In this document: piece by piece, positions 1 through 63,338 of the stretch
How the letters are laid out: the number at the start of each line of letters is the position of its first letter
Numbering within the stretch: position 1 is the stretch's first letter
IMG/VR virus record: IMGVR_UViG_3300037420_001819
Span: 1-63,338 of that record
Length of the DNA stretch: 63,338 nucleotides
Source of the DNA: a virus
Lineage: Duplodnaviria; Caudoviricetes
Strand: one strand, 5' to 3'
Notes under the pieces: model-generated
Databases searched by the model: none
What the model saw: only the letters and a program-made list of their open reading frames with translations
Told to the model about the DNA's origin: nothing
Program-made: the position numbers and the translations under genes

Positions 1-151
1 CCGCATGGCCGAGATCGGCCGCGAGGCCGGCGAGGTCGCCGAGATGAAGGACGCGGTTCCGGGCGGCCTGTGCGAGGAGATGCGCCAGATCGCCGAAGCC
101 TGCGCCCGGCACGGCCAGACCCTGGCCGCCCTGCGGAAGAAAACGGCCTAG
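1..151 (+). CDS. 3' part of a small early gene (probably truncated at the window edge)
   Basis: Open frame ...MAEIGREAGEVAEMKD...LRKKTA ending TAG 149-151, phage-like codon usage, followed by the GGGAGG RBS of the next gene. Confidence 0.45.
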   Translation, partial: RMAEIGREAGEVAEMKDAVPGGLCEEMRQIAEACARHGQTLAALRKKTA

Positions 152-161
152 GGAGGCGCCG

Positions 162-413
162 GTGAAAATCGCACTCGTCAACCGGGCGTCCAACGCCCAC
201 ACCGTCCAGATCGGCGACGTGACGCTGTACTTCAGCTATGCGTCCTGCATCGCCTTCAGCAGTCCCGGGACCGACCTGTTCAACCCGGCGCACCGGAAAC
301 ACTCGGCCACCACGTCGAAGCACGCCACGGCGCTCTACTGTTCGAGATTCCCGGACGCCCGGGACGAGGCGAATTTCCACGACCTGCTCAAGGACGCCTT
401 GAGCCGCGTCTAG
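162..413 (+). CDS. hypothetical early phage protein
   Basis: 83 aa ORF, GTG start with GGGAGG RBS; LYFSYxxCIAF segment resembles small phage early proteins. Confidence 0.7.
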   Translation: MKIALVNRASNAHTVQIGDVTLYFSYASCIAFSSPGTDLFNPAHRKHSATTSKHATALYCSRFPDARDEANFHDLLKDALSRV

Positions 414-435
414 CGGAAGGGGAGTCCTCACAACC

Positions 436-624
436 GACCTTCCCGCCGGGCCTCCGGAGCGCCCTGTCTCCGGAGGCCCCACGGGGCGGCTGGTCCCGGA
501 AAGGCAAGAGGTGACGCCATGAAACGCTGACCTTCCCGCATGAGCCTCGGTGTCCGCCCCCATTCGGCGCCGAGGTTCAGGCCGGACGATCAGTCCGCCG
601 GGGTGAGGCCCGGCCACACAGGAG
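436..624 (+). promoter_or_regulatory. structured intergenic leader: two GACCTTCCCGC-initiated stem-loops, then a GTGAG-loop hairpin and RBS
   Basis: GACCTTCCCGC at 436-446 and 529-539; hairpins GGGCCTCCGGAG/CTCCGGAGGCCC (448-479) and TGAGCCTCGG/CCGAGGTTCA (541-579); GCCGGG-GTGAGG-CCCGGC then CACACAGGAG. Confidence 0.5.
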
Positions 625-634
625 ACCGCCAACC

Positions 635-1948
635 ATGAAACTCGAGACCCGAATGAAGCCCGCGCTCGCCGCCACCACCGCCGCCGCCGCCCTGGCCGCC
701 TACGACCGCGCCGTGTCCGAAGGCGCGGCCTGCGACGTCGCCCACATGCTGGCCGCCGTGCTGCGCAAGCCGAAGGCCGAGAAGCCCGCAGCCGGCGCCG
801 CCGACCTGCGCTGGAGCGCCAAGGCCTTCGCCGCCGCCGTGGCCCGCTGCTGCGAGGTGACGCCGAAGGCGGCCCCTGCGGAAATCGTCCGGTGCCTGCG
901 GCTGAAGGTCGAGGGCGGCGTGCTGGCGCTGTTCGCCACCGATCTGGACATGCAGTATTCCACCACCCTGACCGACGCGCCGCTCCCCGACATGGACCTG
1001 TGCGTCACCGCCCACGACCTGAAGGGCGCGGTGCAGGGCGCGACCGACCTGTCGCTGACCCGCGACGACGGCGCCTGCCTGGTGGTGGTCGCCGACGGCG
1101 TCACGCGCAGGCTCCGGGCCCGGCCGGCGCATGAGTTCCCGCTGCTGGCGCTGCGCGACTATCCGGCGCGGGCGACGATGAACGGCGCCGAACTGGCCGA
1201 CATGCTGCGCTTCGTGGCGCCGGCCATCTCCACCGAGGAGACCCGCTACTATCTGAACGGCGTCGCCTTCGTGCGGGAAGTCGCCGACGGCACTGCGCGC
1301 CTGCGCCTCGTCGCCACCGACGGCCACCGCATGGCGATCGCCGGCACGGCCGACCCGTTCACCGGGACGGTGCAGGGGGTCAGCGGAGCGTCGGCCGTCG
1401 TGCCGCGGGCGGCGGTCGCGGTGCTGCGCAAGCGGCTCGGCGCCGGCACGGTCGAGATCGAGATTTGCGACAAGGACGACGCCGTCACGAACAGCCCGCC
1501 GCAGGCCCGGTTCGTGACGGCCGACGGGGTGCTGACCACCAAGCTGATCGACGGCTTCTTCCCCGACTTCTGGCGCGTCGTGCCGCGCGGCGACTTCGCC
1601 ACCCGCGTCGAGATCGACGACACGAAGGCGTTCGCCGCCGCGCTCGCTTCGGTCGCCAGGGTGTCGTGCGAGAAGTCCAGATCAGTCCGGCTCGAGTCGG
1701 CGAACGGCGGGCTCGACGCCACGGTTCGCAACCTCGACGGCGAGGAGGCGAAAACCGGCCTGCCGTGCACCGTGACCGGCGACGCCACCCACGCCGGGTT
1801 CAACTCCGCCTACCTGCGAGACGCGGTGAGCGCCTACGGCCGGGCGATCCTGCTGATGGAGGCGCCGTACGTCGTCGGACCGGCCCGGGTCGAATACCCG
1901 GACGCGCCCGGCGAGCGCATCGGCGTGCTGATGCCGCTGCGCGTCTGA
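635..1948 (+). CDS. dnaN: DNA polymerase III beta subunit (sliding clamp) homolog
   Basis: Beta-clamp motifs ATDLDM, AISTEETRYYLNGV, LVATDGHRM, TKLIDGFFPDFWRVVP, GFNSAYLRD and C-terminal VLMPLRV; RBS CAGGAG. Confidence 0.9.
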   Translation: MKLETRMKPALAATTAAAALAAYDRAVSEGAACDVAHMLAAVLRKPKAEKPAAGAADLRWSAKAFAAAVARCCEVTPKAAPAEIVRCLRLKVEGGVLALFATDLDMQYSTTLTDAPLPDMDLCVTAHDLKGAVQGATDLSLTRDDGACLVVVADGVTRRLRARPAHEFPLLALRDYPARATMNGAELADMLRFVAPAISTEETRYYLNGVAFVREVADGTARLRLVATDGHRMAIAGTADPFTGTVQGVSGASAVVPRAAVAVLRKRLGAGTVEIEICDKDDAVTNSPPQARFVTADGVLTTKLIDGFFPDFWRVVPRGDFATRVEIDDTKAFAAALASVARVSCEKSRSVRLESANGGLDATVRNLDGEEAKTGLPCTVTGDATHAGFNSAYLRDAVSAYGRAILLMEAPYVVGPARVEYPDAPGERIGVLMPLRV

Positions 1949-1985
1949 CCCTCACACCCCCGCCAACGGCCACAAGGAGGCCCCC

Positions 1986-2426
1986 ATGACCACTCTCAAG
2001 CGCGGCGATCGCGTCCTTCTCCAGATCGCCTGTGTCGTGTCTTCCGCCTACGAAGACGGCAGCGTCAGCGTCACCCCGGCCAATCGGCTCTACGCCTCGG
2101 CGCTCAGCCTCGACGCCGACGACTTCAGCGTGATCTCCCGGCGCGGCCCGGTGATGCGCGAGGGCGCCCGGGCCTACAGCGCCGCGCTCGAGGAGACGGT
2201 GGCGATCGTCCTGCACGACCCGGCCAGCGACGCCTACATCGTGCGCCGGGCGGACGGGCGGATCGCCGTCCACCCCGACGACACCGACCTGATCCCGGAG
2301 GCGGAATGGCGCGCCACGGAACCGCCGCCGGCCGCGCCCGTCGCTCCGCCCTTCACCTTCGCCGACGCGGCCGAGATCCTGACCCCGCCGCCCGCCCTCG
2401 CCGAACAGGAGTTCGGACCCCGATGA
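1986..2426 (+). CDS. hypothetical protein
   Basis: 146 aa ORF with AAGGAGG RBS; stop overlaps the next start. Confidence 0.75.
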   Translation: MTTLKRGDRVLLQIACVVSSAYEDGSVSVTPANRLYASALSLDADDFSVISRRGPVMREGARAYSAALEETVAIVLHDPASDAYIVRRADGRIAVHPDDTDLIPEAEWRATEPPPAAPVAPPFTFADAAEILTPPPALAEQEFGPR

Positions 2427-3118
2427 CCGCCGCCCGCAAGATCACCCCCCGCGGCCAGGGCCGCACCCTGCGCGCCCGCGCCGACGCCGTCGCCGAGGCG
2501 TGCTCCGGCTCCTGGGGCGGCACGGCCGAGGCCGTGGACAAGCTGATCCACGAGTCGATGCACGTCTACGGCTGGCGCCCGGCGCGCGCCGCCCTGCTCT
2601 ACGCGCTGGCCGATCTGGCGCGCCCGGTCGACTACGGCGAGGAGGAGCCGATGTGGATGTCGGGCCCCGAGTTCGCCCGCTGGCGCGCCGAGATCAAGCT
2701 GGTCGCCAAGGCCCGCAAGCAGGCGATGAAGGCGCAGGACTTTCTCGGCGTGTCGGACTTCCAGGTCCGCCAGATGGAGAAGACCGGCGCGCCGAAGTGG
2801 ATCGCGCTGGCCTGCGCCCACGCCCTGTTCGGCCACGACCTGCCGGTTCCGGCCGACGACGTCGACGCCTTCCGCGAATGGTACGACGCCCGCTTCCGGG
2901 CGGTCGACCGCGTCGCCGCCTGGCTCGGCGTCGGCCACAAGTGGCTGAGCTGCCGGATGAGCGGGTTCGAGATGGTCGGCGGCCAGCGCGCCGAGCGCAG
3001 CCCGAGCGCCGGGCTGATCCGCGCCTGCGACTGGCTGTGGCGCATGGGGCCGTACTGTCCCTACGGCCCGCTGCCGCCGGTCGAGCTGTGGCCCGGGCAG
3101 GGGGAGTTGCCGCGGTGA
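2423..3118 (+). CDS. putative HTH DNA-binding protein (two HTH-like segments); carries DYGEEEP
   Basis: ATG 2423 overlaps the previous stop; AQDFLGVSDFQVRQME...PKWIALAC and VAAWLGVGHKWL...PSAGLIRAC resemble XRE-type HTH repeats. Confidence 0.6.
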   Translation: MTAARKITPRGQGRTLRARADAVAEACSGSWGGTAEAVDKLIHESMHVYGWRPARAALLYALADLARPVDYGEEEPMWMSGPEFARWRAEIKLVAKARKQAMKAQDFLGVSDFQVRQMEKTGAPKWIALACAHALFGHDLPVPADDVDAFREWYDARFRAVDRVAAWLGVGHKWLSCRMSGFEMVGGQRAERSPSAGLIRACDWLWRMGPYCPYGPLPPVELWPGQGELPR

Positions 3119-3285
3119 CGCGCGCCCTGCCCTACATCGCGCCGGGCGAGCGCGCGGACGGCGGCCCCGCCGACGAGGCCGAGCACTTCTTCATCTGTCG
3201 GTGCGGGCAGGCGGCGGACATGCGCGACCTCGGCGAGGTGTTCCGCCATGAGGAGCCGGGCCATGAAGCCCGGAAACCGTCGTGA
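3115..3285 (+). CDS. small Cys/His protein
   Basis: GTGA overlap with the previous gene; HFFICRCGQAADMRDLGEVFRHEEPGH. Confidence 0.6.
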   Translation: MTRALPYIAPGERADGGPADEAEHFFICRCGQAADMRDLGEVFRHEEPGHEARKPS

Positions 3286-3482
3286 CCGCCGCCATGCACG
3301 CCACGCCCGGCGCCCACACCGCCCCGAAACTCGAGCCGGTGCTGGGCCACGGCGGCTACCGGCTGATGTGGACCCGCTACCGCTTCGACCGCGCCGGCGA
3401 GAAGGAATGGGAGGCGGAACCGAGCGCCGACCGCACCGTCTACCCGACCCTGGCGGCGGCGCTGGCCGCCCTCCCCGCCTGA
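3282..3482 (+). CDS. hypothetical protein
   Basis: 66 aa ORF coupled by GTGA overlap. Confidence 0.6.
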   Translation: MTAAMHATPGAHTAPKLEPVLGHGGYRLMWTRYRFDRAGEKEWEAEPSADRTVYPTLAAALAALPA

Positions 3483-3484
3483 CC

Positions 3485-3667
3485 ATGAGCGAGGCGGCCG
3501 AGCGGGCGGCGATCGAGACGCTGGCCATCCAACTCTGGCTCGGCGATCACTATCAGGCTCGCGGCCGCGCATGGAGAGAAGCGCCCCGCTGGGTGCGCGA
3601 ACGCTACCGGGCCTGGGCCCACCTGATCGCCCTCGGGCACGAGCCCTCAGACTGGACGAAAAAATGA
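3485..3667 (+). CDS. hypothetical protein
   Basis: MSEAAERAAIETLA... frame filling the gap; stop overlaps the next ATG. Confidence 0.6.
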   Translation: MSEAAERAAIETLAIQLWLGDHYQARGRAWREAPRWVRERYRAWAHLIALGHEPSDWTKK

Positions 3668-5352
3668 ACGAACCGACCGACACGACCGCCCCGGGCCTGC
3701 GCGACCAGATGGTTCGCCTCGGCTACAGCGTCCACCAGCGTTCCAGCCACGGCCCCGGCCCGGCGTTCGACTACGACGCCCCGTGGAAGGGCCAGATGGA
3801 GACCCGCCATTTCAAGTCCGAGGAGGAGGCCTGGGCCGACGCCGAGCGGCGGTTCCTTAGCGAGGTGGACCGCGCCCGCAAGGTGCTGGCCGTGGTCGAC
3901 GCCCCCGCTCTGATAGGGGGACGGGAGAAGGTGGCGAACGCCGCACGTCGGCTGCAAGAGCAGATCGACGACTTCGATCGTGACGTTGCTGACGAACTGG
4001 AGAGCGAAGGCGAGCGCGCCGACCTGTGGGACGACATCGACGTCAGCGTGAAAGACCTCCGCACAGTTCTCTCCGCCCTCGCGCAGCCCTCGGAGGCTGG
4101 CGGGTTGGAAGCCCTGCGGGAGAAGGTGGCGCGGATCATCGAACCGAGCGCGTTCGAGGACGAGACGCCGCACCACCAGCGCGTATATCGGAACATGAGC
4201 CTCGCCGAAGCCCGCGCCGACGCACTCGCCAAGGCCGACGCTATCGCCGCCCTCTCGTCGGCCAAGCCCGGGACGGTGGGCGGGGAGATCGACGCGAGCC
4301 CGATCATAAACGCGGCGGAGGAGTATCTCCGCAACGCCCTCTCGCCCGGGACGGATGATTTTGCGGCCCGAGCCGTCCCGGTCCAAGAGCACCCGGCCGA
4401 AGAGGCTCTTCTTGCCCGCTGGTGCCGCCAGCGCGCCATGCTGGAACGGGAGCGCGGGGCTATGGACGACGCCTCGCGGTTCGATGTGCTTGCGGCTCTC
4501 GCATCAAACCCCGCCCTCCCGCCGCACGGACCCGCGCAGGGCTTGGGCAGCGGCTGGCGGCCCGCGTCCGAACAACCCGAGCCCGGGCGGAGGATCATCG
4601 CGCCGTACAACGACGGCAGCGGCGCGCGCCTGTTCTACGTCCACGATGGCGGCGTGATCGACGACGGCGGCGACGCGTTCGGGCTCGGCTACATCGCTGA
4701 GCAGTTCGACACGTGGGCCTACCTGCCCGCGGACGTGAAGCTGTGGTGCGAGGTCCGGGGCGGCGACGACGCCTTCACGTTCCCCGCCACGCCGGAACCG
4801 TCCAGCACGGACACCGAGAGCGCGCCGAAGCCGGGTGAACTCCGCCTGTTCGACGGTCAACTCTGCCGCTTCATCGAGCGCGAGCTTGAAGGCGACAAGT
4901 GGGAAGTGATCGGACTGTTCCCCGCCCCTGGCTCGAACACCCCCGCCGGCCTCCACCAGCAGGACGAACCGGCGGGCGAGGCTGCGACAGGCGATCTGCT
5001 GGAAACGCTCCGGAGGGCCGCCTACTACCTCGACTGGGCGATGGACCCAAACCCGCAATTCACTGTGGCTGATCGGCAGACTATCACCAACTTTGTCGGT
5101 GAAGCTCGCTCCGCCATCACCAAAGCCGAAGCCACCCTCGCCCAATCCGCCGGGGAGGGGGAGAAGCTGCGGGAGGCGGCGGCGCGCGCGATCGGCTACC
5201 TGCTCTGCCTGTCCGAGAACATGACAGTCCACGGCGCGGATATGGTCATCGGCCCATGCGCGGACCCGGCCGTCATCGCAGACGATCTAGCGCGCGCCCT
5301 CGCCTCCCCCGATCAGGCTGCGGTCGTTCCGGGCGGGGAGGGGGAGCGATGA
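3664..5352 (+). CDS. mosaic multi-domain hypothetical phage protein
   Basis: ATG 3664 (MNEPTDTT); 562 aa of short modules with low-complexity linkers; more A/T at third codon positions than neighbours. Confidence 0.7.
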   Translation: MNEPTDTTAPGLRDQMVRLGYSVHQRSSHGPGPAFDYDAPWKGQMETRHFKSEEEAWADAERRFLSEVDRARKVLAVVDAPALIGGREKVANAARRLQEQIDDFDRDVADELESEGERADLWDDIDVSVKDLRTVLSALAQPSEAGGLEALREKVARIIEPSAFEDETPHHQRVYRNMSLAEARADALAKADAIAALSSAKPGTVGGEIDASPIINAAEEYLRNALSPGTDDFAARAVPVQEHPAEEALLARWCRQRAMLERERGAMDDASRFDVLAALASNPALPPHGPAQGLGSGWRPASEQPEPGRRIIAPYNDGSGARLFYVHDGGVIDDGGDAFGLGYIAEQFDTWAYLPADVKLWCEVRGGDDAFTFPATPEPSSTDTESAPKPGELRLFDGQLCRFIERELEGDKWEVIGLFPAPGSNTPAGLHQQDEPAGEAATGDLLETLRRAAYYLDWAMDPNPQFTVADRQTITNFVGEARSAITKAEATLAQSAGEGEKLREAAARAIGYLLCLSENMTVHGADMVIGPCADPAVIADDLARALASPDQAAVVPGGEGER

Positions 5353-5702
5353 AAGTGCAAGTCGGCATGGCTGACCTAACCCCCCTCTCGGAACGGGTGG
5401 AAGGGGCTGGCGGGCCAGATCGGGAACTGGACCGCGAAGTATGGGCCGCTCTGGTCGCCAATCCCCCCGCCAGCCTCGTACACGTCGGACGCATTGAGGT
5501 CCCCGCCTACACCGCCTCCCTCGATAGCGCCCTCGGGCTGGTCGAGCGGGTGCTGCCGGGGTGGGTCGGGATGGTTTCCTTCGGCCCCGGCGTTCAAACG
5601 GCGGACCTAATGAGGCTGTCCGACGCGAAGGACGCGCTCGGGGAAGGCAAAACCCCCGCCCTCGCCGTCTGCGCCGCCCTGCTGAAAGCCCTCCGCCCGT
5701 GA
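5349..5702 (+). CDS. hypothetical protein (phage ABA-sandwich-like)
   Basis: GPDRELDREV...PAYTASLDSALGLVERVLPGW...TPALAVCAALLKA pattern common in alphaproteobacterial phages. Confidence 0.65.
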   Translation: MKVQVGMADLTPLSERVEGAGGPDRELDREVWAALVANPPASLVHVGRIEVPAYTASLDSALGLVERVLPGWVGMVSFGPGVQTADLMRLSDAKDALGEGKTPALAVCAALLKALRP

Positions 5703-5992
5703 CCCCGGCGATGGGCGAGGTGCTGGACGCGATCCGGCGGATCCACGCCGCCGGCCGCAAGCCGACGGTGCGCGCGATCGGCGCGCTGGCCGGGCTCGGC
5801 GTCGGCCGCACCCACGACCTGGTGATGGATTTGATCGAGGCCGGGCGGGTCGGGCGGGTCGACGGCGTGCTGACGCCGTTGGACAGCCCGGAGGCGCGCG
5901 CCTACGCCCTGATGCGCGACGCCATCCGGCGCGGCCTGACCCTGACGCCCGAGGCGATGCGCCGGGCGCTGGTGGTGGACGAGGCGGCGTAG
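5699..5992 (+). CDS. winged-HTH (LexA N-terminal-like) DNA-binding protein
   Basis: EVLDAIRRIHAAGRKPTVRAIGALAGLGVGRTHDLVMDLIEAGRV resembles the LexA-type wHTH; GTGA overlap. Confidence 0.6.
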   Translation: MTPAMGEVLDAIRRIHAAGRKPTVRAIGALAGLGVGRTHDLVMDLIEAGRVGRVDGVLTPLDSPEARAYALMRDAIRRGLTLTPEAMRRALVVDEAA

Positions 5993-6089
5993 ATGGATCA
6001 GGAGTCCGTGTCCCGGCTCGACGACATGCTGGACGTTTTGTGGTGGTTGGCGTGGCGCCGCTGGCGCCGCTGAGAAGGGGAGGAGACCC

Positions 6090-6332
6090 ATGAAGCTGTT
6101 GCTGAAGTGCGCCCTCGGGTTCGCCGCCGGCCTGGTGGCCGTGTTGGCGGTCGGGCTCTGGTACGAGAAACACGGCCCGACGCCGACCGAGCGGATCGCG
6201 CGGGCCTGCGCCGACCGTTACCCCGGGGCCGCGGCGCGCGAGCGGTGCCGCCTGGAGCTCGAGTTGGAATACGGCGACCGGCTCGAGCGGGACCGGCGCC
6301 GCGATCTCGAGCGCAGCGCCGGCCTGTACTGA
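6090..6332 (+). CDS. membrane-anchored hypothetical protein
   Basis: GGAGGAG RBS; N-terminal hydrophobic helix. Confidence 0.7.
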   Translation: MKLLLKCALGFAAGLVAVLAVGLWYEKHGPTPTERIARACADRYPGAAARERCRLELELEYGDRLERDRRRDLERSAGLY

Positions 6333-6424
6333 TTTCGGCGGCTTCGGCCGACCGGATCGACGGGCGGGCGCGCCCCGAACGCGTTTCCATGACGGACGGC
6401 CCGCAGATGGGTCGCCGCCCGTCG

Positions 6425-6463
6425 AACGGCCCCGGAGGGTGATCCGGGGCCGTTTGCTTTGTT
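6425..6463. terminator. intrinsic terminator between convergent operons
   Basis: Stem AACGGCCCCGGA/TCCGGGGCCGTT with a 6-nt loop, followed by TGCTTTGTT on +. Confidence 0.75.
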
Positions 6464-6633
6464 CAGTCGACCACAAGGCCTTCGGCGGCGTCGTCGGGCA
6501 TGGTTTCCGGCTCGCCGACCCAGACCGCGTCGCCGTCGCACTCCGGGCAGGTCGGCGCCCCGCCGCCGCGTTCGATCGCGTGGAAATCCTCGCCGCATGG
6601 CGCGCAGCGCGCCGGTCCGATCAGAGCCGTCAT
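6463..6633 (-). CDS. small zinc-ribbon protein (not in the ORF track)
   Basis: Hand translation MTALIGPARCAPCGEDFHAIERGGGAPTCPECDGDAVW...GLVVD*, 56 aa, CxxC...CxxC; ATG overlaps the upstream stop. Confidence 0.65.
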   Translation of the reverse strand: MTALIGPARCAPCGEDFHAIERGGGAPTCPECDGDAVWVGEPETMPDDAAEGLVVD

Positions 6634-7328
6634 TCCCCGTAGTCCTTTCCTTCCTCGTCCCGTCCGGCGTGCTCGCGCAGCCTGGCGGCCATCATCTGCG
6701 GCGTCACACCGAACGCCGGGCGGTGCGCCTCCGGCACCTTCCGCCGCGCCATCAGCTCGGGCAATTCCTTCATGCCCCTGGCGATCATGGCGCGCTCCGC
6801 CTCGGTCACCACCGGCTTCGACGCCGCCTGCGCCTGCAGCGCCCGCTTGATCCGGTACTCGGCCATCCGGAGCTTCACGGCGTAGGGCTCGGCCAGTTCG
6901 TTGATCTCGCCCGGCGACGGAAAGTACGACCCCTTGGCGGTGCGCAGGAACTCGTCGACGCCGTCCTTCAGCGCCGCGGCGGGCAAGGCGTCCAGCTTCT
7001 CCAGGAACAGCTGCATGAAGTTGCGTTGCAGCGCCGCCGCCTCGGGACCGGTGCCGAAGTCGGGCAGCTTGCGCAGCAGCATCAGCGGCTGGACCGCGGC
7101 GTAGGCCTCCTCCCGGGTCGCGGGCCGGATCATCGCCTGCAACTGCGGCAGCAACCGGGCGGCGTCCTGACGCAGCGCCGGGGTCGAGGCGATGCGGTTC
7201 ACGATCGCGTCGCGCTGCTCAGCCGTAGTCGTCGCCTTCGTCGCCAGAGCCCACAAAGGCCCGGTGGAAACTGCCGATGTCGTCGGCGCGAGAGCGCGCC
7301 CCCCTTCCAAAGCTAGTTCCTGCGCCAT
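6630..7328 (-). CDS. putative replication accessory protein (helicase loader/inhibitor position); ends in DYGE
   Basis: Strong ACAGGAGG RBS; lies directly after the initiator; LDALPAAALKDGVDEFLR...YFPSPGEI pattern seen in phage loader-like proteins. Confidence 0.55.
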   Translation of the reverse strand: MAQELALEGGRALAPTTSAVSTGPLWALATKATTTAEQRDAIVNRIASTPALRQDAARLLPQLQAMIRPATREEAYAAVQPLMLLRKLPDFGTGPEAAALQRNFMQLFLEKLDALPAAALKDGVDEFLRTAKGSYFPSPGEINELAEPYAVKLRMAEYRIKRALQAQAASKPVVTEAERAMIARGMKELPELMARRKVPEAHRPAFGVTPQMMAARLREHAGRDEEGKDYGE

Positions 7329-8304
7329 TTCCGCCTCCTGTGCTGGCGTAACGCCCTTCGATCAATCTCTGAAAACTCGACGACTGCAACAGAAAATCGA
7401 GGTGCATCTTGAAGGGGCCGTCGCGGCCGGGCCGCCGTCCCATCAGAAAATCACTCTCGGTCACCTGCTTCAGCGCCTGCATCCATCCGACCAGGCCCTT
7501 GGAGCTACGCAGCCGGGCCCTCAGTTTCTTGCGGCGGTCGTCGGTCAGTTTCTCGGCGACCGACCAGCCATGCTCGCGGGCCGCCTCGTTGTAGAGGTCG
7601 AACGCCTGCCGCACCTCGTCGATCCGGGCCGGAACGAGCGCCAGGTCCGCGGCGTGCCGCGCGCCGACGGTCACCACCCCCACCATCTCGGGCTCCTCGC
7701 CGTAGTCGGGGCCTTCGGGAACCGGAGCAGCGTCCGGCGCGTTCCCGACCTGAACATGGGGCGGCGAAGCCGACGAGTCCGCGTCAGCGGACTTATGATC
7801 TTCTGTTGTGTCTTGTCCTGTTATGTCTTGTGTGGCGATTTCCCCGGGGGACACGACCCCCGTTCCCCGGGGATCGTCGCCGTCTTCCCCAGGGGAGCCG
7901 CGCTTGCGGCGCTTCTTTTCCCGCTCCCGGCGGCGCCGGTCCTGCAGGGTCGACCACGTCTCGACGGCGATCTCGGCCAGCGTCGGGTGATACCAGCGGC
8001 CGTCGGCGCACAGCACCCACGGCCCCATCACCTCGGCCTTCACGGCCAGCCAGCCGGACAGGTCTCGCCGGCCGAACCCGGCCGCCACTGACAGGGCGAT
8101 GTCGTCGTCCGGCAGCGAGGCCGCCGGGACCTGCTCGTAGGCCTCGCACCACAGCTCGACGCTGATGGCCTTGGCCTGGTCGGACGCCTTCAGCCACCAG
8201 GACGACCGGCGCAGGCGCTTGTGGTGCAGCGGGAACCACGCCATCGACCGCAGATCGCAGTCTTCCGGCGTCATCGGGGCGGGTAGGGCGAGCGCTGTGT
8301 TCAT
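7219..8304 (-). CDS. phage replication initiator, DUF1376/YdaU-like
   Basis: N-term LPAPMTPEDCDLRSMAWFPLH...LWCEAYEQVPAASLPDDD...DGRWYHP (DUF1376-like); C-term FLMG...LDFLLQSSSFQRLIEGRY typical of phage replication proteins. Confidence 0.75.
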   Translation of the reverse strand: MNTALALPAPMTPEDCDLRSMAWFPLHHKRLRRSSWWLKASDQAKAISVELWCEAYEQVPAASLPDDDIALSVAAGFGRRDLSGWLAVKAEVMGPWVLCADGRWYHPTLAEIAVETWSTLQDRRRREREKKRRKRGSPGEDGDDPRGTGVVSPGEIATQDITGQDTTEDHKSADADSSASPPHVQVGNAPDAAPVPEGPDYGEEPEMVGVVTVGARHAADLALVPARIDEVRQAFDLYNEAAREHGWSVAEKLTDDRRKKLRARLRSSKGLVGWMQALKQVTESDFLMGRRPGRDGPFKMHLDFLLQSSSFQRLIEGRYASTGGGNGAGTSFGRGARSRADDIGSFHRAFVGSGDEGDDYG

Positions 8305-8364
8305 AACACGCTGCCGTACCGGGAGTCGCCTGCTGCGCGACTACTATGGCGCACGAAGACGCCG

Positions 8365-8379
8365 CGGGTTATATACCCG
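8365..8379. promoter_or_regulatory. palindrome in the AT-richer gap upstream of the initiator gene (possible operator)
   Basis: CGGGT-TATAT-ACCCG. Confidence 0.35.
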
Positions 8380-8514
8380 TCTCGCATGGCCTGTTCCTTT
8401 TCGGTGGGTGGCCGTGATTGTCAGTTCCGGGCGGTCCTGTTGGCGCAGGTCCGCCCGATCTGTTTAAGGGCCGGCGCTATCGTCTAGCAACCGCGCCTGA
8501 TCGTATCTCCTCAG

Positions 8515-9711
8515 CTACATCTTGAGCACCTCCATGGCGTCGACCAGGGCGATCCTCTCGCCGATGAGTTCCATCGCGTTGACCGCCATCGAGTTGCCCA
8601 GCGCCTTGTAGCGCGGGCCGTCCACGTCCTTCACGCGCCAGCGGCCGGAGCCCTTGGTCTGGCGCACCTCGAGCCCGAGCTCCATGCACGACTCCGGCGT
8701 CTCGTCCGTGTCCATGGGCCGCCACGCCTTCCACGGGATCTTGGTCCAGTTGTCGGGGAAACCCTGCAGCCGCTCGCACTCCAGCGGGGTCAGCCGGCGC
8801 ACCGCCCAGTCGGTGGCCACCATCGGCGCCGACCCGGAGGCCCGGTCGCAGTTGGTGCCGATGGCGCCAGACACGTCCGGCCCGAGGTCGATGTTCGAGC
8901 CTCGGGTCTGGAAAGCGATGTAGTCGCGGCTGGAGCCGCCGGAGGCCGCGCGCAGCGCGCCGACCGTGTCGCCGCGGCCGTGCACCTCGGGGACTGCCCC
9001 GGCGTCGTCGCGGCCGCGCAGGGCGAAGGCGACCGGGATCAGATGTCCGGCCTGGGCCTGGTTGTCGTCCGCGCCGCACGTTCCAACGCCGTTTGCAGTA
9101 AGGGCGGCAACTGCCGACCCCGGCCGGCGGCGCGGCGGAGGATTCCCAGACAGGCTTTCGCGGTCAAAAAGTACCGCAGCGGCACGGCGCCAATCGCCTC
9201 CAGAATGTCCGACAACGAAGACACGACGGCGTCGCTGTGGGACAGCCCGTCCGAAGCGGCATGTTCTGACGTACTGAGCGTCCAGAGTTCGGTAGGCGAA
9301 CCCATACCCGAGTTCGACCAGGCCCCCGAGGATGGCTCCAAAGTCCCGTCCGCCGTTCGACGACAGGACGCCGGGGACGTTCTCCCATACCAGCCAGTCG
9401 GGGCGCAGGCGTTGAGCCAGCCGAAGATACTCGAGCGCCAGGTTGCCGCGGTCGTCGTCCAGCCCGCCGCGGAGCCCGGCGACGCTGAAGGACTGGCAGG
9501 GGGTGCCTCCGACAAGGAGTCGAATAGGCCCATACTCGCCTGCGCGGATCGTCGTGAAGTCGCCATGAAGCGGAACCCCCGGGTGTCGGTGTTGAAGGAC
9601 CGCCCGCGGGAACGCGTCGATCTCGGAATAGAAGGCCGGCTGGAAGCCGTGCGGGGCCCACGCCACCGTCGCGGCCTCGATGCCGCTGCAGACGCTGCCG
9701 AAACTGATCAC
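8515..9711 (-). CDS. DNA (cytosine-5)-methyltransferase
   Basis: GTG start with GGGGGAGG RBS; motifs I SVCSGIEA, IV GGTPCQSFS, VI WENV, VIII QRRRRVF, IX RRLTPLECERLQGFPD, X YKALGNSM. Confidence 0.93.
   Translation of the reverse strand: MISFGSVCSGIEAATVAWAPHGFQPAFYSEIDAFPRAVLQHRHPGVPLHGDFTTIRAGEYGPIRLLVGGTPCQSFSVAGLRGGLDDDRGNLALEYLRLAQRLRPDWLVWENVPGVLSSNGGRDFGAILGGLVELGYGFAYRTLDAQYVRTCRFGRAVPQRRRRVFVVGHSGGDWRRAAAVLFDRESLSGNPPPRRRPGSAVAALTANGVGTCGADDNQAQAGHLIPVAFALRGRDDAGAVPEVHGRGDTVGALRAASGGSSRDYIAFQTRGSNIDLGPDVSGAIGTNCDRASGSAPMVATDWAVRRLTPLECERLQGFPDNWTKIPWKAWRPMDTDETPESCMELGLEVRQTKGSGRWRVKDVDGPRYKALGNSMAVNAMELIGERIALVDAMEVLKM
9039..9566 (-). CDS. nested alternative-frame ORF resembling the M.EcoHK31I beta polypeptide (start uncertain)
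   Basis: SSLSDILE...PLRYFLTAKACLGILRRAAGRGRQLPPLLQTAL in a different frame inside the MTase gene. Confidence 0.6.
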   Translation of the reverse strand: MATSRRSAQASMGLFDSLSEAPPASPSASPGSAAGWTTTAATWRSSIFGWLNACAPTGWYGRTSPASCRRTADGTLEPSSGAWSNSGMGSPTELWTLSTSEHAASDGLSHSDAVVSSLSDILEAIGAVPLRYFLTAKACLGILRRAAGRGRQLPPLLQTALERAARTTTRPRPDI

Positions 9712-9875
9712 GCCTCCCCCTTCAGGACGGCCAGGTCCTGGTGTTCTGAGCAGTAGGTGTCCGTGCCGCACAGCTCGACGACCCGGTCCGGCTCGACCGC
9801 GGCGGACTCGAAGCGGCTGAGCCCGCTGACGCGGGTCGCGCGGACGCCGCTCCTGAATTTCGGCTTGTCGTTCAT
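9708..9875 (-). CDS. hypothetical protein
   Basis: MNDKPKFRSG... 55 aa, coupled to both neighbours by 4-nt overlaps, GGGGGAG RBS. Confidence 0.55.
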   Translation of the reverse strand: MNDKPKFRSGVRATRVSGLSRFESAAVEPDRVVELCGTDTYCSEHQDLAVLKGEA

Positions 9876-10555
9876 TCTCCCCCCCGGGATTGGAACATGC
9901 AGGGTTGCACCGGCGCGATCAGCGGCTCCGCCTTCGGTGGCTCCGGCGGCCGGACGAATTTCTCGACCTCGTTGCCCCATTGGTCCCAGCCCGGGACCGC
10001 CGTGCGGGCGTTCATCTCGAGGTAGGGCCCGGCGGCGTAGCGCTCGATCTCGGCGTGGAGGTCGGGCTTGCGGCTGTGCTCGCGCACCGGCGCCACGATC
10101 AGCTCGGGGATGTCGCGGGCCAGCCGCCTCGGCGAGCCGCGCCGGCCGAGCAGGCAGAATTCAGAATTTTTGCGGGTCGTGTAGCCGGTGCCGATCGGGA
10201 AATCGTCCGGGTTGGTGATGAACGCCCGGGTCGGGCTGAACCCCTCGCGCAGCTTGGCCCAGACCTTGAAGCTGCTGGAGTAGGTGAAGCCCCACGCCTT
10301 CAGGGTGGCCAAGCCGTGCTCGAGGAACGGCCAGGTGCACCACAGGATCAGGTAGCAGTCCTTCGCCGCAACCCGGCGCACCGGCAGCGCCTTGATCTCC
10401 TCCAGCGTCATGGTCGGGTAGTGGCGCTCCACGTCGCGCCGGCCCTTCGCGCCTTCCTTCGGCGGCGCGTAGGTTTTGAACTTCCACGCGGGGTCGGCGT
10501 AGATCACCCCGTAGTGCTTGCGCGGAACGTCGTCGAAATTGCTGTAGGCGGTCAT
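9872..10555 (-). CDS. MT-A70 family adenine methyltransferase
   Basis: YGVIYADPAW, HYPTMTLEEIKALPV, AWGFTY, HSRKP, YLEMNAR, GWDQWGNE. Confidence 0.9.
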   Translation of the reverse strand: MTAYSNFDDVPRKHYGVIYADPAWKFKTYAPPKEGAKGRRDVERHYPTMTLEEIKALPVRRVAAKDCYLILWCTWPFLEHGLATLKAWGFTYSSSFKVWAKLREGFSPTRAFITNPDDFPIGTGYTTRKNSEFCLLGRRGSPRRLARDIPELIVAPVREHSRKPDLHAEIERYAAGPYLEMNARTAVPGWDQWGNEVEKFVRPPEPPKAEPLIAPVQPCMFQSRGGE

Positions 10556-10788
10556 CGCCGGCGTCCCTTCCATTCGGCCGCGTGCGCCGGGCACAGGTCT
10601 TTGCCGGGCGCGGGCCTGTGGGTGCAGACGACGCAGATCGGCGCGTCGCAGGTCGGCTTCTTGCCCTGCGGCGTCTTCCAGTCGCACAGCAGGGTCGCCG
10701 GCCGGCCGGAGCCGCACCGGCAGCGCTTCGGACGCCCGGTGCAGACGATGCCGGTCACGCCGTTCGCCCTGAAGGGGACGCAGGGCAT
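10552..10788 (-). CDS. Cys-rich zinc-binding protein
   Basis: MPCVPF...CRC...LLCDW...TCDAPICVVC...DLCPAH. Confidence 0.7.
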   Translation of the reverse strand: MPCVPFRANGVTGIVCTGRPKRCRCGSGRPATLLCDWKTPQGKKPTCDAPICVVCTHRPAPGKDLCPAHAAEWKGRRR

Positions 10789-11051
10789 CAGGCGGCCCGC
10801 CTCTGCTGCTCGCGCAGGGCCAGGGCGATGCGGCGCACCAGTTCGGCGTCGCCGCCGCCCTTCGTGGCCTTCAACGGCGGCTCGTCCGGCCGTTCCTGAC
10901 GGAACCGGCGCATGTTGTTCACCGCGTTTCGGGTGCGCGGCCAGCCCGCCTCGGTCAGGGCGGCGGCCGCCTTCGCCGCGGACAGGTGGTCGAGGCGATC
11001 GAGCGCCGCCAGTTCGTCGTCGTCCCACGGACGGTCGGTCGCCCCGCTCAC
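10788..11051 (-). CDS. GcrA-like/Myb-type HTH protein
   Basis: WDDDELAALDRL...SAAKAAAAL...TRNAV resembles the GcrA N-terminal DNA-binding HTH; the GcrA sigma-binding C-terminal part is not apparent. Confidence 0.5.
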   Translation of the reverse strand: MSGATDRPWDDDELAALDRLDHLSAAKAAAALTEAGWPRTRNAVNNMRRFRQERPDEPPLKATKGGGDAELVRRIALALREQQRRAA

Positions 11052-11575
11052 AGCAGCGCCCCCTTCGACTTGGCTTCCCGGCGCGCGGCGGCGGCCTGTT
11101 TGGCCAGTTGCGTCTTCGACGGCGGCGCGCCGAAGCTGAACACGAACCAAACGCCAGCGGCGTCGGCCATGTGCTCGTCGAGGAGGTGTGCCGGGATACG
11201 GAACTTCTCGGCCGCCCCGGCGATCATGTCCGGCTTCTGCGCGTTGCCGCGGCCGGTCAGGGCCAGCTTGGCCTCGTGCACCGGAACCTCGCGGAACGGC
11301 ACGCCGCGCTGGGCGCACAGCCAGGCGATGTGCCCGACCAGCGCGAAGTTCTTGCGGATGCCGGTGTGGTTCTGGCCGGCGGTGTTGGGGATCTCTGCGG
11401 CGCAGGCGGTGGCGCCGTCGATCTCCCGCAGGATGAAGTCCGTCGCCGATGAAAGGTAGGGCCCGAGCGCGGTCACGTCGCGCAGCTTGTGGGTCCTGAG
11501 CACGACCCGGTCGATCACGCCGACCGGCCCCCGGGCGACGCCGAGATGGCGGCCGGGATCGAAGCACACCAACAT
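11048..11575 (-). CDS. ruvC: RuvC-like Holliday junction resolvase
   Basis: FDPG...G, AAE, AKLALTGRGNAQKPDM, DEHMADA acidic catalytic pattern. Confidence 0.85.
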   Translation of the reverse strand: MLVCFDPGRHLGVARGPVGVIDRVVLRTHKLRDVTALGPYLSSATDFILREIDGATACAAEIPNTAGQNHTGIRKNFALVGHIAWLCAQRGVPFREVPVHEAKLALTGRGNAQKPDMIAGAAEKFRIPAHLLDEHMADAAGVWFVFSFGAPPSKTQLAKQAAAARREAKSKGALL

Positions 11576-11639
11576 TACGAACTCCCCCGACTTGGAAACG
11601 AACCCGGCGCCGCCCTGTGTCCGGCGCCGGGGTTAAGGA

Positions 11640-12350
11640 TCAGTTGACGGCCGCGCCCTTGCGGGCCCGGGGCTTCTTCGCCCCCAGCGCCGCCGCCGCC
11701 CTGTCGATCTCGGCCTGCTCCTTGGCGCGTTCCTCGGCCAGGCTTGGAGTCAGCGGCACGACGTTGGACGGCTCCTCGCCGTAGTCGCCGCCCTCGGCGT
11801 CGCCCAGCTGGTGCGGCGAGGCGCCCGGCGGGGTGCCCGGCTGCAGCCGGTCGGCCTCGCTCTGGACGGTGTCGGCCTTCAGCGCCTCGGCGGCGGCCTC
11901 GGCCAGCGCCTCGGCGCGGGCCTTGTCGCCCTCGCCCCAGCCCTCCATCCACAGCTGGACCTGCGCCGGGCTCAGCGACGGCGGCGGCGACGCCTTCAGC
12001 CCCTTCAGGCCGGCGAAGTTGCCCGCCCAGCGCACGTCCTCGGTGGCGCCGGTCGGCTGCGCCTCGCTGAACAGGTCGAACTGGGTGCCGACCTTGATGT
12101 TCACAAAGCCGAGGTACTTCAGCTTGCGGGTGAAGTAGGTGCGGATCTCGCCGATGGTCCAGCCCAGCATCTTGCGGACCTGGTCGAGGTCGCCGAGCTC
12201 GATGTTCTGCGCCTTGAACTTCTTGCGGTTGCGGCTGCGCCGGGCCTTGATCGCGTCCAGGTCGGCGTCGTCCTGCTCGGCGATCGCCACCGCCTTGAGG
12301 AAGTCTTCTCGGGTCGGGCCGTTGTGGCCGTCGCCTGCGGGATCGCTCAT
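11640..12350 (-). CDS. GapR/DUF2312-like DNA-binding protein with C-terminal extension
   Basis: GHNG start, coiled helix, then RKKFKAQNIELGDLDQVRKM like GapR homologs; contains QFDLF and DYGEEP. Confidence 0.55.
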   Translation of the reverse strand: MSDPAGDGHNGPTREDFLKAVAIAEQDDADLDAIKARRSRNRKKFKAQNIELGDLDQVRKMLGWTIGEIRTYFTRKLKYLGFVNIKVGTQFDLFSEAQPTGATEDVRWAGNFAGLKGLKASPPPSLSPAQVQLWMEGWGEGDKARAEALAEAAAEALKADTVQSEADRLQPGTPPGASPHQLGDAEGGDYGEEPSNVVPLTPSLAEERAKEQAEIDRAAAALGAKKPRARKGAAVN

Positions 12351-12460
12351 GCGATTCTCCTCCGCGCGGATTGACGGCCGCCGCGCCGGCCTTTTCCCCC
12401 GACGGGAAATTCGAATGATGCGGCACGCGCGAGCTCTGCGGCCCGACGTCGCGCGGGGTG

Positions 12461-12664
12461 TCAGGCGGCCGTGGCGGCCTTCTCGTCGGCGTGCCTCTGG
12501 GCCACCGATTCGAGCTTCTTCAGGTTGCCCACCGCGGCGGGCGGGGCTTTCAGCAGCTTGCGCACGGTGTTCTCGTTCAGCCCGGCACGCTTGGCCAATT
12601 CAGGCACGCCGAGCTCGAACGCGGCGACCTTGATCTGCTGCTCGGCTTCTTCGATGCGGGTCAT
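12461..12664 (-). CDS. Cro-like HTH regulator
   Basis: 67 aa, GVPELAKRAGLNENTVRKLL; first gene of the leftward operon at a divergent promoter. Confidence 0.7.
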   Translation of the reverse strand: MTRIEEAEQQIKVAAFELGVPELAKRAGLNENTVRKLLKAPPAAVGNLKKLESVAQRHADEKAATAA

Positions 12665-12739
12665 GTAGGCCCCTTGTGGTCGCGATCAGATGGCGGGACC
12701 GTACAGCGCAGAAATTTGCGCCGCAACTCAATTTCGTGT

Positions 12740-12768
12740 TTGACGCCCCAAGAAACCGCCCATATGGT
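12740..12768 (+). promoter_or_regulatory. sigma70-type promoter for the recombination operon
   Basis: TTGACG (12740-45), 17-nt spacer, TATGGT (12763-68); flanked by imperfect inverted repeats GCGCAGAAATTTGCGC (12706-21) and CTTGC-N11-GCAAG (12773-93). Confidence 0.7.
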
Positions 12769-12813
12769 CCGGCTTGCAAATCACGTTCGCAAGCGCCGCA
12801 CAGGAGGCCGCCC

Positions 12814-13338
12814 ATGAACCACACCGCGCCCGAAACGGGCGTCTTCGTCGCGCTGCTCGCCGACGAGAATCTGCAGGTCGCGGTCGATCCGGACGGCGTC
12901 CTGGTGATCTATCCCCGCGGCGACGAGGCGGTGGCGCTGCAGATCCCCGCCGACCTGATCCGCCAGACGCTCGAGAAGCTGATCGCGGTGGTCGAGCCGC
13001 GCGCCTCGCGGCCGCCGCTGAGCGTCGGCGAGGCCAAGGCCATAGACCGGGTCGTGCCGATCCGCCCGACATCCGATCGCCGCCACGTCAGCCGCGAATT
13101 GATGCAGCGCCTGCAGATGCTCGGCGACGTGCTGACCCCGGAATCGCCGAACGGCGGCTTCGACGCCTTCATCGCCGGCGTCAGGATCGACGGCCGGGAC
13201 GCGGTCGGCACGGGCCCGTCCGCAGTCGACGCGATCGCCGATCTGTGGATCCGGCTCAGTGCCGCCGACTGGATCAACGTCAACGGCGCGCCGCCTGTCC
13301 GCTGGTCGCCGTACCGGCGCGCGTGGATCGACGCCTGA
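12814..13338 (+). CDS. hypothetical protein
   Basis: ATG 12814 with CAGGAGG RBS downstream of the promoter. Confidence 0.7.
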   Translation: MNHTAPETGVFVALLADENLQVAVDPDGVLVIYPRGDEAVALQIPADLIRQTLEKLIAVVEPRASRPPLSVGEAKAIDRVVPIRPTSDRRHVSRELMQRLQMLGDVLTPESPNGGFDAFIAGVRIDGRDAVGTGPSAVDAIADLWIRLSAADWINVNGAPPVRWSPYRRAWIDA

Positions 13339-13877
13339 TGGACGGCGCCCAGATCACGGCCGAGCGCTGGCTTCCCGTCGTCGGGTACGAGGGGCTGTAC
13401 GAGGTCTCCGACCTCGGGCGCGTGCGCAGCATCCACCACAAGGCCAGCGGCGTGACTCGCCCCAGAGCGCCGTGGATCTTGGCGCAGACCAGCAACGGAC
13501 GCCACGGCGGCCATGTCACGGTGGAGCTCAGGGACGAGAACAGCAAGCGCCGCAATCGTCTCGTTCATCAACTCGTCCTGAACGCCTTCATCGGCCCGCG
13601 ACCGGCTGGAACGGGCGGGGCGCACGACGACGGCGACCCGACCAACAACCGGCTCGGCAATCTGGCTTGGAAGACGCAGGCGCAGAACATGGCTGACAGG
13701 GAGCGGCACGGGCGCACCGCCAGAGGCGAGAGACACGGCAGCGCGAAGCTGACGGAAAAGACGGTCATCGAGATCAGGGCCTCGACGAAATCAACTGCCG
13801 AATTGGCCCGGTCGTACAAGGTTGGAGAAACGACCATCTCCGCAATCAAACTTCGGAGGAAGTGGAAGCATGTCTAG
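13338..13877 (+). CDS. NUMOD4-HNH homing endonuclease
   Basis: WLPVVGYEGLYEVSDLGRVRS (NUMOD4); VHQLVLNAFIG...HDDGDPTNNRLGNLAW (HNH); C-terminal HTH-like tail. Confidence 0.92.
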   Translation: MDGAQITAERWLPVVGYEGLYEVSDLGRVRSIHHKASGVTRPRAPWILAQTSNGRHGGHVTVELRDENSKRRNRLVHQLVLNAFIGPRPAGTGGAHDDGDPTNNRLGNLAWKTQAQNMADRERHGRTARGERHGSAKLTEKTVIEIRASTKSTAELARSYKVGETTISAIKLRRKWKHV

Positions 13878-15024
13878 CATCGTCGAGCACCCGGACGGGG
13901 TGCATCTCCACATGAGCGAGGACGCCTATTTCGAAGACTGGGCGCTCGGGTCTTCTTCCATAAAGATGTTGTATTCCTCACCCATCGACTGGTGGTGGAA
14001 TTCTCCGTTCAACCTGCTGCAGCCGCAGGCGCGCAAGAAGAAGAACGCCCTGGAGTTCGGCTCGGCGCTGCACGTCGCGCTGCTGGAGGGCATGCAGACG
14101 TTCCGCACGGTCTACGGCGTCGAGCCGACGAAGTACGACCACCCGAACGCGCTCGACACCATGGACGACATGAAGGCCTGGCTGAAGGATCGCGGCGAGA
14201 AGGTGTCCGGCTCCAAGGCCGATCTGATCGAGCGGGTGCTGGCCTGCGACCCGAACGCCCCGGTGCTCGAGCGCATCGTCGCGAAGTGGGCGCAGCAGGG
14301 CAAGCGGCCGATCAGCCGGACGGACTTCGGCAAGATCACGCTGATGGAGCGCCTGCTGATGGGGCCGCCGAGCCAGCCGACGCGGCTCGGCAAGGCGTTC
14401 ACCGGCGGCCTGTCGGAGGTGTCGGTGTTCTGGACCGAGGAGGTGCAGATCGGCGCCGCGGTGGTGAAGATCCGGTTCCGCGCCCGGCTCGACAAGCTGA
14501 AGCCGAACGCCAGCATCGACCTGAAGTCGTTCTCCAACTGGGAGGGGCGCGAGTTCCACAAGGCCATGCTGCGGGACGCGGCGATCCGCTGGTATCCGCT
14601 GCAGGCAGTGCACTACGAGAAGGCCCGGCAGAAGCTGCGCGAGTTCGTCGCCGCCGGGAAGATCTTCGCGCCCCCGGGCTGCGAGGCCGAGATCGAACTG
14701 CTGCAGGAGATCGCCCGAGCCGAGACGTGGCGCTGGGTGTGGGTCTTCTACAAGACCGACGGCGCGCCGCGGGCCAAGGGCATCGTCATGGAGTGGCACG
14801 GCCCCGGCGGCATGGCGACCGAGGGCCAGGGCAAGCACGGCGCGATCTACAACTATGCGCTCGGCCAGTACCAGCAGGCGATCGCCGGCTTCCACCAGTA
14901 CGCCGCCCACTACGGCCTCGGCTTCAACGACGACGGCTCCGGCAAGCCCATGTGGGTCGACCTCGAGACGCTGTGGGATCCGGCGGTCGAGGACTTCCCC
15001 TCCTACAGCCAGATTGTGGACTGA
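13870..15024 (+). CDS. recE: RecE/exonuclease VIII-like PD-(D/E)XK nuclease (DUF3799-like) with SAP-like insertion
   Basis: LGSSSIK, FGSALHVALLE, EVSVFW, RARLD, IDLKS, YPLQAVHY; upstream of recT. Confidence 0.8.
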   Translation: MSSIVEHPDGVHLHMSEDAYFEDWALGSSSIKMLYSSPIDWWWNSPFNLLQPQARKKKNALEFGSALHVALLEGMQTFRTVYGVEPTKYDHPNALDTMDDMKAWLKDRGEKVSGSKADLIERVLACDPNAPVLERIVAKWAQQGKRPISRTDFGKITLMERLLMGPPSQPTRLGKAFTGGLSEVSVFWTEEVQIGAAVVKIRFRARLDKLKPNASIDLKSFSNWEGREFHKAMLRDAAIRWYPLQAVHYEKARQKLREFVAAGKIFAPPGCEAEIELLQEIARAETWRWVWVFYKTDGAPRAKGIVMEWHGPGGMATEGQGKHGAIYNYALGQYQQAIAGFHQYAAHYGLGFNDDGSGKPMWVDLETLWDPAVEDFPSYSQIVD

Positions 15025-15209
15025 TGCGCGCGCCCGTAGGCCTTTCCGACCGCAACTGGGATCTGGTTCGCCGGCTGACGCCGAACAGCGTGGCCGTCGA
15101 ACTTTCCGCCCGGGGCCGCTCCCGCATCTACGCGGACGAACTGAACCGCCTGCTCGACGCCGCGCGCGAGGAAGGCCGCAACGAGAAGGAGGGCGCCCAT
15201 GCCCGGTGA
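15024..15209 (+). CDS. hypothetical protein
   Basis: MRAPVGLSDRNW..., ATG overlaps the previous stop. Confidence 0.5.
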   Translation: MRAPVGLSDRNWDLVRRLTPNSVAVELSARGRSRIYADELNRLLDAAREEGRNEKEGAHAR

Positions 15210-16062
15210 AGAAGCCTACGACGATCTGTGCCGCGCCGAGTCCTACGAGGACTACGACTACGGCGAGGGGCCCGACTACGGGGACCCGTTCCCCTTGGCG
15301 GCCCCCGCGGCCACGATCGGCCACAACCAGCCCCCCTCGTTCGAGGAGGAGATCCGCGCCGAGCACGCCGCGGTGTTCCGGGCGGTGGCCGACCTCGAGG
15401 CCGCCTACGACAAGCTGCCTGCGGCGGTCGGCTCGGAGGCCGATCTGGCCCTGACCTCCAAGTTCGTCGTCGATCTCGGCGCGGTCGTGAAGAAGGTCGA
15501 CAAGGCGCACAAGGACGCCAAGGCGCCGCTGAAGGAGAAGGTCGACGTGATCGACGGCCTGTTCCTGTCCAAGGGCCTGAAGGGGCGGCTGGAGGCGTGG
15601 AACGCCGCGGTCCGGCGCCGCAACGACGCCTGGCAGACCGAGCAGAACCGCCTGCGCCGCATCGCCGCCGAGGAGGAGGCCAAACGGCTGCGCGAGGCCG
15701 AGGCCGCCCGCATCGCCGAGGCAGAGGCGCTGGCGGCGCAAGGGCAGCACCGCGTCGCCGAGGTGGTCGAGGCGCAGGCCGTGCACCTGGCCGAGGCGGC
15801 GCAGGCGGTGGCCCAGACCGCCGAGGCGGCGGTGAAGGACGTGGTGCGCACCACCACCGGCGCCGGCGTCACCGTCGGCGGCCGCACGGTCTGGGAGTTC
15901 GAGATCGAGGACGCCGCCAAGATCGACCTCAACCTGCTGCGCAGCGTGATCCTCGACCACGAGCTCGAGGGCTTCGTGTCGCGCTTCGTCAACCGCGGCG
16001 GCCAGGCCCTGCCCGGCGTCCGCATCTACGAGACGGTGAAGGCGACCTACGGCCGCCGGTGA
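15199..16062 (+). CDS. coiled-coil recombination-region protein; N-terminus carries DYGE and DYGD
   Basis: IGHNQPP, long coiled coil, RTVWEFEIED...LPGVRIYE C-terminus typical of phage proteins next to recT; GGAGG RBS. Confidence 0.75.
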   Translation: MPGEEAYDDLCRAESYEDYDYGEGPDYGDPFPLAAPAATIGHNQPPSFEEEIRAEHAAVFRAVADLEAAYDKLPAAVGSEADLALTSKFVVDLGAVVKKVDKAHKDAKAPLKEKVDVIDGLFLSKGLKGRLEAWNAAVRRRNDAWQTEQNRLRRIAAEEEAKRLREAEAARIAEAEALAAQGQHRVAEVVEAQAVHLAEAAQAVAQTAEAAVKDVVRTTTGAGVTVGGRTVWEFEIEDAAKIDLNLLRSVILDHELEGFVSRFVNRGGQALPGVRIYETVKATYGRR

Positions 16063-16094
16063 CGTCGCAGAAAACACACAGGAACCGCATCATC

Positions 16095-16442
16095 ATGGCG
16101 AACAAGTACAGAAAGCTGACCCCCGTTGAGACGGTGAAGGTCTACGAGGCGTTGAAGCTGGCCCTTATTCAGCACGGCGACGGCACAGCCTCCTATGTCG
16201 AGGGGCAGAGCGACAAGAGGGTCGGCGACGCCGCCATCCCCGACTATCCCGGCGACAGGGCCGGAGCGGTCGGCAGCTATCGCCGCGTCGTGTTCGGCAG
16301 CTTTCCCAGGGCGGAGAAGAAGAAGCCCGAACCGCGGCCCGACCTCGCCGATATGGCGCGGCGCTACGCAGCGATGGAGCGCCAGATCCGCGTGCTCTGC
16401 GACAAGCTCGGCGAGCCGTGCGTCCTCGACGACGCCGCCTGA
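16095..16442 (+). CDS. hypothetical protein
   Basis: MANKYRKLTP..., ACAGGA RBS. Confidence 0.65.
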   Translation: MANKYRKLTPVETVKVYEALKLALIQHGDGTASYVEGQSDKRVGDAAIPDYPGDRAGAVGSYRRVVFGSFPRAEKKKPEPRPDLADMARRYAAMERQIRVLCDKLGEPCVLDDAA

Positions 16443-16471
16443 TCTAACTGAACCTCTGAAGGAGACTTTCC

Positions 16472-18625
16472 ATGGACGGTAACGCCGCCGCCACCACCCG
16501 CACCGCCGCTCCGGCCATGGAGCTCGCCGAGGACCGCGTCGACGGCCAGGACGTCGTCGTCTACGAGGGCGGCGGCCAGACCGTCGCCCAGCAGCGCAAG
16601 GCCCGCACCGGCGCCCTGATCGCCGCCTTCGACAAGCGCCGGGCCGATTACGAGACCTTCCTGAACGCCTACGGCATCAGTTTCGAGGTGTTCACCGCCG
16701 TCATCAAGCAGGCGCTGGTGAAGCAGCCGGACCTGCTCGACTGTTCGGCCGGGTCGGTCCTGCAGGCGGCGCTGATGTGCGCCAAGGACGGGCTGGTCCC
16801 CGACGGCAAACGGGCGGCGATCACCAAGTTCGGCAACGTCGCCACCTACCAGCCCATGTACGAGGGCATGCTGGAGATCGCCTACGACGTCCGGGACGCT
16901 GCGGGCAACATGGTCTACCGGGACGTCGAGGTCGACGTCGTCTACAAGGGCGAGGAGGAGCTGTTCGAGTACCGGCGCGGCGACGACGGCTACATCCGCT
17001 TCAGCCCGCCGCTCGACCGCGACATCACCGCCGAGATCGCCGGGGCCTACTGCATCATCCGCACCACCAACGGCGGCGTGTTCCGCGAGGTGATCGGCGG
17101 CAAGGAACTGAAGAAGATCCGCGCCGTCTCCAAGGCCAAGAAAGGCCCGAACGTCGACTGGCCGGCCCAGATGGCCAAGAAGGCGCCGCTGCGCCGCCTG
17201 CTGAAGATCACCCCGAAGAACGCCCGCCTGCAGCAGGCGATGACCCACGACGAGAACTCGTACCTCACCGAGGTTCCCGGGCCGGAGTCCGCGGCGCCGC
17301 AGATCGGCCACGACCAGCTGTTCGACGACAAGGCCGTGCACGTCGCCGCCGGGGGCGAGACCGTGGTCGAGGCGGAGGTCGAGCCGGTCGACGCCCTGAG
17401 CCACGCCCGCGCGCTGCTGATGGAGTGCGAGAGCGCCGAGCAGCTGGAGTCGACCATCGGCTACATCAACGCGGCGCCGGAGTTCGCCGGGCTGAGCGCC
17501 GAGGATCGCGAGAGCCTGGCCAAGAACGCGCAGGTCATGGCCCAGCGCTTCGGCGCGGCCGATATTACGGCGCCGACCGACCACGAAATCGCCGCCCCCG
17601 AGAAGCCGAGGAAGCCGCGCAAGTCGAGGGCCGAAAAGATCGCCCACCCGGACACCGAGTCCGGCGGGACCGGCGTGGCGGCCGACGCCGTGCACGAACC
17701 CGAGGCGGCGGTCGACCCGGTGACCGGCGAAGTCGTCGACGACCCTGCCGCACTCGGCGGCTCCGGCGGCTCGTATGTGCGGGCGGTCGCTCCGGTGATC
17801 GAAACCGTGGCCGACGACTTCATGGCCGGGCCGGACACGCCGCCGGTGATCACCGACGCCTCGTTCGAGGAGATCGACGAGACTCCGGCGAGGGTCGGCG
17901 GGCCGAAGGTCGAGGCCAAGGCCGAGCCCAAGGTGACCCCGGCCGAGGCCGCGGCGACGGGCGACTTCTACATGCTGTCCACCGACACGCCGAACGCCAG
18001 CAAGCAACGCCCCTACTACGACGAGAAGGGACAGATCCGCGGCTACGCGCTCGACAGCCAGGGCATCCGGGTGCTGGACGCCCACCCGAACCAGCCGCAG
18101 GCCGCGCCCGCGGCGTCGGACCGGCCCTACACCCTGTCGGGCGACCCCTGGGAGAACGGGATCAAGCCCGCCTACATCGCCGGCGTCGCTCGGGCCAAGG
18201 CCGGCAAGAACAACGCCCTGCCGGAGTTCGACAGCCACGAGGCGGCCGCCTCCCACTTCGCCCAGCCCGAGATCCGGCGGAACCCGGAGGACCGGGTCGA
18301 CCCGGCGCAGGCCGCGCCGCCGGAACAGTCGAAGGCCGAGGCGGCGGACGAGTACGGCGCCGGAGAGACCGCCGTGCTGCGCGGCAAGTTCCGGCCGAGC
18401 GACCCGGCGAAGGAGTACACCGACCCGGCGCTGTGGATGGCCGACATGCTGAACAAGCTGCAGACCGTCTCCGAGCAGGGGCGGCCCATGTGGTTCGCCG
18501 ACAACCTCCAGTTCATCCGCGAGGCCCACGCGGTCGCGCCGGAGAAGGCCATGCGCATCCTCGCCGTCGCCGCCGCCCACAAGCTGCCCGGCGCCGCCGA
18601 GGCCGTCCAGGATCTCGGCCGGTGA
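16472..18625 (+). CDS. recT: RecT-family ssDNA annealing protein with very long C-terminal extension
   Basis: LLDCSAGSVLQAALMCAKDGLVPDG, YQPMYEGM, GAYC, WPAQMAKKAPLRRLLKITP in the first ~270 aa; 717 aa total. Confidence 0.85.
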   Translation: MDGNAAATTRTAAPAMELAEDRVDGQDVVVYEGGGQTVAQQRKARTGALIAAFDKRRADYETFLNAYGISFEVFTAVIKQALVKQPDLLDCSAGSVLQAALMCAKDGLVPDGKRAAITKFGNVATYQPMYEGMLEIAYDVRDAAGNMVYRDVEVDVVYKGEEELFEYRRGDDGYIRFSPPLDRDITAEIAGAYCIIRTTNGGVFREVIGGKELKKIRAVSKAKKGPNVDWPAQMAKKAPLRRLLKITPKNARLQQAMTHDENSYLTEVPGPESAAPQIGHDQLFDDKAVHVAAGGETVVEAEVEPVDALSHARALLMECESAEQLESTIGYINAAPEFAGLSAEDRESLAKNAQVMAQRFGAADITAPTDHEIAAPEKPRKPRKSRAEKIAHPDTESGGTGVAADAVHEPEAAVDPVTGEVVDDPAALGGSGGSYVRAVAPVIETVADDFMAGPDTPPVITDASFEEIDETPARVGGPKVEAKAEPKVTPAEAAATGDFYMLSTDTPNASKQRPYYDEKGQIRGYALDSQGIRVLDAHPNQPQAAPAASDRPYTLSGDPWENGIKPAYIAGVARAKAGKNNALPEFDSHEAAASHFAQPEIRRNPEDRVDPAQAAPPEQSKAEAADEYGAGETAVLRGKFRPSDPAKEYTDPALWMADMLNKLQTVSEQGRPMWFADNLQFIREAHAVAPEKAMRILAVAAAHKLPGAAEAVQDLGR

Positions 18626-18909
18626 TCGTCCACACCTACCTGAGCGCCGACGCCCCGGCGCCGTACCGGGCGGTGGCGCTGATCACCACGCCGACCGGCA
18701 AGAGCGGCGCCGAACTGCACCCGGTCATCTTCCGGGCGCCGGACGAGGCCACGGCCCGCGCCAACGCCGAGGCGTGGTGGGCCGCCGAGCTCGACCGGCT
18801 CGGGGCGAAAAAGGCTCCCAAGGGGCGGCGTCCGGCCGCCCCGAAGGAGGCCGGCGGCGACTACGGCGAGGCCGCCGACTACGGCGAAGGCCCGGACTAC
18901 GGGGAGTGA
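18622..18909 (+). CDS. small protein ending in three tandem DYGE motifs
   Basis: GTGA overlap; ...GGDYGEAADYGEGPDYGE*. Confidence 0.7.
   Translation: MIVHTYLSADAPAPYRAVALITTPTGKSGAELHPVIFRAPDEATARANAEAWWAAELDRLGAKKAPKGRRPAAPKEAGGDYGEAADYGEGPDYGE
18859..18906 (+). repeat. 3 copies of GACTACGG(C/G)GA(G/A) at an 18-bp period
   Basis: GACTACGGCGAG 18859, GACTACGGCGAA 18877, GACTACGGGGAG 18895. Confidence 0.9.
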
Positions 18910-18911
18910 GC

Positions 18912-19127
18912 ATGAAGGACGCGATCAAGGCGGCGGTGCTCGCCGATCTGAAGCGGCAGGCTTGGGAGGATCGTCATGGGGCGCCGTGGATCGACAACAC
19001 CTTCGACCCGGCGACCGATCGGACGCTGATGGTCGACGGTCATGTCGATCTCGACGCGCTGGCCGAGGCGGTCGATCGCGCCGTCAAGGCCGAGGTCCGA
19101 GAGCGCATCCTGAAGGGTCCGCTCTGA
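18912..19127 (+). CDS. hypothetical protein
   Basis: MKDAIKAAVLADLKRQ...VDGHVDLDALAEAV; GGGGAG RBS. Confidence 0.7.
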   Translation: MKDAIKAAVLADLKRQAWEDRHGAPWIDNTFDPATDRTLMVDGHVDLDALAEAVDRAVKAEVRERILKGPL

Positions 19128-19486
19128 TGTTCCGCAGCCCCGCCCTGTTGGCGACGGCCCGGTACGCCCCCTGCTGCTTCGGCTGCGGGGGGCCCAACCG
19201 GGGCGACGTGGTCGCCGCCCACTCCAATCAGTTGCGCGACGCAAAGGGCCGGGGGATCAAGGCGCACGACTACCGCGTCGCCCACCTCTGCTTCACTTGC
19301 CACGCCGAACTCGACCAGGGCCGCAAGATGAGCCGCGAGGAGCGGGTGGCCTTCTGGGAGGAGGCGCACCGCAAGACCGTCGGCTGGCTGTTCGAGACCG
19401 GCCGGCTGCAGGTCGTGGCCGCCGCAGGCCAGACGCCAATCTACGCGCCGCGCCGCGGCCCGAAACCGTTCGAAGGAGACCTGTGA
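19127..19486 (+). CDS. DUF1364/DUF968-like His-Me finger nuclease
   Basis: CCFGC, VVAAHSN, KGRGIKAHD, LCFTCHAELDQG. Confidence 0.75.
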   Translation: MFRSPALLATARYAPCCFGCGGPNRGDVVAAHSNQLRDAKGRGIKAHDYRVAHLCFTCHAELDQGRKMSREERVAFWEEAHRKTVGWLFETGRLQVVAAAGQTPIYAPRRGPKPFEGDL

Positions 19487-19761
19487 TGGGTGTCGTCCAC
19501 CCCGGACCGAGGAACCCGAACTGGCGTGGGGGGCGCACCGTGGCCCCCTACGGCTACGTTCGTCGCACCTACGGTGTTGACCCGGTGATCGGCGCCCGTG
19601 TCCGCCACACCGAGCTGAAGGGCCCCGGCGCCTTCGGGACGATCGCGAAGCCCGGCCCGGCCGGCCACTACGTCTACGTCCGGTTCGACGGGAAAAAGCA
19701 CGCGGACCCGTGCCACCCGACCGCGCTGGACTACAGCCCGCAGGAGGCGGCCGATGCGTGA
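19486..19761 (+). CDS. hypothetical protein
   Basis: YGYVRRTYGV...GARV...HYVYVRFDG...CHPT pattern; N-terminal RNPNWRGGR. Confidence 0.65.
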   Translation: MGVVHPGPRNPNWRGGRTVAPYGYVRRTYGVDPVIGARVRHTELKGPGAFGTIAKPGPAGHYVYVRFDGKKHADPCHPTALDYSPQEAADA

Positions 19762-20479
19762 ACGCCCGATCCTGTTCAGCGCGGCGATGGTCCGCGCGAT
19801 CCTGGCCGGGCGGAAGACGCAGACCCGGCGGATCGTGAAGGGTGTCGACGGCGCCTATTCGCCGATCCCTGCCGGCCATCGGCTGCTCAACTATGCCGGG
19901 GAGGAGGAGATCGCGCGTTGCCCGTATGGGAAGCCGGGCGACCGGCTGTGGTGCAAAGAGACGTGGCACTACGTCAATCACCAGCACGGGCCGCGCGGTC
20001 TGGAAGTCTGCATCGGCTATCCGGCTGACGGCGATGACCTGCCGAACCGGCCGTCGATCCCGGTTGGCGAGGAATGGGCGGACAGGGCGGATGCGTGGCC
20101 CTACCGGCCCCGGCGCCATCCGTCCATTCACATGCCCCGCTGGGCCTCCAGGATCACGCTAGAGATCACCGGCGTGCGGGTGGAGCGGCTGCAGGCGATC
20201 AGCGAGGCGGACGCCAAGGCCGAAGGCGTCGAGCCGCCGGAGGCAGAGCGCGAAGATCACGACTGGTCGATCTGCCCGACGTGCGGGGGAACCGGCCTGC
20301 ACGGAAGCCTTGGGGATAACCTCGGCTATCGCGAGGTCGACTGCACCGACTGCGACACCCACGCCAAGCGCTATCGCCACCTCTGGAACGCCATCAACGG
20401 CCCCGGCTCCTGGGACGCGAACCCGTGGGTGTGGGTGGTCGAGTTCCGCCGCCTGTCCGAGGAGAAAGCCGTTGCCTGA
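19754..20479 (+). CDS. ASCH/PUA-like phage protein with zinc-finger insertion
   Basis: ERPILFSAAMVRAILAGRKTQTRR, PSIHMPRWASRITLEI, VERLQAISEADAKAEG, WDANPWVWVVEF; inserted CPTCGGTG...CTDC. Confidence 0.8.
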   Translation: MRERPILFSAAMVRAILAGRKTQTRRIVKGVDGAYSPIPAGHRLLNYAGEEEIARCPYGKPGDRLWCKETWHYVNHQHGPRGLEVCIGYPADGDDLPNRPSIPVGEEWADRADAWPYRPRRHPSIHMPRWASRITLEITGVRVERLQAISEADAKAEGVEPPEAEREDHDWSICPTCGGTGLHGSLGDNLGYREVDCTDCDTHAKRYRHLWNAINGPGSWDANPWVWVVEFRRLSEEKAVA

Positions 20480-21233
20480 CATCCTGTTCCGCGTCGTCGA
20501 CCTCGAGACGGTCGGCGTCGACCCCACCCCCGAGCCCTGCGACGGCATCGTCGAACTCGGCTGGACCGACGTGTGGTTCGACAGCGACACGCGCACCGCC
20601 TCGGTGGGCGAGTCCTACGACTACATCCTGTTCAACCCGCCGGGCGGCATCCCGCCGGAGGCCAGCGCGGTTCACCACGTCACCGGCCGCATGGTCAACG
20701 GTCTGGCCCCGTGCACGGCGGAGGTGGTGCGCCTGCTGACCGCCGACATGCCCTACCAGCGCACGCCGTTCGCGCTGGTGGCGCACAACGCCAAGTTCGA
20801 GCGCAGCTGGCTGGACGCCGCGCTGGGCGAGACGCGCTGGCTGTGCACCTACAAGGTGGCCAAGCGGGTGTGGCCGGAGTGGCCGGCGCACAACAACCAC
20901 GCCTGCCGCTATTTGCTGGGCCTCGACCTCGACCCACGGAAGGCCGAGCCGCCGCACCGGGCCGGGCCGGACGCCTACGTCACCGCCCATGTGCTGGCCG
21001 CCATGCTCAGGTTCGGCGTCGCCTCGGTGAACGACATGCTCGTCTGGACCCGCGAGCCGGTGTTCATGCCGGTCTGCCCGATCGGCGAGGACTGGCGCGG
21101 CAAGCCGTGGAGCGAGGTCGACCACGGCTTCCTGTCGTGGGTGCTGCGCAAGGACGGCATGGACGCCGACGTTCAACACTGGGCCCGCGTCGAACTCGAC
21201 CGGCGCCGTCAACTCGCAACGCAGGGGGCGTAA
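20472..21233 (+). CDS. exoX: DEDDh 3'-5' exonuclease, exodeoxyribonuclease X-like
   Basis: VDLET, ASAVHHVT, VAHNAKFE, HRAGPDAYVT; C-terminal RGKPWSEVDHGFLSW; TTG start. Confidence 0.85.
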   Translation: MPDILFRVVDLETVGVDPTPEPCDGIVELGWTDVWFDSDTRTASVGESYDYILFNPPGGIPPEASAVHHVTGRMVNGLAPCTAEVVRLLTADMPYQRTPFALVAHNAKFERSWLDAALGETRWLCTYKVAKRVWPEWPAHNNHACRYLLGLDLDPRKAEPPHRAGPDAYVTAHVLAAMLRFGVASVNDMLVWTREPVFMPVCPIGEDWRGKPWSEVDHGFLSWVLRKDGMDADVQHWARVELDRRRQLATQGA

Positions 21234-21236
21234 ACC

Positions 21237-21542
21237 GTGAACCCGTGGACCATAATCGGCTGGACGCTGATCGCGCTGGCGGCCCTGTTCCTCCTCTACC
21301 GGCTCGGGCGCGGCGCGCTTCTGCTGCTGGGCATGTACCTGATGCGCCGGCGGGCGTTGCAGACCCCGCCGCGCGCGGGCCAGACCTGGATCCAGAACGG
21401 CACGCTGCTGACCATCGAACAGGCCGACGCCGCCATCGTGCGGGTCGCGCTTCCCAACGGCGGCTGGACCGAGTCCCGTTCGTCCTGGGACCAGCGCGTC
21501 GTCGCCCGCGGCCTGATGTTGCTGGAGGACGCCGATGGCTGA
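21237..21542 (+). CDS. membrane-anchored hypothetical protein
   Basis: N-terminal TM helix, 101 aa. Confidence 0.65.
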   Translation: MNPWTIIGWTLIALAALFLLYRLGRGALLLLGMYLMRRRALQTPPRAGQTWIQNGTLLTIEQADAAIVRVALPNGGWTESRSSWDQRVVARGLMLLEDADG

Positions 21543-21951
21543 AACGAAGGAATTTCCCACCGCGGACGTGCTGTCGGTGATCACCGGCGTGCTGGTGTCC
21601 GAGCGCGGGGCGGACGTGTTCTACGAGGTGTCCAGCTGGATGGCCGACGGCCCGGTCTGGACGCACCAACTGCCGCGCGTAGGCCGCGAGGCGCGGGCGG
21701 CGGTCCTGAAGCTTCGCCCGGACCTGGCGGACGCCGTCGCCGAGGCGGACGCCCTCACCGAGGTGGAAACCGCCACCCCGGACGACTGGCGAGCCTATGC
21801 GGCCCGCTGGATCGAGCGGTGCGGCCCGACCATCGCCGTGCCGCGCATGACCGACGGCGAGCACGAGCGCATCGACCCGCTGTCAGAACTGGCCGAGAAG
21901 GTCCACCCGGACCGCATCGTCGTCGCGAAGGCGGAGGGCGACCATGGCTGA
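21535..21951 (+). CDS. hypothetical protein
   Basis: FPTADVLSVITGVLV...VWTHQLPR; GGAGG RBS. Confidence 0.75.
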   Translation: MAETKEFPTADVLSVITGVLVSERGADVFYEVSSWMADGPVWTHQLPRVGREARAAVLKLRPDLADAVAEADALTEVETATPDDWRAYAARWIERCGPTIAVPRMTDGEHERIDPLSELAEKVHPDRIVVAKAEGDHG

Positions 21952-22315
21952 GCTCCACGTCGACCGCATCCTCACGCTGGCGCAGATCAAGCGCGACCTC
22001 GAGATGCACGGCCCCCGGGGGCGCATCTGGGTCAGCCAGCGGACCTGCTGGTGGACCCACCACGCCTCCCACATCTCGGTGTGTCCGGCGCGCCCGCTGA
22101 TCGAGTCCGACCCGTGGGCCTTCCTGCGCCGGGTCGAGGCCAACCCGGGTCACTACGGCCGTCACGGCCTCGACGCCCTGGTCGCCGCCCATCACTCCAA
22201 CTGCCGCGACGCCCTGACCGGCGCGCCGTACGCCTCGGCGCGCTGGGACGACTACAACGCCGCGCTGGACGCGCTGCTCGAACAGGAAGGCGCGCTCAAG
22301 AGAGGGAAGTCCTGA
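21944..22315 (+). CDS. hypothetical protein
   Basis: 123 aa, GGAGG RBS, TCWWTH motif. Confidence 0.7.
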   Translation: MAELHVDRILTLAQIKRDLEMHGPRGRIWVSQRTCWWTHHASHISVCPARPLIESDPWAFLRRVEANPGHYGRHGLDALVAAHHSNCRDALTGAPYASARWDDYNAALDALLEQEGALKRGKS

Positions 22316-22316
22316 G

Positions 22317-22637
22317 ATGGCCTACGCCGCGACGATCGAGGCTGACGAAGACTGGGGCCCCCGCGACATGGACGAACTGGTGCGCGCCTTCCGCAACCTG
22401 GTGGCCATCTGCACCGACGCCGCCCGGAGGCTCGACGATCCGGACATGCAGATGATCGGATCGCTGAACGGCCGCATCGACGTGCGGCCGCTCGACTGGT
22501 GCCGGGCCGTGATCGTCGACCTGGACAACGGCCGCGCCGTGCAGATCGACCTGATGATGATGGTCCTATCGTCGCCGGACATGATCAAGCCGACCGCCGT
22601 GATCCTGCGCGATCTCGGCCGGGCGTGGGGGTTCTGA
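22317..22637 (+). CDS. hypothetical protein
   Basis: 106 aa, tightly packed in the operon. Confidence 0.65.
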   Translation: MAYAATIEADEDWGPRDMDELVRAFRNLVAICTDAARRLDDPDMQMIGSLNGRIDVRPLDWCRAVIVDLDNGRAVQIDLMMMVLSSPDMIKPTAVILRDLGRAWGF

Positions 22638-23146
22638 TGGCCCGCCTGCGCACCTACAACCGCCGCCGGAAACGGATCGAGGACCGCAAGCGTCGCATCC
22701 GCATCCACAGGCTGCTGCCGCGCCGGTCGTCGAAGCGCATCCGCCGCGTGCCGTTCACGCTGCCGCAGGACTGGATGCTGAACCCGCCGAAAGCTGGTTG
22801 GGGTATAATCGGTCCCGTGCTGGATCACGGCGAGATCCGGGTCGGCGGCAAGGTGGTCGGGATCGTTCAGGTGGTCGAGTTCCGCATCGACGCCCCGGTC
22901 GCCCCCCAACTGCGCGTCGTCGACGCCGGACCGAACCTCTACGGCGGCTTCAGCGTCGGCGCCGTCCTCACGCCGAAAGCGCCGCGACCCTGCTCCTGCA
23001 GCACCCACCCACGGCCGCCCTGCGGGGAGTGCGACAACGGCCTGTGGTGGTGCGGCGTCTGCGCCGAGTGGGTCGAGCCGCGCGCCGTCACCAGCGACGA
23101 GCGCCACGACCCGCGCGCGGGCGGCTGCGGAGGGTCGGTGTCGTGA
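22637..23146 (+). CDS. Arg-rich N-terminus, Cys-rich C-terminus protein (paralog A)
   Basis: MARLRTYNRRR...QLRVVDAGPNLYGGFSVGAV...CSC...PPCGEC...WCGVC. Confidence 0.6.
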   Translation: MARLRTYNRRRKRIEDRKRRIRIHRLLPRRSSKRIRRVPFTLPQDWMLNPPKAGWGIIGPVLDHGEIRVGGKVVGIVQVVEFRIDAPVAPQLRVVDAGPNLYGGFSVGAVLTPKAPRPCSCSTHPRPPCGECDNGLWWCGVCAEWVEPRAVTSDERHDPRAGGCGGSVS

Positions 23147-23439
23147 AGGGCCGCCTGCGCACCTACAACCGCCGCCGCCTGCTCCGCCTCGAGCACAGGG
23201 GAAACGCCGCCGCTGGCCGTCGCCGCTACTCGTACAAGTTCGGGCGCTGGCGGGTGATCTACATCGACGGCGTCCGCTACGAGGCCTCGGCCGTCCAGCT
23301 GCGCGTCGTCGACGCCGGCCCGAACGCCTACGGCGGCTTCAGCGTCGGAGCCGTCGTTGAGCCGACGTTCGATCCGGCCCGCTGCCGCTGCGCCGTGTTG
23401 CCGCCGCCGTGCAGCTATTGCGAAGGGTGCGAGGAATGA
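23143..23439 (+). CDS. Arg-rich N-terminus, Cys-rich C-terminus protein (paralog B)
   Basis: GRLRTYNRRR...QLRVVDAGPNAYGGFSVGAV...CRC...PPCSYC; GTGA overlap. Confidence 0.6.
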   Translation: MKGRLRTYNRRRLLRLEHRGNAAAGRRRYSYKFGRWRVIYIDGVRYEASAVQLRVVDAGPNAYGGFSVGAVVEPTFDPARCRCAVLPPPCSYCEGCEE

Positions 23440-24011
23440 GGCGGCCCCGCAAGAACCGCGACCGCACCCTGCCCGCGCACGCCGACCTGGCGCTGTTCAC
23501 CGACGCCTCCTACTGCCAGCACACCGGCGTCGCCGGCTGGGCGGTGTGGATGAAGAACGCCGAGATGGAGGCGGGCGTCACCCACTCGGCGGCGATCCGT
23601 GAGACCACCCGCGGCGCAGGCGAGGCCGAACTGATCGCCGTCGCCAACGGCCTTTATCTCGCCGTGCGCCACGGCCGGCTGAAGCCGGGCGGCTCGGTGC
23701 TGATCCAGTCCGACCGGCTCGATGCGCTGGCGATCATCCGCAAGGCGACCCGGGCGCAGGACCGGCGCATCGTCGGCGGCGAGCCGGTCCCCGTCGCCAA
23801 GCGTCCGGCCGCCTACCTGCGGGACCACGCGGCCCTGAAGCTGATCGTGGAACTCGAGCGCGAACACACCCTGACCCTGTTCGTCCGGCATGTGCGCGCC
23901 CACCAGGAGGGCGCCGGACGGACGTGGGTGAACAACCGCGTCGACGAACTGGCCAAGGCCGCCATGCGCCGCCGCCGCGCCGAACTGGAGACCCGCCATG
24001 CCCCTCAGTGA
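23436..24011 (+). CDS. ribonuclease HI-like protein
   Basis: LFTDAS, AELIAV, IQSD, HVRAHQ, NNRVDELAK catalytic D-E-D-H-D pattern. Confidence 0.85.
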   Translation: MRRPRKNRDRTLPAHADLALFTDASYCQHTGVAGWAVWMKNAEMEAGVTHSAAIRETTRGAGEAELIAVANGLYLAVRHGRLKPGGSVLIQSDRLDALAIIRKATRAQDRRIVGGEPVPVAKRPAAYLRDHAALKLIVELEREHTLTLFVRHVRAHQEGAGRTWVNNRVDELAKAAMRRRRAELETRHAPQ

Positions 24012-24315
24012 CGCCCGCCCGGCCTGCGCCGAGGACATGAGCCCGGAGGACCGCGCCCATCTGGCCAGGCTGGTCGGCGACGCCGTGCGCGGCGTGCTGG
24101 TCAAGCACAGCGAGAGCTTCGCCGCCACGTTCGGCTTCATGCCCGCCGAGTGCTTCGTCGGCGGCGCGATCGCCGGGGCGGCCTCGTTCGCCTGGGCGGT
24201 GAAGGGCGAGATGCCGAGCGCCGAAATGCTCGACGTCGTGCTCGACGGCGCCAGGTCCGCCTTCGCCATGATGGACGCCGCCGCTCAGATGCCGCCCGCC
24301 GAAGGAAACGCCTGA
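23998..24315 (+). CDS. hypothetical protein
   Basis: 105 aa, GGAG RBS. Confidence 0.65.
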   Translation: MPLSDARPACAEDMSPEDRAHLARLVGDAVRGVLVKHSESFAATFGFMPAECFVGGAIAGAASFAWAVKGEMPSAEMLDVVLDGARSAFAMMDAAAQMPPAEGNA

Positions 24316-24546
24316 ATGAACGCCCCGGTGAAGAAACGCGCCTATTCCGTCGCGATCGCCGCGACCAAGGGGAACCAGATCCGCGCCGTCACCGCGGTCG
24401 CGATCGCCGCCTATCCCGAGGACGCCGTGACGGAGGCGGTCGAGAAGTTGAAGAAGTCACACCCGGACTGGTTCGTTCAGGCCGCCGTTGCCGAGCGCAT
24501 CCGGCCCTACCTCATCGAGTCCGCCGCCAAGGAAACGGCTGAATGA
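24316..24546 (+). CDS. hypothetical protein
   Basis: 76 aa, adjacent to the previous stop. Confidence 0.65.
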   Translation: MNAPVKKRAYSVAIAATKGNQIRAVTAVAIAAYPEDAVTEAVEKLKKSHPDWFVQAAVAERIRPYLIESAAKETAE

Positions 24547-24797
24547 CCCTGTTCACCCTGCCCGAGATGCGCCGCCTGCGCGAGATGCGCGACGACAGCG
24601 CCCACGTCGCCGAGATCATGCGCGCCTTCCCCGGCCGCAGCCGCGACGAGCTGATCCGCGCCTGGCACGCCCTGACCCTGAACTCGCTGGAGCAGGCGCT
24701 GGCCATCACCAACCAGTGGATCTGCCGCGAGGCGGGCAAGGAAGGCCCGCCGGTCACCGCCACCGGCAAGCCGCGCTATTTCGAGGCGGCGCGATGA
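24543..24797 (+). CDS. hypothetical protein (possible HTH)
   Basis: FTLPEMRRLREMR...AEIMRAFPGRSRDEL. Confidence 0.6.
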   Translation: MTLFTLPEMRRLREMRDDSAHVAEIMRAFPGRSRDELIRAWHALTLNSLEQALAITNQWICREAGKEGPPVTATGKPRYFEAAR

Positions 24798-25282
24798 TCA
24801 GTCGAGACGAGATCGACGCCGGCCTGGCCTTCCTCGATGGGCTCGACGCCACCGAGCGCGGGGCCTTCCTCGGGTTGTTCGCCGGCGCGAAAGAGCGCTG
24901 GATCGTCTGGAAGGGCGGCGGGCTCACCACCGGAAAGGCCGAGTGTGAGTGGGTCGAAGACTGGCGCGACTTCTACGGCCGCAAGCTGGCCGACGCGGGG
25001 CTGGTCACGTTTCGCGAGGAGGGCGGTTCCGCCTACTGTTCGCCGACCGATCTCGGGCGCGCCGTGCGCGAGGCGTGGTGGGCCAAGCGGGCGCGGAAGA
25101 CCGCCGACCTGGAGCGCATGATGAAGGCGCTGGCCGACGAAATGCGGCGTCAGAACACGCTCGGCGCCGCCGGTTGCTCCGCTTCGGTGGACGACGAAAA
25201 CTTCGGAGCCGACGTCGACGGCTTCGTCGACATTGAGGCGCTGGCGCGCGTGGCGCTGGCCGCCGCGGAGAAGGGCGCATGA
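24794..25282 (+). CDS. hypothetical two-domain protein
   Basis: MISRDEIDAG..., ATGA overlap; C-terminus resembles the 18912-19127 protein. Confidence 0.65.
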   Translation: MISRDEIDAGLAFLDGLDATERGAFLGLFAGAKERWIVWKGGGLTTGKAECEWVEDWRDFYGRKLADAGLVTFREEGGSAYCSPTDLGRAVREAWWAKRARKTADLERMMKALADEMRRQNTLGAAGCSASVDDENFGADVDGFVDIEALARVALAAAEKGA

Positions 25283-25536
25283 CCCTGCGCCTGACCTGCG
25301 AAGTGCTCGGCTGTCGGCGCACCCGCGGCCAAAGGAAGGGCGAGCCGCCGATCGCCGGCGACGAACAGTGGGTCTGCGGGGTCCACTGGCCCGCCGTCCC
25401 CCTGAAATTCAGGCGGCACCTCGCCGCCTGCCGTCGGGCGATGAAGCGCGCCCCGACGCGGAAGAACATCGGCCGGGCGTGGTTCGCCTGGCAGCGGTGT
25501 CGACGCGCGGCCATCGAGGCCGCCGTCGGTTTGTAA
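25279..25536 (+). CDS. Cys/His zinc-binding protein
   Basis: CEVLGCRRT...WVCGVHW. Confidence 0.65.
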   Translation: MTLRLTCEVLGCRRTRGQRKGEPPIAGDEQWVCGVHWPAVPLKFRRHLAACRRAMKRAPTRKNIGRAWFAWQRCRRAAIEAAVGL

Positions 25537-25560
25537 CCCCACACAGGAAAGAGTTCGCCA

Positions 25561-25965
25561 ATGTTCGACGACGTACCCGCCGCCACCATTCAGGCAGATC
25601 TGGACCGGATCGACCGCGAGGTCGGCGCCAGGATCCGCACCTACCGCAAGGCCGCAGGCCTGAGCCAGGCCGAGCTCGGCGCCGCGGTAGGCGTCACCTT
25701 CCAGCAGACGCAGAAGTACGAACGCGGAACCAACCGGGTCTCGAGCTCGAGCCTCGTCCTGTTCGCCCGCAAGCTCGGCGTCACTCCGCTCGACCTGCTC
25801 GGCGCCGACGGGGGCAGGCCCATGCCGTCGGCGAGCCTGCAGTTCATCGAGAGCGGCGAGGGCGTCCGGCTCGCCGAGATCATGGCCGGTCTTCCGGCGA
25901 AGCTGCGCGCCCAGGTGCTGAAGATCGCCGCCGTGCTGGCCGGCGATGAGCGAGCCGGGCTCTAG
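25561..25965 (+). CDS. XRE-family HTH transcriptional regulator
   Basis: [44 protein letters not shown], classic alphaproteobacterial XRE HTH. Confidence 0.9.
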
Positions 25966-26034
25966 GCGAGGTTGCTAGGCGGCCGCCAGCGGCTCCGCTA
26001 TGACGGCCGCCCAACCCCGCACAGGACCCCCGCC

Positions 26035-26232
26035 ATGCGCGCCAAAGATCTCGCCGACCGCCTGTCCGCCGACCCCGACTCCGAGGTGTTCCTCGCCGTG
26101 CCCGGCGTCGGCCTGATGAAGGTGGTCGGCGTCCGGCCCCGCACCGTCGAGAAGGTCGCCGACTTCGTGCTCGACCTGTGTCCGGCCGATCATCCCTTCG
26201 CCGCCCCGGCGCATCTGCTCGAGACGCCCTGA
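26035..26232 (+). CDS. hypothetical protein
   Basis: MRAKDLADRL..., ACAGGA RBS. Confidence 0.55.
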   Translation: MRAKDLADRLSADPDSEVFLAVPGVGLMKVVGVRPRTVEKVADFVLDLCPADHPFAAPAHLLETP

Positions 26233-26267
26233 AACGAAACGGCCCCGGTGGTCGCACACCGGGGCCG
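26232..26267 (-). terminator. intrinsic terminator at the convergence of late and recombination operons
   Basis: Stem CGGCCCCGGTG/CACCGGGGCCG followed by TTTCGTTT on -. Confidence 0.7.
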
Positions 26268-26347
26268 CACAGCTCGAACCGGGGCGGGAGGAGGTCCCGC
26301 TGTCCGACGCATCCGCGCCGACAGGGAACGCCGTTCCGCCGATTCGG

Positions 26348-26500
26348 TCAAATCAGCGCGCCGACCGCCAGTCCGGCGCAGAACGCCATGACCGCGCTCA
26401 GCTTCGGGTGCGAGACGATGAACCGCGACGCCGCGCCGTAGAACTCCTTGGCCTCGCCCTCGGCCGTGTGCACCAGGGCGTACAGTCTCGCCTTGTCCAT
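26348..26500 (-). CDS. small membrane protein (not in the ORF track)
   Basis: MDKARLYALVH...AVMAFCAGLAVGALI*, 50 aa, ACAGGAGG RBS, C-terminal TM. Confidence 0.65.
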   Translation of the reverse strand: MDKARLYALVHTAEGEAKEFYGAASRFIVSHPKLSAVMAFCAGLAVGALI

Positions 26501-26542
26501 GATGTCCTCCTGTGACGCCGGGAGGATGCGCCGAGTCGCGCC

Positions 26543-26779
26543 TTACGGCTTCTCGGACAGGGCGGCGATGGTCGCGTCCTTGGCCGCGCTCTGCTTGCTG
26601 GTTCCGTAGTAATACCCGACCACGGCGCCGACGAAGGTCAGGATCGCCCCCAGCAGCATGGTGAAGGCGTCCTTGTTGCCCAGCGGGATCTCGTGGAACG
26701 AGACCACCAGCAACACCACCAGCAACATCGTGAACAGCAGGATGGCCAGCGCCAGGTGGATGTCGAGCTTGTCTTTCAT
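26543..26779 (-). CDS. holin-like two-TM protein
   Basis: Two TM helices, then GYYYGTSKQSAAKDATI, typical of small phage holin-like proteins. Confidence 0.65.
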   Translation of the reverse strand: MKDKLDIHLALAILLFTMLLVVLLVVSFHEIPLGNKDAFTMLLGAILTFVGAVVGYYYGTSKQSAAKDATIAALSEKP

Positions 26780-26905
26780 GGCCGCCCCCGCGACTCGTGG
26801 AAACGGCCCGAGGGTGTCCCCCGGGCCGCTCCCCGTCAAATCAGGCGCAGCAGCGCCACCCAGAGCGCCGCGCCGACCAGCAGCACGGCGCCCCAGCCGA
26901 TCGCC

Positions 26906-27157
26906 CTACGCATCACCCTCGGCCACGACGAACGCCGCCAGCGCCGCCGCTTCGGCTTCCGGCGTATCGAAACGCAGGGCGACGGTGTAGGCGGGGGCGT
27001 CCTCGTCATCGCCCTGCCACGTCCGTTCGTACACAGCGGGATGAACGACGAACGGCTGCAGCTCCGGGTGTTCGGCCAGGAACGTCGGGTTGGTGTTCCA
27101 ACGCGGCCGGCCGAGCGGGTCCGGGTCGAGACGGTCGAGGTTCGAGTTTTTGATCAT
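26906..27157 (-). CDS. hypothetical protein
   Basis: MIKNSNLDRL..., AAGGAGG RBS. Confidence 0.6.
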   Translation of the reverse strand: MIKNSNLDRLDPDPLGRPRWNTNPTFLAEHPELQPFVVHPAVYERTWQGDDEDAPAYTVALRFDTPEAEAAALAAFVVAEGDA

Positions 27158-27168
27158 CGCGCCCTCCT

Positions 27169-29163
27169 TCAAGCCGCCGCCCAGAGGAGCGGGGCGGCGT
27201 GGTTGTCGTTGGCGGCGATGGGGCCGCTTCCCGACGTGATCGCGATGCGCTCGGCGGCGGAGAGAGCGCGCGGGTAGACCACGACCGACCGAATGGGATC
27301 GTTCCAAGGGCCGCTGGACTGTTCAGACCAGTCGCCCAGAGACAGGCGATTGAGCGCTGGCAAGGATACCGCCGCAGGTCCGCTATCGACGCCGTTGGCG
27401 GTAAGCCAGAGCGCCGACCCGTCCCAGGTCAACGCCGCCTTGACCCGCTTCGCACCCGAGAAGCCGGGCACGACTGCCGAGAACGTATCGACGCCGGAGA
27501 TCCTCCACGCAATCTGAAGTCCGTTGGTGGCGTTCCGGTACACCTGTGCCCGGTTGTTGGTGGTGCCGTCGCCGAGCACGAACAGCTTGCGCGAGAGGCC
27601 GTCGATGGCGCGCATGTCAGCATCGACGAACACGGTGAACGGCGCAGAGAATACGAAGCCGAGCCCGGAGACATACGCCGTATCCGCCGCCCGCGTCGCG
27701 CTCGCCCCCGTGGTGACGATCGGCGAGGTCGGGAAAGCTCCCTGTTCGAGCTGGAAGTGAACGAACTCGACGGTTTCGCCGACGATGGCGCTGTCGGGGC
27801 CTACGCCCGATCCAGCACCGATGTTGCCGGTCGCGTTCGGCACCCATGTTCCCGACCACGCATAGAGCCCGCTGGGAAGCTGCGTCACGCCCGTTGTGGT
27901 GATGGTTCCATAGGCCGAGCTTTCAACTGTGGTCGGGTTAGCCACAGGCCCCCGGAGCGCGGAACCAGCCGTGCCGGCCGTGTTTCGAAATTCGAGCCGG
28001 ATCCTCCCGCTAGTACCGGGCTTGAACAGAACGAGAAAGCTGTACGTCGTGCCGCTGGTGACACTCGCGAGCGACCCAGCACCGGTCACCCCTCGGCGGT
28101 GCCACGTGGCACCTTGGCCCGTAACAATCCGGCCAGTAAACGGTCCGTAGCTGCCGCCGGGTGCCGACGTCGCCGACGTGTCGGAATAGCCGGTCGCATT
28201 GTTCGGGTCGCTGTACGGCAGAAGGTTCGTCCGCTGCTCCTCGACCAGCAAGCCCCGGTCCGTGATCCGGGGGGCGCCAGTGGCGAAGGTGGCGTAGGTT
28301 CCGGCGGTGCTGTCGGCGAGGCCGGAGCCGGTGCGGCTGAAGCTCCAACCGTAGAGGCCGCCGAGGTCGGCGGCTGAGCCGTTCATGCCGGCGACGACGT
28401 TCTCGGTGACGGAGCCGACGACGAACGGTGACGGGGCGGGGGCGGCCTCAAATTGAGGGGCGGCAATCCGAATGGTGAAGTCGACAACCGCGCCGCTGTT
28501 ATAGGTGAATTGGAAATACGGGACGACGTTCACGACGGCCGCGTTGCTTGCGGTGCCCGTGTATGTGTACCGGGTCAGCGTCGAGGAAGCGCCGAGGATC
28601 GAAACGACCGAACCCGCACTTTCCTGAAGGTACGTCGATCCCGCCCCGTATTGTGCGATCCGCAGCGTCAGGCCGGTCAGCGTTGACGTACTGCCCCCGA
28701 CGATCGCCACGTCGGCCCCGAGGGTCCACACGGACCCCGTCGCCGCCGCGATGGCGTTCGTTGGTTCGAACAAAGGGCTCGTCACGCCCGTAGCCGACGC
28801 CGTCCCGAACCAACGAACGTCAATGTAGGCTCGGCCGTCGGCGGTCGTACCCGTACCGACGATTTGCCTCGAAAGGCCGTTGGCCGAGCTTTGCAGCGTC
28901 CACCGGGTCGGAGACGTGCCGGGCGTGCCCGCGACCGCGCCCGACGCCGTCGGGTTCTGAATAAGGTTCGTCCGCGTGCGGACCTGGCGGAACTTGCCGC
29001 GCGTGAAGTCGATCGCCAGCGCCGCCGTCGGCGCGAACGGGGCGGGCGGGCTCAGCACCGCGACGTGCACGGGCGAGCCGGGCACGACCTGGGCGACGGC
29101 CGGGGCGGCGAACAGCCCGCTCCAGACCGCCAGGACCGCCAGCAGGCGGGCGAGGATCTTCAT
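27169..29163 (-). CDS. spike/fibre-like protein (carbohydrate-binding and LamG-like beta domains) with N-terminal signal peptide
   Basis: MKILARLLAVLAVWSGLFAAPAVA-Q; FSRTGS...APRITDRGLLVEEQRTNLL...QLEQGAFPTSPIVTTGASATRAAD, a phage fibre signature. Confidence 0.7.
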   Translation of the reverse strand: MKILARLLAVLAVWSGLFAAPAVAQVVPGSPVHVAVLSPPAPFAPTAALAIDFTRGKFRQVRTRTNLIQNPTASGAVAGTPGTSPTRWTLQSSANGLSRQIVGTGTTADGRAYIDVRWFGTASATGVTSPLFEPTNAIAAATGSVWTLGADVAIVGGSTSTLTGLTLRIAQYGAGSTYLQESAGSVVSILGASSTLTRYTYTGTASNAAVVNVVPYFQFTYNSGAVVDFTIRIAAPQFEAAPAPSPFVVGSVTENVVAGMNGSAADLGGLYGWSFSRTGSGLADSTAGTYATFATGAPRITDRGLLVEEQRTNLLPYSDPNNATGYSDTSATSAPGGSYGPFTGRIVTGQGATWHRRGVTGAGSLASVTSGTTYSFLVLFKPGTSGRIRLEFRNTAGTAGSALRGPVANPTTVESSAYGTITTTGVTQLPSGLYAWSGTWVPNATGNIGAGSGVGPDSAIVGETVEFVHFQLEQGAFPTSPIVTTGASATRAADTAYVSGLGFVFSAPFTVFVDADMRAIDGLSRKLFVLGDGTTNNRAQVYRNATNGLQIAWRISGVDTFSAVVPGFSGAKRVKAALTWDGSALWLTANGVDSGPAAVSLPALNRLSLGDWSEQSSGPWNDPIRSVVVYPRALSAAERIAITSGSGPIAANDNHAAPLLWAAA

Positions 29164-29166
29164 GGC

Positions 29167-30138
29167 TCAGTTCCGCAGGATACGGACCGCGACGGTCACG
29201 TCGGAGGTCGACGAGAAGGTCGGCGTGCCCCGGGTGACGGCGCAGGCGTAGATCGTGGAGCCCGAGGCCAGGGCGAACGGGACGGCGAGGTTCTGGGCCT
29301 GGCCGACCGAGGGCGTGCCGAGGCTGGTCCAGTCGGTGACGTGGGCGACGCCGATCACCTTGTCGAAGTCGGCCGCCGCCACGCTGAACGCGACCTTGTC
29401 GGTGCAGGTCGAGGCCGACGGGTTGGCGCTGAACAGCACCACGTCGGTCGAGGTGGTCTGCGCCGACTTGGTGTCGACCAGCACCGACTGGATCAGGCCC
29501 GAGCCGTTGGTCACCCGCGCGGCGTTCGACAGCGTGATCAGGCCGCCGATCGCCTGCCCCGACGTGTAGGCCGAGGACGCGGTGACGGTCTGCGCCGCCG
29601 TGAGGGTGATCGCGTTGCCGCCGACCTCGCCGATGTGCAGCTCGCCCGCCGGGGTCGGAGCGATGAAGTCGGCGTGCAGCTGGTCGAGCTTGGTGTTCGC
29701 CGAGGTCTGGTTGGCGGCGGTGGCGGCGCCGGCGGGCAGGGCCGCGCTCGACGGCGCGTCCGCGGCCTCGATCGCCGACACCTTCCACCCGGGGCGCACC
29801 GCGATCAGCTTCTCCTGCCCGGCCTCGAGCCGGACGCCGGTGGTCTCGGTCGCGATCGGGGTCTCGCCGGCCAGCACCACTGCGGCGCCGGACAGCACGG
29901 TCACCCGGGCGAAGCCGCCGGAGGTCGGCGACCCGAACGACGGCGCGGCGGCGGTCGACTGCGCCGTGGTGACGGTCAGCGTCTCGCCGCCGTACACCGA
30001 CGCCGGCTGGTTGGGCGCGACCTGGGCGACGGACTGCACCCATTCGACGCGCACCTTGGCGGCGGCTTCGGCCAGGGTCGGCGCGGCGAGCGCCAGGGCC
30101 GCGACGGCCAGGGCCGTCAGACGATTGAGGAATTTCAT
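29167..30138 (-). CDS. beta-rich protein with N-terminal signal peptide (possible spike base/decoration)
   Basis: MKFLNRLTALAVAALALAAPTLAEA; Ser/Thr/Val-rich beta domains; CAGGGG RBS. Confidence 0.7.
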   Translation of the reverse strand: MKFLNRLTALAVAALALAAPTLAEAAAKVRVEWVQSVAQVAPNQPASVYGGETLTVTTAQSTAAAPSFGSPTSGGFARVTVLSGAAVVLAGETPIATETTGVRLEAGQEKLIAVRPGWKVSAIEAADAPSSAALPAGAATAANQTSANTKLDQLHADFIAPTPAGELHIGEVGGNAITLTAAQTVTASSAYTSGQAIGGLITLSNAARVTNGSGLIQSVLVDTKSAQTTSTDVVLFSANPSASTCTDKVAFSVAAADFDKVIGVAHVTDWTSLGTPSVGQAQNLAVPFALASGSTIYACAVTRGTPTFSSTSDVTVAVRILRN

Positions 30139-30210
30139 GGGTACGCCCCTGTTGTTGGTGCGGCGACCGTAAGGCCGAATCGGGCGGCGGCGGAGAACGG
30201 CGGCGCGGGC

Positions 30211-30240
30211 AAGAAAAAAGGCCCCCCGGCTGGAGGGCCC
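30211..30240 (-). terminator. intrinsic terminator after the lysis cassette
   Basis: GGGCCCTCCAGCCGGGGGGCC followed by TTTTTTCTT on -. Confidence 0.75.
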
Positions 30241-30305
30241 GCAAGTCAAAGGAGGAAACGCCCCGGAGGGGTCCGGAACCCGCTTCGGATACCGCGAGTC
30301 GCCGA

Positions 30306-30818
30306 CTACTTCACCGCCCGCTGTTCTTCGACCCATCCCTGGAGGTCGGCGAGCTGCTGCTGGTCGGCCTGGCAAGAGCCGAGGTTTGAGAGCTCGACCC
30401 CGAGGGCTGCAGAGGGAGCAACGTCCGAGGGGGCGTCATCAGGTTGGCCGGGGGCGATGGAAAGCGGGTCGGCGCCGGACAGCTGGGCGTTGTACAGGCG
30501 CACAAAGCCCCAAGGCAGATTGCCGAAATGAGCGTCAGTCGCAGGCGTGACATAGGTGGGGACCTCCCGGATCAGGGTGCGGGTGCGGTACTCGATCTTG
30601 ACCTGGGCGGCGGCCGACTTCGCGCCGATCCGGTCGGTGATGTCGGCGCGCGCGTGCTCCACGCCGCGGGCCGCCTCCGAAGCCTTCATCCCGGCCCGTG
30701 CGATCTTCAGGTCGAGGTCGTCGGCGCGGATTTTCTCCCAGCCCGCGGCCAGCGCCAGGACGGCGCAGCCGGCCATCAGGACGTAGCTGGCGGGCTTGCT
30801 GAACAGGAACCCGAGCAT
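30306..30818 (-). CDS. Rz: Rz-like inner-membrane spanin
   Basis: N-terminal TM, coiled coil, TLIREVPTYV...LPWGFVRLYN, immediately after the endolysin. Confidence 0.8.
   Translation of the reverse strand: MLGFLFSKPASYVLMAGCAVLALAAGWEKIRADDLDLKIARAGMKASEAARGVEHARADITDRIGAKSAAAQVKIEYRTRTLIREVPTYVTPATDAHFGNLPWGFVRLYNAQLSGADPLSIAPGQPDDAPSDVAPSAALGVELSNLGSCQADQQQLADLQGWVEEQRAVK
30311..30553 (-). CDS. Rz1: Rz1-like outer-membrane lipoprotein spanin embedded in Rz
   Basis: Signal peptide with lipobox LCAC, Pro-rich PAPTRFPSPPANLMTPP, alternative frame inside Rz. Confidence 0.75.
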   Translation of the reverse strand: MSRLRLTLISAICLGALCACTTPSCPAPTRFPSPPANLMTPPRTLLPLQPSGSSSQTSALARPTSSSSPTSRDGSKNSGR

Positions 30819-31495
30819 CAGGCGGCGAGCCTCCGGTCTGCAGCCGCCTTCAGGCGCTGGTCGTAATGGTTCCTGGCGTAGTCCTTGCCGTTGAACAGGC
30901 GGGCGGCGTCGGCCCAGCGTCCGCTCCGGACGGCGGCGTGCAGGTCCGGGTTGGCGATGACGTGCCGGGTGAAGATCGTCAGGTGCTCGCCTTCGCCCCG
31001 GGCCATGGCCAGGGCGAACGCCCACGGGCAGTCGAAGTCGAGTTCGGCGTACTGGAACCCCATGACCTGGAACAGGCCCCAGCTGGCGCTCTGCAGGGCG
31101 GCGTCGACGTCCAGCGCCACGGCGGCGAGCAGCTGGTCCCAGCGCGCGGCCTGGCTGTTCGGGTAGGGCCGCTGCCCCGGGCGCCGGTAGGACAGATCGG
31201 GGTGATCGTCGCCGTAGCGGCCGTCGGTCATCCGGTGGAAGACGTGCGGCTCGTACAGGATGATCGGCAGATGGCTGACCGGATGGAAGCCGCGGCCGGC
31301 GCTCTCCACGTCGCAGAACGCCCAGACGTTTTCCCTCGGCGCGTCGAGGATGTGGGCCGCGCGGGCGACGTCGATCTCGGTCAGCGGGCGCGGATCCGGG
31401 CAGGCCAGCGCCTTCAGGATCGAAGCCTTGGTGCGCGGTCCGATCGCGCCGTCGACGGTCACGCCGAGCTCGCGCTGCAGGTCTTGCGGGGTCAT
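30818..31495 (-). CDS. endolysin: PG-binding domain plus N-acetylmuramidase (DUF3380-like)
   Basis: LQRELGVTVDGAIGPRT; VESAGRGF, ILYEPHVF, SASWGLFQVMGF, FNGKDYARNHYD. Confidence 0.9.
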   Translation of the reverse strand: MTPQDLQRELGVTVDGAIGPRTKASILKALACPDPRPLTEIDVARAAHILDAPRENVWAFCDVESAGRGFHPVSHLPIILYEPHVFHRMTDGRYGDDHPDLSYRRPGQRPYPNSQAARWDQLLAAVALDVDAALQSASWGLFQVMGFQYAELDFDCPWAFALAMARGEGEHLTIFTRHVIANPDLHAAVRSGRWADAARLFNGKDYARNHYDQRLKAAADRRLAA

Positions 31496-31554
31496 GGGGC
31501 CTTCCGGAGCGAATCGCCTCCGGAAGGGTCGGTCAGGCGGCGCCGTTAGGCAAA

Positions 31555-31854
31555 TCAGCGGCGCGGTTCGTCCATGCGGCGCTCGATGCGCCCGAGCGCG
31601 TCGTTGGAGGCGTCCTGCTTGGCCTCCATCCGGGTGAGCCGGCGGTCGAGTTCGGGAAAGCTGCGCTCGAGCTCGGACAGGCGCTTGCTCTCGGCGGCGA
31701 GGTCGCGGGCGTTGGTGTCGATGCGGGCGCTGGCGTCGGCGGCGAGGCTGGCCAGGGTGTAGAGCCCCAGGGAGGCGGCGGCGATCACATGCCACCATTC
31801 CCGGACGGCGGTCCGGAACTGCGCCCACGAGTCCGGTTTCGCCCGCGCCGTCAT
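31555..31854 (-). CDS. holin-like/TM coiled-coil protein
   Basis: One TM helix then a coiled coil, just upstream of the endolysin. Confidence 0.55.
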   Translation of the reverse strand: MTARAKPDSWAQFRTAVREWWHVIAAASLGLYTLASLAADASARIDTNARDLAAESKRLSELERSFPELDRRLTRMEAKQDASNDALGRIERRMDEPRR

Positions 31855-31951
31855 CTACCCGTCCCCGACTCACTGTCGCTCCTGGGGGGAACTTTTTCCG
31901 AGTTCCGGCGTTGGCGCCACCACTTTTGGGGGTCTCGGGCGCCGCCGGACA

Positions 31952-32269
31952 CTACGGGTTGGGCGCGTCGAACTCGCCGGCCCACGCCCGACAGGCCTGC
32001 ATGATCTGCAGCGCCGTCGCGCCCTTGCCGTGGAAGTCGTTCTCGGCGACGCAGGCGGCCAACTGGTACAGCAGGTGCGGCGCCAGTCCGATCCCAGCGT
32101 CCGCCATGATTTCCATCGCGGTGACGATCTGCACCACCGGCGACGTCTGCATCACCGCCTCGGCCAGTTGCTCCCGGTGGTGCGCCTCGAAATGGGCGAA
32201 CTGGCCGTAGGTGGCGGCCGCGATCAGCGCGGCGCGGGTCGGGTGGATGCCGTTCAGCGAGACGAGCAT
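31952..32269 (-). CDS. hypothetical protein
   Basis: 105 aa, AAGGA RBS. Confidence 0.65.
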   Translation of the reverse strand: MLVSLNGIHPTRAALIAAATYGQFAHFEAHHREQLAEAVMQTSPVVQIVTAMEIMADAGIGLAPHLLYQLAACVAENDFHGKGATALQIMQACRAWAGEFDAPNP

Positions 32270-32273
32270 GGGG

Positions 32274-32645
32274 TCAGTCCTTCGGGTGGTCGGTCTTCAG
32301 CTCGGCGATGCGGCGCTCGAGCGCTTCGAACTCGGCGCGATCCTCCGGGCTCGGGGGCCGGCCGTCCAGTCCGGCGCGGGCCAGCTTCATCAGCACGCCC
32401 AGCTGGTCGCCGATCAGTTCGCTGTAGCCGGTCCGGCGCATGAACCGCCAGTCGTGAGGGTCCGGCGTCTCGGCCGGATCGACCCATTCGCGCCGATCCC
32501 AGTCCCAGCGATGGGTCCGGTACGGCGCGTCGGCGTCGAATTCCAGCAGGGCCTCGCCCGCGCCGAGGTTCAGCACGGCGTCGCGGGCGTCCATTCGCTC
32601 GATCGACCGGACCCGACCGTCAGCGCTCAGGCGGAACCAGATCAT
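32274..32645 (-). CDS. tail fibre assembly-like protein
   Basis: MIWFRLSADGRV...RRTGYSELIGDQLGVL...ELKTDHPK; follows the fibre gene with ATGA overlap. Confidence 0.65.
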   Translation of the reverse strand: MIWFRLSADGRVRSIERMDARDAVLNLGAGEALLEFDADAPYRTHRWDWDRREWVDPAETPDPHDWRFMRRTGYSELIGDQLGVLMKLARAGLDGRPPSPEDRAEFEALERRIAELKTDHPKD

Positions 32646-33658
32646 GCGGCCTTCTTGTCCTCGGTGACGCTGAAGTAAGTGTCCTGCGCCTTGTTGGTGT
32701 GCGAGCCGGAGCCGATCGAGTTGCACCACACCTCGAGCGTGTTGGTCCCCGCCGGCAGGCCGGTGAAGGTCAGGTGGGCGGTGGCCAGACCGATCATCCC
32801 GGCCTGGATGAAGTGATCGTCGGCGTTGGTCATCACGTCGTTGCCGCTGGTCGACCAGACCGGCGCCGTCTGGCCGATCTTCAGGTAGAAGTGGCTCTCG
32901 TTGGCGTTGCTGGACCAGTAGTAGAACGACACGACCACGGTGATCTTCGACGACGGGTCGTCGACGGTGAAGTTCATCGACTTCAACAGCGCGTGGCCGG
33001 TAGCCGACGGAATGGTCACGCTCGACGAGAGATCCTGGCTGGCGGTGATGCGCACCGCCGCGCCGGTGTTGATGTGCACCGTGCTGATCGCGTTCAGGTC
33101 GGCCAGCACCCCGACGTTCAGCGAGGCCTGCGGATCCCAGATCGTGCCGTTCCAGCGCTTCAGCTTGAACGGCGTGGTCGAGGTGTCGATCCACAGGTCG
33201 CCGACGGCGGGGCTCGGCGGCGCCGTGGCCGAGACGGTCCAGTTGTTGGTCGCCATCGTGCCCTGGCCGACGATGCCGTCGGCGGTGCCGGAGGTGTTCG
33301 ACTTCTGGACGGTCAGGGTGGTGACCTGCACCACCGGGGCTTTCCACGGCCCGACCACGCCGTCGCCGACGGCGCGCCACGACACGTCGTACTGGGTGGT
33401 GACCAGCAGCGAGGTCAGCACGGCGCCGAGGTCGCCCTTCGGGACTTTCAGGGTCCGGTAGGTCGAGCCGCCGGTCTTCACCCAGCGCAACTCGACGTGG
33501 GTGACGTAGGGGTTGGCGATCGCCGACCAGGTCGCGTTGATCACCGGGTCGGACTGGCCGCCGGAGGTGGCGGTGGCGGCCGTCAGCGTCACCGCCGGGG
33601 CGACCATGGTGGCGTCGACGGTCTCGAACGTCGCCGGGATGCAGTCGGCGTTGGCCAT
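32642..33658 (-). CDS. tail tip/host-specificity protein with FN3-like domain
   Basis: INATWS...YDVSWRAV...GPW (FN3-like); PAVGDLWIDTS...LKRWNGTIW repeat unit; beta-sandwich C-terminus. Confidence 0.7.
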   Translation of the reverse strand: MANADCIPATFETVDATMVAPAVTLTAATATSGGQSDPVINATWSAIANPYVTHVELRWVKTGGSTYRTLKVPKGDLGAVLTSLLVTTQYDVSWRAVGDGVVGPWKAPVVQVTTLTVQKSNTSGTADGIVGQGTMATNNWTVSATAPPSPAVGDLWIDTSTTPFKLKRWNGTIWDPQASLNVGVLADLNAISTVHINTGAAVRITASQDLSSSVTIPSATGHALLKSMNFTVDDPSSKITVVVSFYYWSSNANESHFYLKIGQTAPVWSTSGNDVMTNADDHFIQAGMIGLATAHLTFTGLPAGTNTLEVWCNSIGSGSHTNKAQDTYFSVTEDKKAA

Positions 33659-35704
33659 CTACTTCCGGTGCTCCCTGAATTCGAAGGCGAAACGGTCGTG
33701 CCTGTAGGCGGCGCCGGTCAGGGCGGCGACCCGGTCGTTGCGCACCAGCACGCAACAGCGCGCCCAGCGCGCCGCGGCGTAGACGTCGTCGACGAACACG
33801 AACGGCCGGTCGAGGTCGGCGCCCCGCTGGAAGTCCAGCGCGGTGGTCGCCGCCGTTCCGAGGTTCAGGTACGGGATCTCGCCGGACAGGACGCGCGGGG
33901 CCCAGCCGTCGCTCGGGGCGGCGCCGCCGCCCAGCAACGCCTTCGTCTGCCCCGAAGGGTCGACCCCGGTGGTGAAGCCGTAGCCGATCCCGGGCCATTC
34001 CCACCAGGACGCGATCTCGAACCCCTCGAGCTCCGGGGCGACGTCCACCGCCGCGATCGCGACGTAGAACGACCGGGCGGTGACCGGCGCCGTCAGCAGC
34101 ACCGGGCGCACCGAGCGATACCCGGACACCGGCGCCGACCCGGCCGGCCAGAACAGCTGGGCGCCGGTGTCGGCCACGATGGCGGCGGTGTTGCCCGCCG
34201 GATCCGGGTTGGCGTCGGAAAAGGCGATGATCCGGAACGCCGCCGCCGGGTTGGTGACGTTGTGGCCGACCAGCGCGAAGAACTGCACCGGGCGGCCCTG
34301 CGGCAGCACGCTGCTGAATTCCTTCTGCGCCGGGCTGGAGGCCCGCGCCACCTTCGACGTCGCCACCAGGTCCGACAGGTTCTGCAGCGGGTAGCCGGCG
34401 TCCCAGGTCCCGACGGCCGGGGTGTGCACGGCCTCCGCCGCCCACGACGGCCAGCCCACGCCGGTCCGCACCCCCTCGACCGCGACGAAGGCGGTCGAGA
34501 CGCCGTGGTTGGCCGAGACCAGGGTGATCGGGCCCAGGGTGACGGCGAGCGCGCCGTTCACCGCATGGGTCGCCGCCGCCGCGAGCGTGACCGCCCCCAG
34601 CGTCTTCGCCAGGTCGGCGCGCACGGTCGCCGAGGACGCGGCGGCCAGTCCGACCGCCCCCAGCGTCACGGACAGCGCGCCGCCGGTCTTGACCACGCCC
34701 GCCGCGGCCAGCGTCAACGGGCCGAGCGTGATCGCGGCGTCGGCGCTGCGGGCCACGACGCCGGCTGCGGCCAGCGTAACGCCGCCGAGCGTGATCGCGG
34801 CCGCCGCGTGCGTCACCACTGCGGAATCCGCCGACAGGGCGACCGGCCCGAGCGTCTTGTTCAGCGCCGCGCCGTCCGGAACCGTTCCGGTCGCGGCGAG
34901 CCCGACCGCGCCCAGCGTCTGGCTCAGGTCGGCGGTGCGGGTCGCCAGCGCCGTGTAGGTGATGACGATCAGCGCGCGCCCGCCGTCGCCGGCCAGCATG
35001 TTGGAGCCGCCGCCGCCGCCGCCGCCGCCGTAGTCGCCGCCGACGCCGCCGTTGCTCCCGTCGCCCAGGCCGCCGCCGCCGCCGGTGCCGACGCCGAGGT
35101 TCGTCCCCGACGCGATCGCGCCCGCCGTGGTGGCCGTGGTCGTCCACAGCGTCGCCGCCGTGGAGCCCGCGCCGCCGCCCCCCGCGCCGCCGGCCCCGGT
35201 GGCGCCGTTGGCCTTGCCGCCTGCCCCGCCGGTGCTGGAGACGGCGCCCGCCGCGCCGCCGGCGCTCGGACCGGCCGCCCCGCCGCCGCCGCCGCCGCCC
35301 GAGCCGCTGCGCGCCGCCCCCGCGCCGCCCGCGAACGTCGTGGACCCGACCATGGCGGTAGCGCTGCCGCCGCCGCGGGCCAGCGCCTTGACCGTCCCCG
35401 ACGCGTCCTTGATCCAGGTGTCGGTCGGGGCGCCGCCGGCCGAGCCGAGGGTGTGGTCGCCCAGCTGGACGGTGATCGTCTGCCCCGGCGTGCCGAGGCT
35501 GACGTTGACCTCCTTGGCGTAGGAGCCGCCGTTGGAGCCTGCGCCGCCGAAGGTGGCGCCGCCGTTGGTGCCGCGCGCGCCCGCCCCGACGACCTCTACC
35601 GTGGTGGTCCCGTCGTTGGCGTAGTCGGCCGGCAGCGTGAAATTCACGCTGGCGCCCTTCGTGCCGATCGAGGCGAAGGTGATCGCGATGACGGCGGTGG
35701 GCAT
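33659..35704 (-). CDS. tail protein: Gly-rich domain, 21-aa repeats, C-terminal domain paralogous to 36425-37222
   Basis: GGG runs; 7 repeats of xxLxxTLGxVxLxA; C-terminal WPSWA...WPAGSAPVSGY...ALDFQR...FREH. Confidence 0.8.
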   Translation of the reverse strand: MPTAVIAITFASIGTKGASVNFTLPADYANDGTTTVEVVGAGARGTNGGATFGGAGSNGGSYAKEVNVSLGTPGQTITVQLGDHTLGSAGGAPTDTWIKDASGTVKALARGGGSATAMVGSTTFAGGAGAARSGSGGGGGGGAAGPSAGGAAGAVSSTGGAGGKANGATGAGGAGGGGAGSTAATLWTTTATTAGAIASGTNLGVGTGGGGGLGDGSNGGVGGDYGGGGGGGGSNMLAGDGGRALIVITYTALATRTADLSQTLGAVGLAATGTVPDGAALNKTLGPVALSADSAVVTHAAAAITLGGVTLAAAGVVARSADAAITLGPLTLAAAGVVKTGGALSVTLGAVGLAAASSATVRADLAKTLGAVTLAAAATHAVNGALAVTLGPITLVSANHGVSTAFVAVEGVRTGVGWPSWAAEAVHTPAVGTWDAGYPLQNLSDLVATSKVARASSPAQKEFSSVLPQGRPVQFFALVGHNVTNPAAAFRIIAFSDANPDPAGNTAAIVADTGAQLFWPAGSAPVSGYRSVRPVLLTAPVTARSFYVAIAAVDVAPELEGFEIASWWEWPGIGYGFTTGVDPSGQTKALLGGGAAPSDGWAPRVLSGEIPYLNLGTAATTALDFQRGADLDRPFVFVDDVYAAARWARCCVLVRNDRVAALTGAAYRHDRFAFEFREHRK
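34505..34935 (-). repeat. 7 degenerate 63-bp (21-aa) tandem repeats
   Basis: ADLSQTLGAVGLAA / AALNKTLGPVALSA / AAAAITLGGVTLAA / ADAAITLGPLTLAA / GALSVTLGAVGLAA / ADLAKTLGAVTLAA / GALAVTLGPITLVS. Confidence 0.8.
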
Positions 35705-35742
35705 GGGCGCTCAGGTCAGGAGGGCGGACGAGCCGCCGGGGG

Positions 35743-35931
35743 TCAGGCTTCCGCCGGGAAAGCGGCCTCGATCCGGGCCTGCACGTCGGCCTCGATCCGG
35801 GCGATCTCGCCGTCGATGAAGCCTTTCACGCTGTTCAGACCGGCGATGCGCACCGACGCGTCTTCGTCGACGTGCTCGGAGAAGCTCCGGATCGCCGTCT
35901 CGAGGCGGGCCTTCTTTTCGGACAGGTTCAC
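35743..35931 (-). CDS. hypothetical protein
   Basis: 62 aa, TAAGGAG RBS. Confidence 0.7.
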   Translation of the reverse strand: MNLSEKKARLETAIRSFSEHVDEDASVRIAGLNSVKGFIDGEIARIEADVQARIEAAFPAEA

Positions 35932-35942
35932 GGGCGGTCTCC

Positions 35943-36365
35943 TTACGGGTTCGGGGCGGTCAGCGTGAAGCTGTTGACCACGACGGTCTGGTTCTGGGCG
36001 ATCGAGATGTTGTCCAGCGTCATGTCGCCGCCGCCGCCGGTGACGGTGATGGTGCCCTGGATCTCGGCGATGGTCTGCGAGGCGGTCGAGGTGGTGATCC
36101 GGAAGTAGCCGGCGTTGGTGCCCGCCCCCGCGGCGGCCAGGCCGGTCCCCGACCAGGTGCCGAGCAGCGCTTTCGATCCGGCGGCGGCGGCCGCCATCCA
36201 GTCCGACGGCAGGGCGAACTCGGCCAGCTTGGTGCCGGTGGCGGCGGTGGCCGGGGTGGCGGGCATGCCGCCAGACCAGATCTGCAGGCGGGCGCCCGCG
36301 CCGATCTGGGTCTCGATCGCGTCGAGCAGGGCGTTCCGGACGCCGGTCGACAGTTGCATGGCCAT
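35943..36365 (-). CDS. virion structural protein (tail fibre-associated)
   Basis: RNALLDA...LQIWSG..P...GTKLA...AGYFRI...GGDMTLDNISI pattern typical of phage tail regions; GAGGAG RBS. Confidence 0.75.
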   Translation of the reverse strand: MAMQLSTGVRNALLDAIETQIGAGARLQIWSGGMPATPATAATGTKLAEFALPSDWMAAAAAGSKALLGTWSGTGLAAAGAGTNAGYFRITTSTASQTIAEIQGTITVTGGGGDMTLDNISIAQNQTVVVNSFTLTAPNP

Positions 36366-36424
36366 GACGGGCTCCTCGCGGTGGTCCGCTCAGAATTCGC
36401 CCGATTCGGCCCGAACGGCGCAGG

Positions 36425-37222
36425 TCAACCGAGATGTTCGCGGAAGGCGAAGGCGCTGCGCCCGGCCCCGAAGTCGTAGACCACGCCCGGCGGAACCCGT
36501 TCGTTGACCACCAGCGCGCACTCCCGCGCCCAGGTCGCCGGGTCGTCGAGATCCATCGCCCAGACGAACGGACGGCTCAGCCGCTTCTCCCGCTGGAAGT
36601 CCAGCGCCGTGGTCTCGAGCTCGCTCTGGTCGACCAGTTCGCGCGTGCCGGCGAACTGGCGCGGACTCCACGCCCGGGTGACGTGGGCCACCCCGTCGCC
36701 CGCATCGGAACTGACCGCCTGCGGGTCGAAGCCGACGGCGCGCGGCACGGCCACGTCCTGCCACTCGTACCAGCCGGACAGTTCCACCCCGCCGACCGCC
36801 CACGGCGTCCCGTCGGCGCGCGCGGCCAGGTCGAGCCGGCCCGACAACGCCGCCACCGCGGCGGGCAGGAAGATCGGCCGGACCGCGGGATAGCCGGAGA
36901 CCGGCGCCGATCCGGCGGGCCAGGCGAGCACCGAGCCGGTGTCGTAGAGCAGTCCGGTCTGCGCCGCGTCCGAGTAGAGCCTGAGCTGCAGCGTCGCGCC
37001 GGCCGGGGCGTTGTGGTGGATCAGCCCGACGAACCGGATCGACCGGGCCGCGGGCAGCACGAACTTCAGCGACAGCGCGCCGGTGTCGGTCGCCGCCGCC
37101 GGACTGCGCGGCGAGGCGAGGTCGGCGAGGTTGCTCGGCGGAAAGAGCGGATCCGCAGTCCCGGACAGCACGCTCCACGTCGCCTGGTCCGCCCAGCTGG
37201 GAAAGCTCGCCCCCGACCGCAT
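36425..37222 (-). CDS. tail tip/distal-tail-like protein
   Basis: 265 aa between hub and fibre genes; GAGGAGG RBS. Confidence 0.7.
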   Translation of the reverse strand: MRSGASFPSWADQATWSVLSGTADPLFPPSNLADLASPRSPAAATDTGALSLKFVLPAARSIRFVGLIHHNAPAGATLQLRLYSDAAQTGLLYDTGSVLAWPAGSAPVSGYPAVRPIFLPAAVAALSGRLDLAARADGTPWAVGGVELSGWYEWQDVAVPRAVGFDPQAVSSDAGDGVAHVTRAWSPRQFAGTRELVDQSELETTALDFQREKRLSRPFVWAMDLDDPATWARECALVVNERVPPGVVYDFGAGRSAFAFREHLG

Positions 37223-37264
37223 CGACCCGCCTCCTCGTTCAGCAGCGAGGCATAAACGGAGTCG

Positions 37265-39736
37265 TCAGCTCAGCGTGATGCTGATGTAGCCGTCGCCGCC
37301 GGGCACGGCGGGGCCGTTGACGGCGGAGTTCACGCCGGCCGCGATCCCCGCGGGCGGCGAGCCCGCCGGGGTCTGCCGGTTGCCCGCCGTGTTGGTGACG
37401 CCGGTCGCGCTGGCGTGCGTCCACGACGACCCGCCGCCGCCGGGCCAGGAATCGCCGCCGCCGCCGCCGCCGCCCCAGTAGCCGCCGCCGCCGCCGCCGC
37501 CGTCGTCGGTCGACAGCGTGGTCGGATCGCCGTTGGCGCTGCCGAAGCCGCCCGTCCGCTGCGCGCCGGGGAAGGCGACGATCGAGCGGCCCGTCTTGTT
37601 GGCGTTGCTCGTGTCCTTGGCGTCCCACCCGCCGGCCGCCTGACTCCCCCCGGTGCCGGAGGACGCCGGGAAAAACCCGGCTTGCCCCGTCGCGCCCCCG
37701 CCGGCCCCGGCCGAACCGGCGCCCCCGAGTCCGCCGGAACCGCCGCCGCCCGCGGCCACGGCCATCAGCACGTCGTTGATGTAGAAGCGCGACGAGCCGC
37801 CGCCGCCGCCCGACCCGCTGTCGCCCCTGCCGCCGGGGCCGCCGTCCGGCCAGCCGCCCGCGCCGCCGTTGGCGTTTCGCGCCGCCCCCTGTCCGCCGCC
37901 GCCGACCTCGAACTTCAGTACGTCGCCCGGCGACACGGGGAACGTCGCCTGCACATAGCCCCCGGCCCCCGACCACGCCCCGGAGGACCAGTTGCCGTTG
38001 CCGCCCGCGCCGCCCCACATGGTTACGGTGGCGCTCGTCTTTCCGGCCGGCACGAGCGCGGTCTGCGCCGCGCCGACGAAGGCGTAGTTCGGGACGACCG
38101 CCGGCGCCGCGGGCGGCGAGATTCCGAGGCCGAGCACCAGTTCGGCGGTCACCTCGTTGGAACCCGACAGCACGAACCCGGACTGCAGCACCCGGAACAG
38201 CAACCCGCCCGACAGGCCGTACTGGGGATGCTTCAGCTTCACCACGGAGCCCGGCGCGATCATGTCGCCCGCCCGGGGGACGAACCCGGCCTGATAGCCG
38301 CTGCGGGCCCCGCCGTAGAGCGTCAGCAGGCGCGTCGCCTCGGCCGCGGCGGCCGGACAGGTCAGGCCGTCGACGCCGACCGCGTACCCCGTGTCGATCG
38401 TCAGTTCCGGCGCGTCCGGCCACGGCCCGGTCAGCGTCGCGGGGTTCCACACCGTCAGGTCGGTCGCCGTCTCGGTGCGCCAGTCGGTCGCGAACTTGTC
38501 GCGCAGCCGCTGGACCGCGGCCCCCGCGAAGTCGGACTCGGCCATGACCGTGTAGTTACGGCCCCAGTTCACGTTCGCCCGGTACGGCGGCACGCCGTCG
38601 GGCAGGTAGGTCGGCCGCACCCGGGTCAGGCCGGTGAGCTTGCGCGACGTCGCCTTCAGCTTCGTGGCGGGGGTCAACTGCTCGAGCTCGATCACCGGCG
38701 ACCCGCTCGGGGCCACCAGCTTGGCCATCGTCCACGTCTGGTTCAGCTGCAGCAGTTCGTAGCCCGAGAAGCCGCCCAGCACCTCGTCGAGCGCGTCGCG
38801 CCGGCTCGCATCCTCGAACCACCAGAACCCGGCCTCGCCCGCGTCCAGCGCGTCGGCCGCCACGAGCGCGGCGGCGTCCAGGTCGGCGTCGACGTTCCCG
38901 CACCGCTCCTTGCGGATCCGCTTCCAGATCTGGGCGTGGGTGCGGTCGGCCGCCGTGGCGCCTTCATAGACGTCACAGGTCAGGGCGAACTGCGGCGCCG
39001 AGCCGAGCCGGAAGAACGCGCCTTCCGCTCCGACGTAGGTGTCGTACTTGCCGGGCCCCGGGTCGTTGGCCTGCATGGAGGCCAGGCTCGCCCGCACCGT
39101 GCCGACGGTCAGCGCCGTGCCGCCGTCGCGGACGCAGTCCACCGTCGCGGCCTTGTCGGCCACCTGGTAGATCAGCAGGCTCTCGTTCACCCGCGGCGGG
39201 GTGATGTTCGACACCCGGCCGTAGAGCACCGGCTTCGCCCGTCCCTTCAGGTCGGCCAGCCCCTCGATCCCGGCCGGGCCGACGTTGCTCCCGGCGTACT
39301 TCGACGGCTGCAGCGGCACGTCCAGCGCCGCGCGCGGGTCGCGCAGCCGGAAGGTCAGGGTCCGGCCCTGCAGGTCGGCGACGGGCTGCTCGAGCACGCC
39401 CTGCTGGGTCAGCACCCGGGCCGACCAGTCCAGCGCGGGGACCCAGTAGAGCCTGGCGCTGCGGTTGCGCCACGACCAGTCGGCCAGCGCGTCCCACGGT
39501 CCGGGCTGGTCGACCGCGGCCGGGGCGTTGAGGATCGTCACCTCGCCCGCGTCGGCCGACATGGCGACCCGGCCGTCCTTGCCGACGTCGAGCTTCTGCG
39601 ACGGGCTCGACCACTTCAGCAGCCCGGACGGGGCGTAGCTGTCGAGCAGGGCCACGCCCGCGCCCATGGCGAACCGCAGGGTCTTCAGGGCTCCGGCGGT
39701 GGTGTCGTAGCCGGTCAGTTCCGCGATCCACGCCAT
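37265..39736 (-). CDS. tail hub/tip protein with C-terminal Gly-rich domain
   Basis: Follows the tape measure; LKGRAKPVLYGRVSNITP; C-terminal WGGAGG...GGGGGYWGGGGGG. Confidence 0.8.
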   Translation of the reverse strand: MAWIAELTGYDTTAGALKTLRFAMGAGVALLDSYAPSGLLKWSSPSQKLDVGKDGRVAMSADAGEVTILNAPAAVDQPGPWDALADWSWRNRSARLYWVPALDWSARVLTQQGVLEQPVADLQGRTLTFRLRDPRAALDVPLQPSKYAGSNVGPAGIEGLADLKGRAKPVLYGRVSNITPPRVNESLLIYQVADKAATVDCVRDGGTALTVGTVRASLASMQANDPGPGKYDTYVGAEGAFFRLGSAPQFALTCDVYEGATAADRTHAQIWKRIRKERCGNVDADLDAAALVAADALDAGEAGFWWFEDASRRDALDEVLGGFSGYELLQLNQTWTMAKLVAPSGSPVIELEQLTPATKLKATSRKLTGLTRVRPTYLPDGVPPYRANVNWGRNYTVMAESDFAGAAVQRLRDKFATDWRTETATDLTVWNPATLTGPWPDAPELTIDTGYAVGVDGLTCPAAAAEATRLLTLYGGARSGYQAGFVPRAGDMIAPGSVVKLKHPQYGLSGGLLFRVLQSGFVLSGSNEVTAELVLGLGISPPAAPAVVPNYAFVGAAQTALVPAGKTSATVTMWGGAGGNGNWSSGAWSGAGGYVQATFPVSPGDVLKFEVGGGGQGAARNANGGAGGWPDGGPGGRGDSGSGGGGGSSRFYINDVLMAVAAGGGGSGGLGGAGSAGAGGGATGQAGFFPASSGTGGSQAAGGWDAKDTSNANKTGRSIVAFPGAQRTGGFGSANGDPTTLSTDDGGGGGGGYWGGGGGGGDSWPGGGGSSWTHASATGVTNTAGNRQTPAGSPPAGIAAGVNSAVNGPAVPGGDGYISITLS

Positions 39737-39737
39737 G

Positions 39738-42700
39738 TCAGGCCGCCACCTGGCCGCCGGCCAGCGCCGCCTGCGTCGTCGTCGCCGCCTGGGTGGCGTC
39801 GGCGAGGCTGGAGAAGCCCGCCTCGGTGGTCTGCACCACCGCCTGGGTCTGCTGCTGGATCGCCGCCCGCGCCGCCGCGACGGCGTCGACCACTTCCTTG
39901 AACGACATGTTGTGGGTGATGGCGTAGGCGAGCTCTTCGGCCAGGCTGTCCAGCTTCAGCAGCGCCGGGTCGTAACTCGGCGGCGGGGGCGGCGGCGACG
40001 ACGCCGGCGCGCCGGGCGTGCCGCCCAGCGCGTGGATGATGTCGAGGTTGTCCTGGTGCAGGGCGTCGATCAGCTTCTGCACCTGGGTCTCCAGCGCGCC
40101 GATCAACGGGTCCTGCATCGGCTGGGTCGACAGCGCGTCGAGTTGGCCGAACACCTTGTCGAAGATGTCGGCGTAGCCCTGGCTGGAGCCGTAGTAGGCC
40201 CGCGCCGCGCCGAGATAGTCGTTCGACAGCCCGGAGATGTTCTGCAGCGCGCTCAGGTCGCCGCCCTGGGCCTTGGTCAGCGCGTCCTGGTACTTGCCCT
40301 GGGTTTCCGCCAGCAGCGCCGAGGGCGACAGCGGCGACAGGGCGCCGGTCTTCAGCCCGGCGACGTACTCGGCCAGTTGCTTCTGGGCGTCCTGCAGCTG
40401 CTTCAGCGACGCGGCCGCGCCGTCGGCGCCGGTGGCCAGCTGGGCCAGCGCGTCGGCGATCTCCGAGCTCTCCAGCGCCGACAGGGTGGAGTTGATCTCC
40501 GCCAGCTGCTCGGGGGTGTAGAAGCCCTGGTCGGCGTAGGCCTGGATCTGCTTGCGCCGGTCGACCTGCTGCTGCTGCAGGCTCTGCAGGGCGTACTGGG
40601 TCGGGTCGGTGTACTTCAGCAGCGCCAGCTTCAGGTCGCCCGGCACCTTCTGCGCCTGGATGAACTGGTCGAGCTTGTCGACGATGTCCTGGAAGCTCTT
40701 GTTGGCCGCGATCATCTGGTCGACCAGCGCCTTCTCGCGCGGGTCGTCGTAGTGGGCGTACTGCAGCATGGCCTTGCCCGCCGCCTCGATCGCCGCCTGC
40801 ACGTCGCCGGTCTTCGACCGCACGTCCATGCCGTTGGCCAGCCGGATGTGGGTCGGGTCGCGCGAGCCGATGTCGATGCCCTTGATCACTCCGGCCGCGT
40901 CGATGCCGACCTTCTTCAGGGCGTCGAGCAGACCGCCGACGGCGGTGCCGATCTGGCCCGCGGCCGCGCGGGTCTGCTCGGTCGCCTTGTCGCCGACGAT
41001 GGTGTAGCCGCCGGTGGCGTCGAACTTGGCGTAGGCGCCGTGGTTCGACTCCTTGCCGAGGATCGCCTTGCCGACGACGCGCGAGATCAGCGTGCCGACC
41101 GCCGCGCCTAGCGGGCCGCCGAAGTAGGTGCCGATCGCCGCCGCGGCCATGTCGAGCATCTGCTGCCCCTTGCCGCCGCCCTTGTTGGACCCGTGAATCC
41201 CGAACATGTCGGCGGCCTGCTGGCCCGCCTGCATCCCGGCGAACATGTTGCCCGCGAACTGGCCGACGGTCTGGCCGTCCGAGGCCCCTGGGACCTTGGA
41301 GTTCATCACCTTGCCGAACAGCTTGCCCAGCTTGTCGGCCCAGCCGCCCTGGCCGTCGCCCTCGCCCTTCACCGCCGCCTTCAGCTGCGCGACCAGCCGC
41401 TCGATGCCCTGGGTGACGACGTTGACCACGGCGTTCACGGCCACGTCGATCGGCTGCTTCATCAGCCCGTCGTAGACCGCCTTGCGCAACTGGCGCTCGA
41501 GGTTCTGCTTCAGGCTCTTGAAGTCGAGCCGGCCGGTTTCGATGAAGGCGCGGCGGATCTCGTCGGTGGTGGCGCGCACCACCTCGAGCGCCTGCTTCAT
41601 CAGGACGATGTGGCGCAGGTCGGCGCGCACCTGGATCTCGGCCTGCTCCTGGGTGGCGCCCTTGTGGGCCAGCAGGTACTGCTGCACCAGTTCCTTGAAG
41701 CCGAGATCCTTTTCGTCGGCGGTCAGGCGCAGGTCGTCGGTCTCGGCCTGGATCGCGGCCAGCCGCTCGGCCAGCATGGACCGGTACTGCAGGTCGTTCT
41801 TGTAATCGACCGCCCGCGACGCGGTCATGCCGTTGTAGGCGTTGGCCAACGGCGAGTCGGCCTGCGCCCGGGCCGCGGCGGCCTGCTGCTTCTCCTTCTG
41901 CCGGTTGAACTCGGCCATCGCCTCGGCGCCGCGCAGCAGGGCGACGGTGTAGCGGCGCAGATCCTCGATCTCCCTGGCGTAGCCGACCGCCGCGTCCTGG
42001 GCGCGCTGCTGGTCCTTCATCGCCGCGGTCAGGCGGATCGTCGCCGCCTCCGCCGCGAGCTCGGCCTTGGCCTGGTCTTCCACGCCCTGCGCCGCCTTGG
42101 CCGAAACGCCGGTGGCCTTCTGGTAGGCGGCGGCGATCTCGTCGACCGAGTTCACCCCGAAGCGCTGGGCGATGGCCAGCGCCTTGGACGCCACCGCCGC
42201 GTCGGTCTCGGCCTTCTCCTGCGCCTGCACCATGCGGACGTAGCCGTCGATGGAGTTGTCGTTGGCGGCGTAGTAGGCCACCGCCTCGTCGGCGGCCCGG
42301 GCGCGCGCGTCGGCCTCCAGCTTCAGCGCCGCGGCGTTGTTCTGGGCGGCGCGCTGCGCCTTGGCCGAGGCGTCCAGCAGCTGCAGCCGGATCTGCAACT
42401 CCTCCTTGGCCCGGGCGAACGCCTCGGCGGTCCCGGCGTAGGCCGAGCCGTGGTTGGCGGGGAACTGCGCCGCGGCGGCGTCGCCCGCCTTCTGGATCTT
42501 GGCGGCGATCTCCGACAGCGGGTCGGAGTCGAGGTCGTCGACCTGCTTCTGCAGTCCCGCCACCTCGGCGCGCAGCCGGCCGATCGTGCGTTCCGCGCCG
42601 CCGCCGCCGTAGTCGGCCTTGTCGTACTTGTGGCGGATGTAGTCTTCCATCTGGCCTTGCCGCGCCAGCCGCTCCTGGTAGGCCGCCACCGACGCCGCGT

Positions 42701-44693
42701 CCTCCGGGTGCGCGGCCGCGAACCTACGCATCCGCTCGGTGCTGGCGTGGAGCTCGTCGATCTCCTTCTTGGCCAGCCGGGCCGACCCGCCCAGTTGCCG
42801 GATGTATTCGTCGTTGCCGGCCAGATCCTGCTTCTGCTGGGTGTTGGCCTGTTCGTCGGCGGCGGTGGCGTCCTCGCCCGCCTTGGTCTTGTACAGCGCC
42901 TCCAGCTTGTCGCGGGCGCGCTGCAGGATGCCCTGCTGGTTCGCGTCGAGCTTGCCGCGCTGCCGCGCGGCCTGCGCCTGGATGCTGTTGATCGTGTCCT
43001 CGGTGTCGCTGATCAGCGCGTCGGTGGTCTTCTCGCGGCCGATCTTCTTCATCGCCTCCCACAGGTCGCCGAAGGCCAGGGCGACGCCGTGCACCGCCTC
43101 CTCCAGCAGCCCCATGTCGTGGGTCTGGCTCTTGAGGAAGGTGTCGTAGTCCTTGGTCAGTTCGGTCAGCGCCTCCTGCTTGCGGCCCTGCTCCTCCAGC
43201 GCCTTGATCTGCAGGTACTGCGCCGCGGTCAGGCCGTGCAGCTCGAGCGCAGCCTTCGCCGGGGCGTCGGCCCACTTCAGCATCTCCTGCGCCGCCTTCT
43301 CGGCGCTCTGCCCGGTCAGCTCGCCGAAGCGCACCGCCGCGTCGCCCATGTAGACCAGCGCCTCGCCGTTGACCTTGCCCGAGGCCAGCAGCACGTCGAG
43401 CGCCTTGGTGATCTTGCCGAAGCCGGTGTCGGTGGTGCTGCGGATCTGCTCGCGCAGGTTCTCGAACCCGCCCGCCGAGATCCCGGCCCAGTGGTTGGTC
43501 ACCGCCAGCATGTTGTTCAGGCGGGCGCTCTCCGCCGCGCCCTGGGCCGCCGCGAAGGCGAACGCGCCGAGCGCCACGGTCAGCAGGCCGACCGGGCTGA
43601 GCAGCAGGGCGACCATGGTCTCCAGCTTGCCCATGTACTGCAGCAACAGCGTCGCCGAGCCGGCCATGCGGGTGAAGTCGCCGCGCAGCGCCTCGCGCAC
43701 CAGCACCAGGCTCTCGCGCACCTTGCTGGAGGAGCCGTGCACGGCGGCCCCCATGACCCCGGCCGCTCCCGCCGCGCGCGCCGCCGCCTTTTCCGCGGCC
43801 AGCGCCGCCGCCGCCTCCTCGCGCGCCGCCGCCGCCGCCTCGGCGCCGCGCTGCTTCCACATCCGCATCCGGAAGGCCAGGGTCTCGGCCGCGACCCGGT
43901 CTTCGGCCTTGGCCGCGGCGGCCGCGGACGCCGCCACCTCGCGGTCGGCCGCGATCGCCGCCGCCGCCGCCTGCCGGGTCATGGCCATGCGGAACCGCAT
44001 CGTCGCTTCCGCCTCGGCCAGCGCCGCCCGCTCGGCCGCCGCCACCGCGGCCGCGGTCTGCGCCTCGGTCGCCGCCTCCTCCCGCGCCCGCTGCCGCGCC
44101 AACGCGACGCGCGCGCGAACCGTCGCCTCGGCTTCGGCCAGGGCCTGCTTGTCGGCCGCGGCCTGCGCCGCCGCCACCTCCCGGTCCGCGGCGATCTGTT
44201 CGGCGGCCTGCTGCCGGGTCATCGCCATGCGCAGGCGCAGCATCGACTCGGACTCGGCCAGTTCCGCCTTGTCCGTGGCGGCCCGCTCCGCCGCCACCGC
44301 CTTGTCGAGGGCGGCTTCATCGCGCGCGCGCTGACGCGCCATGCGCATCTGGAAGGCGGTGGTCCGCTCGGCCCCGCGCTGAGCCGCGTCCTCCGCCGTG
44401 CGGCGGAGCTTCATCAGGTCGTTTTCCGCGCGCATGGCGTCCTGGATGGCGCGGATCTGCTTGTCGGTGGTGGTGTCGCCGATCTGGCGGGCGAACGCCT
44501 CGCCCCGCATGCCCTGGTTGATGGTCTTCAGCGAGCGGGCCATGCGCGCGGCGCTGGCCTCGACCGAGGCGGCCGCGGTGTCGGCCTGCGCCTTCAGGCC
44601 GGTCAGGCTGGCGCCGAACTGGTCGACCAGGCCTTCCGACCGCGCCAGTTCGCTGACGTCGACCTTCAGACCGAGCGTGGGAAATTCAGACAC
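39738..44693 (-). CDS. tail tape measure protein
   Basis: 1651 aa Ala-rich helical protein after the tail chaperones. Confidence 0.92.
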   Translation of the reverse strand: MSEFPTLGLKVDVSELARSEGLVDQFGASLTGLKAQADTAAASVEASAARMARSLKTINQGMRGEAFARQIGDTTTDKQIRAIQDAMRAENDLMKLRRTAEDAAQRGAERTTAFQMRMARQRARDEAALDKAVAAERAATDKAELAESESMLRLRMAMTRQQAAEQIAADREVAAAQAAADKQALAEAEATVRARVALARQRAREEAATEAQTAAAVAAAERAALAEAEATMRFRMAMTRQAAAAAIAADREVAASAAAAAKAEDRVAAETLAFRMRMWKQRGAEAAAAAREEAAAALAAEKAAARAAGAAGVMGAAVHGSSSKVRESLVLVREALRGDFTRMAGSATLLLQYMGKLETMVALLLSPVGLLTVALGAFAFAAAQGAAESARLNNMLAVTNHWAGISAGGFENLREQIRSTTDTGFGKITKALDVLLASGKVNGEALVYMGDAAVRFGELTGQSAEKAAQEMLKWADAPAKAALELHGLTAAQYLQIKALEEQGRKQEALTELTKDYDTFLKSQTHDMGLLEEAVHGVALAFGDLWEAMKKIGREKTTDALISDTEDTINSIQAQAARQRGKLDANQQGILQRARDKLEALYKTKAGEDATAADEQANTQQKQDLAGNDEYIRQLGGSARLAKKEIDELHASTERMRRFAAAHPEDAASVAAYQERLARQGQMEDYIRHKYDKADYGGGGAERTIGRLRAEVAGLQKQVDDLDSDPLSEIAAKIQKAGDAAAAQFPANHGSAYAGTAEAFARAKEELQIRLQLLDASAKAQRAAQNNAAALKLEADARARAADEAVAYYAANDNSIDGYVRMVQAQEKAETDAAVASKALAIAQRFGVNSVDEIAAAYQKATGVSAKAAQGVEDQAKAELAAEAATIRLTAAMKDQQRAQDAAVGYAREIEDLRRYTVALLRGAEAMAEFNRQKEKQQAAAARAQADSPLANAYNGMTASRAVDYKNDLQYRSMLAERLAAIQAETDDLRLTADEKDLGFKELVQQYLLAHKGATQEQAEIQVRADLRHIVLMKQALEVVRATTDEIRRAFIETGRLDFKSLKQNLERQLRKAVYDGLMKQPIDVAVNAVVNVVTQGIERLVAQLKAAVKGEGDGQGGWADKLGKLFGKVMNSKVPGASDGQTVGQFAGNMFAGMQAGQQAADMFGIHGSNKGGGKGQQMLDMAAAAIGTYFGGPLGAAVGTLISRVVGKAILGKESNHGAYAKFDATGGYTIVGDKATEQTRAAAGQIGTAVGGLLDALKKVGIDAAGVIKGIDIGSRDPTHIRLANGMDVRSKTGDVQAAIEAAGKAMLQYAHYDDPREKALVDQMIAANKSFQDIVDKLDQFIQAQKVPGDLKLALLKYTDPTQYALQSLQQQQVDRRKQIQAYADQGFYTPEQLAEINSTLSALESSEIADALAQLATGADGAAASLKQLQDAQKQLAEYVAGLKTGALSPLSPSALLAETQGKYQDALTKAQGGDLSALQNISGLSNDYLGAARAYYGSSQGYADIFDKVFGQLDALSTQPMQDPLIGALETQVQKLIDALHQDNLDIIHALGGTPGAPASSPPPPPPSYDPALLKLDSLAEELAYAITHNMSFKEVVDAVAAARAAIQQQTQAVVQTTEAGFSSLADATQAATTTQAALAGGQVAA

Positions 44694-44734
44694 GGTCGCC
44701 CCCTTGCAAAGCGCTCGGGGGCGACCTTAACGGA

Positions 44735-45166
44735 TCAGGCCGATTCGGCGCGGAAGTTGGCGAGGTCGTCGGCGAAGCGCAGCGCGGCGTCGGCGATCCA
44801 GCGCGTCTCCTTCAGGCGGGCGAAGGAGATCAGGTCGCCCTCGGCCGGGACCTGTTCGCCCGGGGCCTCGCCGGAGAAGTTCTCCACCGCCGTCACCAGC
44901 CGGGCGAACTTGCGCGCCGGCTCGGCCTTGCCCGCCTCGACGGCCAGGCTGACCGGATCGCCGCGCAACTTCTTCGCCCCCTCGCGGATCATCTCGTCCA
45001 GCAGCTGCTGGTAGGCGTCCGACTGGGTCGAGCGCACCTTCAGCCGCACCGGGCGGCCGCCGACCAGCACCGGCGCGTCGCCGCCGGGCTCCTTCAGCGT
45101 CATCCACGCGCCCTGCTCGAGCTTGTCGAGCGACAGGAGCGCGGCGACGGCGTCAAACTTCATCAT
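44735..45166 (-). CDS. second tail assembly chaperone (paralog of 45575-46048)
   Basis: Aligns end to end with the 45575-46048 product (GAWMTL, PVRLKVRS, ENFSGEA, TRWIA). Confidence 0.75.
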   Translation of the reverse strand: MMKFDAVAALLSLDKLEQGAWMTLKEPGGDAPVLVGGRPVRLKVRSTQSDAYQQLLDEMIREGAKKLRGDPVSLAVEAGKAEPARKFARLVTAVENFSGEAPGEQVPAEGDLISFARLKETRWIADAALRFADDLANFRAESA

Positions 45167-45596
45167 CTTTCGGGCCCTTCCGGGTCTGTTGCTGCGGCCG
45201 GCACCGGAGCCAGGTCCAGTCGAGCCGGATCAGCGTCTCCGCGTCGAATTCGTCGAGATCGAGCCGGTAGTTCTGGCTGAAGGCCAGGATCTCGCTGTGG
45301 GTCAGCCGGCCGTGGCCCATGCCGCCCTCCGTCGTGCCCCGGAGCTCGTCGTACCAGTCGAGCAGGTAGAGCAGGCGGTTCGTCGGCTCGGCCTTCGGTT
45401 TCGGCTTGCGGGGCCGGCGAGGTTTCCCGCCTGCGGCCTGGGCGGCCTCGGCGGCCCGCTGCGCCTTCCACTTCTCGAGGCGCTTGAGGTGATCGGAGAC
45501 GGCGGACCCGCCCAGTTCGACCCGGTCGAGGAAGCGTTCCTCGGCCAGCCTGAACAGGTCCGCCCGTTCCTCGATCAGGCCGCGGCGGGGTTTCCC
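45153..45596 (-). CDS. tail chaperone T segment, expressed by -1 frameshift (gpGT-like)
   Basis: GKPRRGLIEER...LTHSEILAFS...DAETLIRLD; frame entered at slippery GGGAAAC; no convincing start of its own. Confidence 0.75.
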   Translation of the reverse strand, partial: GKPRRGLIEERADLFRLAEERFLDRVELGGSAVSDHLKRLEKWKAQRAAEAAQAAGGKPRRPRKPKPKAEPTNRLLYLLDWYDELRGTTEGGMGHGRLTHSEILAFSQNYRLDLDEFDAETLIRLDWTWLRCRPQQQTRKGPKDDEV

Positions 45597-46048
45597 GCGG
45601 CGTCGCCGTAGTTGGCCTTGTCGGCGGCGTGCTCGGAGACCTGCTCGGCGATCCAGCGGGTGTTCGACGCGCGCGCGATCGCCTGCTTGTCGTCGTCGGA
45701 CGGGGTCTGCAGCGCCTCGCCGCCGAAGTTCTCGAAATCGACGGCCAGCACCGAAAAGCTCTGCGGGAGGTCGTCGCGGATCCGCTTCAGCGCCAGTTCG
45801 AGGCGCTGCGCCTCGGACTTGACCCGGCGGTTGTCGGCGGCGCCGCGGCGCGCCTGCTGGTCGGTCAGGTTCTGGAACGCCTCCGACAGCACCGAGCGGA
45901 CCCGGATGCGCAGCGGCTTGCTCCGGTCGGTCTTGCCGTCGACCTGCGCGAACAGCGGTTCGCCGTCGGTCGGGTCGCGAAGGTGGCACCAGGTCCCGGT
46001 CTCGATCAGATCGGGCTTCAGGATCTCGGCAACGGATCCGAGCTTCAT
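45575..46048 (-). CDS. tail assembly chaperone (gpG-like)
   Basis: Between tube and tape measure; GGGAG RBS; slippery heptamer near the 3' end. Confidence 0.8.
   Translation of the reverse strand: MKLGSVAEILKPDLIETGTWCHLRDPTDGEPLFAQVDGKTDRSKPLRIRVRSVLSEAFQNLTDQQARRGAADNRRVKSEAQRLELALKRIRDDLPQSFSVLAVDFENFGGEALQTPSDDDKQAIARASNTRWIAEQVSEHAADKANYGDAAGNPAAA
45590..45596 (-). other. programmed -1 frameshift site G GGA AAC
   Basis: X XXY YYZ heptamer in frame just before the chaperone stop; the -1 frame is open to 45153. Confidence 0.8.
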
Positions 46049-46081
46049 GCGTTAACTCCCGTGGGTTTTCATCGCGGGGTT

Positions 46082-46132
46082 TGAAAAAGTGACGGCGGGC
46101 GACTGGAAACCCCACGCTAACAGCCGCCCGCC
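46082..46132 (-). terminator. intrinsic terminator after the tail tube gene
   Basis: GGCGGGCGGCTG...CAGTCGCCCGCC then GTCACTTTTTC on -. Confidence 0.6.
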
Positions 46133-46200
46133 TTACGCCCTCGCCGCCCGAGCCGCGCGCCCCCGGAGAGGCCCGCGACTCAGGCGACATCGGGACCGTA

Positions 46201-47115
46201 TCAGGCCGACCGGGTGATCGACATCACCGTGCCGCTCGCCGAGTCGTAGCGCGCCCGCCAGTTGATCTCCTGCAGCAGCACGCCGCGGTTCTGCAGCGAG
46301 CGGCCCATGCTCTCGTAGTAGGCGCCCGGGATGGTGAACTGCCGGAAGTTGGTCGCGCCGTTGTCGCCCGCCTTGAACACCAGCGGGATGGCGGCGAACG
46401 CCGACAGGCGGGCCGACTCCAGCGCGTCCTCGTACGGGACGGTGATCGAGCCGGACACGGTGACGGTGGACGGGATGTAGTCCCGCGCCGTGCGCTGGCC
46501 CAGGACGTACAGCGGGTCGATCTGCCGCTCGACGGTGATGCTGCCGGCGGTCACCGGCCGCGCCGAACCGCCGATCGTCACGGTGGCGTCGGCGAAGCCG
46601 AACGGGTCGACGTTCGGCGCCGGCGTGGTGGTGGTGGCCAGCGAGGTGACCGCGTCGAGCGATCCGGACTTGGCCATGACGCCGTAGGTGGCCGTCACCT
46701 TGGCGTCCTCGGCCGCCTGGAAGCCGAACTCGGCCCGACGGACGCAGCAGCCGGTGAACTGGTCGAACAGCGTCAGGTCGGTGGCGCCCCACTCGCCGGA
46801 GAAGCTGGACAGGACGTCCTTCAGCTTCAGCGTGTTGGCGGTGAAGACGTCGCCCGCCAGCAGTTCGAGCAGGACGTCGTGGGTGTCGTCCTGCATCTCG
46901 GTGACGATGTCGATGTCGTTCTTCTGCACGCCCTTGATGAAGCGGTCGATGAACGGGTGGGTGCGGATCTGGCCGGACTCGACCAGTCCGATCGCCTGGT
47001 CGCGCTTGGACGACACGACCGGGATCTCGATCATGGTGGGCGTCGCCGGCGTGGTGCCGAACGTGACCTCCTTGATCACCTTGATAGCCTGTTTGGAGCC
47101 GCGCGCCGCAGCCAT
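46201..47115 (-). CDS. major tail tube protein
   Basis: IKEVTFGTTPATP N-terminus; 304 aa; synteny. Confidence 0.85.
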   Translation of the reverse strand: MAAARGSKQAIKVIKEVTFGTTPATPTMIEIPVVSSKRDQAIGLVESGQIRTHPFIDRFIKGVQKNDIDIVTEMQDDTHDVLLELLAGDVFTANTLKLKDVLSSFSGEWGATDLTLFDQFTGCCVRRAEFGFQAAEDAKVTATYGVMAKSGSLDAVTSLATTTTPAPNVDPFGFADATVTIGGSARPVTAGSITVERQIDPLYVLGQRTARDYIPSTVTVSGSITVPYEDALESARLSAFAAIPLVFKAGDNGATNFRQFTIPGAYYESMGRSLQNRGVLLQEINWRARYDSASGTVMSITRSA

Positions 47116-47182
47116 GGCCTTATTCTCCTGAACGGCCCGCTACGGGCGGGCGATGATGCGGGGTTTCTTTTTCTTGGACGGC

Positions 47183-47719
47183 TCAGACCAGGCGGACGCT
47201 GAAGCCGGGGGCGTTGACCTGAACCAGGGCCGGGGCCAGCGCCTGCGCCTCCTCGGTCGACAGGCCGTGGATGATCACGTCCGTCGCGCCGAGCTTGTGG
47301 GCGAGGTCGACCGCGGCGAACACCGGGCTGGCCGGGCCGACGTTGAGCGCGCCGGGGTGCTCGGACAGGCCGGAGGTGCCGCCCTGTTCGAAGTCGCGGC
47401 CCAGGGTGTAGACCGGCGCGGCGCCGACGGCGCCGAAGTCGATCGCGGCGTCGAAGCGCAGGTAGACGTCGCCCTTCGGGTAGGTCGCCTTGACGTGCGG
47501 CGGCAGCGCCGACGGGTGGCGGTGGCCGTAGTCGCCCTCGGCGGCCGGGTCCTTGTCCAGGCGCGCGCGGGTCTGCGGCACGATCACCTTGCGGCCGTCG
47601 GCCAGGGTCGGCGGGTAGCTGGAGCCGGCGGCGACCAGCACCTTGGCGAAGGTGGTCTCGGCGGCGGGGCTCAGATCGACCAGCGGGGTCTCCGCGGTCT
47701 CGGTGGACTTCGTCTTCAT
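47183..47719 (-). CDS. hypothetical protein, possibly a degenerate DUF115/GT-like Rossmann domain
   Basis: MKTKSTE...; KVLVAAGSS and SPVFAAVDLAHKLGATDVIIHGL. Confidence 0.5.
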   Translation of the reverse strand: MKTKSTETAETPLVDLSPAAETTFAKVLVAAGSSYPPTLADGRKVIVPQTRARLDKDPAAEGDYGHRHPSALPPHVKATYPKGDVYLRFDAAIDFGAVGAAPVYTLGRDFEQGGTSGLSEHPGALNVGPASPVFAAVDLAHKLGATDVIIHGLSTEEAQALAPALVQVNAPGFSVRLV

Positions 47720-48156
47720 CAGATTCCGATGCTCCAGATGATGCTCAGGGACTGGTACAGCCACCCCGGCGGCTCCAGCGGAGGGCCGAGGTTGATCTTG
47801 TCGACCTGGACCTTGACGGCGCCCGCCGCCAGGTCCGTGCCGAAGGGGTAGGCCGCGCGCACCACGGCGTTGAGGTCGTCGAGTTGGTCCTGGCTCTGCC
47901 CGAACCGGGCGAACAGGCCGACCGAGAAGATGCCGCGGGTCGAGACCCGGGCGCTCGGGCCCATGGTCTTCGGGGTCAGGTCGCTGGTGTGGAACGACGG
48001 GCGCGCGTAGACCGCCAGGCCCGCGTCGCTCCACGCCAGGCCCGGCCAGCGGATCTGACAGCCGGGCAGGGCGGCGTCGGCCTGGTAGCCCGCCGCGGCC
48101 ATGGCCTGCGCCAGCTTCAGCTCGAACGCCTTGCGGATGGTCTTGTCGTCGGTCAC
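47719..48156 (-). CDS. tail terminator protein (DUF4128-like)
   Basis: IRKAFE...IRWPG...GIFSVGLF...WLYQSLSIIW; synteny. Confidence 0.7.
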   Translation of the reverse strand: MTDDKTIRKAFELKLAQAMAAAGYQADAALPGCQIRWPGLAWSDAGLAVYARPSFHTSDLTPKTMGPSARVSTRGIFSVGLFARFGQSQDQLDDLNAVVRAAYPFGTDLAAGAVKVQVDKINLGPPLEPPGWLYQSLSIIWSIGI

Positions 48157-48656
48157 CCGGCGCCTCCCGTCATCACGGTCAGCTTAGCTTTGTCCAACAG
48201 CGGCCCGGCCTCAAGCTCGGCGGTGATCTCCACCCACGGGCGCCGGCCGATGTGCTCGTGCCGCTCGAGGCCTTCGTGCACCCACCAGCCGTAGCCGACC
48301 CAGTTCCACAGGCACAGCACCGGCTCGAACTTCAGGGACTCGACGATCTTTCCCTTCATGTTCGCCACCGTGGCGTCGCCGCGCGGATCCTCGAGGTGGT
48401 GGACGCCCATCAGCGGCACGAACGCCGGGGCGTGCGGTCCGGCGTCCCAGCCCGCGCGCAGCCGGCCGGTGGCGACGTATTCGGTCAGCGGGTACTGGCC
48501 GGCGGTGTCGGCCTCCTGCGGGCCCGGCGTCTGCTTCACCAGCCGGGTGGCGATCGAGAAGGTCCATTCGCGCACCACCGCCCATTGCTGCGCCTTGTGC
48601 AGCTCGATCATCCTGCGCGTCTTGCGGGCGAATTCGGCGGCCGTGTCCCCGCTCAT
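48153..48656 (-). CDS. neck/tail-completion protein (HK97 gp10-like)
   Basis: VKQTP...ATGRLRAGW...NWVGYGWWVHEG. Confidence 0.7.
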   Translation of the reverse strand: MSGDTAAEFARKTRRMIELHKAQQWAVVREWTFSIATRLVKQTPGPQEADTAGQYPLTEYVATGRLRAGWDAGPHAPAFVPLMGVHHLEDPRGDATVANMKGKIVESLKFEPVLCLWNWVGYGWWVHEGLERHEHIGRRPWVEITAELEAGPLLDKAKLTVMTGGAG

Positions 48657-48985
48657 GTGCGCAGCTGCAGCTTCCAGCCGTTCTGCGCGCCGGCGAAGAA
48701 GCGCCGCGCGACATGGGCGACGACGTAGTCGGTCCCCGCCGCGCGCACGCCCCAGGTCTCCGGCACGACCTCGGCGGGCAGGTCGGCGGTCAGCAGGTAG
48801 AGGGTGGCGACGGCCTTGAAGCCCAGCCCCTCGGCGTCGACCTTGCACAGCGAGCCGGTCACCTCGGGCAGCGCGGCCGCGGCGTTCGGGTCGAAGTTCG
48901 CGCCCGGGCTGTAGGCCGCCGCCGCCGGGCGGAGAACCTGCACCGTGCACGGGTTGGCCTCGATCAGGGCGGCGATCGGATCCAT
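48653..48985 (-). CDS. head closure protein
   Basis: 110 aa; position between adaptor and neck genes. Confidence 0.6.
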   Translation of the reverse strand: MDPIAALIEANPCTVQVLRPAAAAYSPGANFDPNAAAALPEVTGSLCKVDAEGLGFKAVATLYLLTADLPAEVVPETWGVRAAGTDYVVAHVARRFFAGAQNGWKLQLRT

Positions 48986-49401
48986 CAGAACCCCGGCGGC
49001 GGGACGTTGGAGGGGTGGGTCGGGTCGACGCGCTGCGCCAGCACCTCCGACGCGGTCGCGCCGCCGACGAAGATGCCGCAGAAGTCCGCGCCGGAGAGCG
49101 CCGGCGTCGAGGCCGCTTCCCGCTTGGCCTGCGCCTCGAGCTGCACGGCCAGTTCGGCGAAACGCCGGGACGCCTGCGAATACTGCACGCCCTGGCCGTC
49201 GACGGTGGTGTCGACCTTGCGGGCGAATTTCATGGAGAGGTCGCGCGCGAGCTGAGCGGCGGTCGCCGTCTCGCCGCGGGTGGCCAGATAGGCCGTGATC
49301 GTCTCGTCCTGGACGAGGGCGGCGGCCGGGTCCGTGTCGCCGATCAGCTGGCGGACCCGGCTGACCGGATCACTCAGGTCCGCGTTGAACGTCACCGCCA
49401 T
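48985..49401 (-). CDS. head-tail adaptor protein
   Basis: SRVRQLIGDTD...QDETITAYL...YSQ pattern. Confidence 0.75.
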   Translation of the reverse strand: MAVTFNADLSDPVSRVRQLIGDTDPAAALVQDETITAYLATRGETATAAQLARDLSMKFARKVDTTVDGQGVQYSQASRRFAELAVQLEAQAKREAASTPALSGADFCGIFVGGATASEVLAQRVDPTHPSNVPPPGF

Positions 49402-50095
49402 CTTGCCCCTCCGGCCCTTGCTCAGCCGTAGAGGCGCCCGAATCGGCGCCCGGGGTCAATTCGTCGCCGTAATCGGCGTCCGACGAAACGTCGTCGGCCG
49501 TCTCGCCTTCCGTCCCGCCTTCGCCGGACGTCTGGCCTTCCGCTACGTCCTCGCCGGCGGTCTCCTCGACCGGGGCGGGCGGCGGCGGGACCTGCTTGGC
49601 CTGTTCCACCGCCGCGGCGGTGGCGTCGAGCCCGTCGAGGAACAGGTCGACTCGCTTCAGGCCGTTGATCTGCCCGCCCGGGTTCAGCCGGCCGCCCTGC
49701 GCGTCGTAGACGTCGTAGTGGCGGAAGTTGCCCTTGCGGGTCTCGACCAGGAAGCGGCCGCGGTGCGGCGTCGCCCCGGCCGGGAGCCCGGCGGCGGGCG
49801 AAGCCGGAGCGCCTTTCGGCAGCTCCAGCCCCATCGCCTTCAGGCCGTCGACGGTGAAGCCCCTCGGAACGCGCCCCTCGGGCAGGGCACGAAGACACGC
49901 GGCCAGGTTCTCTTGGGTGAGTTCCCCGATCATGCGCGCCTCGTACATCTGCCGCGCCCTTCGCTCCCCGAGCGCGAGCTGACGCCACGGGAAGGCGTCG
50001 CCCGGTCCGAACGAGCGGCCCGAAACCGAGGCGATCGGCTTCATGGCGATCATCTGGGCGCCGGTGTTGAAGGGGAGGAGAGCGTTCCGTTTCAT
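49370..50095 (-). CDS. hypothetical post-capsid protein with acidic tail containing DYGD
   Basis: 241 aa starting 3 nt after the capsid stop; acidic low-complexity C-terminus. Confidence 0.7.
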   Translation of the reverse strand: MKRNALLPFNTGAQMIAMKPIASVSGRSFGPGDAFPWRQLALGERRARQMYEARMIGELTQENLAACLRALPEGRVPRGFTVDGLKAMGLELPKGAPASPAAGLPAGATPHRGRFLVETRKGNFRHYDVYDAQGGRLNPGGQINGLKRVDLFLDGLDATAAAVEQAKQVPPPPAPVEETAGEDVAEGQTSGEGGTEGETADDVSSDADYGDELTPGADSGASTAEQGPEGQDGGDVQRGPE

Positions 50096-50098
50096 GGC

Positions 50099-51133
50099 TT
50101 ACACCGCGTTCGTCAGCAGGATGCCCAGGTTGACCGCCGTCACCTTGGGCACGGTGTACCAGCGCGATTCGACCCATTCAGCAGCCGGACGCTGGGTGAC
50201 GTAGCGGGCGATGTAAAGGCCCTCGCTGTTCAGCTTTCCGCCGAACGGTTGCGGGGCCACGCCGCCGGAGTCCGCCGCGCCGGTCCAGCCGAAGCGGTAA
50301 CCCGCCGACGGCACCTCGATCGACGGCGCGTCCGGGGCGTACCAGAGGAAGACGTTCTTGCCCCAGATGTCCTGGACGTTGGCCGCGGCGCCCTGGGCGG
50401 CGGTGTTCTGCACGCCTTCGGGGACCAGGATCTCGGTGTCCATCTCGAACAGCGCCGAGATCGACTGCTTGTTGATCTTGGCCGGCGCGCCGTTGGAGCC
50501 GGTGAACTTCACCCGGTCGATCAGGTCCGGGTGCTCGGTCAGCGCGTTCAGCACCGCCTCGCCCATCAGCATCCGGTTCGGCTTGAACCCGGTCAGCAGA
50601 CGCATGGTCAGCTTCAGCTGCTTGATCAGCGCGATCGGGTCCGAGGCCGGGTCCGACCACTTGCGGAAGGTGGTGACGTTGTCCTCGCCGGCGGCGACGC
50701 CGTTCAGCTTCTGGCCCCAGACGGTGTTCAGGACCAGGGTGGCGATGTCGATCTCGAGCGAGAGGTGCGCCTGGAAGGTGACGAACTCGGTCTTCAGGTT
50801 GGCCAGACCGACGATGCCGCCGACCTGGGCGTTGTTCAGGTCGCGGTTGGTCCAGTTCGCCGACACGCCGTACTCGTCGACCGAGTAGGTGGCCTTCTGG
50901 AAGGCGAAGCCGCCGAGCGGGGGCGACTCGCCGTTGGCCAGCTTCTTGGCCTGCGGGCGGAGCCATTCGTCGCGCGGCAGCACGTTGTACTCGCCGAACT
51001 GCGCGCCGACGCCGATGGCGGGGAAGACCTGACGGCCGATGAACATGGTCTGCTTCGGCAGGAAGCTGATCGCCATGTTGGTGAGGCGCGGCGTGAAGTT
51101 CTGGGTCAGCGCGCGACCTTCGGGTTGAGGCAT
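50099..51133 (-). CDS. major capsid protein
   Basis: LTNMAISF...VFP...KWSDPASDPI...KPNRMLMG...LTEHPDLIDRVK...PSAGYRF, typical MCP pattern. Confidence 0.9.
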   Translation of the reverse strand: MPQPEGRALTQNFTPRLTNMAISFLPKQTMFIGRQVFPAIGVGAQFGEYNVLPRDEWLRPQAKKLANGESPPLGGFAFQKATYSVDEYGVSANWTNRDLNNAQVGGIVGLANLKTEFVTFQAHLSLEIDIATLVLNTVWGQKLNGVAAGEDNVTTFRKWSDPASDPIALIKQLKLTMRLLTGFKPNRMLMGEAVLNALTEHPDLIDRVKFTGSNGAPAKINKQSISALFEMDTEILVPEGVQNTAAQGAAANVQDIWGKNVFLWYAPDAPSIEVPSAGYRFGWTGAADSGGVAPQPFGGKLNSEGLYIARYVTQRPAAEWVESRWYTVPKVTAVNLGILLTNAV

Positions 51134-51207
51134 TGGAGCTCTCCGTGTCGGATGCCCTTGCGGGCGAAAAAAGGATCCGTGGGGTTTCGGAGGGCGCTAC
51201 GCGGGGC

Positions 51208-51576
51208 TTAGCCGGCCAGCGAGCCGGGGGCCCAGATGAATTCGGCGATGCCGCCGGCGGCGCCCGCCTTGGTCACCTGACCGAAGAAGAAGGCGCCGGC
51301 GCCGACGGCCGGGATGCCCTTGCCGTTGGCGTCGGACATCACCTTGTCGCCCAGCGCCAGCGGGGTGGCGCCGACTTCGATCTCGTTCCCGGCGTTGCCG
51401 CTCTCGATGCGGGCCAGTTCGCCCGCGGCCGGGCTGTTGTACATGACGCCGACGCCGTGGGCGCCGTTGCCGCAGAGCACGGCGTTGCCGTTGTTCTTGA
51501 CGGCGACGAAGCGGGCGACGGTGGCCGAGTAGTCGGCGTCCGCCGGCAGCGAGGTGATGCGATCCGGATTACGCAT
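51208..51576 (-). CDS. capsid decoration/cement protein (DUF2190-like)
   Basis: Small Gly/Ala-rich protein, GDKVMSDANGKG, before the MCP. Confidence 0.75.
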   Translation of the reverse strand: MRNPDRITSLPADADYSATVARFVAVKNNGNAVLCGNGAHGVGVMYNSPAAGELARIESGNAGNEIEVGATPLALGDKVMSDANGKGIPAVGAGAFFFGQVTKAGAAGGIAEFIWAPGSLAG

Positions 51577-51639
51577 GATTGGTGTTCCCGATGATGTTGA
51601 TCCGGCCCGGTCGCGGTCGCGCCGGGCCTGTGTTGACGC

Positions 51640-52476
51640 TTAGACGCCGGCGTCCGCGCGGATGTCGGCTTCCTCGGCGTCGGCCTTGGCGACCAGTTCC
51701 GCGTTCGCCGGGTCGGCGCAGACGGCGCCGAAGGCGATGGCGTAATCCTCGCCGTTCTTTTCGGCCCGCTCGCTCGCCATCTTCTCGAGGCGGGCGGTGG
51801 CCGAGCTCTCGTTCTTCAGCAGCGAGGCGTGGCCGACGGCGGCGGCGTTCATGCGGCACATCTCGGCGTGGGCCCGGAACACGGTCTCGATGGTCTCGCG
51901 CTCGTCCTGGCCGAGGCCCTGCGCCGCCTTCAGCACGGCGACGGTCTTCTCGACGCCGACGCCCAGGCCCTTGAACTCGGTCTCGGCGCGCTTCTGCAGC
52001 GACACGGTCTCGCCGGCCTTCTTCACCGCGGCGAGCTCGGCGGAGGTGTCGTCCAGCGACTTTTGCAGCGGGGCGACGGCGGCGTCGACCGCCGACTTGA
52101 CGATGGCGGCGATGTCCTCGGCCTTCATCGTCTTTTCGCCGGTCTTTTCACCCTCCTTCGCCTTGCCGAAGCCGGACTTCTCGACCCAGGCGGCGACTTC
52201 GGTCTGGCGGTCGGTCTCGGACTTCTCGAGGTGGGCGTTGAGCGCCGACTCGTCGGTCAGGGTGTCGACGTAGGCCGCGGCGGCGCCGCCGGCCAGAAGG
52301 ATGGACTTGAGCAGCTGAGCCTTCAGCATGTTCTGGTTCTCCGGTTGTTCCGACGGGGTGTCCGCGGATTTCTTGAGGAAGACTTTGGCGTGGGGATTCG
52401 AGCCGCGACGGACGAAGCTGACCTCCATCTCGCCCTTCGGATCGACGTCGAGGATGCGGCGCACGGCCTTCGGCAT
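51640..52476 (-). CDS. capsid scaffolding protein
   Basis: EVSFVRRGSNPHAKVFLKKS followed by helical segments with KS/KA repeats; AAGGAG RBS. Confidence 0.7.
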   Translation of the reverse strand: MPKAVRRILDVDPKGEMEVSFVRRGSNPHAKVFLKKSADTPSEQPENQNMLKAQLLKSILLAGGAAAAYVDTLTDESALNAHLEKSETDRQTEVAAWVEKSGFGKAKEGEKTGEKTMKAEDIAAIVKSAVDAAVAPLQKSLDDTSAELAAVKKAGETVSLQKRAETEFKGLGVGVEKTVAVLKAAQGLGQDERETIETVFRAHAEMCRMNAAAVGHASLLKNESSATARLEKMASERAEKNGEDYAIAFGAVCADPANAELVAKADAEEADIRADAGV

Positions 52477-52481
52477 GACGG

Positions 52482-53603
52482 CTACTCCTTGATGGGCTCG
52501 ACGAAGGCGTCGCAGCCGATGGACAGTTCGAAGTCGGACGCCTTGGCCACGTCCCAGACGTCGTCGTCGGCACAGTGGAAGCCGAGCAGGGCGCCCTCGA
52601 ACTCGATCTTGCGCACCACCGCGGCCTCGGCCTTGGTCAGCGCCCCGGCGGCCTCCAGCGTGTCGGCGATGCCGGCCCAGATCTCGGGGCGGAACACCAG
52701 GCCCTCGACGATCTCGGATTTCTTCGCGCCGGCGTGGTCGAACTTGCCCGCCCGGGAGCCCTTGATGATCTCGTGGGTCAGGGTCAGCAGGGCGTCGGTG
52801 GTGATCTCGTCGCGGTGGCTGTCGACGACGTTCTCGCCGTTGATCTTCGACACGCTGGCCCAGCCGTAGACCATCCGCTCCTCGTCGCCGGAGCGCAGCA
52901 CCCGCGAGATGTTCGGTTCCGGCGTCTGCGGCTGCTGGCCCCTGGTCAGGCGCTCGAGCAGGCCGTCGTGGTTGGCGAACAGCCGGTCGGCCGACTTCTG
53001 CAGCAGCGGCGCGCCCTGCCCCATCAGCAGCAGGGTCTGCCGGTCGATCGGGTCGATCCCCTTCAGCACCAGGTCCGGCTCGGCCGCGACGGCGGCGGCG
53101 GCGAGGTCGGGCCCGGCGGCGAACGCGGCGCCCTTCTCGATCACCGCCTTCGCGTCCGGCGCGAACGGGGCGAACACCTCCGGGCCGAAGATCATCGACG
53201 GCGGCATCGCCGCCAGCGCCTCGTCGGAGACCTCGAACCCCTTGGCGTCGTAGGACAGGGTGACGTGCGGCCGGTACTCCGGCCAGTCCGACACCGCGCC
53301 CTGGCCGAGGAAGAACCAGTTCCGGTCGGTCAGGCACCAGTCCCAGAACAGGAAGGTCAGCACCGACTCGTCCAGCCCGAGGAAGCCGATCCGCCCCTCG
53401 GTCGAGTAGACCTGGACGGTGTGGCTCTGCGGCTTGACCTTCACGTCGGTCCGCGAGGCGATCACCGTGACGTGCATGTCGGCGGCCGCCACCGGGTTGG
53501 GGACGCCGTACTTCTCCGCCCACTTCGCCCAGGCGTCGGCGTTGAGCACCGGCCGGCTGACGTACAGCCCCGAACGCTTGGCGATGCGGTCGAAGATCTT
53601 CAT
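52482..53603 (-). CDS. fusion: 2H phosphoesterase (Acb1/57B-like) plus XkdF-like prohead protease
   Basis: N-term LYVSRPV...MHVTVIASR...EYRPHVTLSY (two HxT motifs); C-term ERMVYGWASV...VDSHRDEI...H...ELSIG. Confidence 0.8.
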   Translation of the reverse strand: MKIFDRIAKRSGLYVSRPVLNADAWAKWAEKYGVPNPVAAADMHVTVIASRTDVKVKPQSHTVQVYSTEGRIGFLGLDESVLTFLFWDWCLTDRNWFFLGQGAVSDWPEYRPHVTLSYDAKGFEVSDEALAAMPPSMIFGPEVFAPFAPDAKAVIEKGAAFAAGPDLAAAAVAAEPDLVLKGIDPIDRQTLLLMGQGAPLLQKSADRLFANHDGLLERLTRGQQPQTPEPNISRVLRSGDEERMVYGWASVSKINGENVVDSHRDEITTDALLTLTHEIIKGSRAGKFDHAGAKKSEIVEGLVFRPEIWAGIADTLEAAGALTKAEAAVVRKIEFEGALLGFHCADDDVWDVAKASDFELSIGCDAFVEPIKE

Positions 53604-53667
53604 TTGACGCCCCCGCGGCGAATTCCGTTGATTCGGGAGTGTGCCTGAAGCGCGGCCGCTGTGAACA

Positions 53668-55113
53668 TCACTCGGAGCGGACCCGCATCGGCTTGGCGCG
53701 CGGCGGCTTCGCGGCCGGGGGCGTCCCGGGCTGCGGCTCGACCGGTTTCGGCTTCGGCTTCTGGTCGGCCACGGCGCGGCGGGCCTGGCGCAGGCCGGCC
53801 TTGTCCAGCACCGCCTCCTTCAGCGCCGGATCCTCGGCGAACAGCGGCTCGGCGTCGGCCAGGCGCTGCACCAGCAGGCCGATCTGGTCGATGGTCTCGT
53901 CGGCGATGCGGCCCATCTCCAGCCGCGGCCGGTACTTCGCCGGCGAGGCGTTCATCAGCCACAGCAGGCGCAGCGCCTTGCGATTGTACTCGTCGGCGAT
54001 CTTGCGGCCGAACCACTTCAGCGAGCGCAGCGCCAGCGTCGACTGGTCAGAGCTCAGGGCGTTGGAGCCGCCGGCGCGGTCGCCCAGGTGCAGGAACTGC
54101 ATCAGCACGGTGCGGGCGGTGGCCCGGTCGTAGTCGCGCGCGGCGGTGCGCGCGTCGATCGAACGCTGCCCCGAGCTCGAGATGATCCGGAAGTCGTACT
54201 TGCGCACGTCGGACGGCTTGCCGTCGGCGTCCTCGAACACGTCGGAGGGCAGCACCAGACCGGCGGCCTGGTTGAAGCGCATCTTCTGCGCCGCCGCCTT
54301 CGCCGCCTCGATGCGGGCGCGGGCGCGGACCGCCGCCGGCGTCGGCCGGCCGTCCGCCCCCACCTTCTCCGCCTCCAGCAGCAGCTCCTCGGGGACGTCG
54401 AACACCGGCATCCCGCACATCTCGCGGTCGATGCCGACGGCCTCGGACTCCTGGATCCGCTGCTTCAGCGTCCAGACCCGGTAGGCGTTGCGCAGCAGGC
54501 TGCGGCCCCACGGGTTGTTCAGCACCGAACTGGTCCGGTAATGCAGCAGCTTCCACACCGGGATCTCGGCGCGGCCCCGGTACAGGGTCTGCTGGACCAT
54601 GTGGGTCAGCTTGCCGTCCGGGCCGCTCATCCAGTCGGCGACGGTGTGCTGGTCGCGCAGGTACAGCCCCTCGTAGCCCCAGCGGCCGTCGGCGTACTTG
54701 CAGGTCTCGCCGTCGCGCTTGCGGAACACGATCTCGCACGGGGCGAAGCCGGCCCAGATCATGGTCAGCGCCTCCTCGACGTGCTCGCCCCAGGAGTGCT
54801 CCATGTCGTCGAGACAGGAGTCGGCGAAGTCGGCCCACTTCGTCGCCCTCTCGTAGTCCGGATGGTCCGGCCCGACCTCGCGGTCGTTGACGCAGGGAAC
54901 GTGTTTCCATTCGATCTGCGCCAGGGTCGAGACGAACACCCACAGGATGGCCCCGATCGTCTCGTCGGTCTCGGCCATGCGCTGCAGGTTGCGCAGCCCG
55001 TTCCAGCCGTCGAGGTCGGGGACGAAGTAGAAGCCGTCGCGGCCGCGGCCGTGGGCGAAGTCGACCGCCTCGCCGAGTTCCAGTTCGGCCTGCGCCGTCG
55101 ATACCTTGCTCAT
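53668..55113 (-). CDS. portal protein (DUF935-like)
   Basis: NNPWGRSLLRNAYRVW, GMPV, ARTVLMQFL; follows terL; GAGGA RBS. Confidence 0.88.
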   Translation of the reverse strand: MSKVSTAQAELELGEAVDFAHGRGRDGFYFVPDLDGWNGLRNLQRMAETDETIGAILWVFVSTLAQIEWKHVPCVNDREVGPDHPDYERATKWADFADSCLDDMEHSWGEHVEEALTMIWAGFAPCEIVFRKRDGETCKYADGRWGYEGLYLRDQHTVADWMSGPDGKLTHMVQQTLYRGRAEIPVWKLLHYRTSSVLNNPWGRSLLRNAYRVWTLKQRIQESEAVGIDREMCGMPVFDVPEELLLEAEKVGADGRPTPAAVRARARIEAAKAAAQKMRFNQAAGLVLPSDVFEDADGKPSDVRKYDFRIISSSGQRSIDARTAARDYDRATARTVLMQFLHLGDRAGGSNALSSDQSTLALRSLKWFGRKIADEYNRKALRLLWLMNASPAKYRPRLEMGRIADETIDQIGLLVQRLADAEPLFAEDPALKEAVLDKAGLRQARRAVADQKPKPKPVEPQPGTPPAAKPPRAKPMRVRSE

Positions 55114-56573
55114 TCCTCGGCCCCGAAATCGTCGAAGGTGTAGATGCCGCTCACGGCTCCGCTGGAGCCAGAGCCGCCCTTCTTGCTGAGTCGCGTCAAT
55201 CCCCAGACCGCCGCGTCGGCCCGGTCGAAGTCCTCGCCGGTCGGGTCGTAGCCGTCGTGCAGCGCGGTCATCTGGCGCTCGAGCTCGTAGAATCGGCCCG
55301 GCGCCTGGTCGTGCCCGACCTCGCCGACATGGCTGACCTTGCCCTGCTCGTAGGCGGCCGCCACCGGCTCGGCGCGGCGCTGCTTGCCGCGGGTGGCGCG
55401 CACCTTCACCACCTTCACGTCGACCCCGGCGCCGGCGCCGACCTGCTCGATCACCATGCGCACCATGTCGCCGCCCTGGTTCACCTCGGCGACGATCTCG
55501 TCGGCCTGGTAGTCGATGAAGGCCTGCACCGCGGCGCGCGCCCACTTCTCCGGGCCGCCCTTCACCGAACGGTCGGCCAGCACGAAGCGCTTTTCGCCCT
55601 TGCGGGCGCAGACCACGATCCCGGCGGCGTGCGCCGTGCCGGTGGCGGTCATGTTCGGGTCGACCCCGACCACCACCCGGTCGCAGCTGCGGGCGAAGTC
55701 GCGGGCGAACTGCTCCGGGTCGGCCCCGGCCGGGGTGCGGATGCGGTGCTTGTCCAGCGTCTCGGACAGGAACAGGGCGCCGTCCTCGTCGCCAAGCACT
55801 TCGGCGTACAGCTCCTGTTTACCGAGAGACGTTCCCTCGTAGGCGTCGCGCACCTTCTTGAGGTACTTCTTGGCCAGATTGTCAGAATTCTCGAACGTCG
55901 AGCCGCGCGTAATCATGATTCCTTCGTCTTTCTTGGCGTCTTCCAGGATCTTCTTCAGCCATCGGTGCGGCCGCGGCGTGGTGGTGTACAGCAGCTGCGG
56001 GTTGGTCCCGAGCCGCAGGCCGAACTCCATGTTGGAGATCGCCTTGGTCCGGGCCTCCGGCGGGAAGGCCATCGGCTCGTCGACCCAGGCCGCCTCGAAC
56101 TGCGGGCCGCGCAGCGCCTCCGGGTCGGCCGCCGAATAGACGAACCCGACCGCGCCGTTCGGCCATTCCAGGTGGCCGCAGCCGACCGACGGGTAGAACT
56201 TCGGCCGCATCCACGACGGGCTGCAGGCCAGGATCCCGGACTCGCCCTCGATCATCACCTCGCGCACGTCGTCCTCGCCCTGACCCAGAAGGCAGACCCG
56301 GCCGACGCCGCGGTTCTCCACCAGGTCGCGGACCCACTCCGAGCCGGTGCGGCTCTTGCCGAAGCCGCGCCCGGCCAGGATCAGCCAGGTGTGCCAGTCG
56401 CCGTCCGGCGGCAGTTGCTTGTCGCGGGCCCAGATGCGCCAGTCCTTGGCGAACTCCTCGAGCTCGCGCGCCGACAGCGCGTCGAGGAAGGCGGCGCGGT
56501 GCGCCTTGTCGAGCGTCTTCCACCACTCGGCGGTGTAGCCCGCGGCCCACCACCTCGAATCCTCTCGGCGCAT
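55110..56573 (-). CDS. terL: terminase large subunit
   Basis: Walker A LAGRGFGKS, LRGPQFEAAWVDE, YTTTP, nuclease VGVDP...DRADA. Confidence 0.95.
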   Translation of the reverse strand: MRREDSRWWAAGYTAEWWKTLDKAHRAAFLDALSARELEEFAKDWRIWARDKQLPPDGDWHTWLILAGRGFGKSRTGSEWVRDLVENRGVGRVCLLGQGEDDVREVMIEGESGILACSPSWMRPKFYPSVGCGHLEWPNGAVGFVYSAADPEALRGPQFEAAWVDEPMAFPPEARTKAISNMEFGLRLGTNPQLLYTTTPRPHRWLKKILEDAKKDEGIMITRGSTFENSDNLAKKYLKKVRDAYEGTSLGKQELYAEVLGDEDGALFLSETLDKHRIRTPAGADPEQFARDFARSCDRVVVGVDPNMTATGTAHAAGIVVCARKGEKRFVLADRSVKGGPEKWARAAVQAFIDYQADEIVAEVNQGGDMVRMVIEQVGAGAGVDVKVVKVRATRGKQRRAEPVAAAYEQGKVSHVGEVGHDQAPGRFYELERQMTALHDGYDPTGEDFDRADAAVWGLTRLSKKGGSGSSGAVSGIYTFDDFGAEE

Positions 56574-56737
56574 CAGAACTCCCGGGCGTCGCGGAACCAC
56601 GGATCGACCGCGGGTCCGGGGCGGGGCGGCCGCGCCCGGTCGACGAAGTCCGGCGTGATCTCGGCCTGGTCCGCCCGGCCGAGCCGGTAGCCCAGCAGGG
56701 CGGCGACGCCGATCAGCAGCCAGACCCAGTCGCCCAT
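56573..56737 (-). CDS. small membrane protein
   Basis: MGDWVWLLIGVAALLGYRLG; stop overlaps the terL ATG. Confidence 0.55.
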   Translation of the reverse strand: MGDWVWLLIGVAALLGYRLGRADQAEITPDFVDRARPPRPGPAVDPWFRDAREF

Positions 56738-56797
56738 GCGGCCCCCGGCCGGTTTCGGAAAACCCGCCGAAAGCTGGGCCGATTCGGCCGCGGGCAC

Positions 56798-56840
56798 GAA
56801 AAAGCCCCGCCGGACGGGGTGGGGTCCGACGGGGCTTTCC
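56798..56840 (-). terminator. intrinsic terminator upstream of the terL operon
   Basis: AAAGCCCCGTCGGAC...GTCCGGCGGGGCTTTTTC on -. Confidence 0.75.
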
Positions 56841-56859
56841 CGGTTACTCTCGCGTCCGC

Positions 56860-57204
56860 CTACGGGGACGGGGGGGTCTGGCCGCAGGCGGCGTCAGGGT
56901 CGGCGATTCCCTCGACCTGGTCGAGCGGCACGAAAACCGAGCCGCGCAGGTAGCCGCGCCAGTCGCCGCACGGGAACACCAGCGCCTCGACCAGGCCGAA
57001 GCCGGCGCGGCCGTCGGTCGGGGTCCAGGTCTGGCCCTGCGACCCGACCCGCGGCGCGATCGGGAAGCGGGCGATCTTGGCGCAGGCCGGGCAGCGGATC
57101 GACAACTGCTGGTCCGAACGGTGGCCGGTGCGCCGCGCCGCGCCCGGCGCGCCGCCGCCCTTCTTGAAGAAGCCGTCGACCAGGCGGAACTGGACGGGGT
57201 TCAT
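56860..57204 (-). CDS. hypothetical protein (DUF6527-like)
   Basis: IRCPAC...TWT...CGDWRGYLRG. Confidence 0.55.
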   Translation of the reverse strand: MNPVQFRLVDGFFKKGGGAPGAARRTGHRSDQQLSIRCPACAKIARFPIAPRVGSQGQTWTPTDGRAGFGLVEALVFPCGDWRGYLRGSVFVPLDQVEGIADPDAACGQTPPSP

Positions 57205-57428
57205 CGCGGCAGGTCCCACGCCGAGATGTCGTAGAACGGCGCGATCGCACGCTTGGCGGTGACGATGACCTCTTGGAAATCCCGGCGGTCCTGCGGCTCC
57301 GGGATCAGGCCGGGCAGGCGGCAGATCATGGTCGAGCCCAGCATGGCGGCGCGGGTCGAGGACTCCGGCGGCGACCAGGCCCGCAGCGGCTCGTACCAGG
57401 GGCCGGGGCAGCGGTGAAGTTCCGCCAT
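57201..57428 (-). CDS. hypothetical protein
   Basis: MAELHRCPGPWY..., coupled to both neighbours. Confidence 0.5.
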   Translation of the reverse strand: MAELHRCPGPWYEPLRAWSPPESSTRAAMLGSTMICRLPGLIPEPQDRRDFQEVIVTAKRAIAPFYDISAWDLPR

Positions 57429-57829
57429 CACCGCAGCACCCAAAGCAGGATCGCCGTCCACAGCGCCTTGCAGGCGAGGTGCAGGATCTGATCGCGGTTG
57501 AACGAGCCCTCGCCGACGGCGCCGAGCCGGCCGGAGCATTTCAGGTGGTCGATCGTGGCGTGGAACCCGGCCTCGGCGACACCGAAGACCAGACCGAGTC
57601 GCACGGCCGCGCGCGGATCCATACCGCCCAGGGCGAGGAAGACGGCGACCACCGCCCATGCGGCCGCGCCGTGGATCGCGGCGTGGCTGGCGAGGATGGT
57701 TCGCCACGGCACGCCCGGGATCGGGGCCGATGCGTTCTTGGCGCGGGCGAGGAAGTCTCCTTGGCCGGGGTAGTCGGCGACGAGGTGGGCCACCACGAAG
57801 GCGGCGAACAGGGGAACGGCGTCGACCAT
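57428..57829 (-). CDS. DUF3307 family membrane protein
   Basis: AHLVADYPGQ, HAAIHG, HATIDHLK, DQILHLACK. Confidence 0.85.
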   Translation of the reverse strand: MVDAVPLFAAFVVAHLVADYPGQGDFLARAKNASAPIPGVPWRTILASHAAIHGAAAWAVVAVFLALGGMDPRAAVRLGLVFGVAEAGFHATIDHLKCSGRLGAVGEGSFNRDQILHLACKALWTAILLWVLR

Positions 57830-57831
57830 GC

Positions 57832-58488
57832 TCACGCCGCCTCGGTCAGGATGCGGAGCGCGTCGCGCAGGTCGGCGTAGTGGACGCGGGCCTCGCCGCC
57901 CTTCGCCTGCTCGAGGTCGTCGCGCAGCCGGGCCAGCAGCACGGCCGACGGCCTCGGCGCCGGCTCCTTTTCGCCGCGCAGGTAGGACTCGAACCGGGCC
58001 GCCAAGCTGATCACGGCGCCGGCGTCCAATTCGGCCCCCAGCACCGCCAGCTCGAGCGCGCGGTCGCGCAGCTCGGCGTCGCGATCCTCGTCGTGAGCGC
58101 CGGTCTCCTCCTCGAGGACCTGGTGGGCCTCGGCGATGTCGGCGCAGGGCAGGACGAAGGCCGGGTCGAGCCGGGCGCGGTACGCCGCCGGCAGGTTTTC
58201 GTTCAGGCCCATCGGCACGCCTTCGACCTCTGGGAACTCGGCCTGCGGCTGGTGGTGCGCCTCGAACCACGCCGGGCCGACGAAGCGGATCCGGTCGCCG
58301 TCCAGCAGCAGGTAGTCGCCGGACTGCGGAACGATCTCGGTCAGCATGTCGGCTGTCACCGGCACGCGGACGCCGCCGTCCAGCACCACGGCGAACAGCG
58401 CCGGGCCGTCGTACTCGAGGCGGGTGACGCGGGCGGCGCGCACCGGGATGACCCGGTCGTAGAGCGGAAGGGTGTCGAGTTCGGCCAT
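57832..58488 (-). CDS. hypothetical protein
   Basis: 218 aa, ACAGGAGG RBS; PQSGDYLL...WFE. Confidence 0.75.
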   Translation of the reverse strand: MAELDTLPLYDRVIPVRAARVTRLEYDGPALFAVVLDGGVRVPVTADMLTEIVPQSGDYLLLDGDRIRFVGPAWFEAHHQPQAEFPEVEGVPMGLNENLPAAYRARLDPAFVLPCADIAEAHQVLEEETGAHDEDRDAELRDRALELAVLGAELDAGAVISLAARFESYLRGEKEPAPRPSAVLLARLRDDLEQAKGGEARVHYADLRDALRILTEAA

Positions 58489-58536
58489 GGGGGCCTCCTG
58501 TGCGTGGGAGGCCCAGCGGTACGGCGATTCGCGCGT

Positions 58537-58767
58537 CTACACCGACCGGGGGTAGATCGCCCGCCGCACGACCTGCAGCATCTCGCGGCGGATCCGCAGT
58601 TCCGGCACGCCGCCGCGGGCGACGACGATCTCCTCGAGGCCGCTGTGGAAAACCACGTCGCCGGGCATGTCGTCGTCGACCACCATCCACAGCACATGCG
58701 GCGCGCCGATCGGGCAGACCAGGTCGCCGAGCGCGAGGCGGGAGTAGGCGATCACCCGAGCGCCCAT
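58537..58767 (-). CDS. hypothetical protein
   Basis: 76 aa, LGDLVCPIGAPHVLWMV. Confidence 0.5.
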   Translation of the reverse strand: MGARVIAYSRLALGDLVCPIGAPHVLWMVVDDDMPGDVVFHSGLEEIVVARGGVPELRIRREMLQVVRRAIYPRSV

Positions 58768-58843
58768 TTGATCAGACCCGCGACGCCGAACAGAACCAGG
58801 CCGAGGCCGAGGCCGAACCCGAAGGCGACCCCGGCCCAGAACA

Positions 58844-59461
58844 TCAGCCGAACGCCCGCTTCAGCAGGTCGTCGGCGGCCTCGCCGTAGTCGGGGCCGAG
58901 GTCCGCCTCAACGGTCGGGGCCGGTTTTCCGGGCGCGGCGGCCGCCGGGGCCGGCAGGCCCCGCTCCATCAGGCGCGCGGTCAGGTCGGCGAGGCCGGCC
59001 GTGGCTTGCGGGTTCTCAGGGCTCGGCCGGCCGGGCCGCCCCTTGGTCTCGGCGGGCGCGCCCTCGGTCGCCTGCAGACGCGACGTCTCGCGGTCGACGA
59101 TCTTCCAGCGCAGGTCGGCGGCCTTGGTCATCATGGCGGCGTCGTTGGTGCAGCGCGCCTGCCGCCACATCTGGTTGGCCATCCACTTGATCTCGCCGAA
59201 CAGCGGATCCTTCTCGAGCTCGGCCTTCTCGTCCTGCAAGTCCTTCATCCTCGCCTGGAACTCGGCGGTCCGTTCGATGCGGATCCGGTACTGGCCGGAG
59301 CCGCCGTCGTCACGGTAGCCGGCGTGCCGCCAGGCGTCGGCCCGGGTGACGCCGTCGGCCATCAGCAGGGCGAACAGCTCGATCCGGGGGTTCTGGATCG
59401 CCCCGTCGGCGAGCCGCACCACCTTGGTTTCGAACAGTTCCTTGGCCGCCTTGCCCGCCAT
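58844..59461 (-). CDS. terminase small subunit-like protein; carries LGPDYGE
   Basis: NPRIELFALLMADGVTRADAWRHAGY HTH typical of TerS; upstream of terL on the same strand; start could be 59470. Confidence 0.65.
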   Translation of the reverse strand: MAGKAAKELFETKVVRLADGAIQNPRIELFALLMADGVTRADAWRHAGYRDDGGSGQYRIRIERTAEFQARMKDLQDEKAELEKDPLFGEIKWMANQMWRQARCTNDAAMMTKAADLRWKIVDRETSRLQATEGAPAETKGRPGRPSPENPQATAGLADLTARLMERGLPAPAAAAPGKPAPTVEADLGPDYGEAADDLLKRAFG

Positions 59462-59485
59462 GAGGGCCAAGCTGCGCCGATTCGG

Positions 59486-59730
59486 GAAGCGCCGCGCCCC
59501 GGAGCCGTATCGCTCCGGGGTCGTCGTGTCGCTTCGCTTCAGGAATCTCGGTTCGGAACGGACCGGCTCTCGCTCGCCCCAGATCGCCGGTCCATCCCTT
59601 CCGCCGCGTCGCCGCGACGGCGTTTATCCGGAGGCCAGGCCTACTCCGCGCTGCAGTCGCGGGATCTTCGGCGCCCTGTCGGTTGGTGAACCGCCCGACA
59701 TGGTGGCGAGCCACGGATGGGATGCCGGGA
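59486..59730 (-). ncRNA. highly structured non-coding leader or ncRNA candidate upstream of terS
   Basis: Hairpins TGTCGG..CCGACA, GGACCGGC..GCCGGTCC, CCCCGGAGC..GCTCCGGGG; possible CATCCC/GGGATG long-range pair. Confidence 0.35.
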
Positions 59731-59754
59731 CGCTGGGTGAGTCGGCCGCGACGG

Positions 59755-60009
59755 TCAAGCGTCCGGCCGCGCCTCGTCAAAGGCCGCGCCCGGCGACTCG
59801 AACGCCGGGGCCCGCGGCCGCCAGGTGTAGGTGACGGTCCATTCGTCGCCGCGGCGGTGGACGCCGGCCTCCACCGCATAGTCCGCGCCCGCGCGCAGGC
59901 CGTGGTGATAGACCGCGTTCAGGCCGCGCGAACAGGCCCGCTCGACCTGCAGGCCGCGCGCCTCGCGCCCGGTCTCGATCCGCTCGTTCCAACTGCAGCC
60001 GCTTCTCAT
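59755..60009 (-). CDS. hypothetical protein
   Basis: MRSGCSWNERIETG...WTVTYTW; AGGA RBS; start may be 60048. Confidence 0.5.
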   Translation of the reverse strand: MRSGCSWNERIETGREARGLQVERACSRGLNAVYHHGLRAGADYAVEAGVHRRGDEWTVTYTWRPRAPAFESPGAAFDEARPDA

Positions 60010-60019
60010 GGCGGCTATC

Positions 60020-60400
60020 CTACGCCGCCGCGGCGCGGCCCGCGTCATTCATCCGCAGGACGGGCTCTATCACCGGCACGCCCGCGGCGCGGGCCTTGGC
60101 CAGCATGTCGGCGGTGCCGCGGCCGCCGGGGAAGCCGACCACCAGGTCCGGCGCGCCCTCGCGCAGCATCTTCGTGTTGCGGATCGGCCCGGCCGCGGGT
60201 CCGGCGCTCCAGTCGGCGCGGAACTCGCGCTCCGGCACGCCGCGCCACTCCGCCCACTTCTTCGCCATCCAGTCGGCCCCGGTCCCGCCGCCCTGCACCA
60301 CCAGCGAAAAGCCGTACAGCCGGTGCAGCAGATCGAGGCTGCGCACCAGGAACACCTTGTCGGCGAAGTCGCGGCCGCCGCAGACGAGGACGCGGGTCAC
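60020..60400 (-). CDS. DUF2493 / YspA SLOG-family protein
   Basis: RVLVCGGRDF, VVQGGGTGADWMAKKWA, ADW...AAGPIRNTKML, FPGGRGTADM. Confidence 0.88.
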   Translation of the reverse strand: MTRVLVCGGRDFADKVFLVRSLDLLHRLYGFSLVVQGGGTGADWMAKKWAEWRGVPEREFRADWSAGPAAGPIRNTKMLREGAPDLVVGFPGGRGTADMLAKARAAGVPVIEPVLRMNDAGRAAAA

Positions 60401-60552
60401 CGCGGAAAGCGGACCGGGGTCGATAACTCGCCGAACATGGCCTTCAGGCGTTCGGTGCGGTCGCGCTCGCACGTCCGGCACTCCGGGATCGTCTTTCCAC
60501 GGCCCAGGTCGCGCATCTGAAGGGTTTCGCCGTGCGTTTCGCACTTTTTCAT
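60397..60552 (-). CDS. small zinc-binding protein (not in the ORF track)
   Basis: MKKCETHG...PECRTCERDR...FPR*, 51 aa, GGGAG RBS, GTGA overlap with DUF2493. Confidence 0.6.
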   Translation of the reverse strand: MKKCETHGETLQMRDLGRGKTIPECRTCERDRTERLKAMFGELSTPVRFPR

Positions 60553-60589
60553 CGAGGGGTCTCCCGTGCGGCACAGGCGTAGCAGACAT

Positions 60590-60621
60590 GAAAAAGGCCG
60601 GCGAGACGCGCCCGCCGGCCT
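60590..60621 (-). terminator. intrinsic terminator
   Basis: AGGCCGGCG...CGCCGGCCT then TTTTC on -. Confidence 0.7.
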
Positions 60622-60646
60622 CGAATGACCCTCGGTTCGACCTAGA

Positions 60647-60940
60647 TCAGCAGGCGAAGCCCGGCGTGAAGCCGCGGCTGTAGCCCGCCATGCTGTCGAG
60701 CTCGTCGTCCAGGCGCTGCAGGCGCCGTTCGACGAAGGCGCGCGCCGCGATCAGGCCGATCGCCAGCACCGCCACGACCAGGACCGCCACGATCTGAGCC
60801 GCGATGATCTCGGTGTTCGGATCGGCGGTGAAGGCGAAGACGATGTCGACCGCCTCGCGGGCCCAGGCGACGCCGGCGACGAAGGAAGCGCTGATGAGGG
60901 CGATGGCGCACAGCGCCCAGCCCAGGAATGATCTGACCAT
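60647..60940 (-). CDS. two-TM membrane protein
   Basis: Two hydrophobic helices; CAGGGGG RBS. Confidence 0.65.
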   Translation of the reverse strand: MVRSFLGWALCAIALISASFVAGVAWAREAVDIVFAFTADPNTEIIAAQIVAVLVVAVLAIGLIAARAFVERRLQRLDDELDSMAGYSRGFTPGFAC

Positions 60941-61021
60941 TACCGATCCCCCTGTGAGGTTGTGCGGCGGGAATCGCCGCGTGCGAGACCGACGGTATCA
61001 GTCCGGCGCAGCCGGTCGAGC

Positions 61022-61324
61022 CTAGTGGCGCGGGCCGGCCGCGTAGCTCGCCTCGAAGTGCGCGAACTCCGGCGAGTCCAGCCGCACCGACACCACCGTC
61101 AGGCGGTCGAAGTCCGGCTCGGCCAGGCCCTGCGCCGCGAACACCTCGCGCAGCGTCCGCTGCATCGCCGCATCCGGCCGGAACGCCGCGGCGTGGCGCG
61201 CGCACAGGCGCAGGCCCAGGATCATCTCCGCCGGCCGGTGGTGCTCGAGCGACCATCCCCGCGCCGGAACCCGCATCTTCGGTGCGAACTTCGCCGCCTC
61301 GCGGCACCCCTCACGCTGGCACAT
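61022..61324 (-). CDS. Cys/His zinc-binding hypothetical protein
   Basis: CQREGC...LCARH; AGGGGAG RBS. Confidence 0.65.
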   Translation of the reverse strand: MCQREGCREAAKFAPKMRVPARGWSLEHHRPAEMILGLRLCARHAAAFRPDAAMQRTLREVFAAQGLAEPDFDRLTVVSVRLDSPEFAHFEASYAAGPRH

Positions 61325-61691
61325 GCCCGATCTCCCCTGTGTCGGGCCCGGCTATCACGTCACGCCGCAGGCGTCGAATTTTCGGGAGTGGAGCGGGGCG
61401 GCGCTAAGCCCGAAGGCTTCGACCCTGCGGCGCACCACAGGGCCGTGGCGACGGCCGCCCCGGGACCGGATAGCAGAGAACCGCGCAGCGGTCGAATTTT
61501 GGAAAATACTGCGGGCCGGGCGCTACTCCGGCTGGCGAAACGGCCTCTTACTACGCCGCTTCTCGGGGCTAGCACCCTATCGCCTGGGTCATGGCGTCAG
61601 ACCGTGCGCGTCTGCTTTCCGCGCCGCCGCAGCACCGACCTGATAGCAGAGCGCGCGCAGCGCGTCGACGCGCGTAAACCTCGAGCGCCGA

Positions 61692-61766
61692 ATCCGGAAA
61701 TCCGGCCGCCCGATCTGGAAACCGCGCCGATTTATCTGGAAACCGGCCCGGCCTATCTGAAAACGG
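61692..61766. repeat. four iteron-like repeats at a 21-bp period
   Basis: ATCCGGAAATCC 61692, ATCTGGAAACCG 61713, ATCTGGAAACCG 61734, ATCTGAAAACGG 61755. Confidence 0.8.
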
Positions 61767-62071
61767 CGCGCTCGGACCGGATCTCGAGGCGCGCAGCGCC
61801 CGCGGCGAATTTCCCGCTGCAGGCGCGCCACGCCGCCGGCCGCCCAGGGCTTTCCGGTGACGCAGCCGCCACGGTGCAGGACTACCTCCGACAGCCGCGC
61901 AGCGGCTTCGCGATTTTTCCGGGTCTGGGACGCCGTACAACCCCCGCACCCCCGCAATCCTCGGCCTGACTTCTGAAAGACATGGGGAAAAGTGGATAAA
62001 ATAGAGAGGGGGGTCAACTCGACCCGGGGGTCGGGGGTGCCCCTTGTTTTCTATCGTTTCCCGCAATCAGC

Positions 62072-62106
62072 GCCTATAGTTCCGTTGTGTCCCGTCATAT
62101 GGGACA
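62072..62106 (+). promoter_or_regulatory. early promoter -10 candidate followed by a palindromic operator
   Basis: GCCTATAGT (62072-80) in an AT-rich tract; TGTCCC-N7-GGGACA (62088-62106). Confidence 0.45.
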
Positions 62107-62174
62107 GCCTAACTGGCCTGCTAGGCCGGGGTTCAACCGTGCGCCGTGAGGGGCGCCACACAGGAGCTGAGACC

Positions 62175-62507
62175 ATGTACGCCGAACGGCCCGAGACTGA
62201 AACCCGCATCGCCCGCAAGCTGCTTCAGGATGCGCTCGCCGCCGGCTATGCCGTGTCGGTCCATGACAGCGAAGAATGGGCTATCTCGCGATCAACGGAC
62301 GAAGCGGCGATATGGGACGTCATGGGCGAGACCGACGTGGACTCCCTGCGGTTCCGCAAGGGCGGCGACTACGCCGGGTTCGTCACGCTGATCTGGGGCA
62401 ACGACACAGACCTTATCTCAGACCACACCGATAACGACGCTATGGCGTCGCTTGTCGCCGGGGCTATGGCGCTCGCCGATAGCATTGCTGCCGAACGCCT
62501 CCGCTGA
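62175..62507 (+). CDS. acidic hypothetical early protein
   Basis: ACAGGAG RBS; GYAVSVHDSEEW...LIWGND..LISD pattern of small phage early proteins. Confidence 0.75.
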   Translation: MYAERPETETRIARKLLQDALAAGYAVSVHDSEEWAISRSTDEAAIWDVMGETDVDSLRFRKGGDYAGFVTLIWGNDTDLISDHTDNDAMASLVAGAMALADSIAAERLR

Positions 62508-62590
62508 GGGCGCGCCGGCCAAGGCCTGCGCCGCGCGCGTAGGCCTTCACCGGGCGCCTTCGCCCTCCACCGCTGAACACAGGAGTCCCT

Positions 62591-62794
62591 ATGAAGCTCG
62601 CCCGCGTCGCCGTTCCCGCCCTTCTCGCGCTCGGATGCGCCCTCGGATGCGCCCTTGTGCTCTACGCCTTCCCGTCGATTCAGCCGGTCGGCGCCATGAC
62701 GCAGGAACAGGCCGAAATGTTCGCCGCTGCGCTCGCCGCGGGGTTCGGGCTGTTCGCTGTCGTGTTCGGCGCCGTCGCTCTTTATGAGGCCTGA
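62591..62794 (+). CDS. small two-TM membrane protein
   Basis: ACAGGAG RBS, two hydrophobic helices. Confidence 0.65.
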   Translation: MKLARVAVPALLALGCALGCALVLYAFPSIQPVGAMTQEQAEMFAAALAAGFGLFAVVFGAVALYEA

Positions 62795-63020
62795 ACCGTG
62801 GCGCACCTCGCCCTTTCCCTCGCCTGCGCCGCGCTCGTTATCGTGCTCGCGGTCGCCACGTTCCGCACCGCGCTCGACGCCTGCGCCCTCGCCTTCAAGC
62901 GCTGAGCCCCGCACACATGAACCTTTCGGCGCGGCGCGTTCCTGACCCCAGGGCGCGCCGGATCGAAGCGTTCAGGCTTCCGGCGCCGTGAGGGGCGCCG
63001 CCACACAGAGGAATGAGACC

Positions 63021-63329
63021 ATGAGCACGCACGTTTGCGAAGAACACGCCCCCGGCGTCCACTGTGGCCACGCGGAGTTTGAAGGCGTGCACGTCGCCGC
63101 GTTCGAGATTGCCGGCCGCATCCGCGTTCAGGCTTGGGGCGGGGCGTTCGGCAAGCGCGACGGCGCGGACGCCTACCGCGAACACTTCGACCGCGCCTTG
63201 CTCGAACCAGTGTGGAGCGATCCGAAGATCGGGCCGGCCGAAACCCTGCGCCGCTACGCTGGGGGGATCGCGGTCCAGTGCGCCCGCTTTCCCGAGCGCA
63301 TGAAAGCGGCGGCTCAGCGCTACGCCTGA
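63021..63329 (+). CDS. hypothetical early protein
   Basis: AGAGGA RBS; MSTHVCEEH... Confidence 0.65.
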   Translation: MSTHVCEEHAPGVHCGHAEFEGVHVAAFEIAGRIRVQAWGGAFGKRDGADAYREHFDRALLEPVWSDPKIGPAETLRRYAGGIAVQCARFPERMKAAAQRYA

Positions 63330-63338
63330 CGAAACTCG

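Follow-up and report, generated by a model that had tools for sequence, protein, structure and literature searches.

A recurrent acidic, tyrosine-centred peptide motif, DYG[ED], in eight proteins of a tailed phage related to Caulobacter phage Sansa

Results

The window analysed here is the whole 63,338-nt stretch of the IMG/VR record of a soil phage, in which 100 proteins (19,378 aa) were called. Eight of these proteins carry a total of 11 copies of the tetrapeptide DYG[ED], 6 of them encoded on the plus and 5 on the minus strand, and all 11 lie in the sense frame of long ORFs with high GC3. The original prediction had listed these 11 positions, and the coordinates were re-found in every case, as were the near-variants that it had pointed out. 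The copies, the near-variants and the phage clamp gene discussed below are as follows.

635..1948, plus strand: phage DnaN (beta clamp, 437 aa), motif-free and adjoining the carrier g5
2630..2641, plus strand: DYGE in g5 (gene 2423-3118, 231 aa, no family, Sansa gp101 ortholog); context RPVDYGEEEPMWM
6633..6644, minus strand: C-terminal EGKDYGE followed by the stop in g14 (gene 6630-7256, 208 aa), directly downstream of the initiator gene
7222..7230, minus strand: C-terminal EGDDYG followed by the stop in g15, a near-variant without the final acidic residue
7696..7707, minus strand: EGPDYGEEP in the interdomain linker of g15, the replication initiator (gene 7219-8274, 351 aa)
11775..11786, minus strand: EGGDYGEEP in a linker of g22 (gene 11640-12350, 236 aa, phrog_26995, Sansa gp076 ortholog)
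15256..15285, plus strand: N-terminal tail of g28 with two copies at an 18-nt spacing, YDYGEGPDYGDPF
18350..18358, plus strand: near-variant DEYGAGE, residues 626-632 of RecT, g30 (gene 16472-18625, 717 aa)
18859..18906, plus strand: three tandem copies with an 18-nt period at the protein end of g31, GGDYGEAADYGEGPDYGE followed by the stop
45602..45613, minus strand: near-variant ANYGD near the C-terminus of g71 (gene 45575-46048, Sansa tape-measure chaperone ortholog)
47525..47533, minus strand: near-variant EGDYGH in g73 (gene 47183-47719, Sansa gp033 ortholog, disorder percentile 98)
49463..49474, minus strand: DADYGDE in the acidic C-terminal tail of g78 (gene 49370-50095, 241 aa, Sansa gp028 ortholog)
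58880..58891, minus strand: LGPDYGEAADD near the C-terminus of g92 (gene 58844-59461, 205 aa, Sansa gp008 ortholog, no family)

Similarity of the carriers to one another is limited to short low-complexity stretches. Six of the eight fall within genes 3-36, the DNA-metabolism module (P = 0.02). The initiator g15 combines a DUF1376 domain with an O/DnaD-like C-terminal domain, g28 (15199-16062, 287 aa) matches phrog_10477, annotated as 'exonuclease', and g31 (18622-18909, 95 aa) starts in overlap with the stop codon of RecT, whose own near-variant is located in a long C-terminal extension; g78 adjoins the major capsid gene. Some of the names given to the carriers at first did not hold: for the proteins labelled 'HTH' (g5), 'GapR-like' (g22) and 'TerS-like' (g92), no Pfam match was found, and the only PHROG match, that of g22, is to a family of unknown function. 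The label 'loader-like' for g14 is consistent with the genomic position of the gene but gains no backing from its family, a weak match to the function-less phrog_34007.

The recurrence of DYG[ED] is far above what composition predicts. The expectation under an iid model is 0.29 copies, in line with the original estimate of less than one, and more than 4 copies were seen in 0/1000 shuffles per scheme, with residues permuted across the whole protein, within 30-aa blocks or within 12-aa blocks. With correction for the look-elsewhere effect, DYGE is the most enriched 4-mer of the whole proteome (7 proteins, 0.14 expected, Bonferroni 3e-5) and GPDYG, which recurs in four proteins, the most enriched 5-mer (Bonferroni 2.5e-3). 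The conservation extends to the flanks: when the C-terminal near-variant of the initiator is included, Tyr is invariant (12/12 sites), and both E at -3 and G at -2 are found in 8/12, giving the logo E-G-x-D-Y-G-E and the fuller form E-G-[P/G/A]-D-Y-G-E-[E/G/A]-[P/A]. With a length of 3-10 residues, few fixed positions, occurrence in unrelated proteins and a frequency above chance, DYG[ED] has the properties of a short linear motif (SLiM).

The same pattern was not encountered elsewhere. Across 80 other high-GC phage loci (374,298 aa), DYG[ED] occurs 4 times, and in none of them does any 4-mer reach Bonferroni <1e-2; in Sansa, the closest relative, there are 0 copies. Matches to the DNA pattern in 5 Caulobacterales genomes (20.7 Mb) number 76, versus 81 for the reversed control, and the pattern for GPDYGE has 5 matches versus 6 for the control in 151 genomes of the likely host order, where the 5 are in ordinary coding sequences without an acidic tail or linker, or in short or low-GC3 frames. 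A host hub that natively uses DYGE, one of the partners initially suggested, was thus not seen in these 151 genomes. Among 2.9 million IMG/VR contigs, GPDYGE is present in 22, once in each, versus 3 copies in the window, and no other contig has two or more. Since all these controls are low, the enrichment does not follow from high GC content or codon usage, and it is specific to this phage.

It could still be asked whether the acidic, Gly/Pro-rich linkers of a high-GC genome yield DYGE by accident. Local composition does have a slight effect, with 0.50 instead of 0.29 copies expected in the 12-aa block shuffles, but the shuffling results, the Bonferroni value of DYGE and a Poisson probability of ~6e-16 at the rate seen in the 80 phage loci effectively refute this explanation, and the recurrence above chance is a genuine observation.

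The sites are also distinctive in their placement. On a composition-based disorder scale, 7/11 DYG[ED] sites are above the 80th percentile (g22 at 93, g5 only at 65), and 7 of the 18 tyrosines in top-decile disorder windows are those of DYG. An AlphaFold2 model was consulted for g15, in which both sites have pLDDT <50: residues 190-195 lie between two folded domains with pLDDT >90, and residues 313-351 form the tail. Three of the 12 sites are at the extreme C-terminus of the protein (P = 2e-4). Disorder percentiles, pLDDT and C-terminal placement concur with the original description of most copies as sitting in termini or acidic/Pro-rich linkers, and the location in disordered regions and termini is likewise typical of a SLiM.

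The closest sequenced relative, Caulobacter phage Sansa (NC_047756), is syntenic with 25-61% protein identity and shares the DnaN, RecT, ExoVIII, RuvC-like and head/tail genes. Unlike the phage studied here, Sansa has no DYG[ED] whatever; furthermore, it encodes its own DnaB, primase and SSB, in place of which our phage has the DUF1376 O-like initiator, g14 and g9. Compared with the Sansa orthologs, the motif lies within an 8-residue insertion in g5, within a 15-residue C-terminal extension in g92 and in an unalignable linker or tail in g22 and g78. As judged from these alignments, the motif originated through lineage-specific insertions or extensions. In near-identical strains (a 90%-identity cluster), every motif site is kept and nearby tail residues vary, with 5 substitutions downstream of the motif in g22 and A195D in g92. 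No relatives at intermediate distance were present in any collection searched, and the motif is missing from the closest homologs of the initiator (45-49% identity), where only loose echoes occur in the form of a GDDSY end and an SDEYGD linker. Retention in orthologs, proposed at the outset as a check, is therefore seen within the 90%-identity cluster but neither in Sansa nor in initiator homologs at or below 49% identity.

Such a history might have produced the motif as a neutral by-product, a GC-rich unit of 12-18 nt (..GACTACGGCGAG..) with no function of its own that arose once, was amplified by slippage into the 18-nt arrays of g28 and g31, was copied between genes by short-homology recombination, and persists only where proteins tolerate insertions, namely in disordered tails and linkers. 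The exact 18-nt period of the tandem arrays (period 18 with 2.8 copies in g31 according to Tandem Repeats Finder), the location of the motif within insertions and extensions relative to Sansa, and the lack of conservation beyond the 90%-identity cluster would all be accounted for. So would an identical 18-mer common to g15 and g92, the use of the minor Pro codon CCC before the motif in 3/4 cases (versus 26% genome-wide), and the presence in the phage of RecT, an ExoVIII-like nuclease and two HNH nucleases. However, if insertion were blind to frame, copies would be expected out of frame or in non-coding DNA, whereas all 14 occurrences of GACTACGG read D-Y-G; the DNA flanks differ (GGCCCC, GGCGGC, GCCGCC, GGAAAG, CCGGTC); the variation at synonymous sites is that expected from codon usage in the genome; three copies coincide exactly with a C-terminus; and not even two copies are found in any of the other 2.9 million IMG/VR contigs. 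On balance, we consider neutral spread unlikely.

The selected object could alternatively be a nucleic acid word, GACUACGG(C/G)GA, recognised, for example, by an RNA-binding regulator or nuclease or acting as an internal ribosome-binding context, which high-GC3 genes could host only as in-frame D-Y-G-E/D. All 14 copies of GACTACGG, on both strands, are co-oriented with transcription, and 0 are intergenic in a genome with a non-coding share of 7.7%. By our own reading, any other frame would require rare codons or a stop (ACT, CTA, GTA, AGT or TAG). The original caveat that high-GC codon bias alone favours this frame was correct: the count of 14/14 in frame came out as a peptide motif would have it, but codon bias weakens its power to discriminate, and a protein motif and an RNA or DNA one are indistinguishable by frame. 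A DNA-level site would be expected in any frame and also between genes, a distribution that GACTACGG does not have, within the same limit set by codon bias. Shine-Dalgarno-like GGGGAG, GGGGAA or GAGGAG follows the Tyr codon. With a spacing of 3-10 nt, these stretches precede the start codons of g13 and g32 as well as in-frame ATGs within g5 and g15, and the last codons of g14 (GGG GAA TGA) overlap the g13 start; since several copies overlap such GGGGAG/GAGGAG stretches upstream of starts, part of the pattern could be at the RNA level.

Nevertheless, the word varies internally at genome-typical rates (GAC 10 and GAT 1, the latter in g78; GGC 8 and GGG 3; GAG 7, GAA 2 and GAC 2), bearing out the synonymous variation noted previously, and codon choice inside the motif equals genome-wide usage, which argues against extra constraint on the DNA. 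The absence of intergenic copies also speaks against a nucleic acid element, as do the near-variants EYGA and NYGD, which occupy similar tails with different DNA. The E-G at -3/-2 and the placement in termini and linkers fit a peptide property better, and a ribosome-binding site does not require D-Y. We regard selection at the nucleic acid level as rather improbable.

Discussion

Taken together, the enrichment, the disorder-like context, the C-terminal placement and the insertion relative to Sansa orthologs argue for a SLiM at the protein level, and we estimate the probability that DYG[ED] is a convergently gained docking motif at about 0.5. The original prediction of a phage-wide tag is indirectly supported to the extent that it describes a phage-specific protein-level SLiM, but not in its choice of any particular partner. 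One lineage would have gained the motif repeatedly through small insertions, tail extensions and 18-nt tandem duplication, so that at least 8 unrelated proteins came to carry it in disordered tails or linkers, 6 of the 8 in the replication/recombination module. The most likely function would be docking, with the acidic Tyr-centred peptide inserting into one pocket of a single common partner and thereby bringing the initiator, the adjoining gene, the RecT-associated proteins and two proteins of the head/packaging module to the same hub. The tandem copies of g28 and g31 may provide avidity, and g31, with three terminal copies in only 95 aa, could act as a multivalent adaptor or a competitor. Binding as such, and the nature of what is bound, we infer from this pattern; the candidate partner is a phage protein, possibly encoded on the ~9 kb missing from the record, or alternatively a host replisome or ssDNA-handling protein.

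Among more specific partners, the phage's own DnaN had been put forward. The clamp gene adjoins the carrier g5, most carriers are DNA-metabolism proteins, and no canonical motif of the Q-x-x-L-x-F type stands out in the replication proteins; a regular-expression scan of the carriers for canonical clamp motifs returned none apart from a doubtful QVQLW in g22. Beta-clamp-binding peptides follow a hydrophobic consensus, Q-x-x-[L/M]-x-[F/L], commonly of the Q-L-[S/D]-L-F type, and resemble DYGE in being short linear motifs in the disordered termini of many DNA-metabolism proteins. However, the acidic logo E-G-x-D-Y-G-E does not conform to this consensus, and we rejected DYGE as a motif of this class. 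The phage DnaN itself looks canonical: its best relatives in the PDB are bacterial beta clamps (E = 5e-42), and its sequence is that of ordinary clamps, with ATDGHR and, at the C-terminus, MPLRV retained, two segments that we take to line the hydrophobic peptide pocket. Furthermore, Sansa has an orthologous clamp (34% identity) and yet no motif. Docking on DnaN is thus highly improbable.

The invariant Tyr (12/12) could instead be the substrate site of one enzyme that co-regulates the carriers, such as a tyrosine kinase, a sulfo- or nucleotidyl-transferase or an endoprotease. The disordered setting, with acidic residues next to Tyr and G/P as turn formers, resembles classical tyrosine-modification sites, and g82 contains an XkdF-like putative serine protease domain (a weak match, E = 0.001). 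But no kinase, sulfotransferase, Fic or similar domain was detected among the 50/100 proteins scanned with Pfam and/or PHROGs (the other 50, outside the scan, are mostly small), so that an enzyme for the Tyr modification originally suggested did not come to light there. Copies at the extreme C-terminus would make poor cleavage sites, and matching native substrates were not seen in host-order genomes. A modification or processing tag is, in our view, a doubtful prospect, decidedly less probable than docking.

Docking of unrelated proteins through one short peptide has precedents. T4 gp43, gp33 and gp55 have common C-terminal peptides that bind the gp45 clamp. As in our phage, unrelated replication and late proteins share one peptide there, with a phage-encoded hub; the T4 peptides, however, are hydrophobic and strictly C-terminal, whereas the DYGE peptide is acidic with one Tyr, mostly internal, and tandem in two proteins. 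Closer analogies may be found in acidic-aromatic tails, such as the SSB tip or those of T7 gp2.5/gp4. An SSB-type tip is the extreme C-terminus of an OB-fold SSB and ends in [I/L]-P-F. DYGE was rejected as such a tip, given that the carriers have no SSB/OB family match and only 3/12 sites are terminal; an SSB gene was not found among the proteins scanned in the window. The acidic C-terminal tip of SSB, D-D-D-I-P-F, is described as the hub of the bacterial SSB interactome (PMC10143822, PMC7290993, PMC13489159). It resembles DYGE in combining an acidic run with one aromatic residue, and it ends a disordered tail and docks sequence-specifically. In SSB, one tail serves many partners, whereas with DYGE many tails presumably serve one; the last residues of the SSB tip are P-F, with a free carboxylate, whereas the terminal DYGE sites end in YGE or YG. 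Similarly, T7 gp2.5 and gp4 are reported to have acidic C-terminal tails with a terminal aromatic residue that bind the T7 DNA polymerase (PMC12339929). There, too, distinct replication proteins of one phage use an acidic-aromatic tail to reach a common partner surface. T7 uses two proteins with the aromatic residue last, whereas DYGE is found in eight, and a polymerase gene is absent from the 63,338-nt window.

Building on the docking interpretation, we tentatively suggest, with less confidence than docking as such, that the carrier is a temperate-looking Sansa-like phage of soil Caulobacterales in which an 8-residue acidic Tyr peptide would serve as a private address label, wiring initiation, recombination and head/packaging proteins to one hub. 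Since the phage, unlike Sansa, appears to be without its own helicase, primase and SSB, a host hub would have to be hijacked. Wiring through a hub and peptides is well documented in cells, for the SSB tip and the clamp-binding motif, and in T4 and T7 for 2-3 proteins. If true, the address label would constitute the most extensive SLiM network described for any phage proteome and would show how fast viruses can evolve a private interaction code de novo in disordered regions. One synthetic peptide would then offer a handle for isolating a hub central to phage DNA metabolism, possibly druggable or relevant to defence. The signature, a k-mer that is an outlier over the whole proteome and restricted to disordered regions, is so far unique, with no other IMG/VR contig carrying two GPDYGE and 0/80 loci showing a comparable 4-mer outlier, and may be used to mine phages for hidden interaction networks.

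Enrichment of the DYG[ED] motif

Genes were called by codon usage, with the caller trained on the window, which is a complete and linear virus record of IMG/VR (63,338 bp, GC content ~0.70, estimated completeness 79% by CheckV). The 100 called genes (numbered with the prefix g) encode 19,378 aa and cover 92% of the sequence, with GC3 values mostly of 0.85-0.99. A six-frame scan recovered the 11 copies of DYG[ED] described in the original prediction, 6 on the plus and 5 on the minus strand, all in the sense frame of called genes. The near-variants were also confirmed, namely, the DDYG that ends the initiator g15, EGDYGH in g73, ANYGD in g71, and DEYGAGE in RecT. The copies are distributed over 8 carrier proteins, listed below with reference to the nearest sequenced phage, Caulobacter phage Sansa (NC_047756).

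Carriers of DYG[ED] in the window
2423-3118, g5: one copy; two genes past the gene for DnaN, the phage beta clamp
6630-7256, g14: one copy; directly downstream of g15, in a lambda-P-like position; weak match to a family of unknown function only
7219-8274, g15: one copy and the terminal DDYG-stop; replication initiator with DUF1376 and an O/DnaD-like C-terminal domain
11640-12350, g22: one copy; adjoins a RuvC-like resolvase
15199-16062, g28: two copies; matches a PHROG annotated 'exonuclease'
18622-18909, g31: three copies; small protein whose start overlaps the stop of the 717-aa RecT
49370-50095, g78: one copy; follows the major capsid gene
58844-59461, g92: one copy; its Sansa ortholog is gp008, which is not the small terminase annotated in that phage

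The amino acid composition of the proteome predicts 0.29 copies, and the enrichment stood up to shuffled controls: among 1000 shuffles of each kind, the mean and maximum were 0.30 and 3 for whole proteins, 0.38 and 4 for 30-residue blocks, and 0.50 and 4 for 12-residue blocks, none of them approaching 11 copies or 8 proteins. When k-mers over-represented across proteins were ranked without preselecting the motif, DYGE emerged as the top 4-mer (7 proteins versus 0.14 expected, Bonferroni 3e-5), followed by the overlapping words GPDY and PDYG, and GPDYG was the top 5-mer.

Equally informative is the comparison with other genomes. We assembled a control set of 80 IMG/VR loci that surround homologs of the initiator (GC 0.53-0.70; 1,993 called proteins; 374,298 aa), which together contain 4 DYG[ED] versus 5.2 expected; at this rate, the phage should hold 0.2 copies (Poisson P ~6e-16). 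None of the 80 loci yielded any 4-mer with a Bonferroni value below 1e-2, and DYG[ED] is absent from the 24,539 aa of Sansa. The motif likewise stands out from the host background, a comparison that the original prediction had named: the pattern GAYTAYGGNGA has 76 matches versus 81 for the reversed control in five Caulobacterales genomes (20.7 Mb), and 11 in the 63-kb window. In 151 genomes of the likely host order, the GPDYGE pattern gave 5 matches versus 6 for the control, all 5 falling either in coding sequence of an ordinary kind, without a surrounding acidic tail or linker, or in frames that are short or low in GC3, and the pattern for proteins ending in DYGE gave 29 matches in 24 genomes, approximately the reversed-control level. 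Across all IMG/VR, GGNCCNGACTACGGNGAG was found in 22 stretches on 22 contigs, one on each, with three in the window; by this GPDYGE test, the phage is unique among 2.9 million viral contigs. The tandem form DYG[ED]xxDYG[ED] retrieved 33 IMG/VR stretches, most of them repeats of low complexity, with several from bins of giant viruses, along with unrelated proteins, none with more than a local repeat. A tblastn search of phages with the g31 tail produced no match, perhaps owing to the low-complexity filter. A narrow literature search yielded no description of the motif; the papers listed on short linear motifs dealt with peptide phage display, viruses of eukaryotes, or disordered proteins in general. 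Collectively, the controls show a genuine and large enrichment that is confined to this phage.

PDDI, found in 6 Sansa proteins (Bonferroni 0.05), was dropped, as it appeared to reflect helix-cap contexts in folded regions. The recurrent GATTATGGCGAATAA among the matches for proteins ending in DYGE is not a protein end and sits in a conserved, noncoding-looking element with low GC3. This element, of ~70 nt, is present in at least 9 of the 151 genomes of the likely host order (loci L308-L312 and L314) and surfaced solely through its match to the DYGE-stop pattern.

A protein-level or a nucleic acid-level pattern

All 14 copies of GACTACGG in the window read D-Y-G, and none falls within the 7.7% of noncoding DNA. 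As the original prediction rightly cautioned, however, this frame test is weak evidence, since at a GC3 of 0.9, reading the word in any of the other five frames would take rare codons or a stop. More telling against an RNA- or DNA-level element are four features of the copies themselves: their codon choice is that of the genome (GAC in 10 of 11 versus 0.90; Gly GGC 8 and GGG 3 versus 0.73 and 0.18; Glu GAG 7 and GAA 2 versus 0.77 and 0.23), their DNA flanks are unlike one another, variants at the amino acid level, EYGA and NYGD, are found in similar tails, and their placement follows protein architecture, in termini and interdomain linkers. We regard such an element as improbable, despite the fact that the codons for G-E(-E) make Shine-Dalgarno-like GGGGAG or GAGGAG words just ahead of the g13 and g32 starts and also upstream of in-frame ATGs. 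The latter are found in two carriers, where the motif codons GGC GAG GAG lie 6-9 nt ahead of Met197 of g15 and Met77 of g5. One database gene call, of 155 aa, begins at g15 Met197, albeit on a 2.6-kb contig and possibly through truncation. Judging from these sequences, nested C-terminal isoforms of g15 and g5 are possible, and with Shine-Dalgarno-like words at the motif, part of the pattern may be dual-coded at some sites. A neutral micro-repeat is likewise an unlikely reading of the pattern.

Motif anatomy and carrier proteins

Alignment of 12 sites, the 11 copies and the terminal DDYG of g15, yields the consensus E-G-[P/G/A]-D-Y-G-E-[E/G/A]-[P/A]. Tandem copies with an exact 18-nt period occur in two proteins, and E at position -3 and G at position -2 are each present in 8 of the 12 sites, including the non-tandem sites of g14, g22, and both sites of g15. 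Three of the 12 sites form the end of the protein (P = 2e-4). Acidic residues, Gly, Pro, and Ala abound in the surroundings, most sites exceed the 80th proteome percentile on a composition-based disorder scale, and the DYG tyrosines account for 7 of the 18 Tyr in top-decile disorder windows, among 416 Tyr in the proteome. An AlphaFold2 model of g15, built from 11 sequences, has confident domains at residues 1-125 and 220-310 (pLDDT >90), with both motif sites in the predicted linker and tail (pLDDT <50).

The eight carriers share no similarity with one another past short low-complexity matches centred on the motif regions, and six of them fall among genes 3-36, which form the DNA-metabolism block (P = 0.02). 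The labels 'HTH', 'GapR-like', and 'TerS-like', previously attached to some of the carriers, found no support in sequence searches of Pfam, PHROGs, or PDB.

Several other proteins have unusual features of their own. RecT (g30, 16472-18625, plus strand) is 717 aa long versus 462 aa in Sansa; the RecT domain reaches to about residue 360, and the ~350 further residues match no family. In the tail genes g63 (33659-35704), g67 (37265-39736), and g68 (43762-43849), triplet repeats form long GCC/CCG arrays rich in Gly or Ala, with one DYGG each in g63 and g68 that is part of Gly runs and not of the acidic motif. The head-module protein g82 (52482-53603, minus strand), ortholog of Sansa gp024, combines an N-terminal domain resembling Acb1, the anti-CBASS cyclic-nucleotide phosphodiesterase (Pfam E = 8e-24), with a C-terminal part weakly matching an XkdF-like putative serine protease (E = 0.001).

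Host, distribution, and relatives

The initiator has its best cellular relatives among genomes of Caulobacterales, with Brevundimonas diminuta at 60% over the N-domain, and DnaN is, among solved structures, most similar to bacterial beta clamps; by these sequence criteria, the host is likely a high-GC Caulobacterales bacterium. The sequence is present in 10 soil or rhizosphere runs, of which 6 are possible source samples. Beyond these 6, a further 4 soil or rhizosphere runs, drawn from 4 studies, yielded contigs of the phage or of strains <1% different from it (e.g., a stretch of 3,244 nt that differs at 3 places). The phage is also represented by a longer contig of 72,753 nt, and the ~9 kb missing from the window may encode an SSB, a helicase, or a hub for the motif. 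Between positions 2000-20000 and the contigs of 4 runs, none of the 40 listed variant places (190 in all) is in a motif codon, a comparison that has no power at a divergence of <1%.

Synteny with Sansa extends across most modules, with 35% identity of the capsid protein and 54% of TerL. Alignment-based searches otherwise retrieved distant loci only, with the initiator at no more than 60% over the N-domain and TerL at no more than 47% after Sansa itself. Apart from near-identical records, no relative turned up when loci were searched by single proteins, which were the initiator, capsid protein, and RecT for IMG/VR, and RecT for JGI metagenomes and GTDB genomes. Word-indexed homolog searches with g22 and g5 gave nothing beyond their own clusters, which reflects sensitivity and not absence, because a 37-42% identical Sansa ortholog exists. 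Relatives of intermediate distance were found in none of the collections searched. When 20 kb were compared with GenBank phages by megablast, the sole match (84%) was to the C5-methylase segment of Pseudanabaena phage Pan4. The corresponding C5-cytosine methylase ORF encodes 418 aa (8515-9771, minus strand; the gene caller retained just the 3' 156 codons), and its segment 9127-9404 (278 nt) is 84.5% identical to the Pan4 gene at the DNA level. The summed contig depth of this segment in soil runs is far above that of the rest, and the methylase looks like a widely shared gene.

Origin of the motif and exchange of the replication module

Four carriers have Sansa orthologs. With respect to these, the motif lies inside an 8-residue insertion in g5 and a 15-residue C-terminal extension in g92, whereas the linker or tail segments that hold it in g22 and g78 defy alignment to Sansa; where g22 has G-D-Y-G-E-E-P, Sansa has G-D-F. 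The other four carriers (g14, g15, g28, and g31) have no Sansa ortholog and are located where the replication module has been exchanged. The swap involves positions 3664-8274 of the window versus 56-63 kb of Sansa: the Sansa module comprises DnaB, a wHTH initiator, a primase, and SSB, and that of the present phage a DUF1376/O-like initiator, g14, and, in place of the primase, g9. The latter, at 562 aa the largest unannotated early protein, matched nothing in Pfam, PHROGs, or PDB, and the Atlas leads point to DUF551 below threshold only. In the window, neither a helicase nor a primase nor an SSB could be recognised.

Among initiator homologs in a collection of 5.8 billion proteins, the best are 45-49% identical and do not keep the motif, although some end in the acidic-aromatic tails GDDSY, DDF, or EDY, and one has SDEYGD in the linker. 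Conversely, members of the 90%-identity clusters retain all motif sites while adjacent tail residues vary. Taken with the insertions relative to Sansa, the motif looks to have been recently and repeatedly gained in one lineage.

The linker-coding part of g15 also harbours an AT-rich 15-nt direct repeat, CTGTTGTGTCTTGT/CTGTTATGTCTTGT (1.9 copies, 7803-7831), found nowhere else in the window. By analogy with lambda O, these copies could be iterons of an origin inside the initiator gene.

Function and candidate partners

The notion of a protein-level motif, central to the original prediction, is likely correct; its first candidate partner, the phage beta clamp, found no support. We give about even odds (probability 0.5) to the motif being a docking short linear motif. 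This reading draws on its short fixed core with one aromatic residue, the acidic, turn-rich, and disordered context, the occurrence in unrelated carriers of related function, the terminal and tandem copies, and the de novo origin. Functionally, the motif resembles the SSB C-terminal tip and the tails of T7 gp2.5 and gp4, which are acidic and aromatic, as well as the T4 gp45 partner peptides, through which one hub serves several phage clients. Nevertheless, it belongs to none of these families, having neither the hydrophobic clamp consensus nor the I-P-F end of SSB, and the carriers are not SSBs.

On sequence grounds, the beta clamp is a poor candidate, and Sansa has a clamp without the motif. 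Complex prediction for DnaN (50-row alignment) with g31 residues 56-95 gave a score of 0.00 and a mark of 0.32 in a single run without controls, an outcome that counts neither for nor against binding. By the GPDYGE and terminal DYGE patterns, the 151 genomes of the likely host order showed no sign of a host hub whose own ligands carry this sequence. As for the suggested tyrosine modification tag, none of the 50 proteins scanned, of 100 in total, was recognised as a Tyr-modifying enzyme. That the phage has invented a ligand for a surface of its host is possible, even attractive, because the phage appears to depend on the helicase, primase, and SSB of its host. The finding is open to direct test with one peptide and, being unique among 2.9 million viral contigs by the GPDYGE test, is unusual enough to merit follow-up.

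Follow-up and report, generated by a model that had tools for sequence, protein, structure and literature searches.

A small recT-linked phage protein with a triple DYGE tail as a possible multivalent client of a common docking hub

Introduction

Wiring of DNA metabolism through a hub protein and a short peptide motif is well known for sliding clamps and for SSB. In phage T4, gp43, gp33 and gp55 have C-terminal clamp-binding tails, and the tips of SSB and T7 gp2.5 fold back on their own DNA-binding surfaces. To our knowledge, such wiring has rarely been recognised from sequence in temperate phages. Recombination modules based on RecT or ERF perform poorly outside their native context.

Docking of many DNA-metabolism proteins on one hub through short common motifs is established for clamps, and the clamp motifs, QL(S/D)LF in bacteria and Qxx[I/L]xxFF (the PIP box) in eukaryotes and archaea, contain a conserved hydrophobic pair (PMC9690074). 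In these systems one short peptide lies in flexible termini or linkers of many unrelated proteins, as we propose here. The same source describes p21 as the strongest PIP-box ligand of PCNA and a competitor of its other clients, and the Caulobacter toxin SocB as binding DnaN through a clamp-binding motif (PMC9690074).

Here we describe a small gene beside recT in a tailed phage sequence (Caudoviricetes; IMG/VR record IMGVR_UViG_3300037420_001819), analysed over its whole stretch of 63,338 nucleotides (hereafter the window). Its product ends in three copies of Asp-Tyr-Gly-Glu (DYGE). Comparable hub codes are known from clamps, the PIP box and SSB tips. A literature search of a limited collection found neither the protein family nor the motif described, the 'DYGE' papers there being non-phage by title.

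Results

The open reading frame at 18622-18909 (+) encodes a 95-residue protein, P0001 (VIVHTYLSADAPAPYRAVALITTPTGKSGAELHPVIFRAPDEATARANAEAWWAAELDRLGAKKAPKGRRPAAPKEAGGDYGEAADYGEGPDYGE, followed by a stop codon), which ends GGDYGE-AADYGE-GPDYGE. GC at its three codon positions is 0.74, 0.58 and 0.94, a pattern it shares with coding genes elsewhere in the window, whose GC content is 70%. The GTG start at 18622, consistent with the N-termini of homologs, has an AGGA about 9 nt on its 5' side and shares a GTGA with the recT stop codon (TGA, 18623-18625), whilst the following open reading frame starts at 18912, 2 nt past the stop. The 717-residue recT product (16472-18625, +) has its RecT core at residues 80-262 (Pfam RecT, E 2.5e-24; phrog_148, E 7e-43) and a long extension. 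ORF 18622-18909 is a real gene that overlaps recT. A preliminary description of the window had proposed its coupling to recT, which the coding GC pattern and the GTGA overlap confirm.

In an AlphaFold2 model built from 30 sequences, residues 1-60 have pLDDT values of 89-99 and residues 61-95 of 51-63, with strands at residues 2-7, 17-25 and 29-39 and a helix at 42-64. The model thus bears out the division into a globular part of about 60 residues, a linker and a tail made in the preliminary description, and it predicts a folded domain with confidence but no such fold for the tail. The beta-beta-beta-alpha domain (residues 1-64; 18622-18813, +) carries HPV and WW motifs conserved among the 29 homologs. 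A basic linker of Pro, Gly, Lys and Arg (residues 62-79, AKKAPKGRRPAAPKEAGG; 18805-18858, +), similar to linkers elsewhere in the family, falls in the segment of low pLDDT. It reads KGRRP against the RGRP core of an AT-hook. Pfam AT_hook matched one of 30 family members (E 0.0055), and similar basic linkers (PRGRP, GPRK) were counted in 12 of 30 by a loose basic Pro/Gly pattern of our own definition.

No Pfam or PHROG family, SSB, OB and Gam included, was matched by the small protein. With the domain as query, Foldseek against the PDB (best E 0.86), a fold search of BFVD (best E 5e-3, to unnamed phage proteins) and VIA-align (best Z 5.4) assigned no function, and the best ESM Atlas score (0.77) was under the usable range. 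Structurally, the 64-residue domain aligned best with small alpha-beta folds of HicB N-terminal, dsRBD-like and MmoD type: 6d7k_H reached Z 5.4 (rmsd 1.8, 53 residues aligned), HicB N-domains Z 4.2-4.3 and dsRBDs Z of about 4. As these Z values are in the range of common arrangements and come with no sequence relation, no function can be transferred from these folds.

Sequence comparison places the small protein in a rare, unnamed family, with 29 matches at E <= 1e-3 among 1.84 billion representatives. The window protein has the features of membership, namely the N-terminal beta-beta-beta-alpha domain, the HPV and WW motifs and a length within 69-144 residues. Across the family alignment (A1), A19 and P34 are invariant and V35, A49 and W52 are conserved in at least 90%. 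The usual layout is a folded domain, a basic linker and one acidic-hydrophobic C-terminal tip such as DYGEAI (the C-terminus of P0016), DIGDVL or LEDIF. A [DE]-hydrophobic-hydrophobic C-terminus was found in 15 of 30 members, eight matched the five-residue tip and seven had a single D-x-G-[DE] copy. Tyrosine modification was rejected as the ancestral role of the tip, since the Tyr is replaced by Ile, Leu, Val or Phe in homologs.

The preliminary description had staked its reading of the tail on homologs sharing it. This held in part: chemically equivalent tips are common in the family, but the nearest non-identical homolog (P0003) and others, about 10 of 30 members in all, are tailless. Because of these members, and because only P0001 and P0002 of the 30 have three copies, the tail is by this comparison frequent yet dispensable and its triplication private to the window lineage; the domain would, for the same reason, work without the tip.

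The family was scarce in genomic collections. Members were not found in IMG/VR by protein, alignment or DNA pattern, in GTDB genome contigs, in metagenome contigs queried with P0021, or in GenBank phages, where tblastn with P0001, P0025 and P0006 gave only chance matches (E 0.5). Metagenome contigs queried with P0013 yielded two, L022 and L023; the latter, a weak 35-residue match that looks like an ordinary bacterial fragment, was dropped. Relatives of the window phage, sought in IMG/VR by its clamp and its RecT core, were also not found.

Motif scanning and codon comparison placed the three DYGE copies at 18859-18870, 18877-18888 and 18895-18906 (all +), where Tandem Repeats Finder reported an 18-nt period with 2.8 copies and 84% matches. 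Given the codon bias, GACTACGG is hardly possible in other frames, so its in-frame occurrence alone is weak evidence. Codons differ among the copies at Gly (GGC, GGC, GGG) and Glu (GAG, GAA, GAG), and the spacers between them are unequal (GCCGCC for AA, GGCCCG for GP). The 94%-identical relative P0002 keeps all three copies and the same spacers. The earlier proposal of selection on the peptide, and not slippage, stands on these synonymous differences, on the three copies kept in P0002, on the equivalent tips in the family and on DYG[DE] elsewhere in the phage.

Across the phage proteome, 11 DYG[DE] sites occur in 8 of 66 called proteins (16,604 residues). By contrast, 2000 shuffles within each protein gave a mean of 0.21 and a maximum of 3, and 2000 shuffles within 20-residue blocks a mean of 0.40 and a maximum of 5. 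The residues D, Y, G and E can be arranged in 24 ways; the arrangement DYGE is present nine times and each of the others zero to two times. DYG[DE] is strongly over-represented in this proteome, beyond chance, and the small protein tops it in copy number (three, the next having two).

Seven further proteins of the phage carry the motif. The DUF1376/DnaD-like replication initiator (7219-8304) has GPDYGEEP in an inter-domain linker (7696-7707, -) and a C-terminus of DDYG (7222-7230, -). A 232-residue protein (6630-7328) ends in GKDYGE (6633-6644, -; motif scan), and a 287-residue protein (15199-16062; phrog_10477) has DYGE-GP-DYGD near its N-terminus (15256-15285, +). GGDYGEEP is found in a 236-residue protein (11640-12350; phrog_26995; motif at 11775-11786, -), GPDYGEAAD starting 15 residues before the C-terminus of a 208-residue protein (58844-59470) upstream of the terminase genes (58880-58891, -), DADYGDE in a 241-residue protein (49370-50095) beside the major head gene (49463-49474, -), and VDYGEEEP in ORF 2306-3118 (GC3 0.93, start uncertain; 2630-2641, +). 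Carriers thus include the replication initiator, its downstream neighbour and the protein between a RecE-like exonuclease and RecT. Of the 11 sites, four are internal and two are near an N-terminus.

In AlphaFold2 models, linker 141-229 and the C-terminal tail of the initiator were mostly below pLDDT 55, and the DYGE tail of the small protein was at 51-57. Both carriers modelled thus have their motif sites in segments of low confidence that are probably disordered. DYGE was confined to the window's own copy among 102 initiator homologs, the nearest other homolog ending in VDLGDDSY, which indicates by sequence that the motif is acquired lineage by lineage and not inherited with the gene. Tandem DYGE-xx-DYG[DE] was found in six IMG/VR stretches of unrelated GC content or context, none with proteome-wide enrichment.

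A second context was provided by L022, a contig of 7.2 kb. Five of its 11 proteins, the family member included, end in a common peptide (LED[VI][IF]): a C5 methyltransferase (TLEDVI), a DnaQ-like exonuclease (PLEEVI), RusA (ELEDII), a GapR-like protein (QPEDVI) and the family member P0013 (DLEDIF). In the window, the two methyltransferases, the RuvC-like protein and the DnaQ-like exonuclease are without DYGE, whilst their L022 counterparts bear the L022 tip. The small protein lies beside an annealing protein in both contexts read, and these come from two different families: RecT in the window and ERF, with YqaJ, in L022. It is also the only protein common to both that has no known enzymatic function. 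From the tip common to the L022 proteins and the family member there, the tail looks like a docking peptide used throughout a phage, with a sequence that changes from one phage to another.

The leading candidate for the hub that reads the peptide is a DnaN-like beta sliding clamp encoded by the phage (635-1948, +; phrog_947, E 3e-49; Pfam DNA_pol3_beta_2, E 5e-14, and DNA_pol3_beta_3, E 3.7e-09). DYGE and its flanks (EP, AA, GP or the stop) contain no hydrophobic pair. The clamp residues that we take to line the peptide cleft (TDG, PR, FNxxY and MPxR[LV]) vary little or not at all between phage and cellular clamps, so the pocket appears to be of the standard kind, with no sign of adaptation to an acidic peptide containing Tyr. 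Prediction of a complex between the clamp (residues 78-437, alignment A6) and the 95-residue protein (A1) gave scores of 0.21 and 0.00, the mark being 0.32, and, run without controls, counts neither way. Five clamp-encoding alphaproteobacterial phages (16-3, Sansa, RHph_X2_25, AmM-1 and RR1-A) showed neither a homolog of the small protein nor a common C-terminal peptide. No common C-terminal peptide was found in Erythrobacter phage R6L either, a relative through the DnaQ-like exonuclease. No clamp was found on L022 within its 7.2 kb. That the reader is a sliding clamp, the phage's own or the host's, we consider possible but doubtful. Failing a clamp, the reader could be a different protein of the host, the annealing protein or the domain of the small protein itself.

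Discussion

The small protein may be a multivalent client, competitor or adaptor of a common hub, attached to the recombination module, a reading we hold with evenly balanced confidence. We infer peptide binding, the identity of a reader and the direction of its effect as follows. The product of ORF 18622-18909 would be a small accessory protein of the phage recombination module, in which the beta-beta-beta-alpha domain and the flexible basic linker hold out a C-terminal docking peptide, here Asp-Tyr-Gly-Glu. The same peptide on replication initiation, recombination and probably packaging proteins would tether all of them to one reader; a single common reader is most likely because the peptide recurs in flexible segments of proteins of such varied function. 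Its three tandem copies would make the small protein the most multivalent client, holding the hub more tightly or rebinding it faster than clients with a single copy. It might act as an adaptor, bringing the hub to RecT-bound DNA, or as a competitor, occupying the hub and keeping other clients off it.

Another form of the idea is that DYGE is a lineage-private 'address code', gained independently by at least eight proteins and read by a phage protein other than the clamp, perhaps the small protein's own beta-beta-beta-alpha domain. One reader domain and three ligands on one chain would allow head-to-tail self-linking and the cross-linking of all DYGE clients, which could nucleate assembly of replication, recombination and packaging complexes on phage DNA. 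We regard this as quite improbable.

Compared with described systems, p21 and SocB, small proteins whose high-affinity hub motif blocks other clients, are the closest precedent for a decoy or titrator. They rely on one optimised motif, by contrast with the three tandem copies here, and are unrelated in sequence and fold. Family tips of the form hydrophobic-x-[DE]-hydrophobic-hydrophobic-COOH (LEDIF) resemble the L-x-x-F-F half of the PIP box. DYGE itself differs from clamp motifs in having a single aromatic residue, no hydrophobic pair and no Gln, and its binding to a clamp is putative. Like SSB, the small protein combines a folded domain, a flexible linker and an acidic tip, and its gene lies beside an annealing protein. 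The acidic tip is however confined to SSB in that system and has many readers, whereas here the tip is on many proteins. The tail ends in GPDYGE and not in the SSB-type D-I/V-P-F. The domain model is not recognisably an OB fold, and no OB protein is among the listed structural matches, an absence that excludes no fold.

The code was visible without prior knowledge: the window phage has one strongly over-represented tetrapeptide, a second phage has another peptide in its place, and in both, members of a single small protein family follow the local code. Should a reader be found, the code would show which phage proteins work together, and the triple tail would be a natural multivalent ligand, usable as bait or inhibitor of the hub. 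The phage would then also exemplify the repeated origin of short motifs among unrelated proteins within a single genome. Accessory adaptors may also bear on the poor performance of RecT and ERF elsewhere, if part of their function needs them.

The peptide could instead need no common reader. In a self-regulating arrangement, the acidic tail of each DNA-binding carrier would fold back on its own basic surface, the three DYGE copies of the small protein neutralising its adjacent basic linker, and the common sequence would stem from short DNA modules copied between genes. Several carriers are in DNA-handling families, a Lys/Arg-rich linker precedes the tail, and extended identical strings in gene pairs (DYGEAAD, DYGEGPDYG and G[PG]DYGEEP, two each) fit module copying; such tail regulation has been published for T7 gp2.5 (PMC10359462). 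A generic acidic tail has no need of a set order, however, yet DYGE far outnumbers each of the 23 other orders. The L022 tip is moreover common to unrelated folds, and some window sites are N-terminal or mid-linker. We consider this explanation unlikely.

Quite unlikely, in our view, is that DYGE and the [DE]-hydrophobic-hydrophobic tips are tags for a host protease or its adaptor, limiting the lifetime of phage early proteins, with the triple-tagged protein a protective competitive substrate. Phages do encode competitive-substrate inhibitors of host proteases, and the family and L022 tips are mostly at the extreme C-terminus. Many initiator homologs also end in AA, presumably a ClpXP-type ending, where the window's copy has DDYG. 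Set against this, 4 of the 11 window sites are internal and two lie near an N-terminus, and neither a protease gene nor an adaptor gene was found next to the carriers.

The small protein could also be the third member of the recombination module, akin to SSB or Gam, its domain binding ssDNA or a host nuclease and its tail recruiting or inhibiting readers of the SSB tip or RecBCD/AddAB, with the other DYGE sites unrelated. Phage recombination modules often carry SSB at the position of this gene; in R6L the exonuclease is followed by ERF, a small ORF and SSB. Domain, disordered linker and acidic tip also mirror SSB. Recognition of the C-terminal tail of SSB by annealing proteins has been reported (PMC13490951 and PMC6393309). 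Matches to SSB, OB or Gam families are however absent from Pfam and PHROGs, the beta-beta-beta-alpha model has no strong structural match, the tip differs from the DDDIPF ends of the phage SSBs compared, and the proteome-wide enrichment of DYGE is left unexplained. This makes for a very unlikely account.

Least of all do we credit an absence of function, with slippage having made the repeat in the disordered tail and with composition or a DNA-level motif (GACTACGGCGAG) accounting for DYGE elsewhere: the 18-nt tandem period fits it and codon bias by itself holds GACTACGG in the D-Y-G frame, but the enrichment survives shuffles that preserve local composition, the copies differ synonymously, P0002 keeps all three, and the family tips are equivalent as peptide and not as DNA, which leaves it extremely improbable.

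Small protein and its family

Early genes of the window (a 63,338-bp IMG/VR virus record, ~70% G+C, estimated completeness 79%) occupy the plus strand from ~13.8 to 26.2 kb. They include a SAP-domain RecE-like PD-(D/E)XK exonuclease (13822-15024), a 287-aa phrog_10477 protein (15199-16062), the 717-aa RecT (16472-18625) and the small protein P0001 (18622-18909), followed by a 71-aa ORF, an HNH/YbcO-like nuclease, a phrog_874 protein and a DnaQ-like exonuclease, all on the same strand. RecT has its core up to about residue 360; beyond it come a long, probably disordered region, acidic and Pro-rich, and then a helical C-terminal segment of ~90 residues.

Translation of 18622-18909 agreed with the preliminary description. 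The start is a GTG overlapping the recT stop, and third-position G+C is 0.94, as in a coding frame. AlphaFold2, run with 30 sequences, predicted a confident three-strand-plus-helix domain (pLDDT 89-99 at residues 1-60) whose helix extends to residue 64. All later residues, which comprise a linker rich in Lys, Arg and Pro and the tail GGDYGE-AADYGE-GPDYGE, were of low confidence. As had been claimed, wobble positions and spacers vary among the three DYGE copies; Tandem Repeats Finder gave a period of 18 with 84% matches. The 94%-identical relative P0002 retains all three copies with identical spacers.

The small protein matched no Pfam or PHROGs family. A HMMER search over 1.84 billion representatives found 29 proteins at E <= 1e-3, each of 69-144 aa, with no fusions to other domains. 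They share a domain with HPV on strand 3 and WW on the helix, then a basic stretch and usually a short acidic-hydrophobic C-terminal tip (DYGEAI, DFGEAI, DIGDVL, DLGDVI, LEDIF, MEEAF or SGEVF). In the alignment of 30 sequences, made up of the window protein and its 29 matches, 15 have a [DE]-hydrophobic-hydrophobic C-terminus, 8 match the five-residue tip and 7 carry a single D-x-G-[DE] copy, whilst three copies occur in P0001 and P0002 only. Absence of the tail from homologs, which the preliminary description named as counting against its decoy or adaptor reading, was found in part of the family: about 10 of 30 are without the tip, including P0003, the closest other relative. The window tail has the appearance of a triplicated DYGEAI-type tip from which the two final hydrophobic residues have been lost. 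No usable assignment came from structural searches with the domain; the best matches were to MmoD (Z 5.4) and to HicB-N and dsRBD folds (Z about 4), a range of 4-5.4 that the tool's scale calls a common arrangement.

DYG[DE] across the phage proteome

Six-frame translation contained nine DYGE and two DYGD, every one in a called coding frame; these 11 sites are spread over 8 of the 66 called proteins. Outside the small protein, these are DYGEGPDYGD near the N-terminus of the 287-aa protein (15199-16062), GPDYGEEP in a linker of the replication initiator (7219-8304), whose C-terminus is also DDYG, a C-terminal GKDYGE on the initiator's 232-aa neighbour (6630-7328), GGDYGEEP in a 236-aa protein (11640-12350), GPDYGEAAD in a 208-aa protein upstream of the terminase genes (58844-59470), DADYGDE in a 241-aa protein beside a head gene (49370-50095) and VDYGEEEP in an ORF at 2306-3118. 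In the initiator AlphaFold2 model the internal DYGE lies in a linker that joins two confident domains and has pLDDT mostly below 55, and the terminal DDYG lies in a low-confidence tail. Two near-matches were not counted: the C-terminus YTFDDFGAEE of the large terminase (55110-56600, minus strand) and DEYGAGE within RecT.

The in-frame argument is weak because window codon usage scarcely permits GACTACGG in another frame. The case for DYGE therefore rests on peptide-level statistics. Against the 11 sites observed, whole-protein shuffles gave a mean of 0.21 (maximum 3) and 20-residue-block shuffles a mean of 0.40 (maximum 5). The remaining 23 orders of D, Y, G and E occur 0-2 times each in the proteome, against nine for DYGE.

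DYGE was absent from the tandem DNA methyltransferases (8515-9771 and 9872-10717, both minus strand; C5-cytosine and MT-A70 type) and from the RuvC-like resolvase (11048-11575). The small protein (18859-18879) and the 208-aa protein (58891-58871) have DYGEAAD encoded by an identical 21-nt string, and DYGEGPDYG is common to the small protein and the 287-aa protein, with 26 of 30 nt matching. Such strings are either short modules copied between genes or identities forced by codon bias.

A different C-terminal code in a second phage

Two family contexts were compared, the window and L022, a 7.2-kb metagenome contig that carries the family member P0013 and, starting 60 nt downstream of it, an annealing protein of the ERF family and a YqaJ exonuclease. 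One C-terminal peptide, L/P-E-[DE]-[VI]-[IF], ends 5 of 11 L022 proteins (contig 5-4142): a C5 methyltransferase (TLEDVI), a DnaQ-like exonuclease (PLEEVI), RusA (ELEDII), a GapR-like protein (QPEDVI) and P0013 itself (DLEDIF). This amounts to a second phage-wide C-terminal code, distinct from the first. In both phages the small protein and other DNA-handling proteins share one peptide, which is not the same between phages.

The motif does not follow gene families. DYGE was found in 1 of 102 initiator homologs, the window's own copy alone, the nearest other ending in VDLGDDSY. The window DnaQ-like exonuclease is without DYGE, though 40% identical to its tipped L022 counterpart. This is the pattern that would be expected of a short docking motif quickly gained and lost under selection by a common reader, the putative shared binding partner. 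Many DUF1376-type initiator homologs (P0155-P0255) end in RRSA, RKTA, LAA, MAA or AAA; the window copy ends in DDYG. Ala-Ala C-termini are protease-tag-like.

Candidate readers

The window encodes a DnaN-like beta sliding clamp (635-1948, plus strand, 437 aa). Compared with the family profile and with phage homologs, it is extended by ~60-80 residues at the N-terminus; it is ~35-40% identical to alphaproteobacterial DnaN and other 420-470-aa phage-type clamps; the Caulobacter phage Sansa clamp gene is likewise long (1386 nt). Clamps are a textbook hub bound via a short common peptide, which also serves two small competitors, p21 and SocB (PMC9690074). Family tips look similar to the hydrophobic half of clamp/PIP motifs. 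DYGE is without the hydrophobic pair, which counts against the clamp as reader. Two further results count against it: the family and shared tails are both missing from five other clamp-encoding alphaproteobacterial phages, and the motifs that we take to form the window clamp's cleft are invariant in alignment with cellular clamps.

Proteins common to the window and L022 are limited to the small protein, an exonuclease (in L022 a tipped client) and a weakly matching methyltransferase. Being among these few shared proteins, the small protein's own domain is retained as a formal candidate DYGE reader. L022 is only a fragment, however, and a host-encoded reader is equally possible.

Proposed role

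We propose that the small protein would be co-produced with RecT and that its domain, perhaps with the basic linker, would position it at recombination intermediates. The three DYGE hooks of its tail would bind a reader also used by replication, recombination and packaging clients. The hooks are six residues apart, too close for distant pockets, and so would more likely boost the rebinding rate or engage an oligomeric reader. The outcome could be recruitment, as an adaptor, or exclusion of other clients, as a competitor. Rival explanations to this adaptor or competitor role are that these are self-regulating acidic tails, that DYGE is a degron with the small protein as its decoy, that the small protein plays an SSB/Gam-like role and, last, that there is no function.

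The literature searched contained no account of the small-protein family, nor of DYGE as a phage motif. The principle of a hub motif common to many clients is already known; new, against that literature, are the DYGE motif and its triplication, the small-protein family and a code that changes from phage to phage.

Tails on other phage proteins

DEAD/DEAH-box helicases of Rhizobium phage 16-3 (record 47005-48738) and RHph_X2_25 (record 34405-36243) have the SSB-tip-like C-termini ELDDEVPF and ELEDDVPF, respectively. In Erythrobacter phage vB_EliS_R6L the ERF protein (20689-21861) ends in EDLFGGEGEG and gp33 (12543-13166) in EPDFGFEGEGDEDD, which may be a shared acidic-aromatic tail. On an unrelated IMG/VR viral contig, L043, the locus 11350-12294 has a DnaQ-like exonuclease followed by EDDYGEYLDYGDDD, an isolated case of tandem DYG[ED].

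Follow-up and report, generated by a model that had tools for sequence, protein, structure and literature searches.

Acb1, the product of T4 gene 57B (PMC13728456; PMC9117128), is an enzyme that degrades the nucleotides of CBASS. The T4 protein and its Erwinia phage FBB1 counterpart (PDB 7T26/7T27; Hobbs et al. 2022, PMC9117128) stand alone, at ~150 aa, and the catalytic tetrad of Acb1 is placed at positions 44/46/113/115; four aromatic residues (Y12, W74, F107 and W147) stack on bases, a glutamate (E141) contacts adenine, and the C-terminus supplies a lid (PMC9117128). T4 Acb1 activity appears ~15 min into infection, together with a late onset of CBASS (same source). On the other side of the contest stands the prohead protease, reported as a determinant and trigger of CBASS (10.1101/2023.05.21.541620; 10.64898/2026.03.04.709575): T4 gp21 by itself suffices for activation, and it cleaves a loop of the CD-NTase (10.64898/2026.03.04.709575).

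Domains of the 2H type have also been found attached to proteins of the phage head. Fusions to MuF and portal proteins were described in 2017 (Iyer et al., PMC5512222), and phage 2H domains were predicted there to degrade defence nucleotides, with action as an RNase as the other of two options. A 2025 preprint on viral 2H phosphodiesterases (Doherty, Nomburg et al., 10.1101/2025.08.21.671373) places 13 of 75 of them in multidomain proteins and lists "proteases" among the partners; the passage in question goes into no detail and draws no link to the triggering of CBASS. XkdF-family peptidases, for their part, are treated as head-processing enzymes (Iyer et al. 2021, PMC7824862). An initial annotation of the locus described here had drawn on three of these points, namely the identity of T4 57B with Acb1 as a degrader of CBASS nucleotides, the occurrence of similar domains on head-morphogenesis proteins, and the prohead protease as a CBASS trigger; all three are found in the papers cited, and the second is also seen in a portal structure and in two portal genes that are taken up below.

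The window, that is, the whole 63,338-nt stretch analysed, is a viral contig of 70.6% G+C that is estimated to be 79% complete. Its head module lies on the minus strand:

55110..56600 (-), terminase large subunit (PF03237, E 1.3e-22; PF17289, E 8.8e-15)
53668..55113 (-), portal, 481 aa (PF06074, E 2.3e-21; phrog_113, E 1.9e-52)
52482..53603 (-), fusion gene, an ATG ORF of 373 aa plus TAG stop
53154..53570 (-), Acb1-type 2H phosphodiesterase domain of the fusion, residues 12-150 (PF23474, phmmer, Foldseek)
53466..53474 (-), first HxT motif, His44-Val45-Thr46 (codons CAC GTC ACG)
53259..53267 (-), second HxT motif, His113-Val114-Thr115 (codons CAC GTC ACC)
52911..53153 (-), linker (residues 151-231), rich in Ala, in part helical and modelled with low confidence
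52485..52910 (-), XkdF-type prohead serine protease domain, residues 232-373 (PF14550, VIA-align, BFVD)
52821..52823 (-), Asp261, candidate third catalytic residue, nearly invariant in alignment A2
52734..52736 (-), His290, candidate for the catalytic histidine, without variation in A2 (130 rows)
52521..52523 (-), Ser361, candidate catalytic serine in a conserved xSIG motif, invariant in A2
51640..52476 (-), putative scaffold, 278 aa, Ala/Glu/Lys-rich (phrog_24785, of unknown function, E 2.4e-14)
52381..52431 (-), N-terminal strand motif of the putative scaffold, residues 16-32, conserved in related loci
51208..51576 (-), 122-aa small head protein, lying between the putative scaffold and the capsid gene (phrog_673, "head scaffolding protein", E 8e-12)
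50099..51133 (-), major capsid protein (phrog_1005, E 6.8e-66; PF03864, E 1.2e-05)

The gene order is thus terminase, portal, fusion, putative scaffold, small head protein, capsid. The portal ATG overlaps the terminase stop, and the putative scaffold begins 5 nt past the fusion stop, with AAGGAG 8 nt ahead of its ATG. Placement of the fusion between portal and scaffold, as first annotated, stands, and is the canonical one for such a protease, with the reservation that the downstream neighbor is a presumptive scaffold by its position and composition. Scanning 49000-58000 for promoters and terminators yielded nothing above the shuffled expectation. The open reading frame itself had been called correctly: GC3 is 0.99 and GC2 is 0.44, a strong coding bias, and an entry of the protein collection (P0001) is 99% identical to the product. 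A search of NCBIfam matched no family to the fusion or to the putative scaffold.

That a single protein joins an N-terminal Acb1-type 2H phosphodiesterase to a C-terminal XkdF-type prohead protease is confirmed, at the level of predicted domains, in that profile, sequence and fold evidence agree on both identities. The N-terminal part is the more straightforward to place. Residues 12-150 match PF23474 (Acb1) over profile positions 2-140 of 144 with E 7.9e-24 and 84.5 bits, against a cut-off of 27 (a six-frame search gives 87.2 bits). The two HxT motifs lie exactly where they had been noted at the outset, and the profile match across residues 12-150 argues against their being there by chance. 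Their numbering and spacing equal those of the Acb1 tetrad. H44, T46 and H113 are invariant in alignment A1, while position 115 is T, S or, once, C; among 147 two-domain relatives, position 44 is H in 139, position 46 is T in 141, position 113 is H in 139 and position 115 is T or S in 138, so that 138 of the 147 retain the tetrad intact. A phmmer comparison with the Acb1 crystal chain 7t26_A (E 1.1e-08) aligns the LH.T and YRPH.TLSY blocks and sets Y14 of the fusion against the tyrosine of the crystal protein's GLYV. W107, G140 and E142 vary little or not at all among the sequences of A1; the pairwise alignment to 7t26_A stops at residue 126, leaving the lid and the adenine-contacting glutamate outside the aligned part, and equivalence of these elements to those of Acb1 is accordingly a surmise.

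The predicted structure points the same way. In a full-length AlphaFold model the N-terminal domain has pLDDT about 85-98 (over 85 for residues 10-140), and a Foldseek search of the PDB places 7t26 first (E 6.2e-09, TM 0.78 on the target) and 7t27 second (E 7.3e-09, TM 0.71 on the target), followed by the Burkholderia phage phosphodiesterase 9q2y and then by LigT; the 2H fold proposed for the first 150 residues is therefore that of the model, with Acb1 its closest relative. PF23474, the fold and the tetrad are common to Acb1 and to the window protein. The differences are that the domain is here the N-terminus of a 373-aa chain, and that its identity to FBB1 Acb1 is only ~22-24%. On sequence and model together, the first 150 residues constitute an intact 2H phosphodiesterase of the Acb1 family, one that has the full HxT/HxT tetrad and whose activity is predicted.

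Might such a domain act on RNA instead, as a LigT/Usb1-type 2',3'-cyclic phosphodiesterase or an RNase, serving RNA repair or directed at the RNA of the host? Some observations lean in that direction. One of the PHROGs matched by the fusion is labelled "RNA ligase" (phrog 755, residues 13-142, E 4.1e-15; another bears the label "DNA methyltransferase"), many stand-alone homologues in T4-like phages are annotated in the same way, LigT structures come next in the fold ranking (E 8e-05 and weaker), and the RNase option of Iyer et al. (PMC5512222) is already on record. Against this, the "RNA ligase" stand-alones of T4-like phages include the experimentally shown Acb1 family (PMC9117128). The Acb1 profile PF23474 scores far better than those of LigT type: it matches 18 of 18 aligned members, as against one of 18 each for PF02834 and PF13563 (E 0.0076 and 0.0097); a Pfam search of the 63 other ORFs of the contig finds no RNA ligase or polynucleotide kinase family; and Iyer et al. 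(PMC5512222) never saw these 2H versions adjoining RNA ligases. Action on RNA is, on this balance, improbable.

Recognition of the C-terminal domain is less direct. Fusion residues 232-358 (about 52530-52910) match PF14550 (Peptidase_S78_2) with 19.5 bits and E 0.001, below the cut-off of 24, and the XkdF identity consequently rests on relatives and on fold searches. With a threshold of E <= 0.01, PF14550 recognizes 12 of the 18 family members in the alignment (the best at 1.1e-13), and more distant two-domain relatives score 31-75 bits. The first full-length AlphaFold model, made with an 18-row alignment, gave this domain pLDDT 34-88 (and the linker, whose length differs between relatives in A1, 39-78); the domain was refolded alone because of that low confidence, and with the 130-row alignment A2 it reaches pLDDT 90. 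Against 48,161 PDB representatives, VIA-align ranks T4 gp21 first (5jbl_A, Z 8.0, rmsd 2.5 A, 107 residues aligned), the tool's own caution being that a Z of 8.0 is about what the top hit usually reaches when a model has no clear counterpart; the varicella-zoster virus (VZV) protease 1vzv_A comes second (Z 5.7), and the next match has Z 4.3. Foldseek finds no PDB match for the domain at E <= 0.001. A fold search of BFVD returns 19 matches at E <= 0.001, seven of them named XkdF; the best of all is unnamed (E 3.0e-11), and the best XkdF-named match is close behind (E 6.1e-11). In this indirect manner the XkdF-like part, originally put at about 52482-52890, is borne out: judged by sequence and model, the C-terminal 140 residues are a capsid-maturation serine protease of the XkdF type, with the fold of T4 gp21 and herpesvirus assemblin. 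Head-module position, fold and a conserved His/Ser pair are shared with XkdF-type proteases (PF14550) and with T4 gp21 (5JBL); unlike them, the window protease bears an enzyme on its N-terminus.

Is it a working protease, or a degenerate fold retained for binding to the scaffold or for targeting to the capsid, with the true protease, if any, in the unsequenced part of the genome? Several circumstances allow the second view: the sub-threshold PF14550 score; a contig whose estimated completeness leaves room for another protease in the missing part; and an ORF that stops ~12 residues past the conserved serine while the terminal strand motif of HK97-type S78 proteases (PF04586) appears, in the window, to be supplied by the next gene. 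Against it, 1) in 130 aligned sequences the protease domain has just two invariant columns, His290 (H in 132 of 132 aligned relatives) and Ser361 (S in 129 of 129), and Asp261 is nearly so (D in 131 of 132); this would be hard to explain in a dead enzyme, and the alignment is what recommends the three residues as candidates for catalytic roles. 2) Members of the family as a rule end soon after the xSIG motif, and so does PF14550, whose matches extend to profile positions 121-125 of 126 where the relatives terminate. 3) The head module is contiguous and contains no other candidate; no second protease came up in a Pfam search of 63 further ORFs or in a PHROGs search of 26 ORFs of the contig. A dead protease is thus very unlikely.

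The fusion is not a peculiarity of one genome. A profile search has 5707 matches, the best 150 of which were listed, and at least 147 of 166 related proteins examined carry both domains. These two-domain relatives rule out an assembly or frameshift artefact as the origin of the fusion, and the rarity implied at first annotation is not supported: this is a large family, and one that is common in phage metagenomes. Some relatives carry extra domains on the same chain (ChaB, ART-PolyVal, the ADP-ribosyltransferase ADPrib_exo_Tox, DUF5824). A word-based search for longer proteins with an Acb1 domain, which reaches close relatives only and so gives no ratio of protease to portal partners, found 18: 16 of the same family, one portal fusion and one 1534-aa NUDIX protein. 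Scanning one genome per species, with a narrow pattern that amounts to no census, turned up two loci, both of them portal fusions.

Among cultured phages the counterpart is Caulobacter phage Sansa, the only phage (two records, one genome) among 568 matching phage records that is matched across both domains. Its gp024 (YP_009785412.1), annotated "hypothetical protein", is ~33% identical to the window protein, and the order of genes is the same: terminase, portal, fusion, scaffold-like gene, small gene (125 aa), major head protein. Between its portal and fusion genes Sansa has, in addition, a separate MuF-like head-morphogenesis gene that is absent from the window. (Locus L004 of the comparison set has the same match coordinates as the Sansa record and was not counted as independent of it.)

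The gene downstream of the protease invites a closer look. In 12 of 12 related loci it has the strand motif in the same place (degenerate in locus L003), and three of eight such downstream proteins weakly match PF04586 positions 129-157; the window's own putative scaffold has no PF04586 match. When the protease domain and the scaffold are predicted as a complex, the median ipSAE of three runs is 0.82, with 0.00 for the best control; the mark used is reached by 116 of 157 solved complexes and by 2 of 215 mismatched pairs, a calibration that holds only roughly for the custom alignments employed here. The runs have at least 70% of their contacts in common, the partner's pLDDT is at least 52, and the contacts of lowest error join protease-domain residues 133-138 (around Ser361) to scaffold residues 18-22. 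The scaffold strand motif is thus predicted to dock beside the candidate catalytic serine, which would tether the enzyme to the scaffold; the score may also stem from the model's memory of intact protease folds instead of from binding. A phmmer search of the 166 related proteins with the window's scaffold gives no match even at E <= 10, and the longer relatives are thus without a detectable copy of it. Joining of protease and scaffold by programmed frameshifting or read-through was considered and rejected: loci differ in the frame of one gene relative to the other (0, 1 or 2), with anything from -8 to +5 nt between the two.

What might a protein of this composition do? We think it probable, though with doubt enough to spare, that it is a bifunctional late protein of a tailed phage, an Acb1-type enzyme and a capsid-maturation protease in one, with a role in CBASS evasion that is read from its domains. 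The Acb1 domain would hydrolyze those cyclic di- and trinucleotides of CBASS CD-NTases that contain adenosine (3'3'-cGAMP and cA3, for example), and the CBASS effector would in consequence stay off. Prohead proteases reportedly switch CD-NTases on by cutting their activation loop; the antidote, being part of the same chain, would be synthesized together with the protease, copy for copy. Location in the head-gene block fits the original proposal that production of the enzyme would coincide in time and place with the activation of CBASS. The N-terminal strand of the scaffold, if it pairs with the Ser361 strand as modelled, would hold the protease domain on the scaffold, and copies entering the procapsid would then bring the Acb1 domain inside, where it may be cut off, stay in the virion or be ejected into the next cell. 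Exposure of this phage to CBASS is assumed; the contig has no CD-NTase (PF18144), an absence that says nothing about the host.

Entry into the procapsid also lends itself to a different account, in which the protease is a capsid-targeting handle: the Acb1 domain would be cut off in the procapsid, kept there in the manner of a T4 internal protein, and ejected with the DNA into the next cell. The company kept by 2H domains speaks for packaged cargo. An Acb1-type domain occupies residues 471-608 of the portal gp3 of cyanophage Pam3 (8hds_A, PDB 8HDS; E 6.8e-06; the main text of the Pam3 paper contains neither "phosphoesterase" nor "RNA ligase"), and two bacterial genomes (L015, L016) carry portal-Acb1 genes matching PF06381 and PF23474. 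The relatives with ChaB, ART-PolyVal and ADP-ribosyltransferase domains display an architecture for which packaging and injection have been predicted (PMC5512222); a CBASS-inhibiting ejectosome protein has been reported (2025 preprint, 10.1101/2025.07.23.666291); and, if the protease does its work within the procapsid, any folded domain on the chain should have to enter as well. The window protein fits the class defined by Iyer et al. in 2017 (PMC5512222): counter-defence domain and head-interior protein on one chain, in a portal-terminase phage. It differs from the portal and MuF fusions (Pam3; PMC5512222) in that the 2H domain is N-terminal instead of C-terminal and the partner is a maturation protease. 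Timing is a difficulty for cargo: CBASS reportedly goes off late, in response to protease activity, and some dozens of molecules injected beforehand would count for little beside what the late operon synthesizes. Nor can an interdomain cleavage site be named from the sequence. Delivery to the next cell as the purpose of the fusion is possible, but we hold it to be rather unlikely.

A further elaboration is to be taken as speculative and rather unlikely. If CBASS senses the activity of the prohead protease, then welding the antidote to the protease would make the trigger self-neutralizing. If the protease fold is completed only by a strand from the scaffold, a two-gene protease, then activity, and with it exposure to CBASS, would be limited to scaffold-bound molecules. 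And it is with those molecules that the Acb1 domain would enter the capsid, to serve in the next infection.

The ingredients of the bifunctional reading are not all new. Portal and MuF proteins have been known as carriers of 2H domains since 2017, and proteases have been listed among 2H partners since 2025. Passages searched in papers that name both Acb1 and the prohead protease do not mention the fusion; Supplementary Table 2 of 10.1101/2025.08.21.671373 may list the architecture. The literature search found no paper that names both "Acb1" and "XkdF", and none that ties the fusion to the 2026 finding of CBASS activation by prohead proteases. For annotation the consequence is immediate: a family whose cultured member, Sansa gp024, now goes by "hypothetical protein" could be named Acb1-prohead protease fusions. 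Because that member belongs to a phage of a model host, Caulobacter, the proposal is testable with ordinary phage genetics. Acb1 is the best-understood phage enzyme against CBASS, and prohead proteases were reported in 2026 as a direct trigger of that defence; a natural protein that contains trigger and antidote together offers a direct test of whether phages couple the two.

The chain is specified by a single ORF of the window (63,338 bases, 70.6% G+C, a record classed as linear and estimated to be 79% complete): it starts with ATG, has a third-position G+C of 0.99, and is listed at 52482..53603 (-) with 373 amino acids. Its neighbors form a head-gene block:

Head genes surrounding the fusion
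55110-56600 (-), terminase large subunit
53668-55113 (-), portal
52482-53603 (-), the fusion, between the portal and a 278-aa gene
51640-52476 (-), putative scaffold, 278 aa, rich in Ala, Glu and Lys, starting 5 nt past the fusion stop
51208-51576 (-), head protein, 122 aa
50099-51133 (-), major capsid protein

The initial annotation had seen an Acb1-like 2H phosphoesterase and a prohead protease in one ORF, and this holds: a PF23474 match and an XkdF-type fold share the 373 residues. The portal on one side and putative scaffold on the other lie where it described them, and the codons of its two HVT motifs read as residues 44-46 (53474-53466) and 113-115 (53267-53259).

The N-terminal assignment is direct. 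PF23474 (Acb1) matches residues 12-150 (E 7.9e-24; 84.5 bits vs a cut-off of 27), and searching the PDB by sequence alone retrieves the Acb1 crystal structure (7t26_A, E 1.1e-08) as well as part of the portal protein of cyanophage Pam3 (8hds_A residues 471-608, E 6.8e-06). An AlphaFold model of the domain, made with an alignment of 18 sequences, has pLDDT 85-98; in the Foldseek comparison with Acb1 that the initial annotation had proposed, 7t26 (E 6.2e-09, TM 0.78 on the target) and 7t27 (E 7.3e-09, TM 0.71 on the target) rank first, followed by a Burkholderia phage phosphodiesterase and then by E. coli LigT. The Acb1 paper PMC9117128 describes the active site as an HxT/HxT tetrad (H44, T46, H113, T115) plus base-stacking aromatics; the fusion has its tetrad at the identical four positions, and we infer equivalents of the C-terminal lid and of the adenine-contacting Glu. 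With T or S allowed, the tetrad is intact in 138 of 147 two-domain relatives.

The C-terminal assignment leans on relatives and on fold. A word-indexed search yielded 21 relatives, each of them already annotated with PF23474, of which 17 were aligned with the window protein (P0001 was omitted as 99% identical, and P0014, P0015 and P0017 for a coverage of only 37-40%). PF14550 (Peptidase_S78_2, XkdF) scores 19.5 bits on the fusion itself, below the cut-off of 24, and matches 12 of these 18 sequences at E <= 0.01 (best 1.1e-13). In an alignment of residues 226-373 of the fusion with 129 of the 152 proteins carrying a protease part (130 sequences in all), only two columns of the domain, His290 and Ser361, never vary, and two more, Asp261 and Arg284, hardly do; among relatives placed there by hmmalign, 132 of 132 have the His and 129 of 129 the Ser, the remainder being gaps. 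Asp261, His290 and Ser361 are thus likely to be the catalytic residues. Modeled on this alignment (pLDDT 90, pTM 0.82), the domain has no Foldseek match in the PDB at E <= 0.001; VIA-align, run against 48,161 representative chains, has as its best hit gp21, the capsid assembly protease of T4 (5jbl_A, Z 8.0, rmsd 2.5 Å over 107 aligned residues), with the varicella-zoster virus protease second (Z 5.7; next row 4.3). BFVD returns 19 matches at E <= 0.001 (best 3.0e-11), seven of them named "PBSX protein XkdF". We assign the domain to the XkdF-type prohead serine proteases; PF23474, PF14550 in the relatives and the fold searches bear out the two identities first proposed, and both assignments are well supported. 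No other protease family was found in 63 further ORFs of the window by Pfam, or in 26 by PHROGs, in a record estimated to be 79% complete.

(A note on annotation: phrog_755, labelled "RNA ligase", matches the Acb1 part at E 4.1e-15 and phrog_1530, labelled "DNA methyltransferase", the protease part at E 1.2e-22; these labels would mislead.)

Several other genes of the window deserve mention:

635-1948 (+), homologue of the DNA polymerase III beta clamp (PF02767, PF02768), encoded by the phage
8515-9771 (-), C-5 cytosine methylase (PF00145, E 6.5e-42), adjoining the MT-A70 gene
9872-10717 (-), MT-A70 DNA methyltransferase (PF05063, E 9.3e-22)
16472-18625 (+), 717-aa protein with a RecT domain at residues 80-262 and no assigned domain in the long rest of the chain
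44735-45166 (-) and 45575-46048 (-), upstream of the tape-measure gene, both matching the first half of phrog_4966 (311 positions)
60020-60589 (-), 189-aa protein with a YAcAr / YspA-related SLOG domain (PF10686, E 3.7e-17; phrog_289)

The adjacent methyltransferases are likely to protect against restriction, and the phrog_4966 pair may represent a tail assembly chaperone that is duplicated or linked by frameshifting.

How common is the arrangement? A profile of the 18-sequence alignment, searched against 1.84 billion representatives, matches 5707 proteins at E <= 0.001; at the stricter limits of 1e-10 and 1e-30 the counts are 2836 and 196. The best 150 of the 5707 were retrieved. By coverage, at least 147 of the 166 relatives examined have both domains, 13 the Acb1 part only, 5 the protease part only and 1 neither; the 147 is a lower bound because PF14550 is found in 7 of the 12 Pfam-scanned members of the "Acb1-only" class. 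Judged by such matches, the Acb1-protease architecture is widespread in metagenomes. Larger forms occur: ChaB-Acb1-XkdF, Acb1-ADP-ribosyltransferase-XkdF, ART-PolyVal-Acb1-XkdF and others containing DUF5824. ADP-ribosyltransferase domains (ADPrib_exo_Tox, ART-PolyVal, ART) are on the Acb1-XkdF chains of the metagenomic proteins P0090, P0116 and P0128; many others have ChaB at the start or DUF5824 within. Among 50,697 GenBank phage records, tblastn matches 568, nearly all of them stand-alone Acb1 genes of T4-like phages; the only match spanning both domains is Caulobacter phage Sansa (two records, one genome), whose gp024, annotated "hypothetical protein", sits in the same gene order as in the window. 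When one genome per prokaryote species was scanned with a narrow pattern, the two loci recovered both encoded a portal fused to Acb1 (PF06381 + PF23474), presumably in prophages:

L015:1477-3459, Stakelama pacifica, 660 aa, PF06381 with C-terminal PF23474 (E 1.9e-44)
L016:1579-3459, Pelagerythrobacter aerophilus, 626 aa, PF06381 with C-terminal PF23474 (E 9.6e-43)

The fusion ORF, like nearly all its relatives, ends 12 residues past Ser361, and a strand-like motif stands at the opening of the next gene (putative scaffold residues 16-32; 52381-52431, -). In all 12 related viral loci examined (L002-L013; about eight independent, since L005 and L006 are identical and L008-L010 nearly so), the gene following the protease has the same motif at its opening, of the type E-[LI]-S-L-V-D-x-P-A-N-P-x-A (degenerate in L003), and its start lies at -8 to +3 nt relative to the stop of the protease; tblastn matches the Acb1 part in L002-L004 only. 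Since the frame of one gene relative to the other differs from locus to locus, a frameshift or read-through product joining them is unlikely. The motif bears a weak likeness to the strands at the C-terminus of HK97-type proteases, positions 129-157 of the 165 in PF04586: three of eight motif-bearing proteins match there below cut-off (E 0.013-0.099), and the window's own putative scaffold has no PF04586 match. Predicted together, the protease domain and the first 60 scaffold residues give an ipSAE of 0.82 (median of three runs; best control 0.00). Of 157 solved complexes, 116 reach that mark, as do 2 of 215 mismatched pairs. The runs have at least 70% of contacts in common, partner pLDDT is at least 52, and the contacts of lowest error lie between residues 133-138 of the protease domain, around Ser361, and residues 18-22 of the scaffold. 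The model supports protease-scaffold binding, and the XkdF-type protease may be completed by the scaffold; the pass, obtained with our own alignments, may instead be due to likeness to intact protease folds. If the docking is real, the protease would be completed or clamped by the first strand of the scaffold, and the Acb1 cargo would thereby be tethered to the scaffold.

Acb1 fusions to head proteins have precedents. In Iyer et al. 2017 (PMC5512222), 2H domains are fused to MuF or portal domains, and a role in degrading the nucleotides of nucleotide-activated defence systems is proposed for them; the word "prohead" is confined to a reference title there. Doherty, Nomburg et al. 2025 (10.1101/2025.08.21.671373) report extra domains, "proteases" included, on 13 of 75 viral 2H phosphodiesterases. 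According to a 2023 preprint by Richmond-Buccola et al., CBASS escape mutations were found in prohead protease genes, and according to Hobbs and Kranzusch 2026 (10.64898/2026.03.04.709575), T4 gp21 suffices to activate CBASS, which it does by cutting a CD-NTase activation loop; "fused" and "fusion" are absent from the latter text. In T4 infection, Acb1 activity is seen from about 15 min, coinciding with the late onset of CBASS (PMC9117128). Our literature search found no paper naming both "Acb1" and "XkdF", and among those examined that name "Acb1" and "prohead protease" none mentions the fusion.

The gene, which lies within the head-gene block, encodes a single chain with two catalytic domains that both look intact. 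The Acb1 domain would act in the cytoplasm, hydrolysing CBASS-made cyclic di- and trinucleotides that contain adenosine; because it is on one chain with the protease that CBASS senses, it would be produced simultaneously with it and in equimolar amount, and copies entering the procapsid with the protease would bring it inside. This putative function is a reasonable reading and agrees with recent literature. The fusion joins a large family, poorly described yet already predicted, in which Acb1 is fused to head proteins, and its main appeal lies in a putative trigger-antidote logic and in a relative that is cultured and has a model host.
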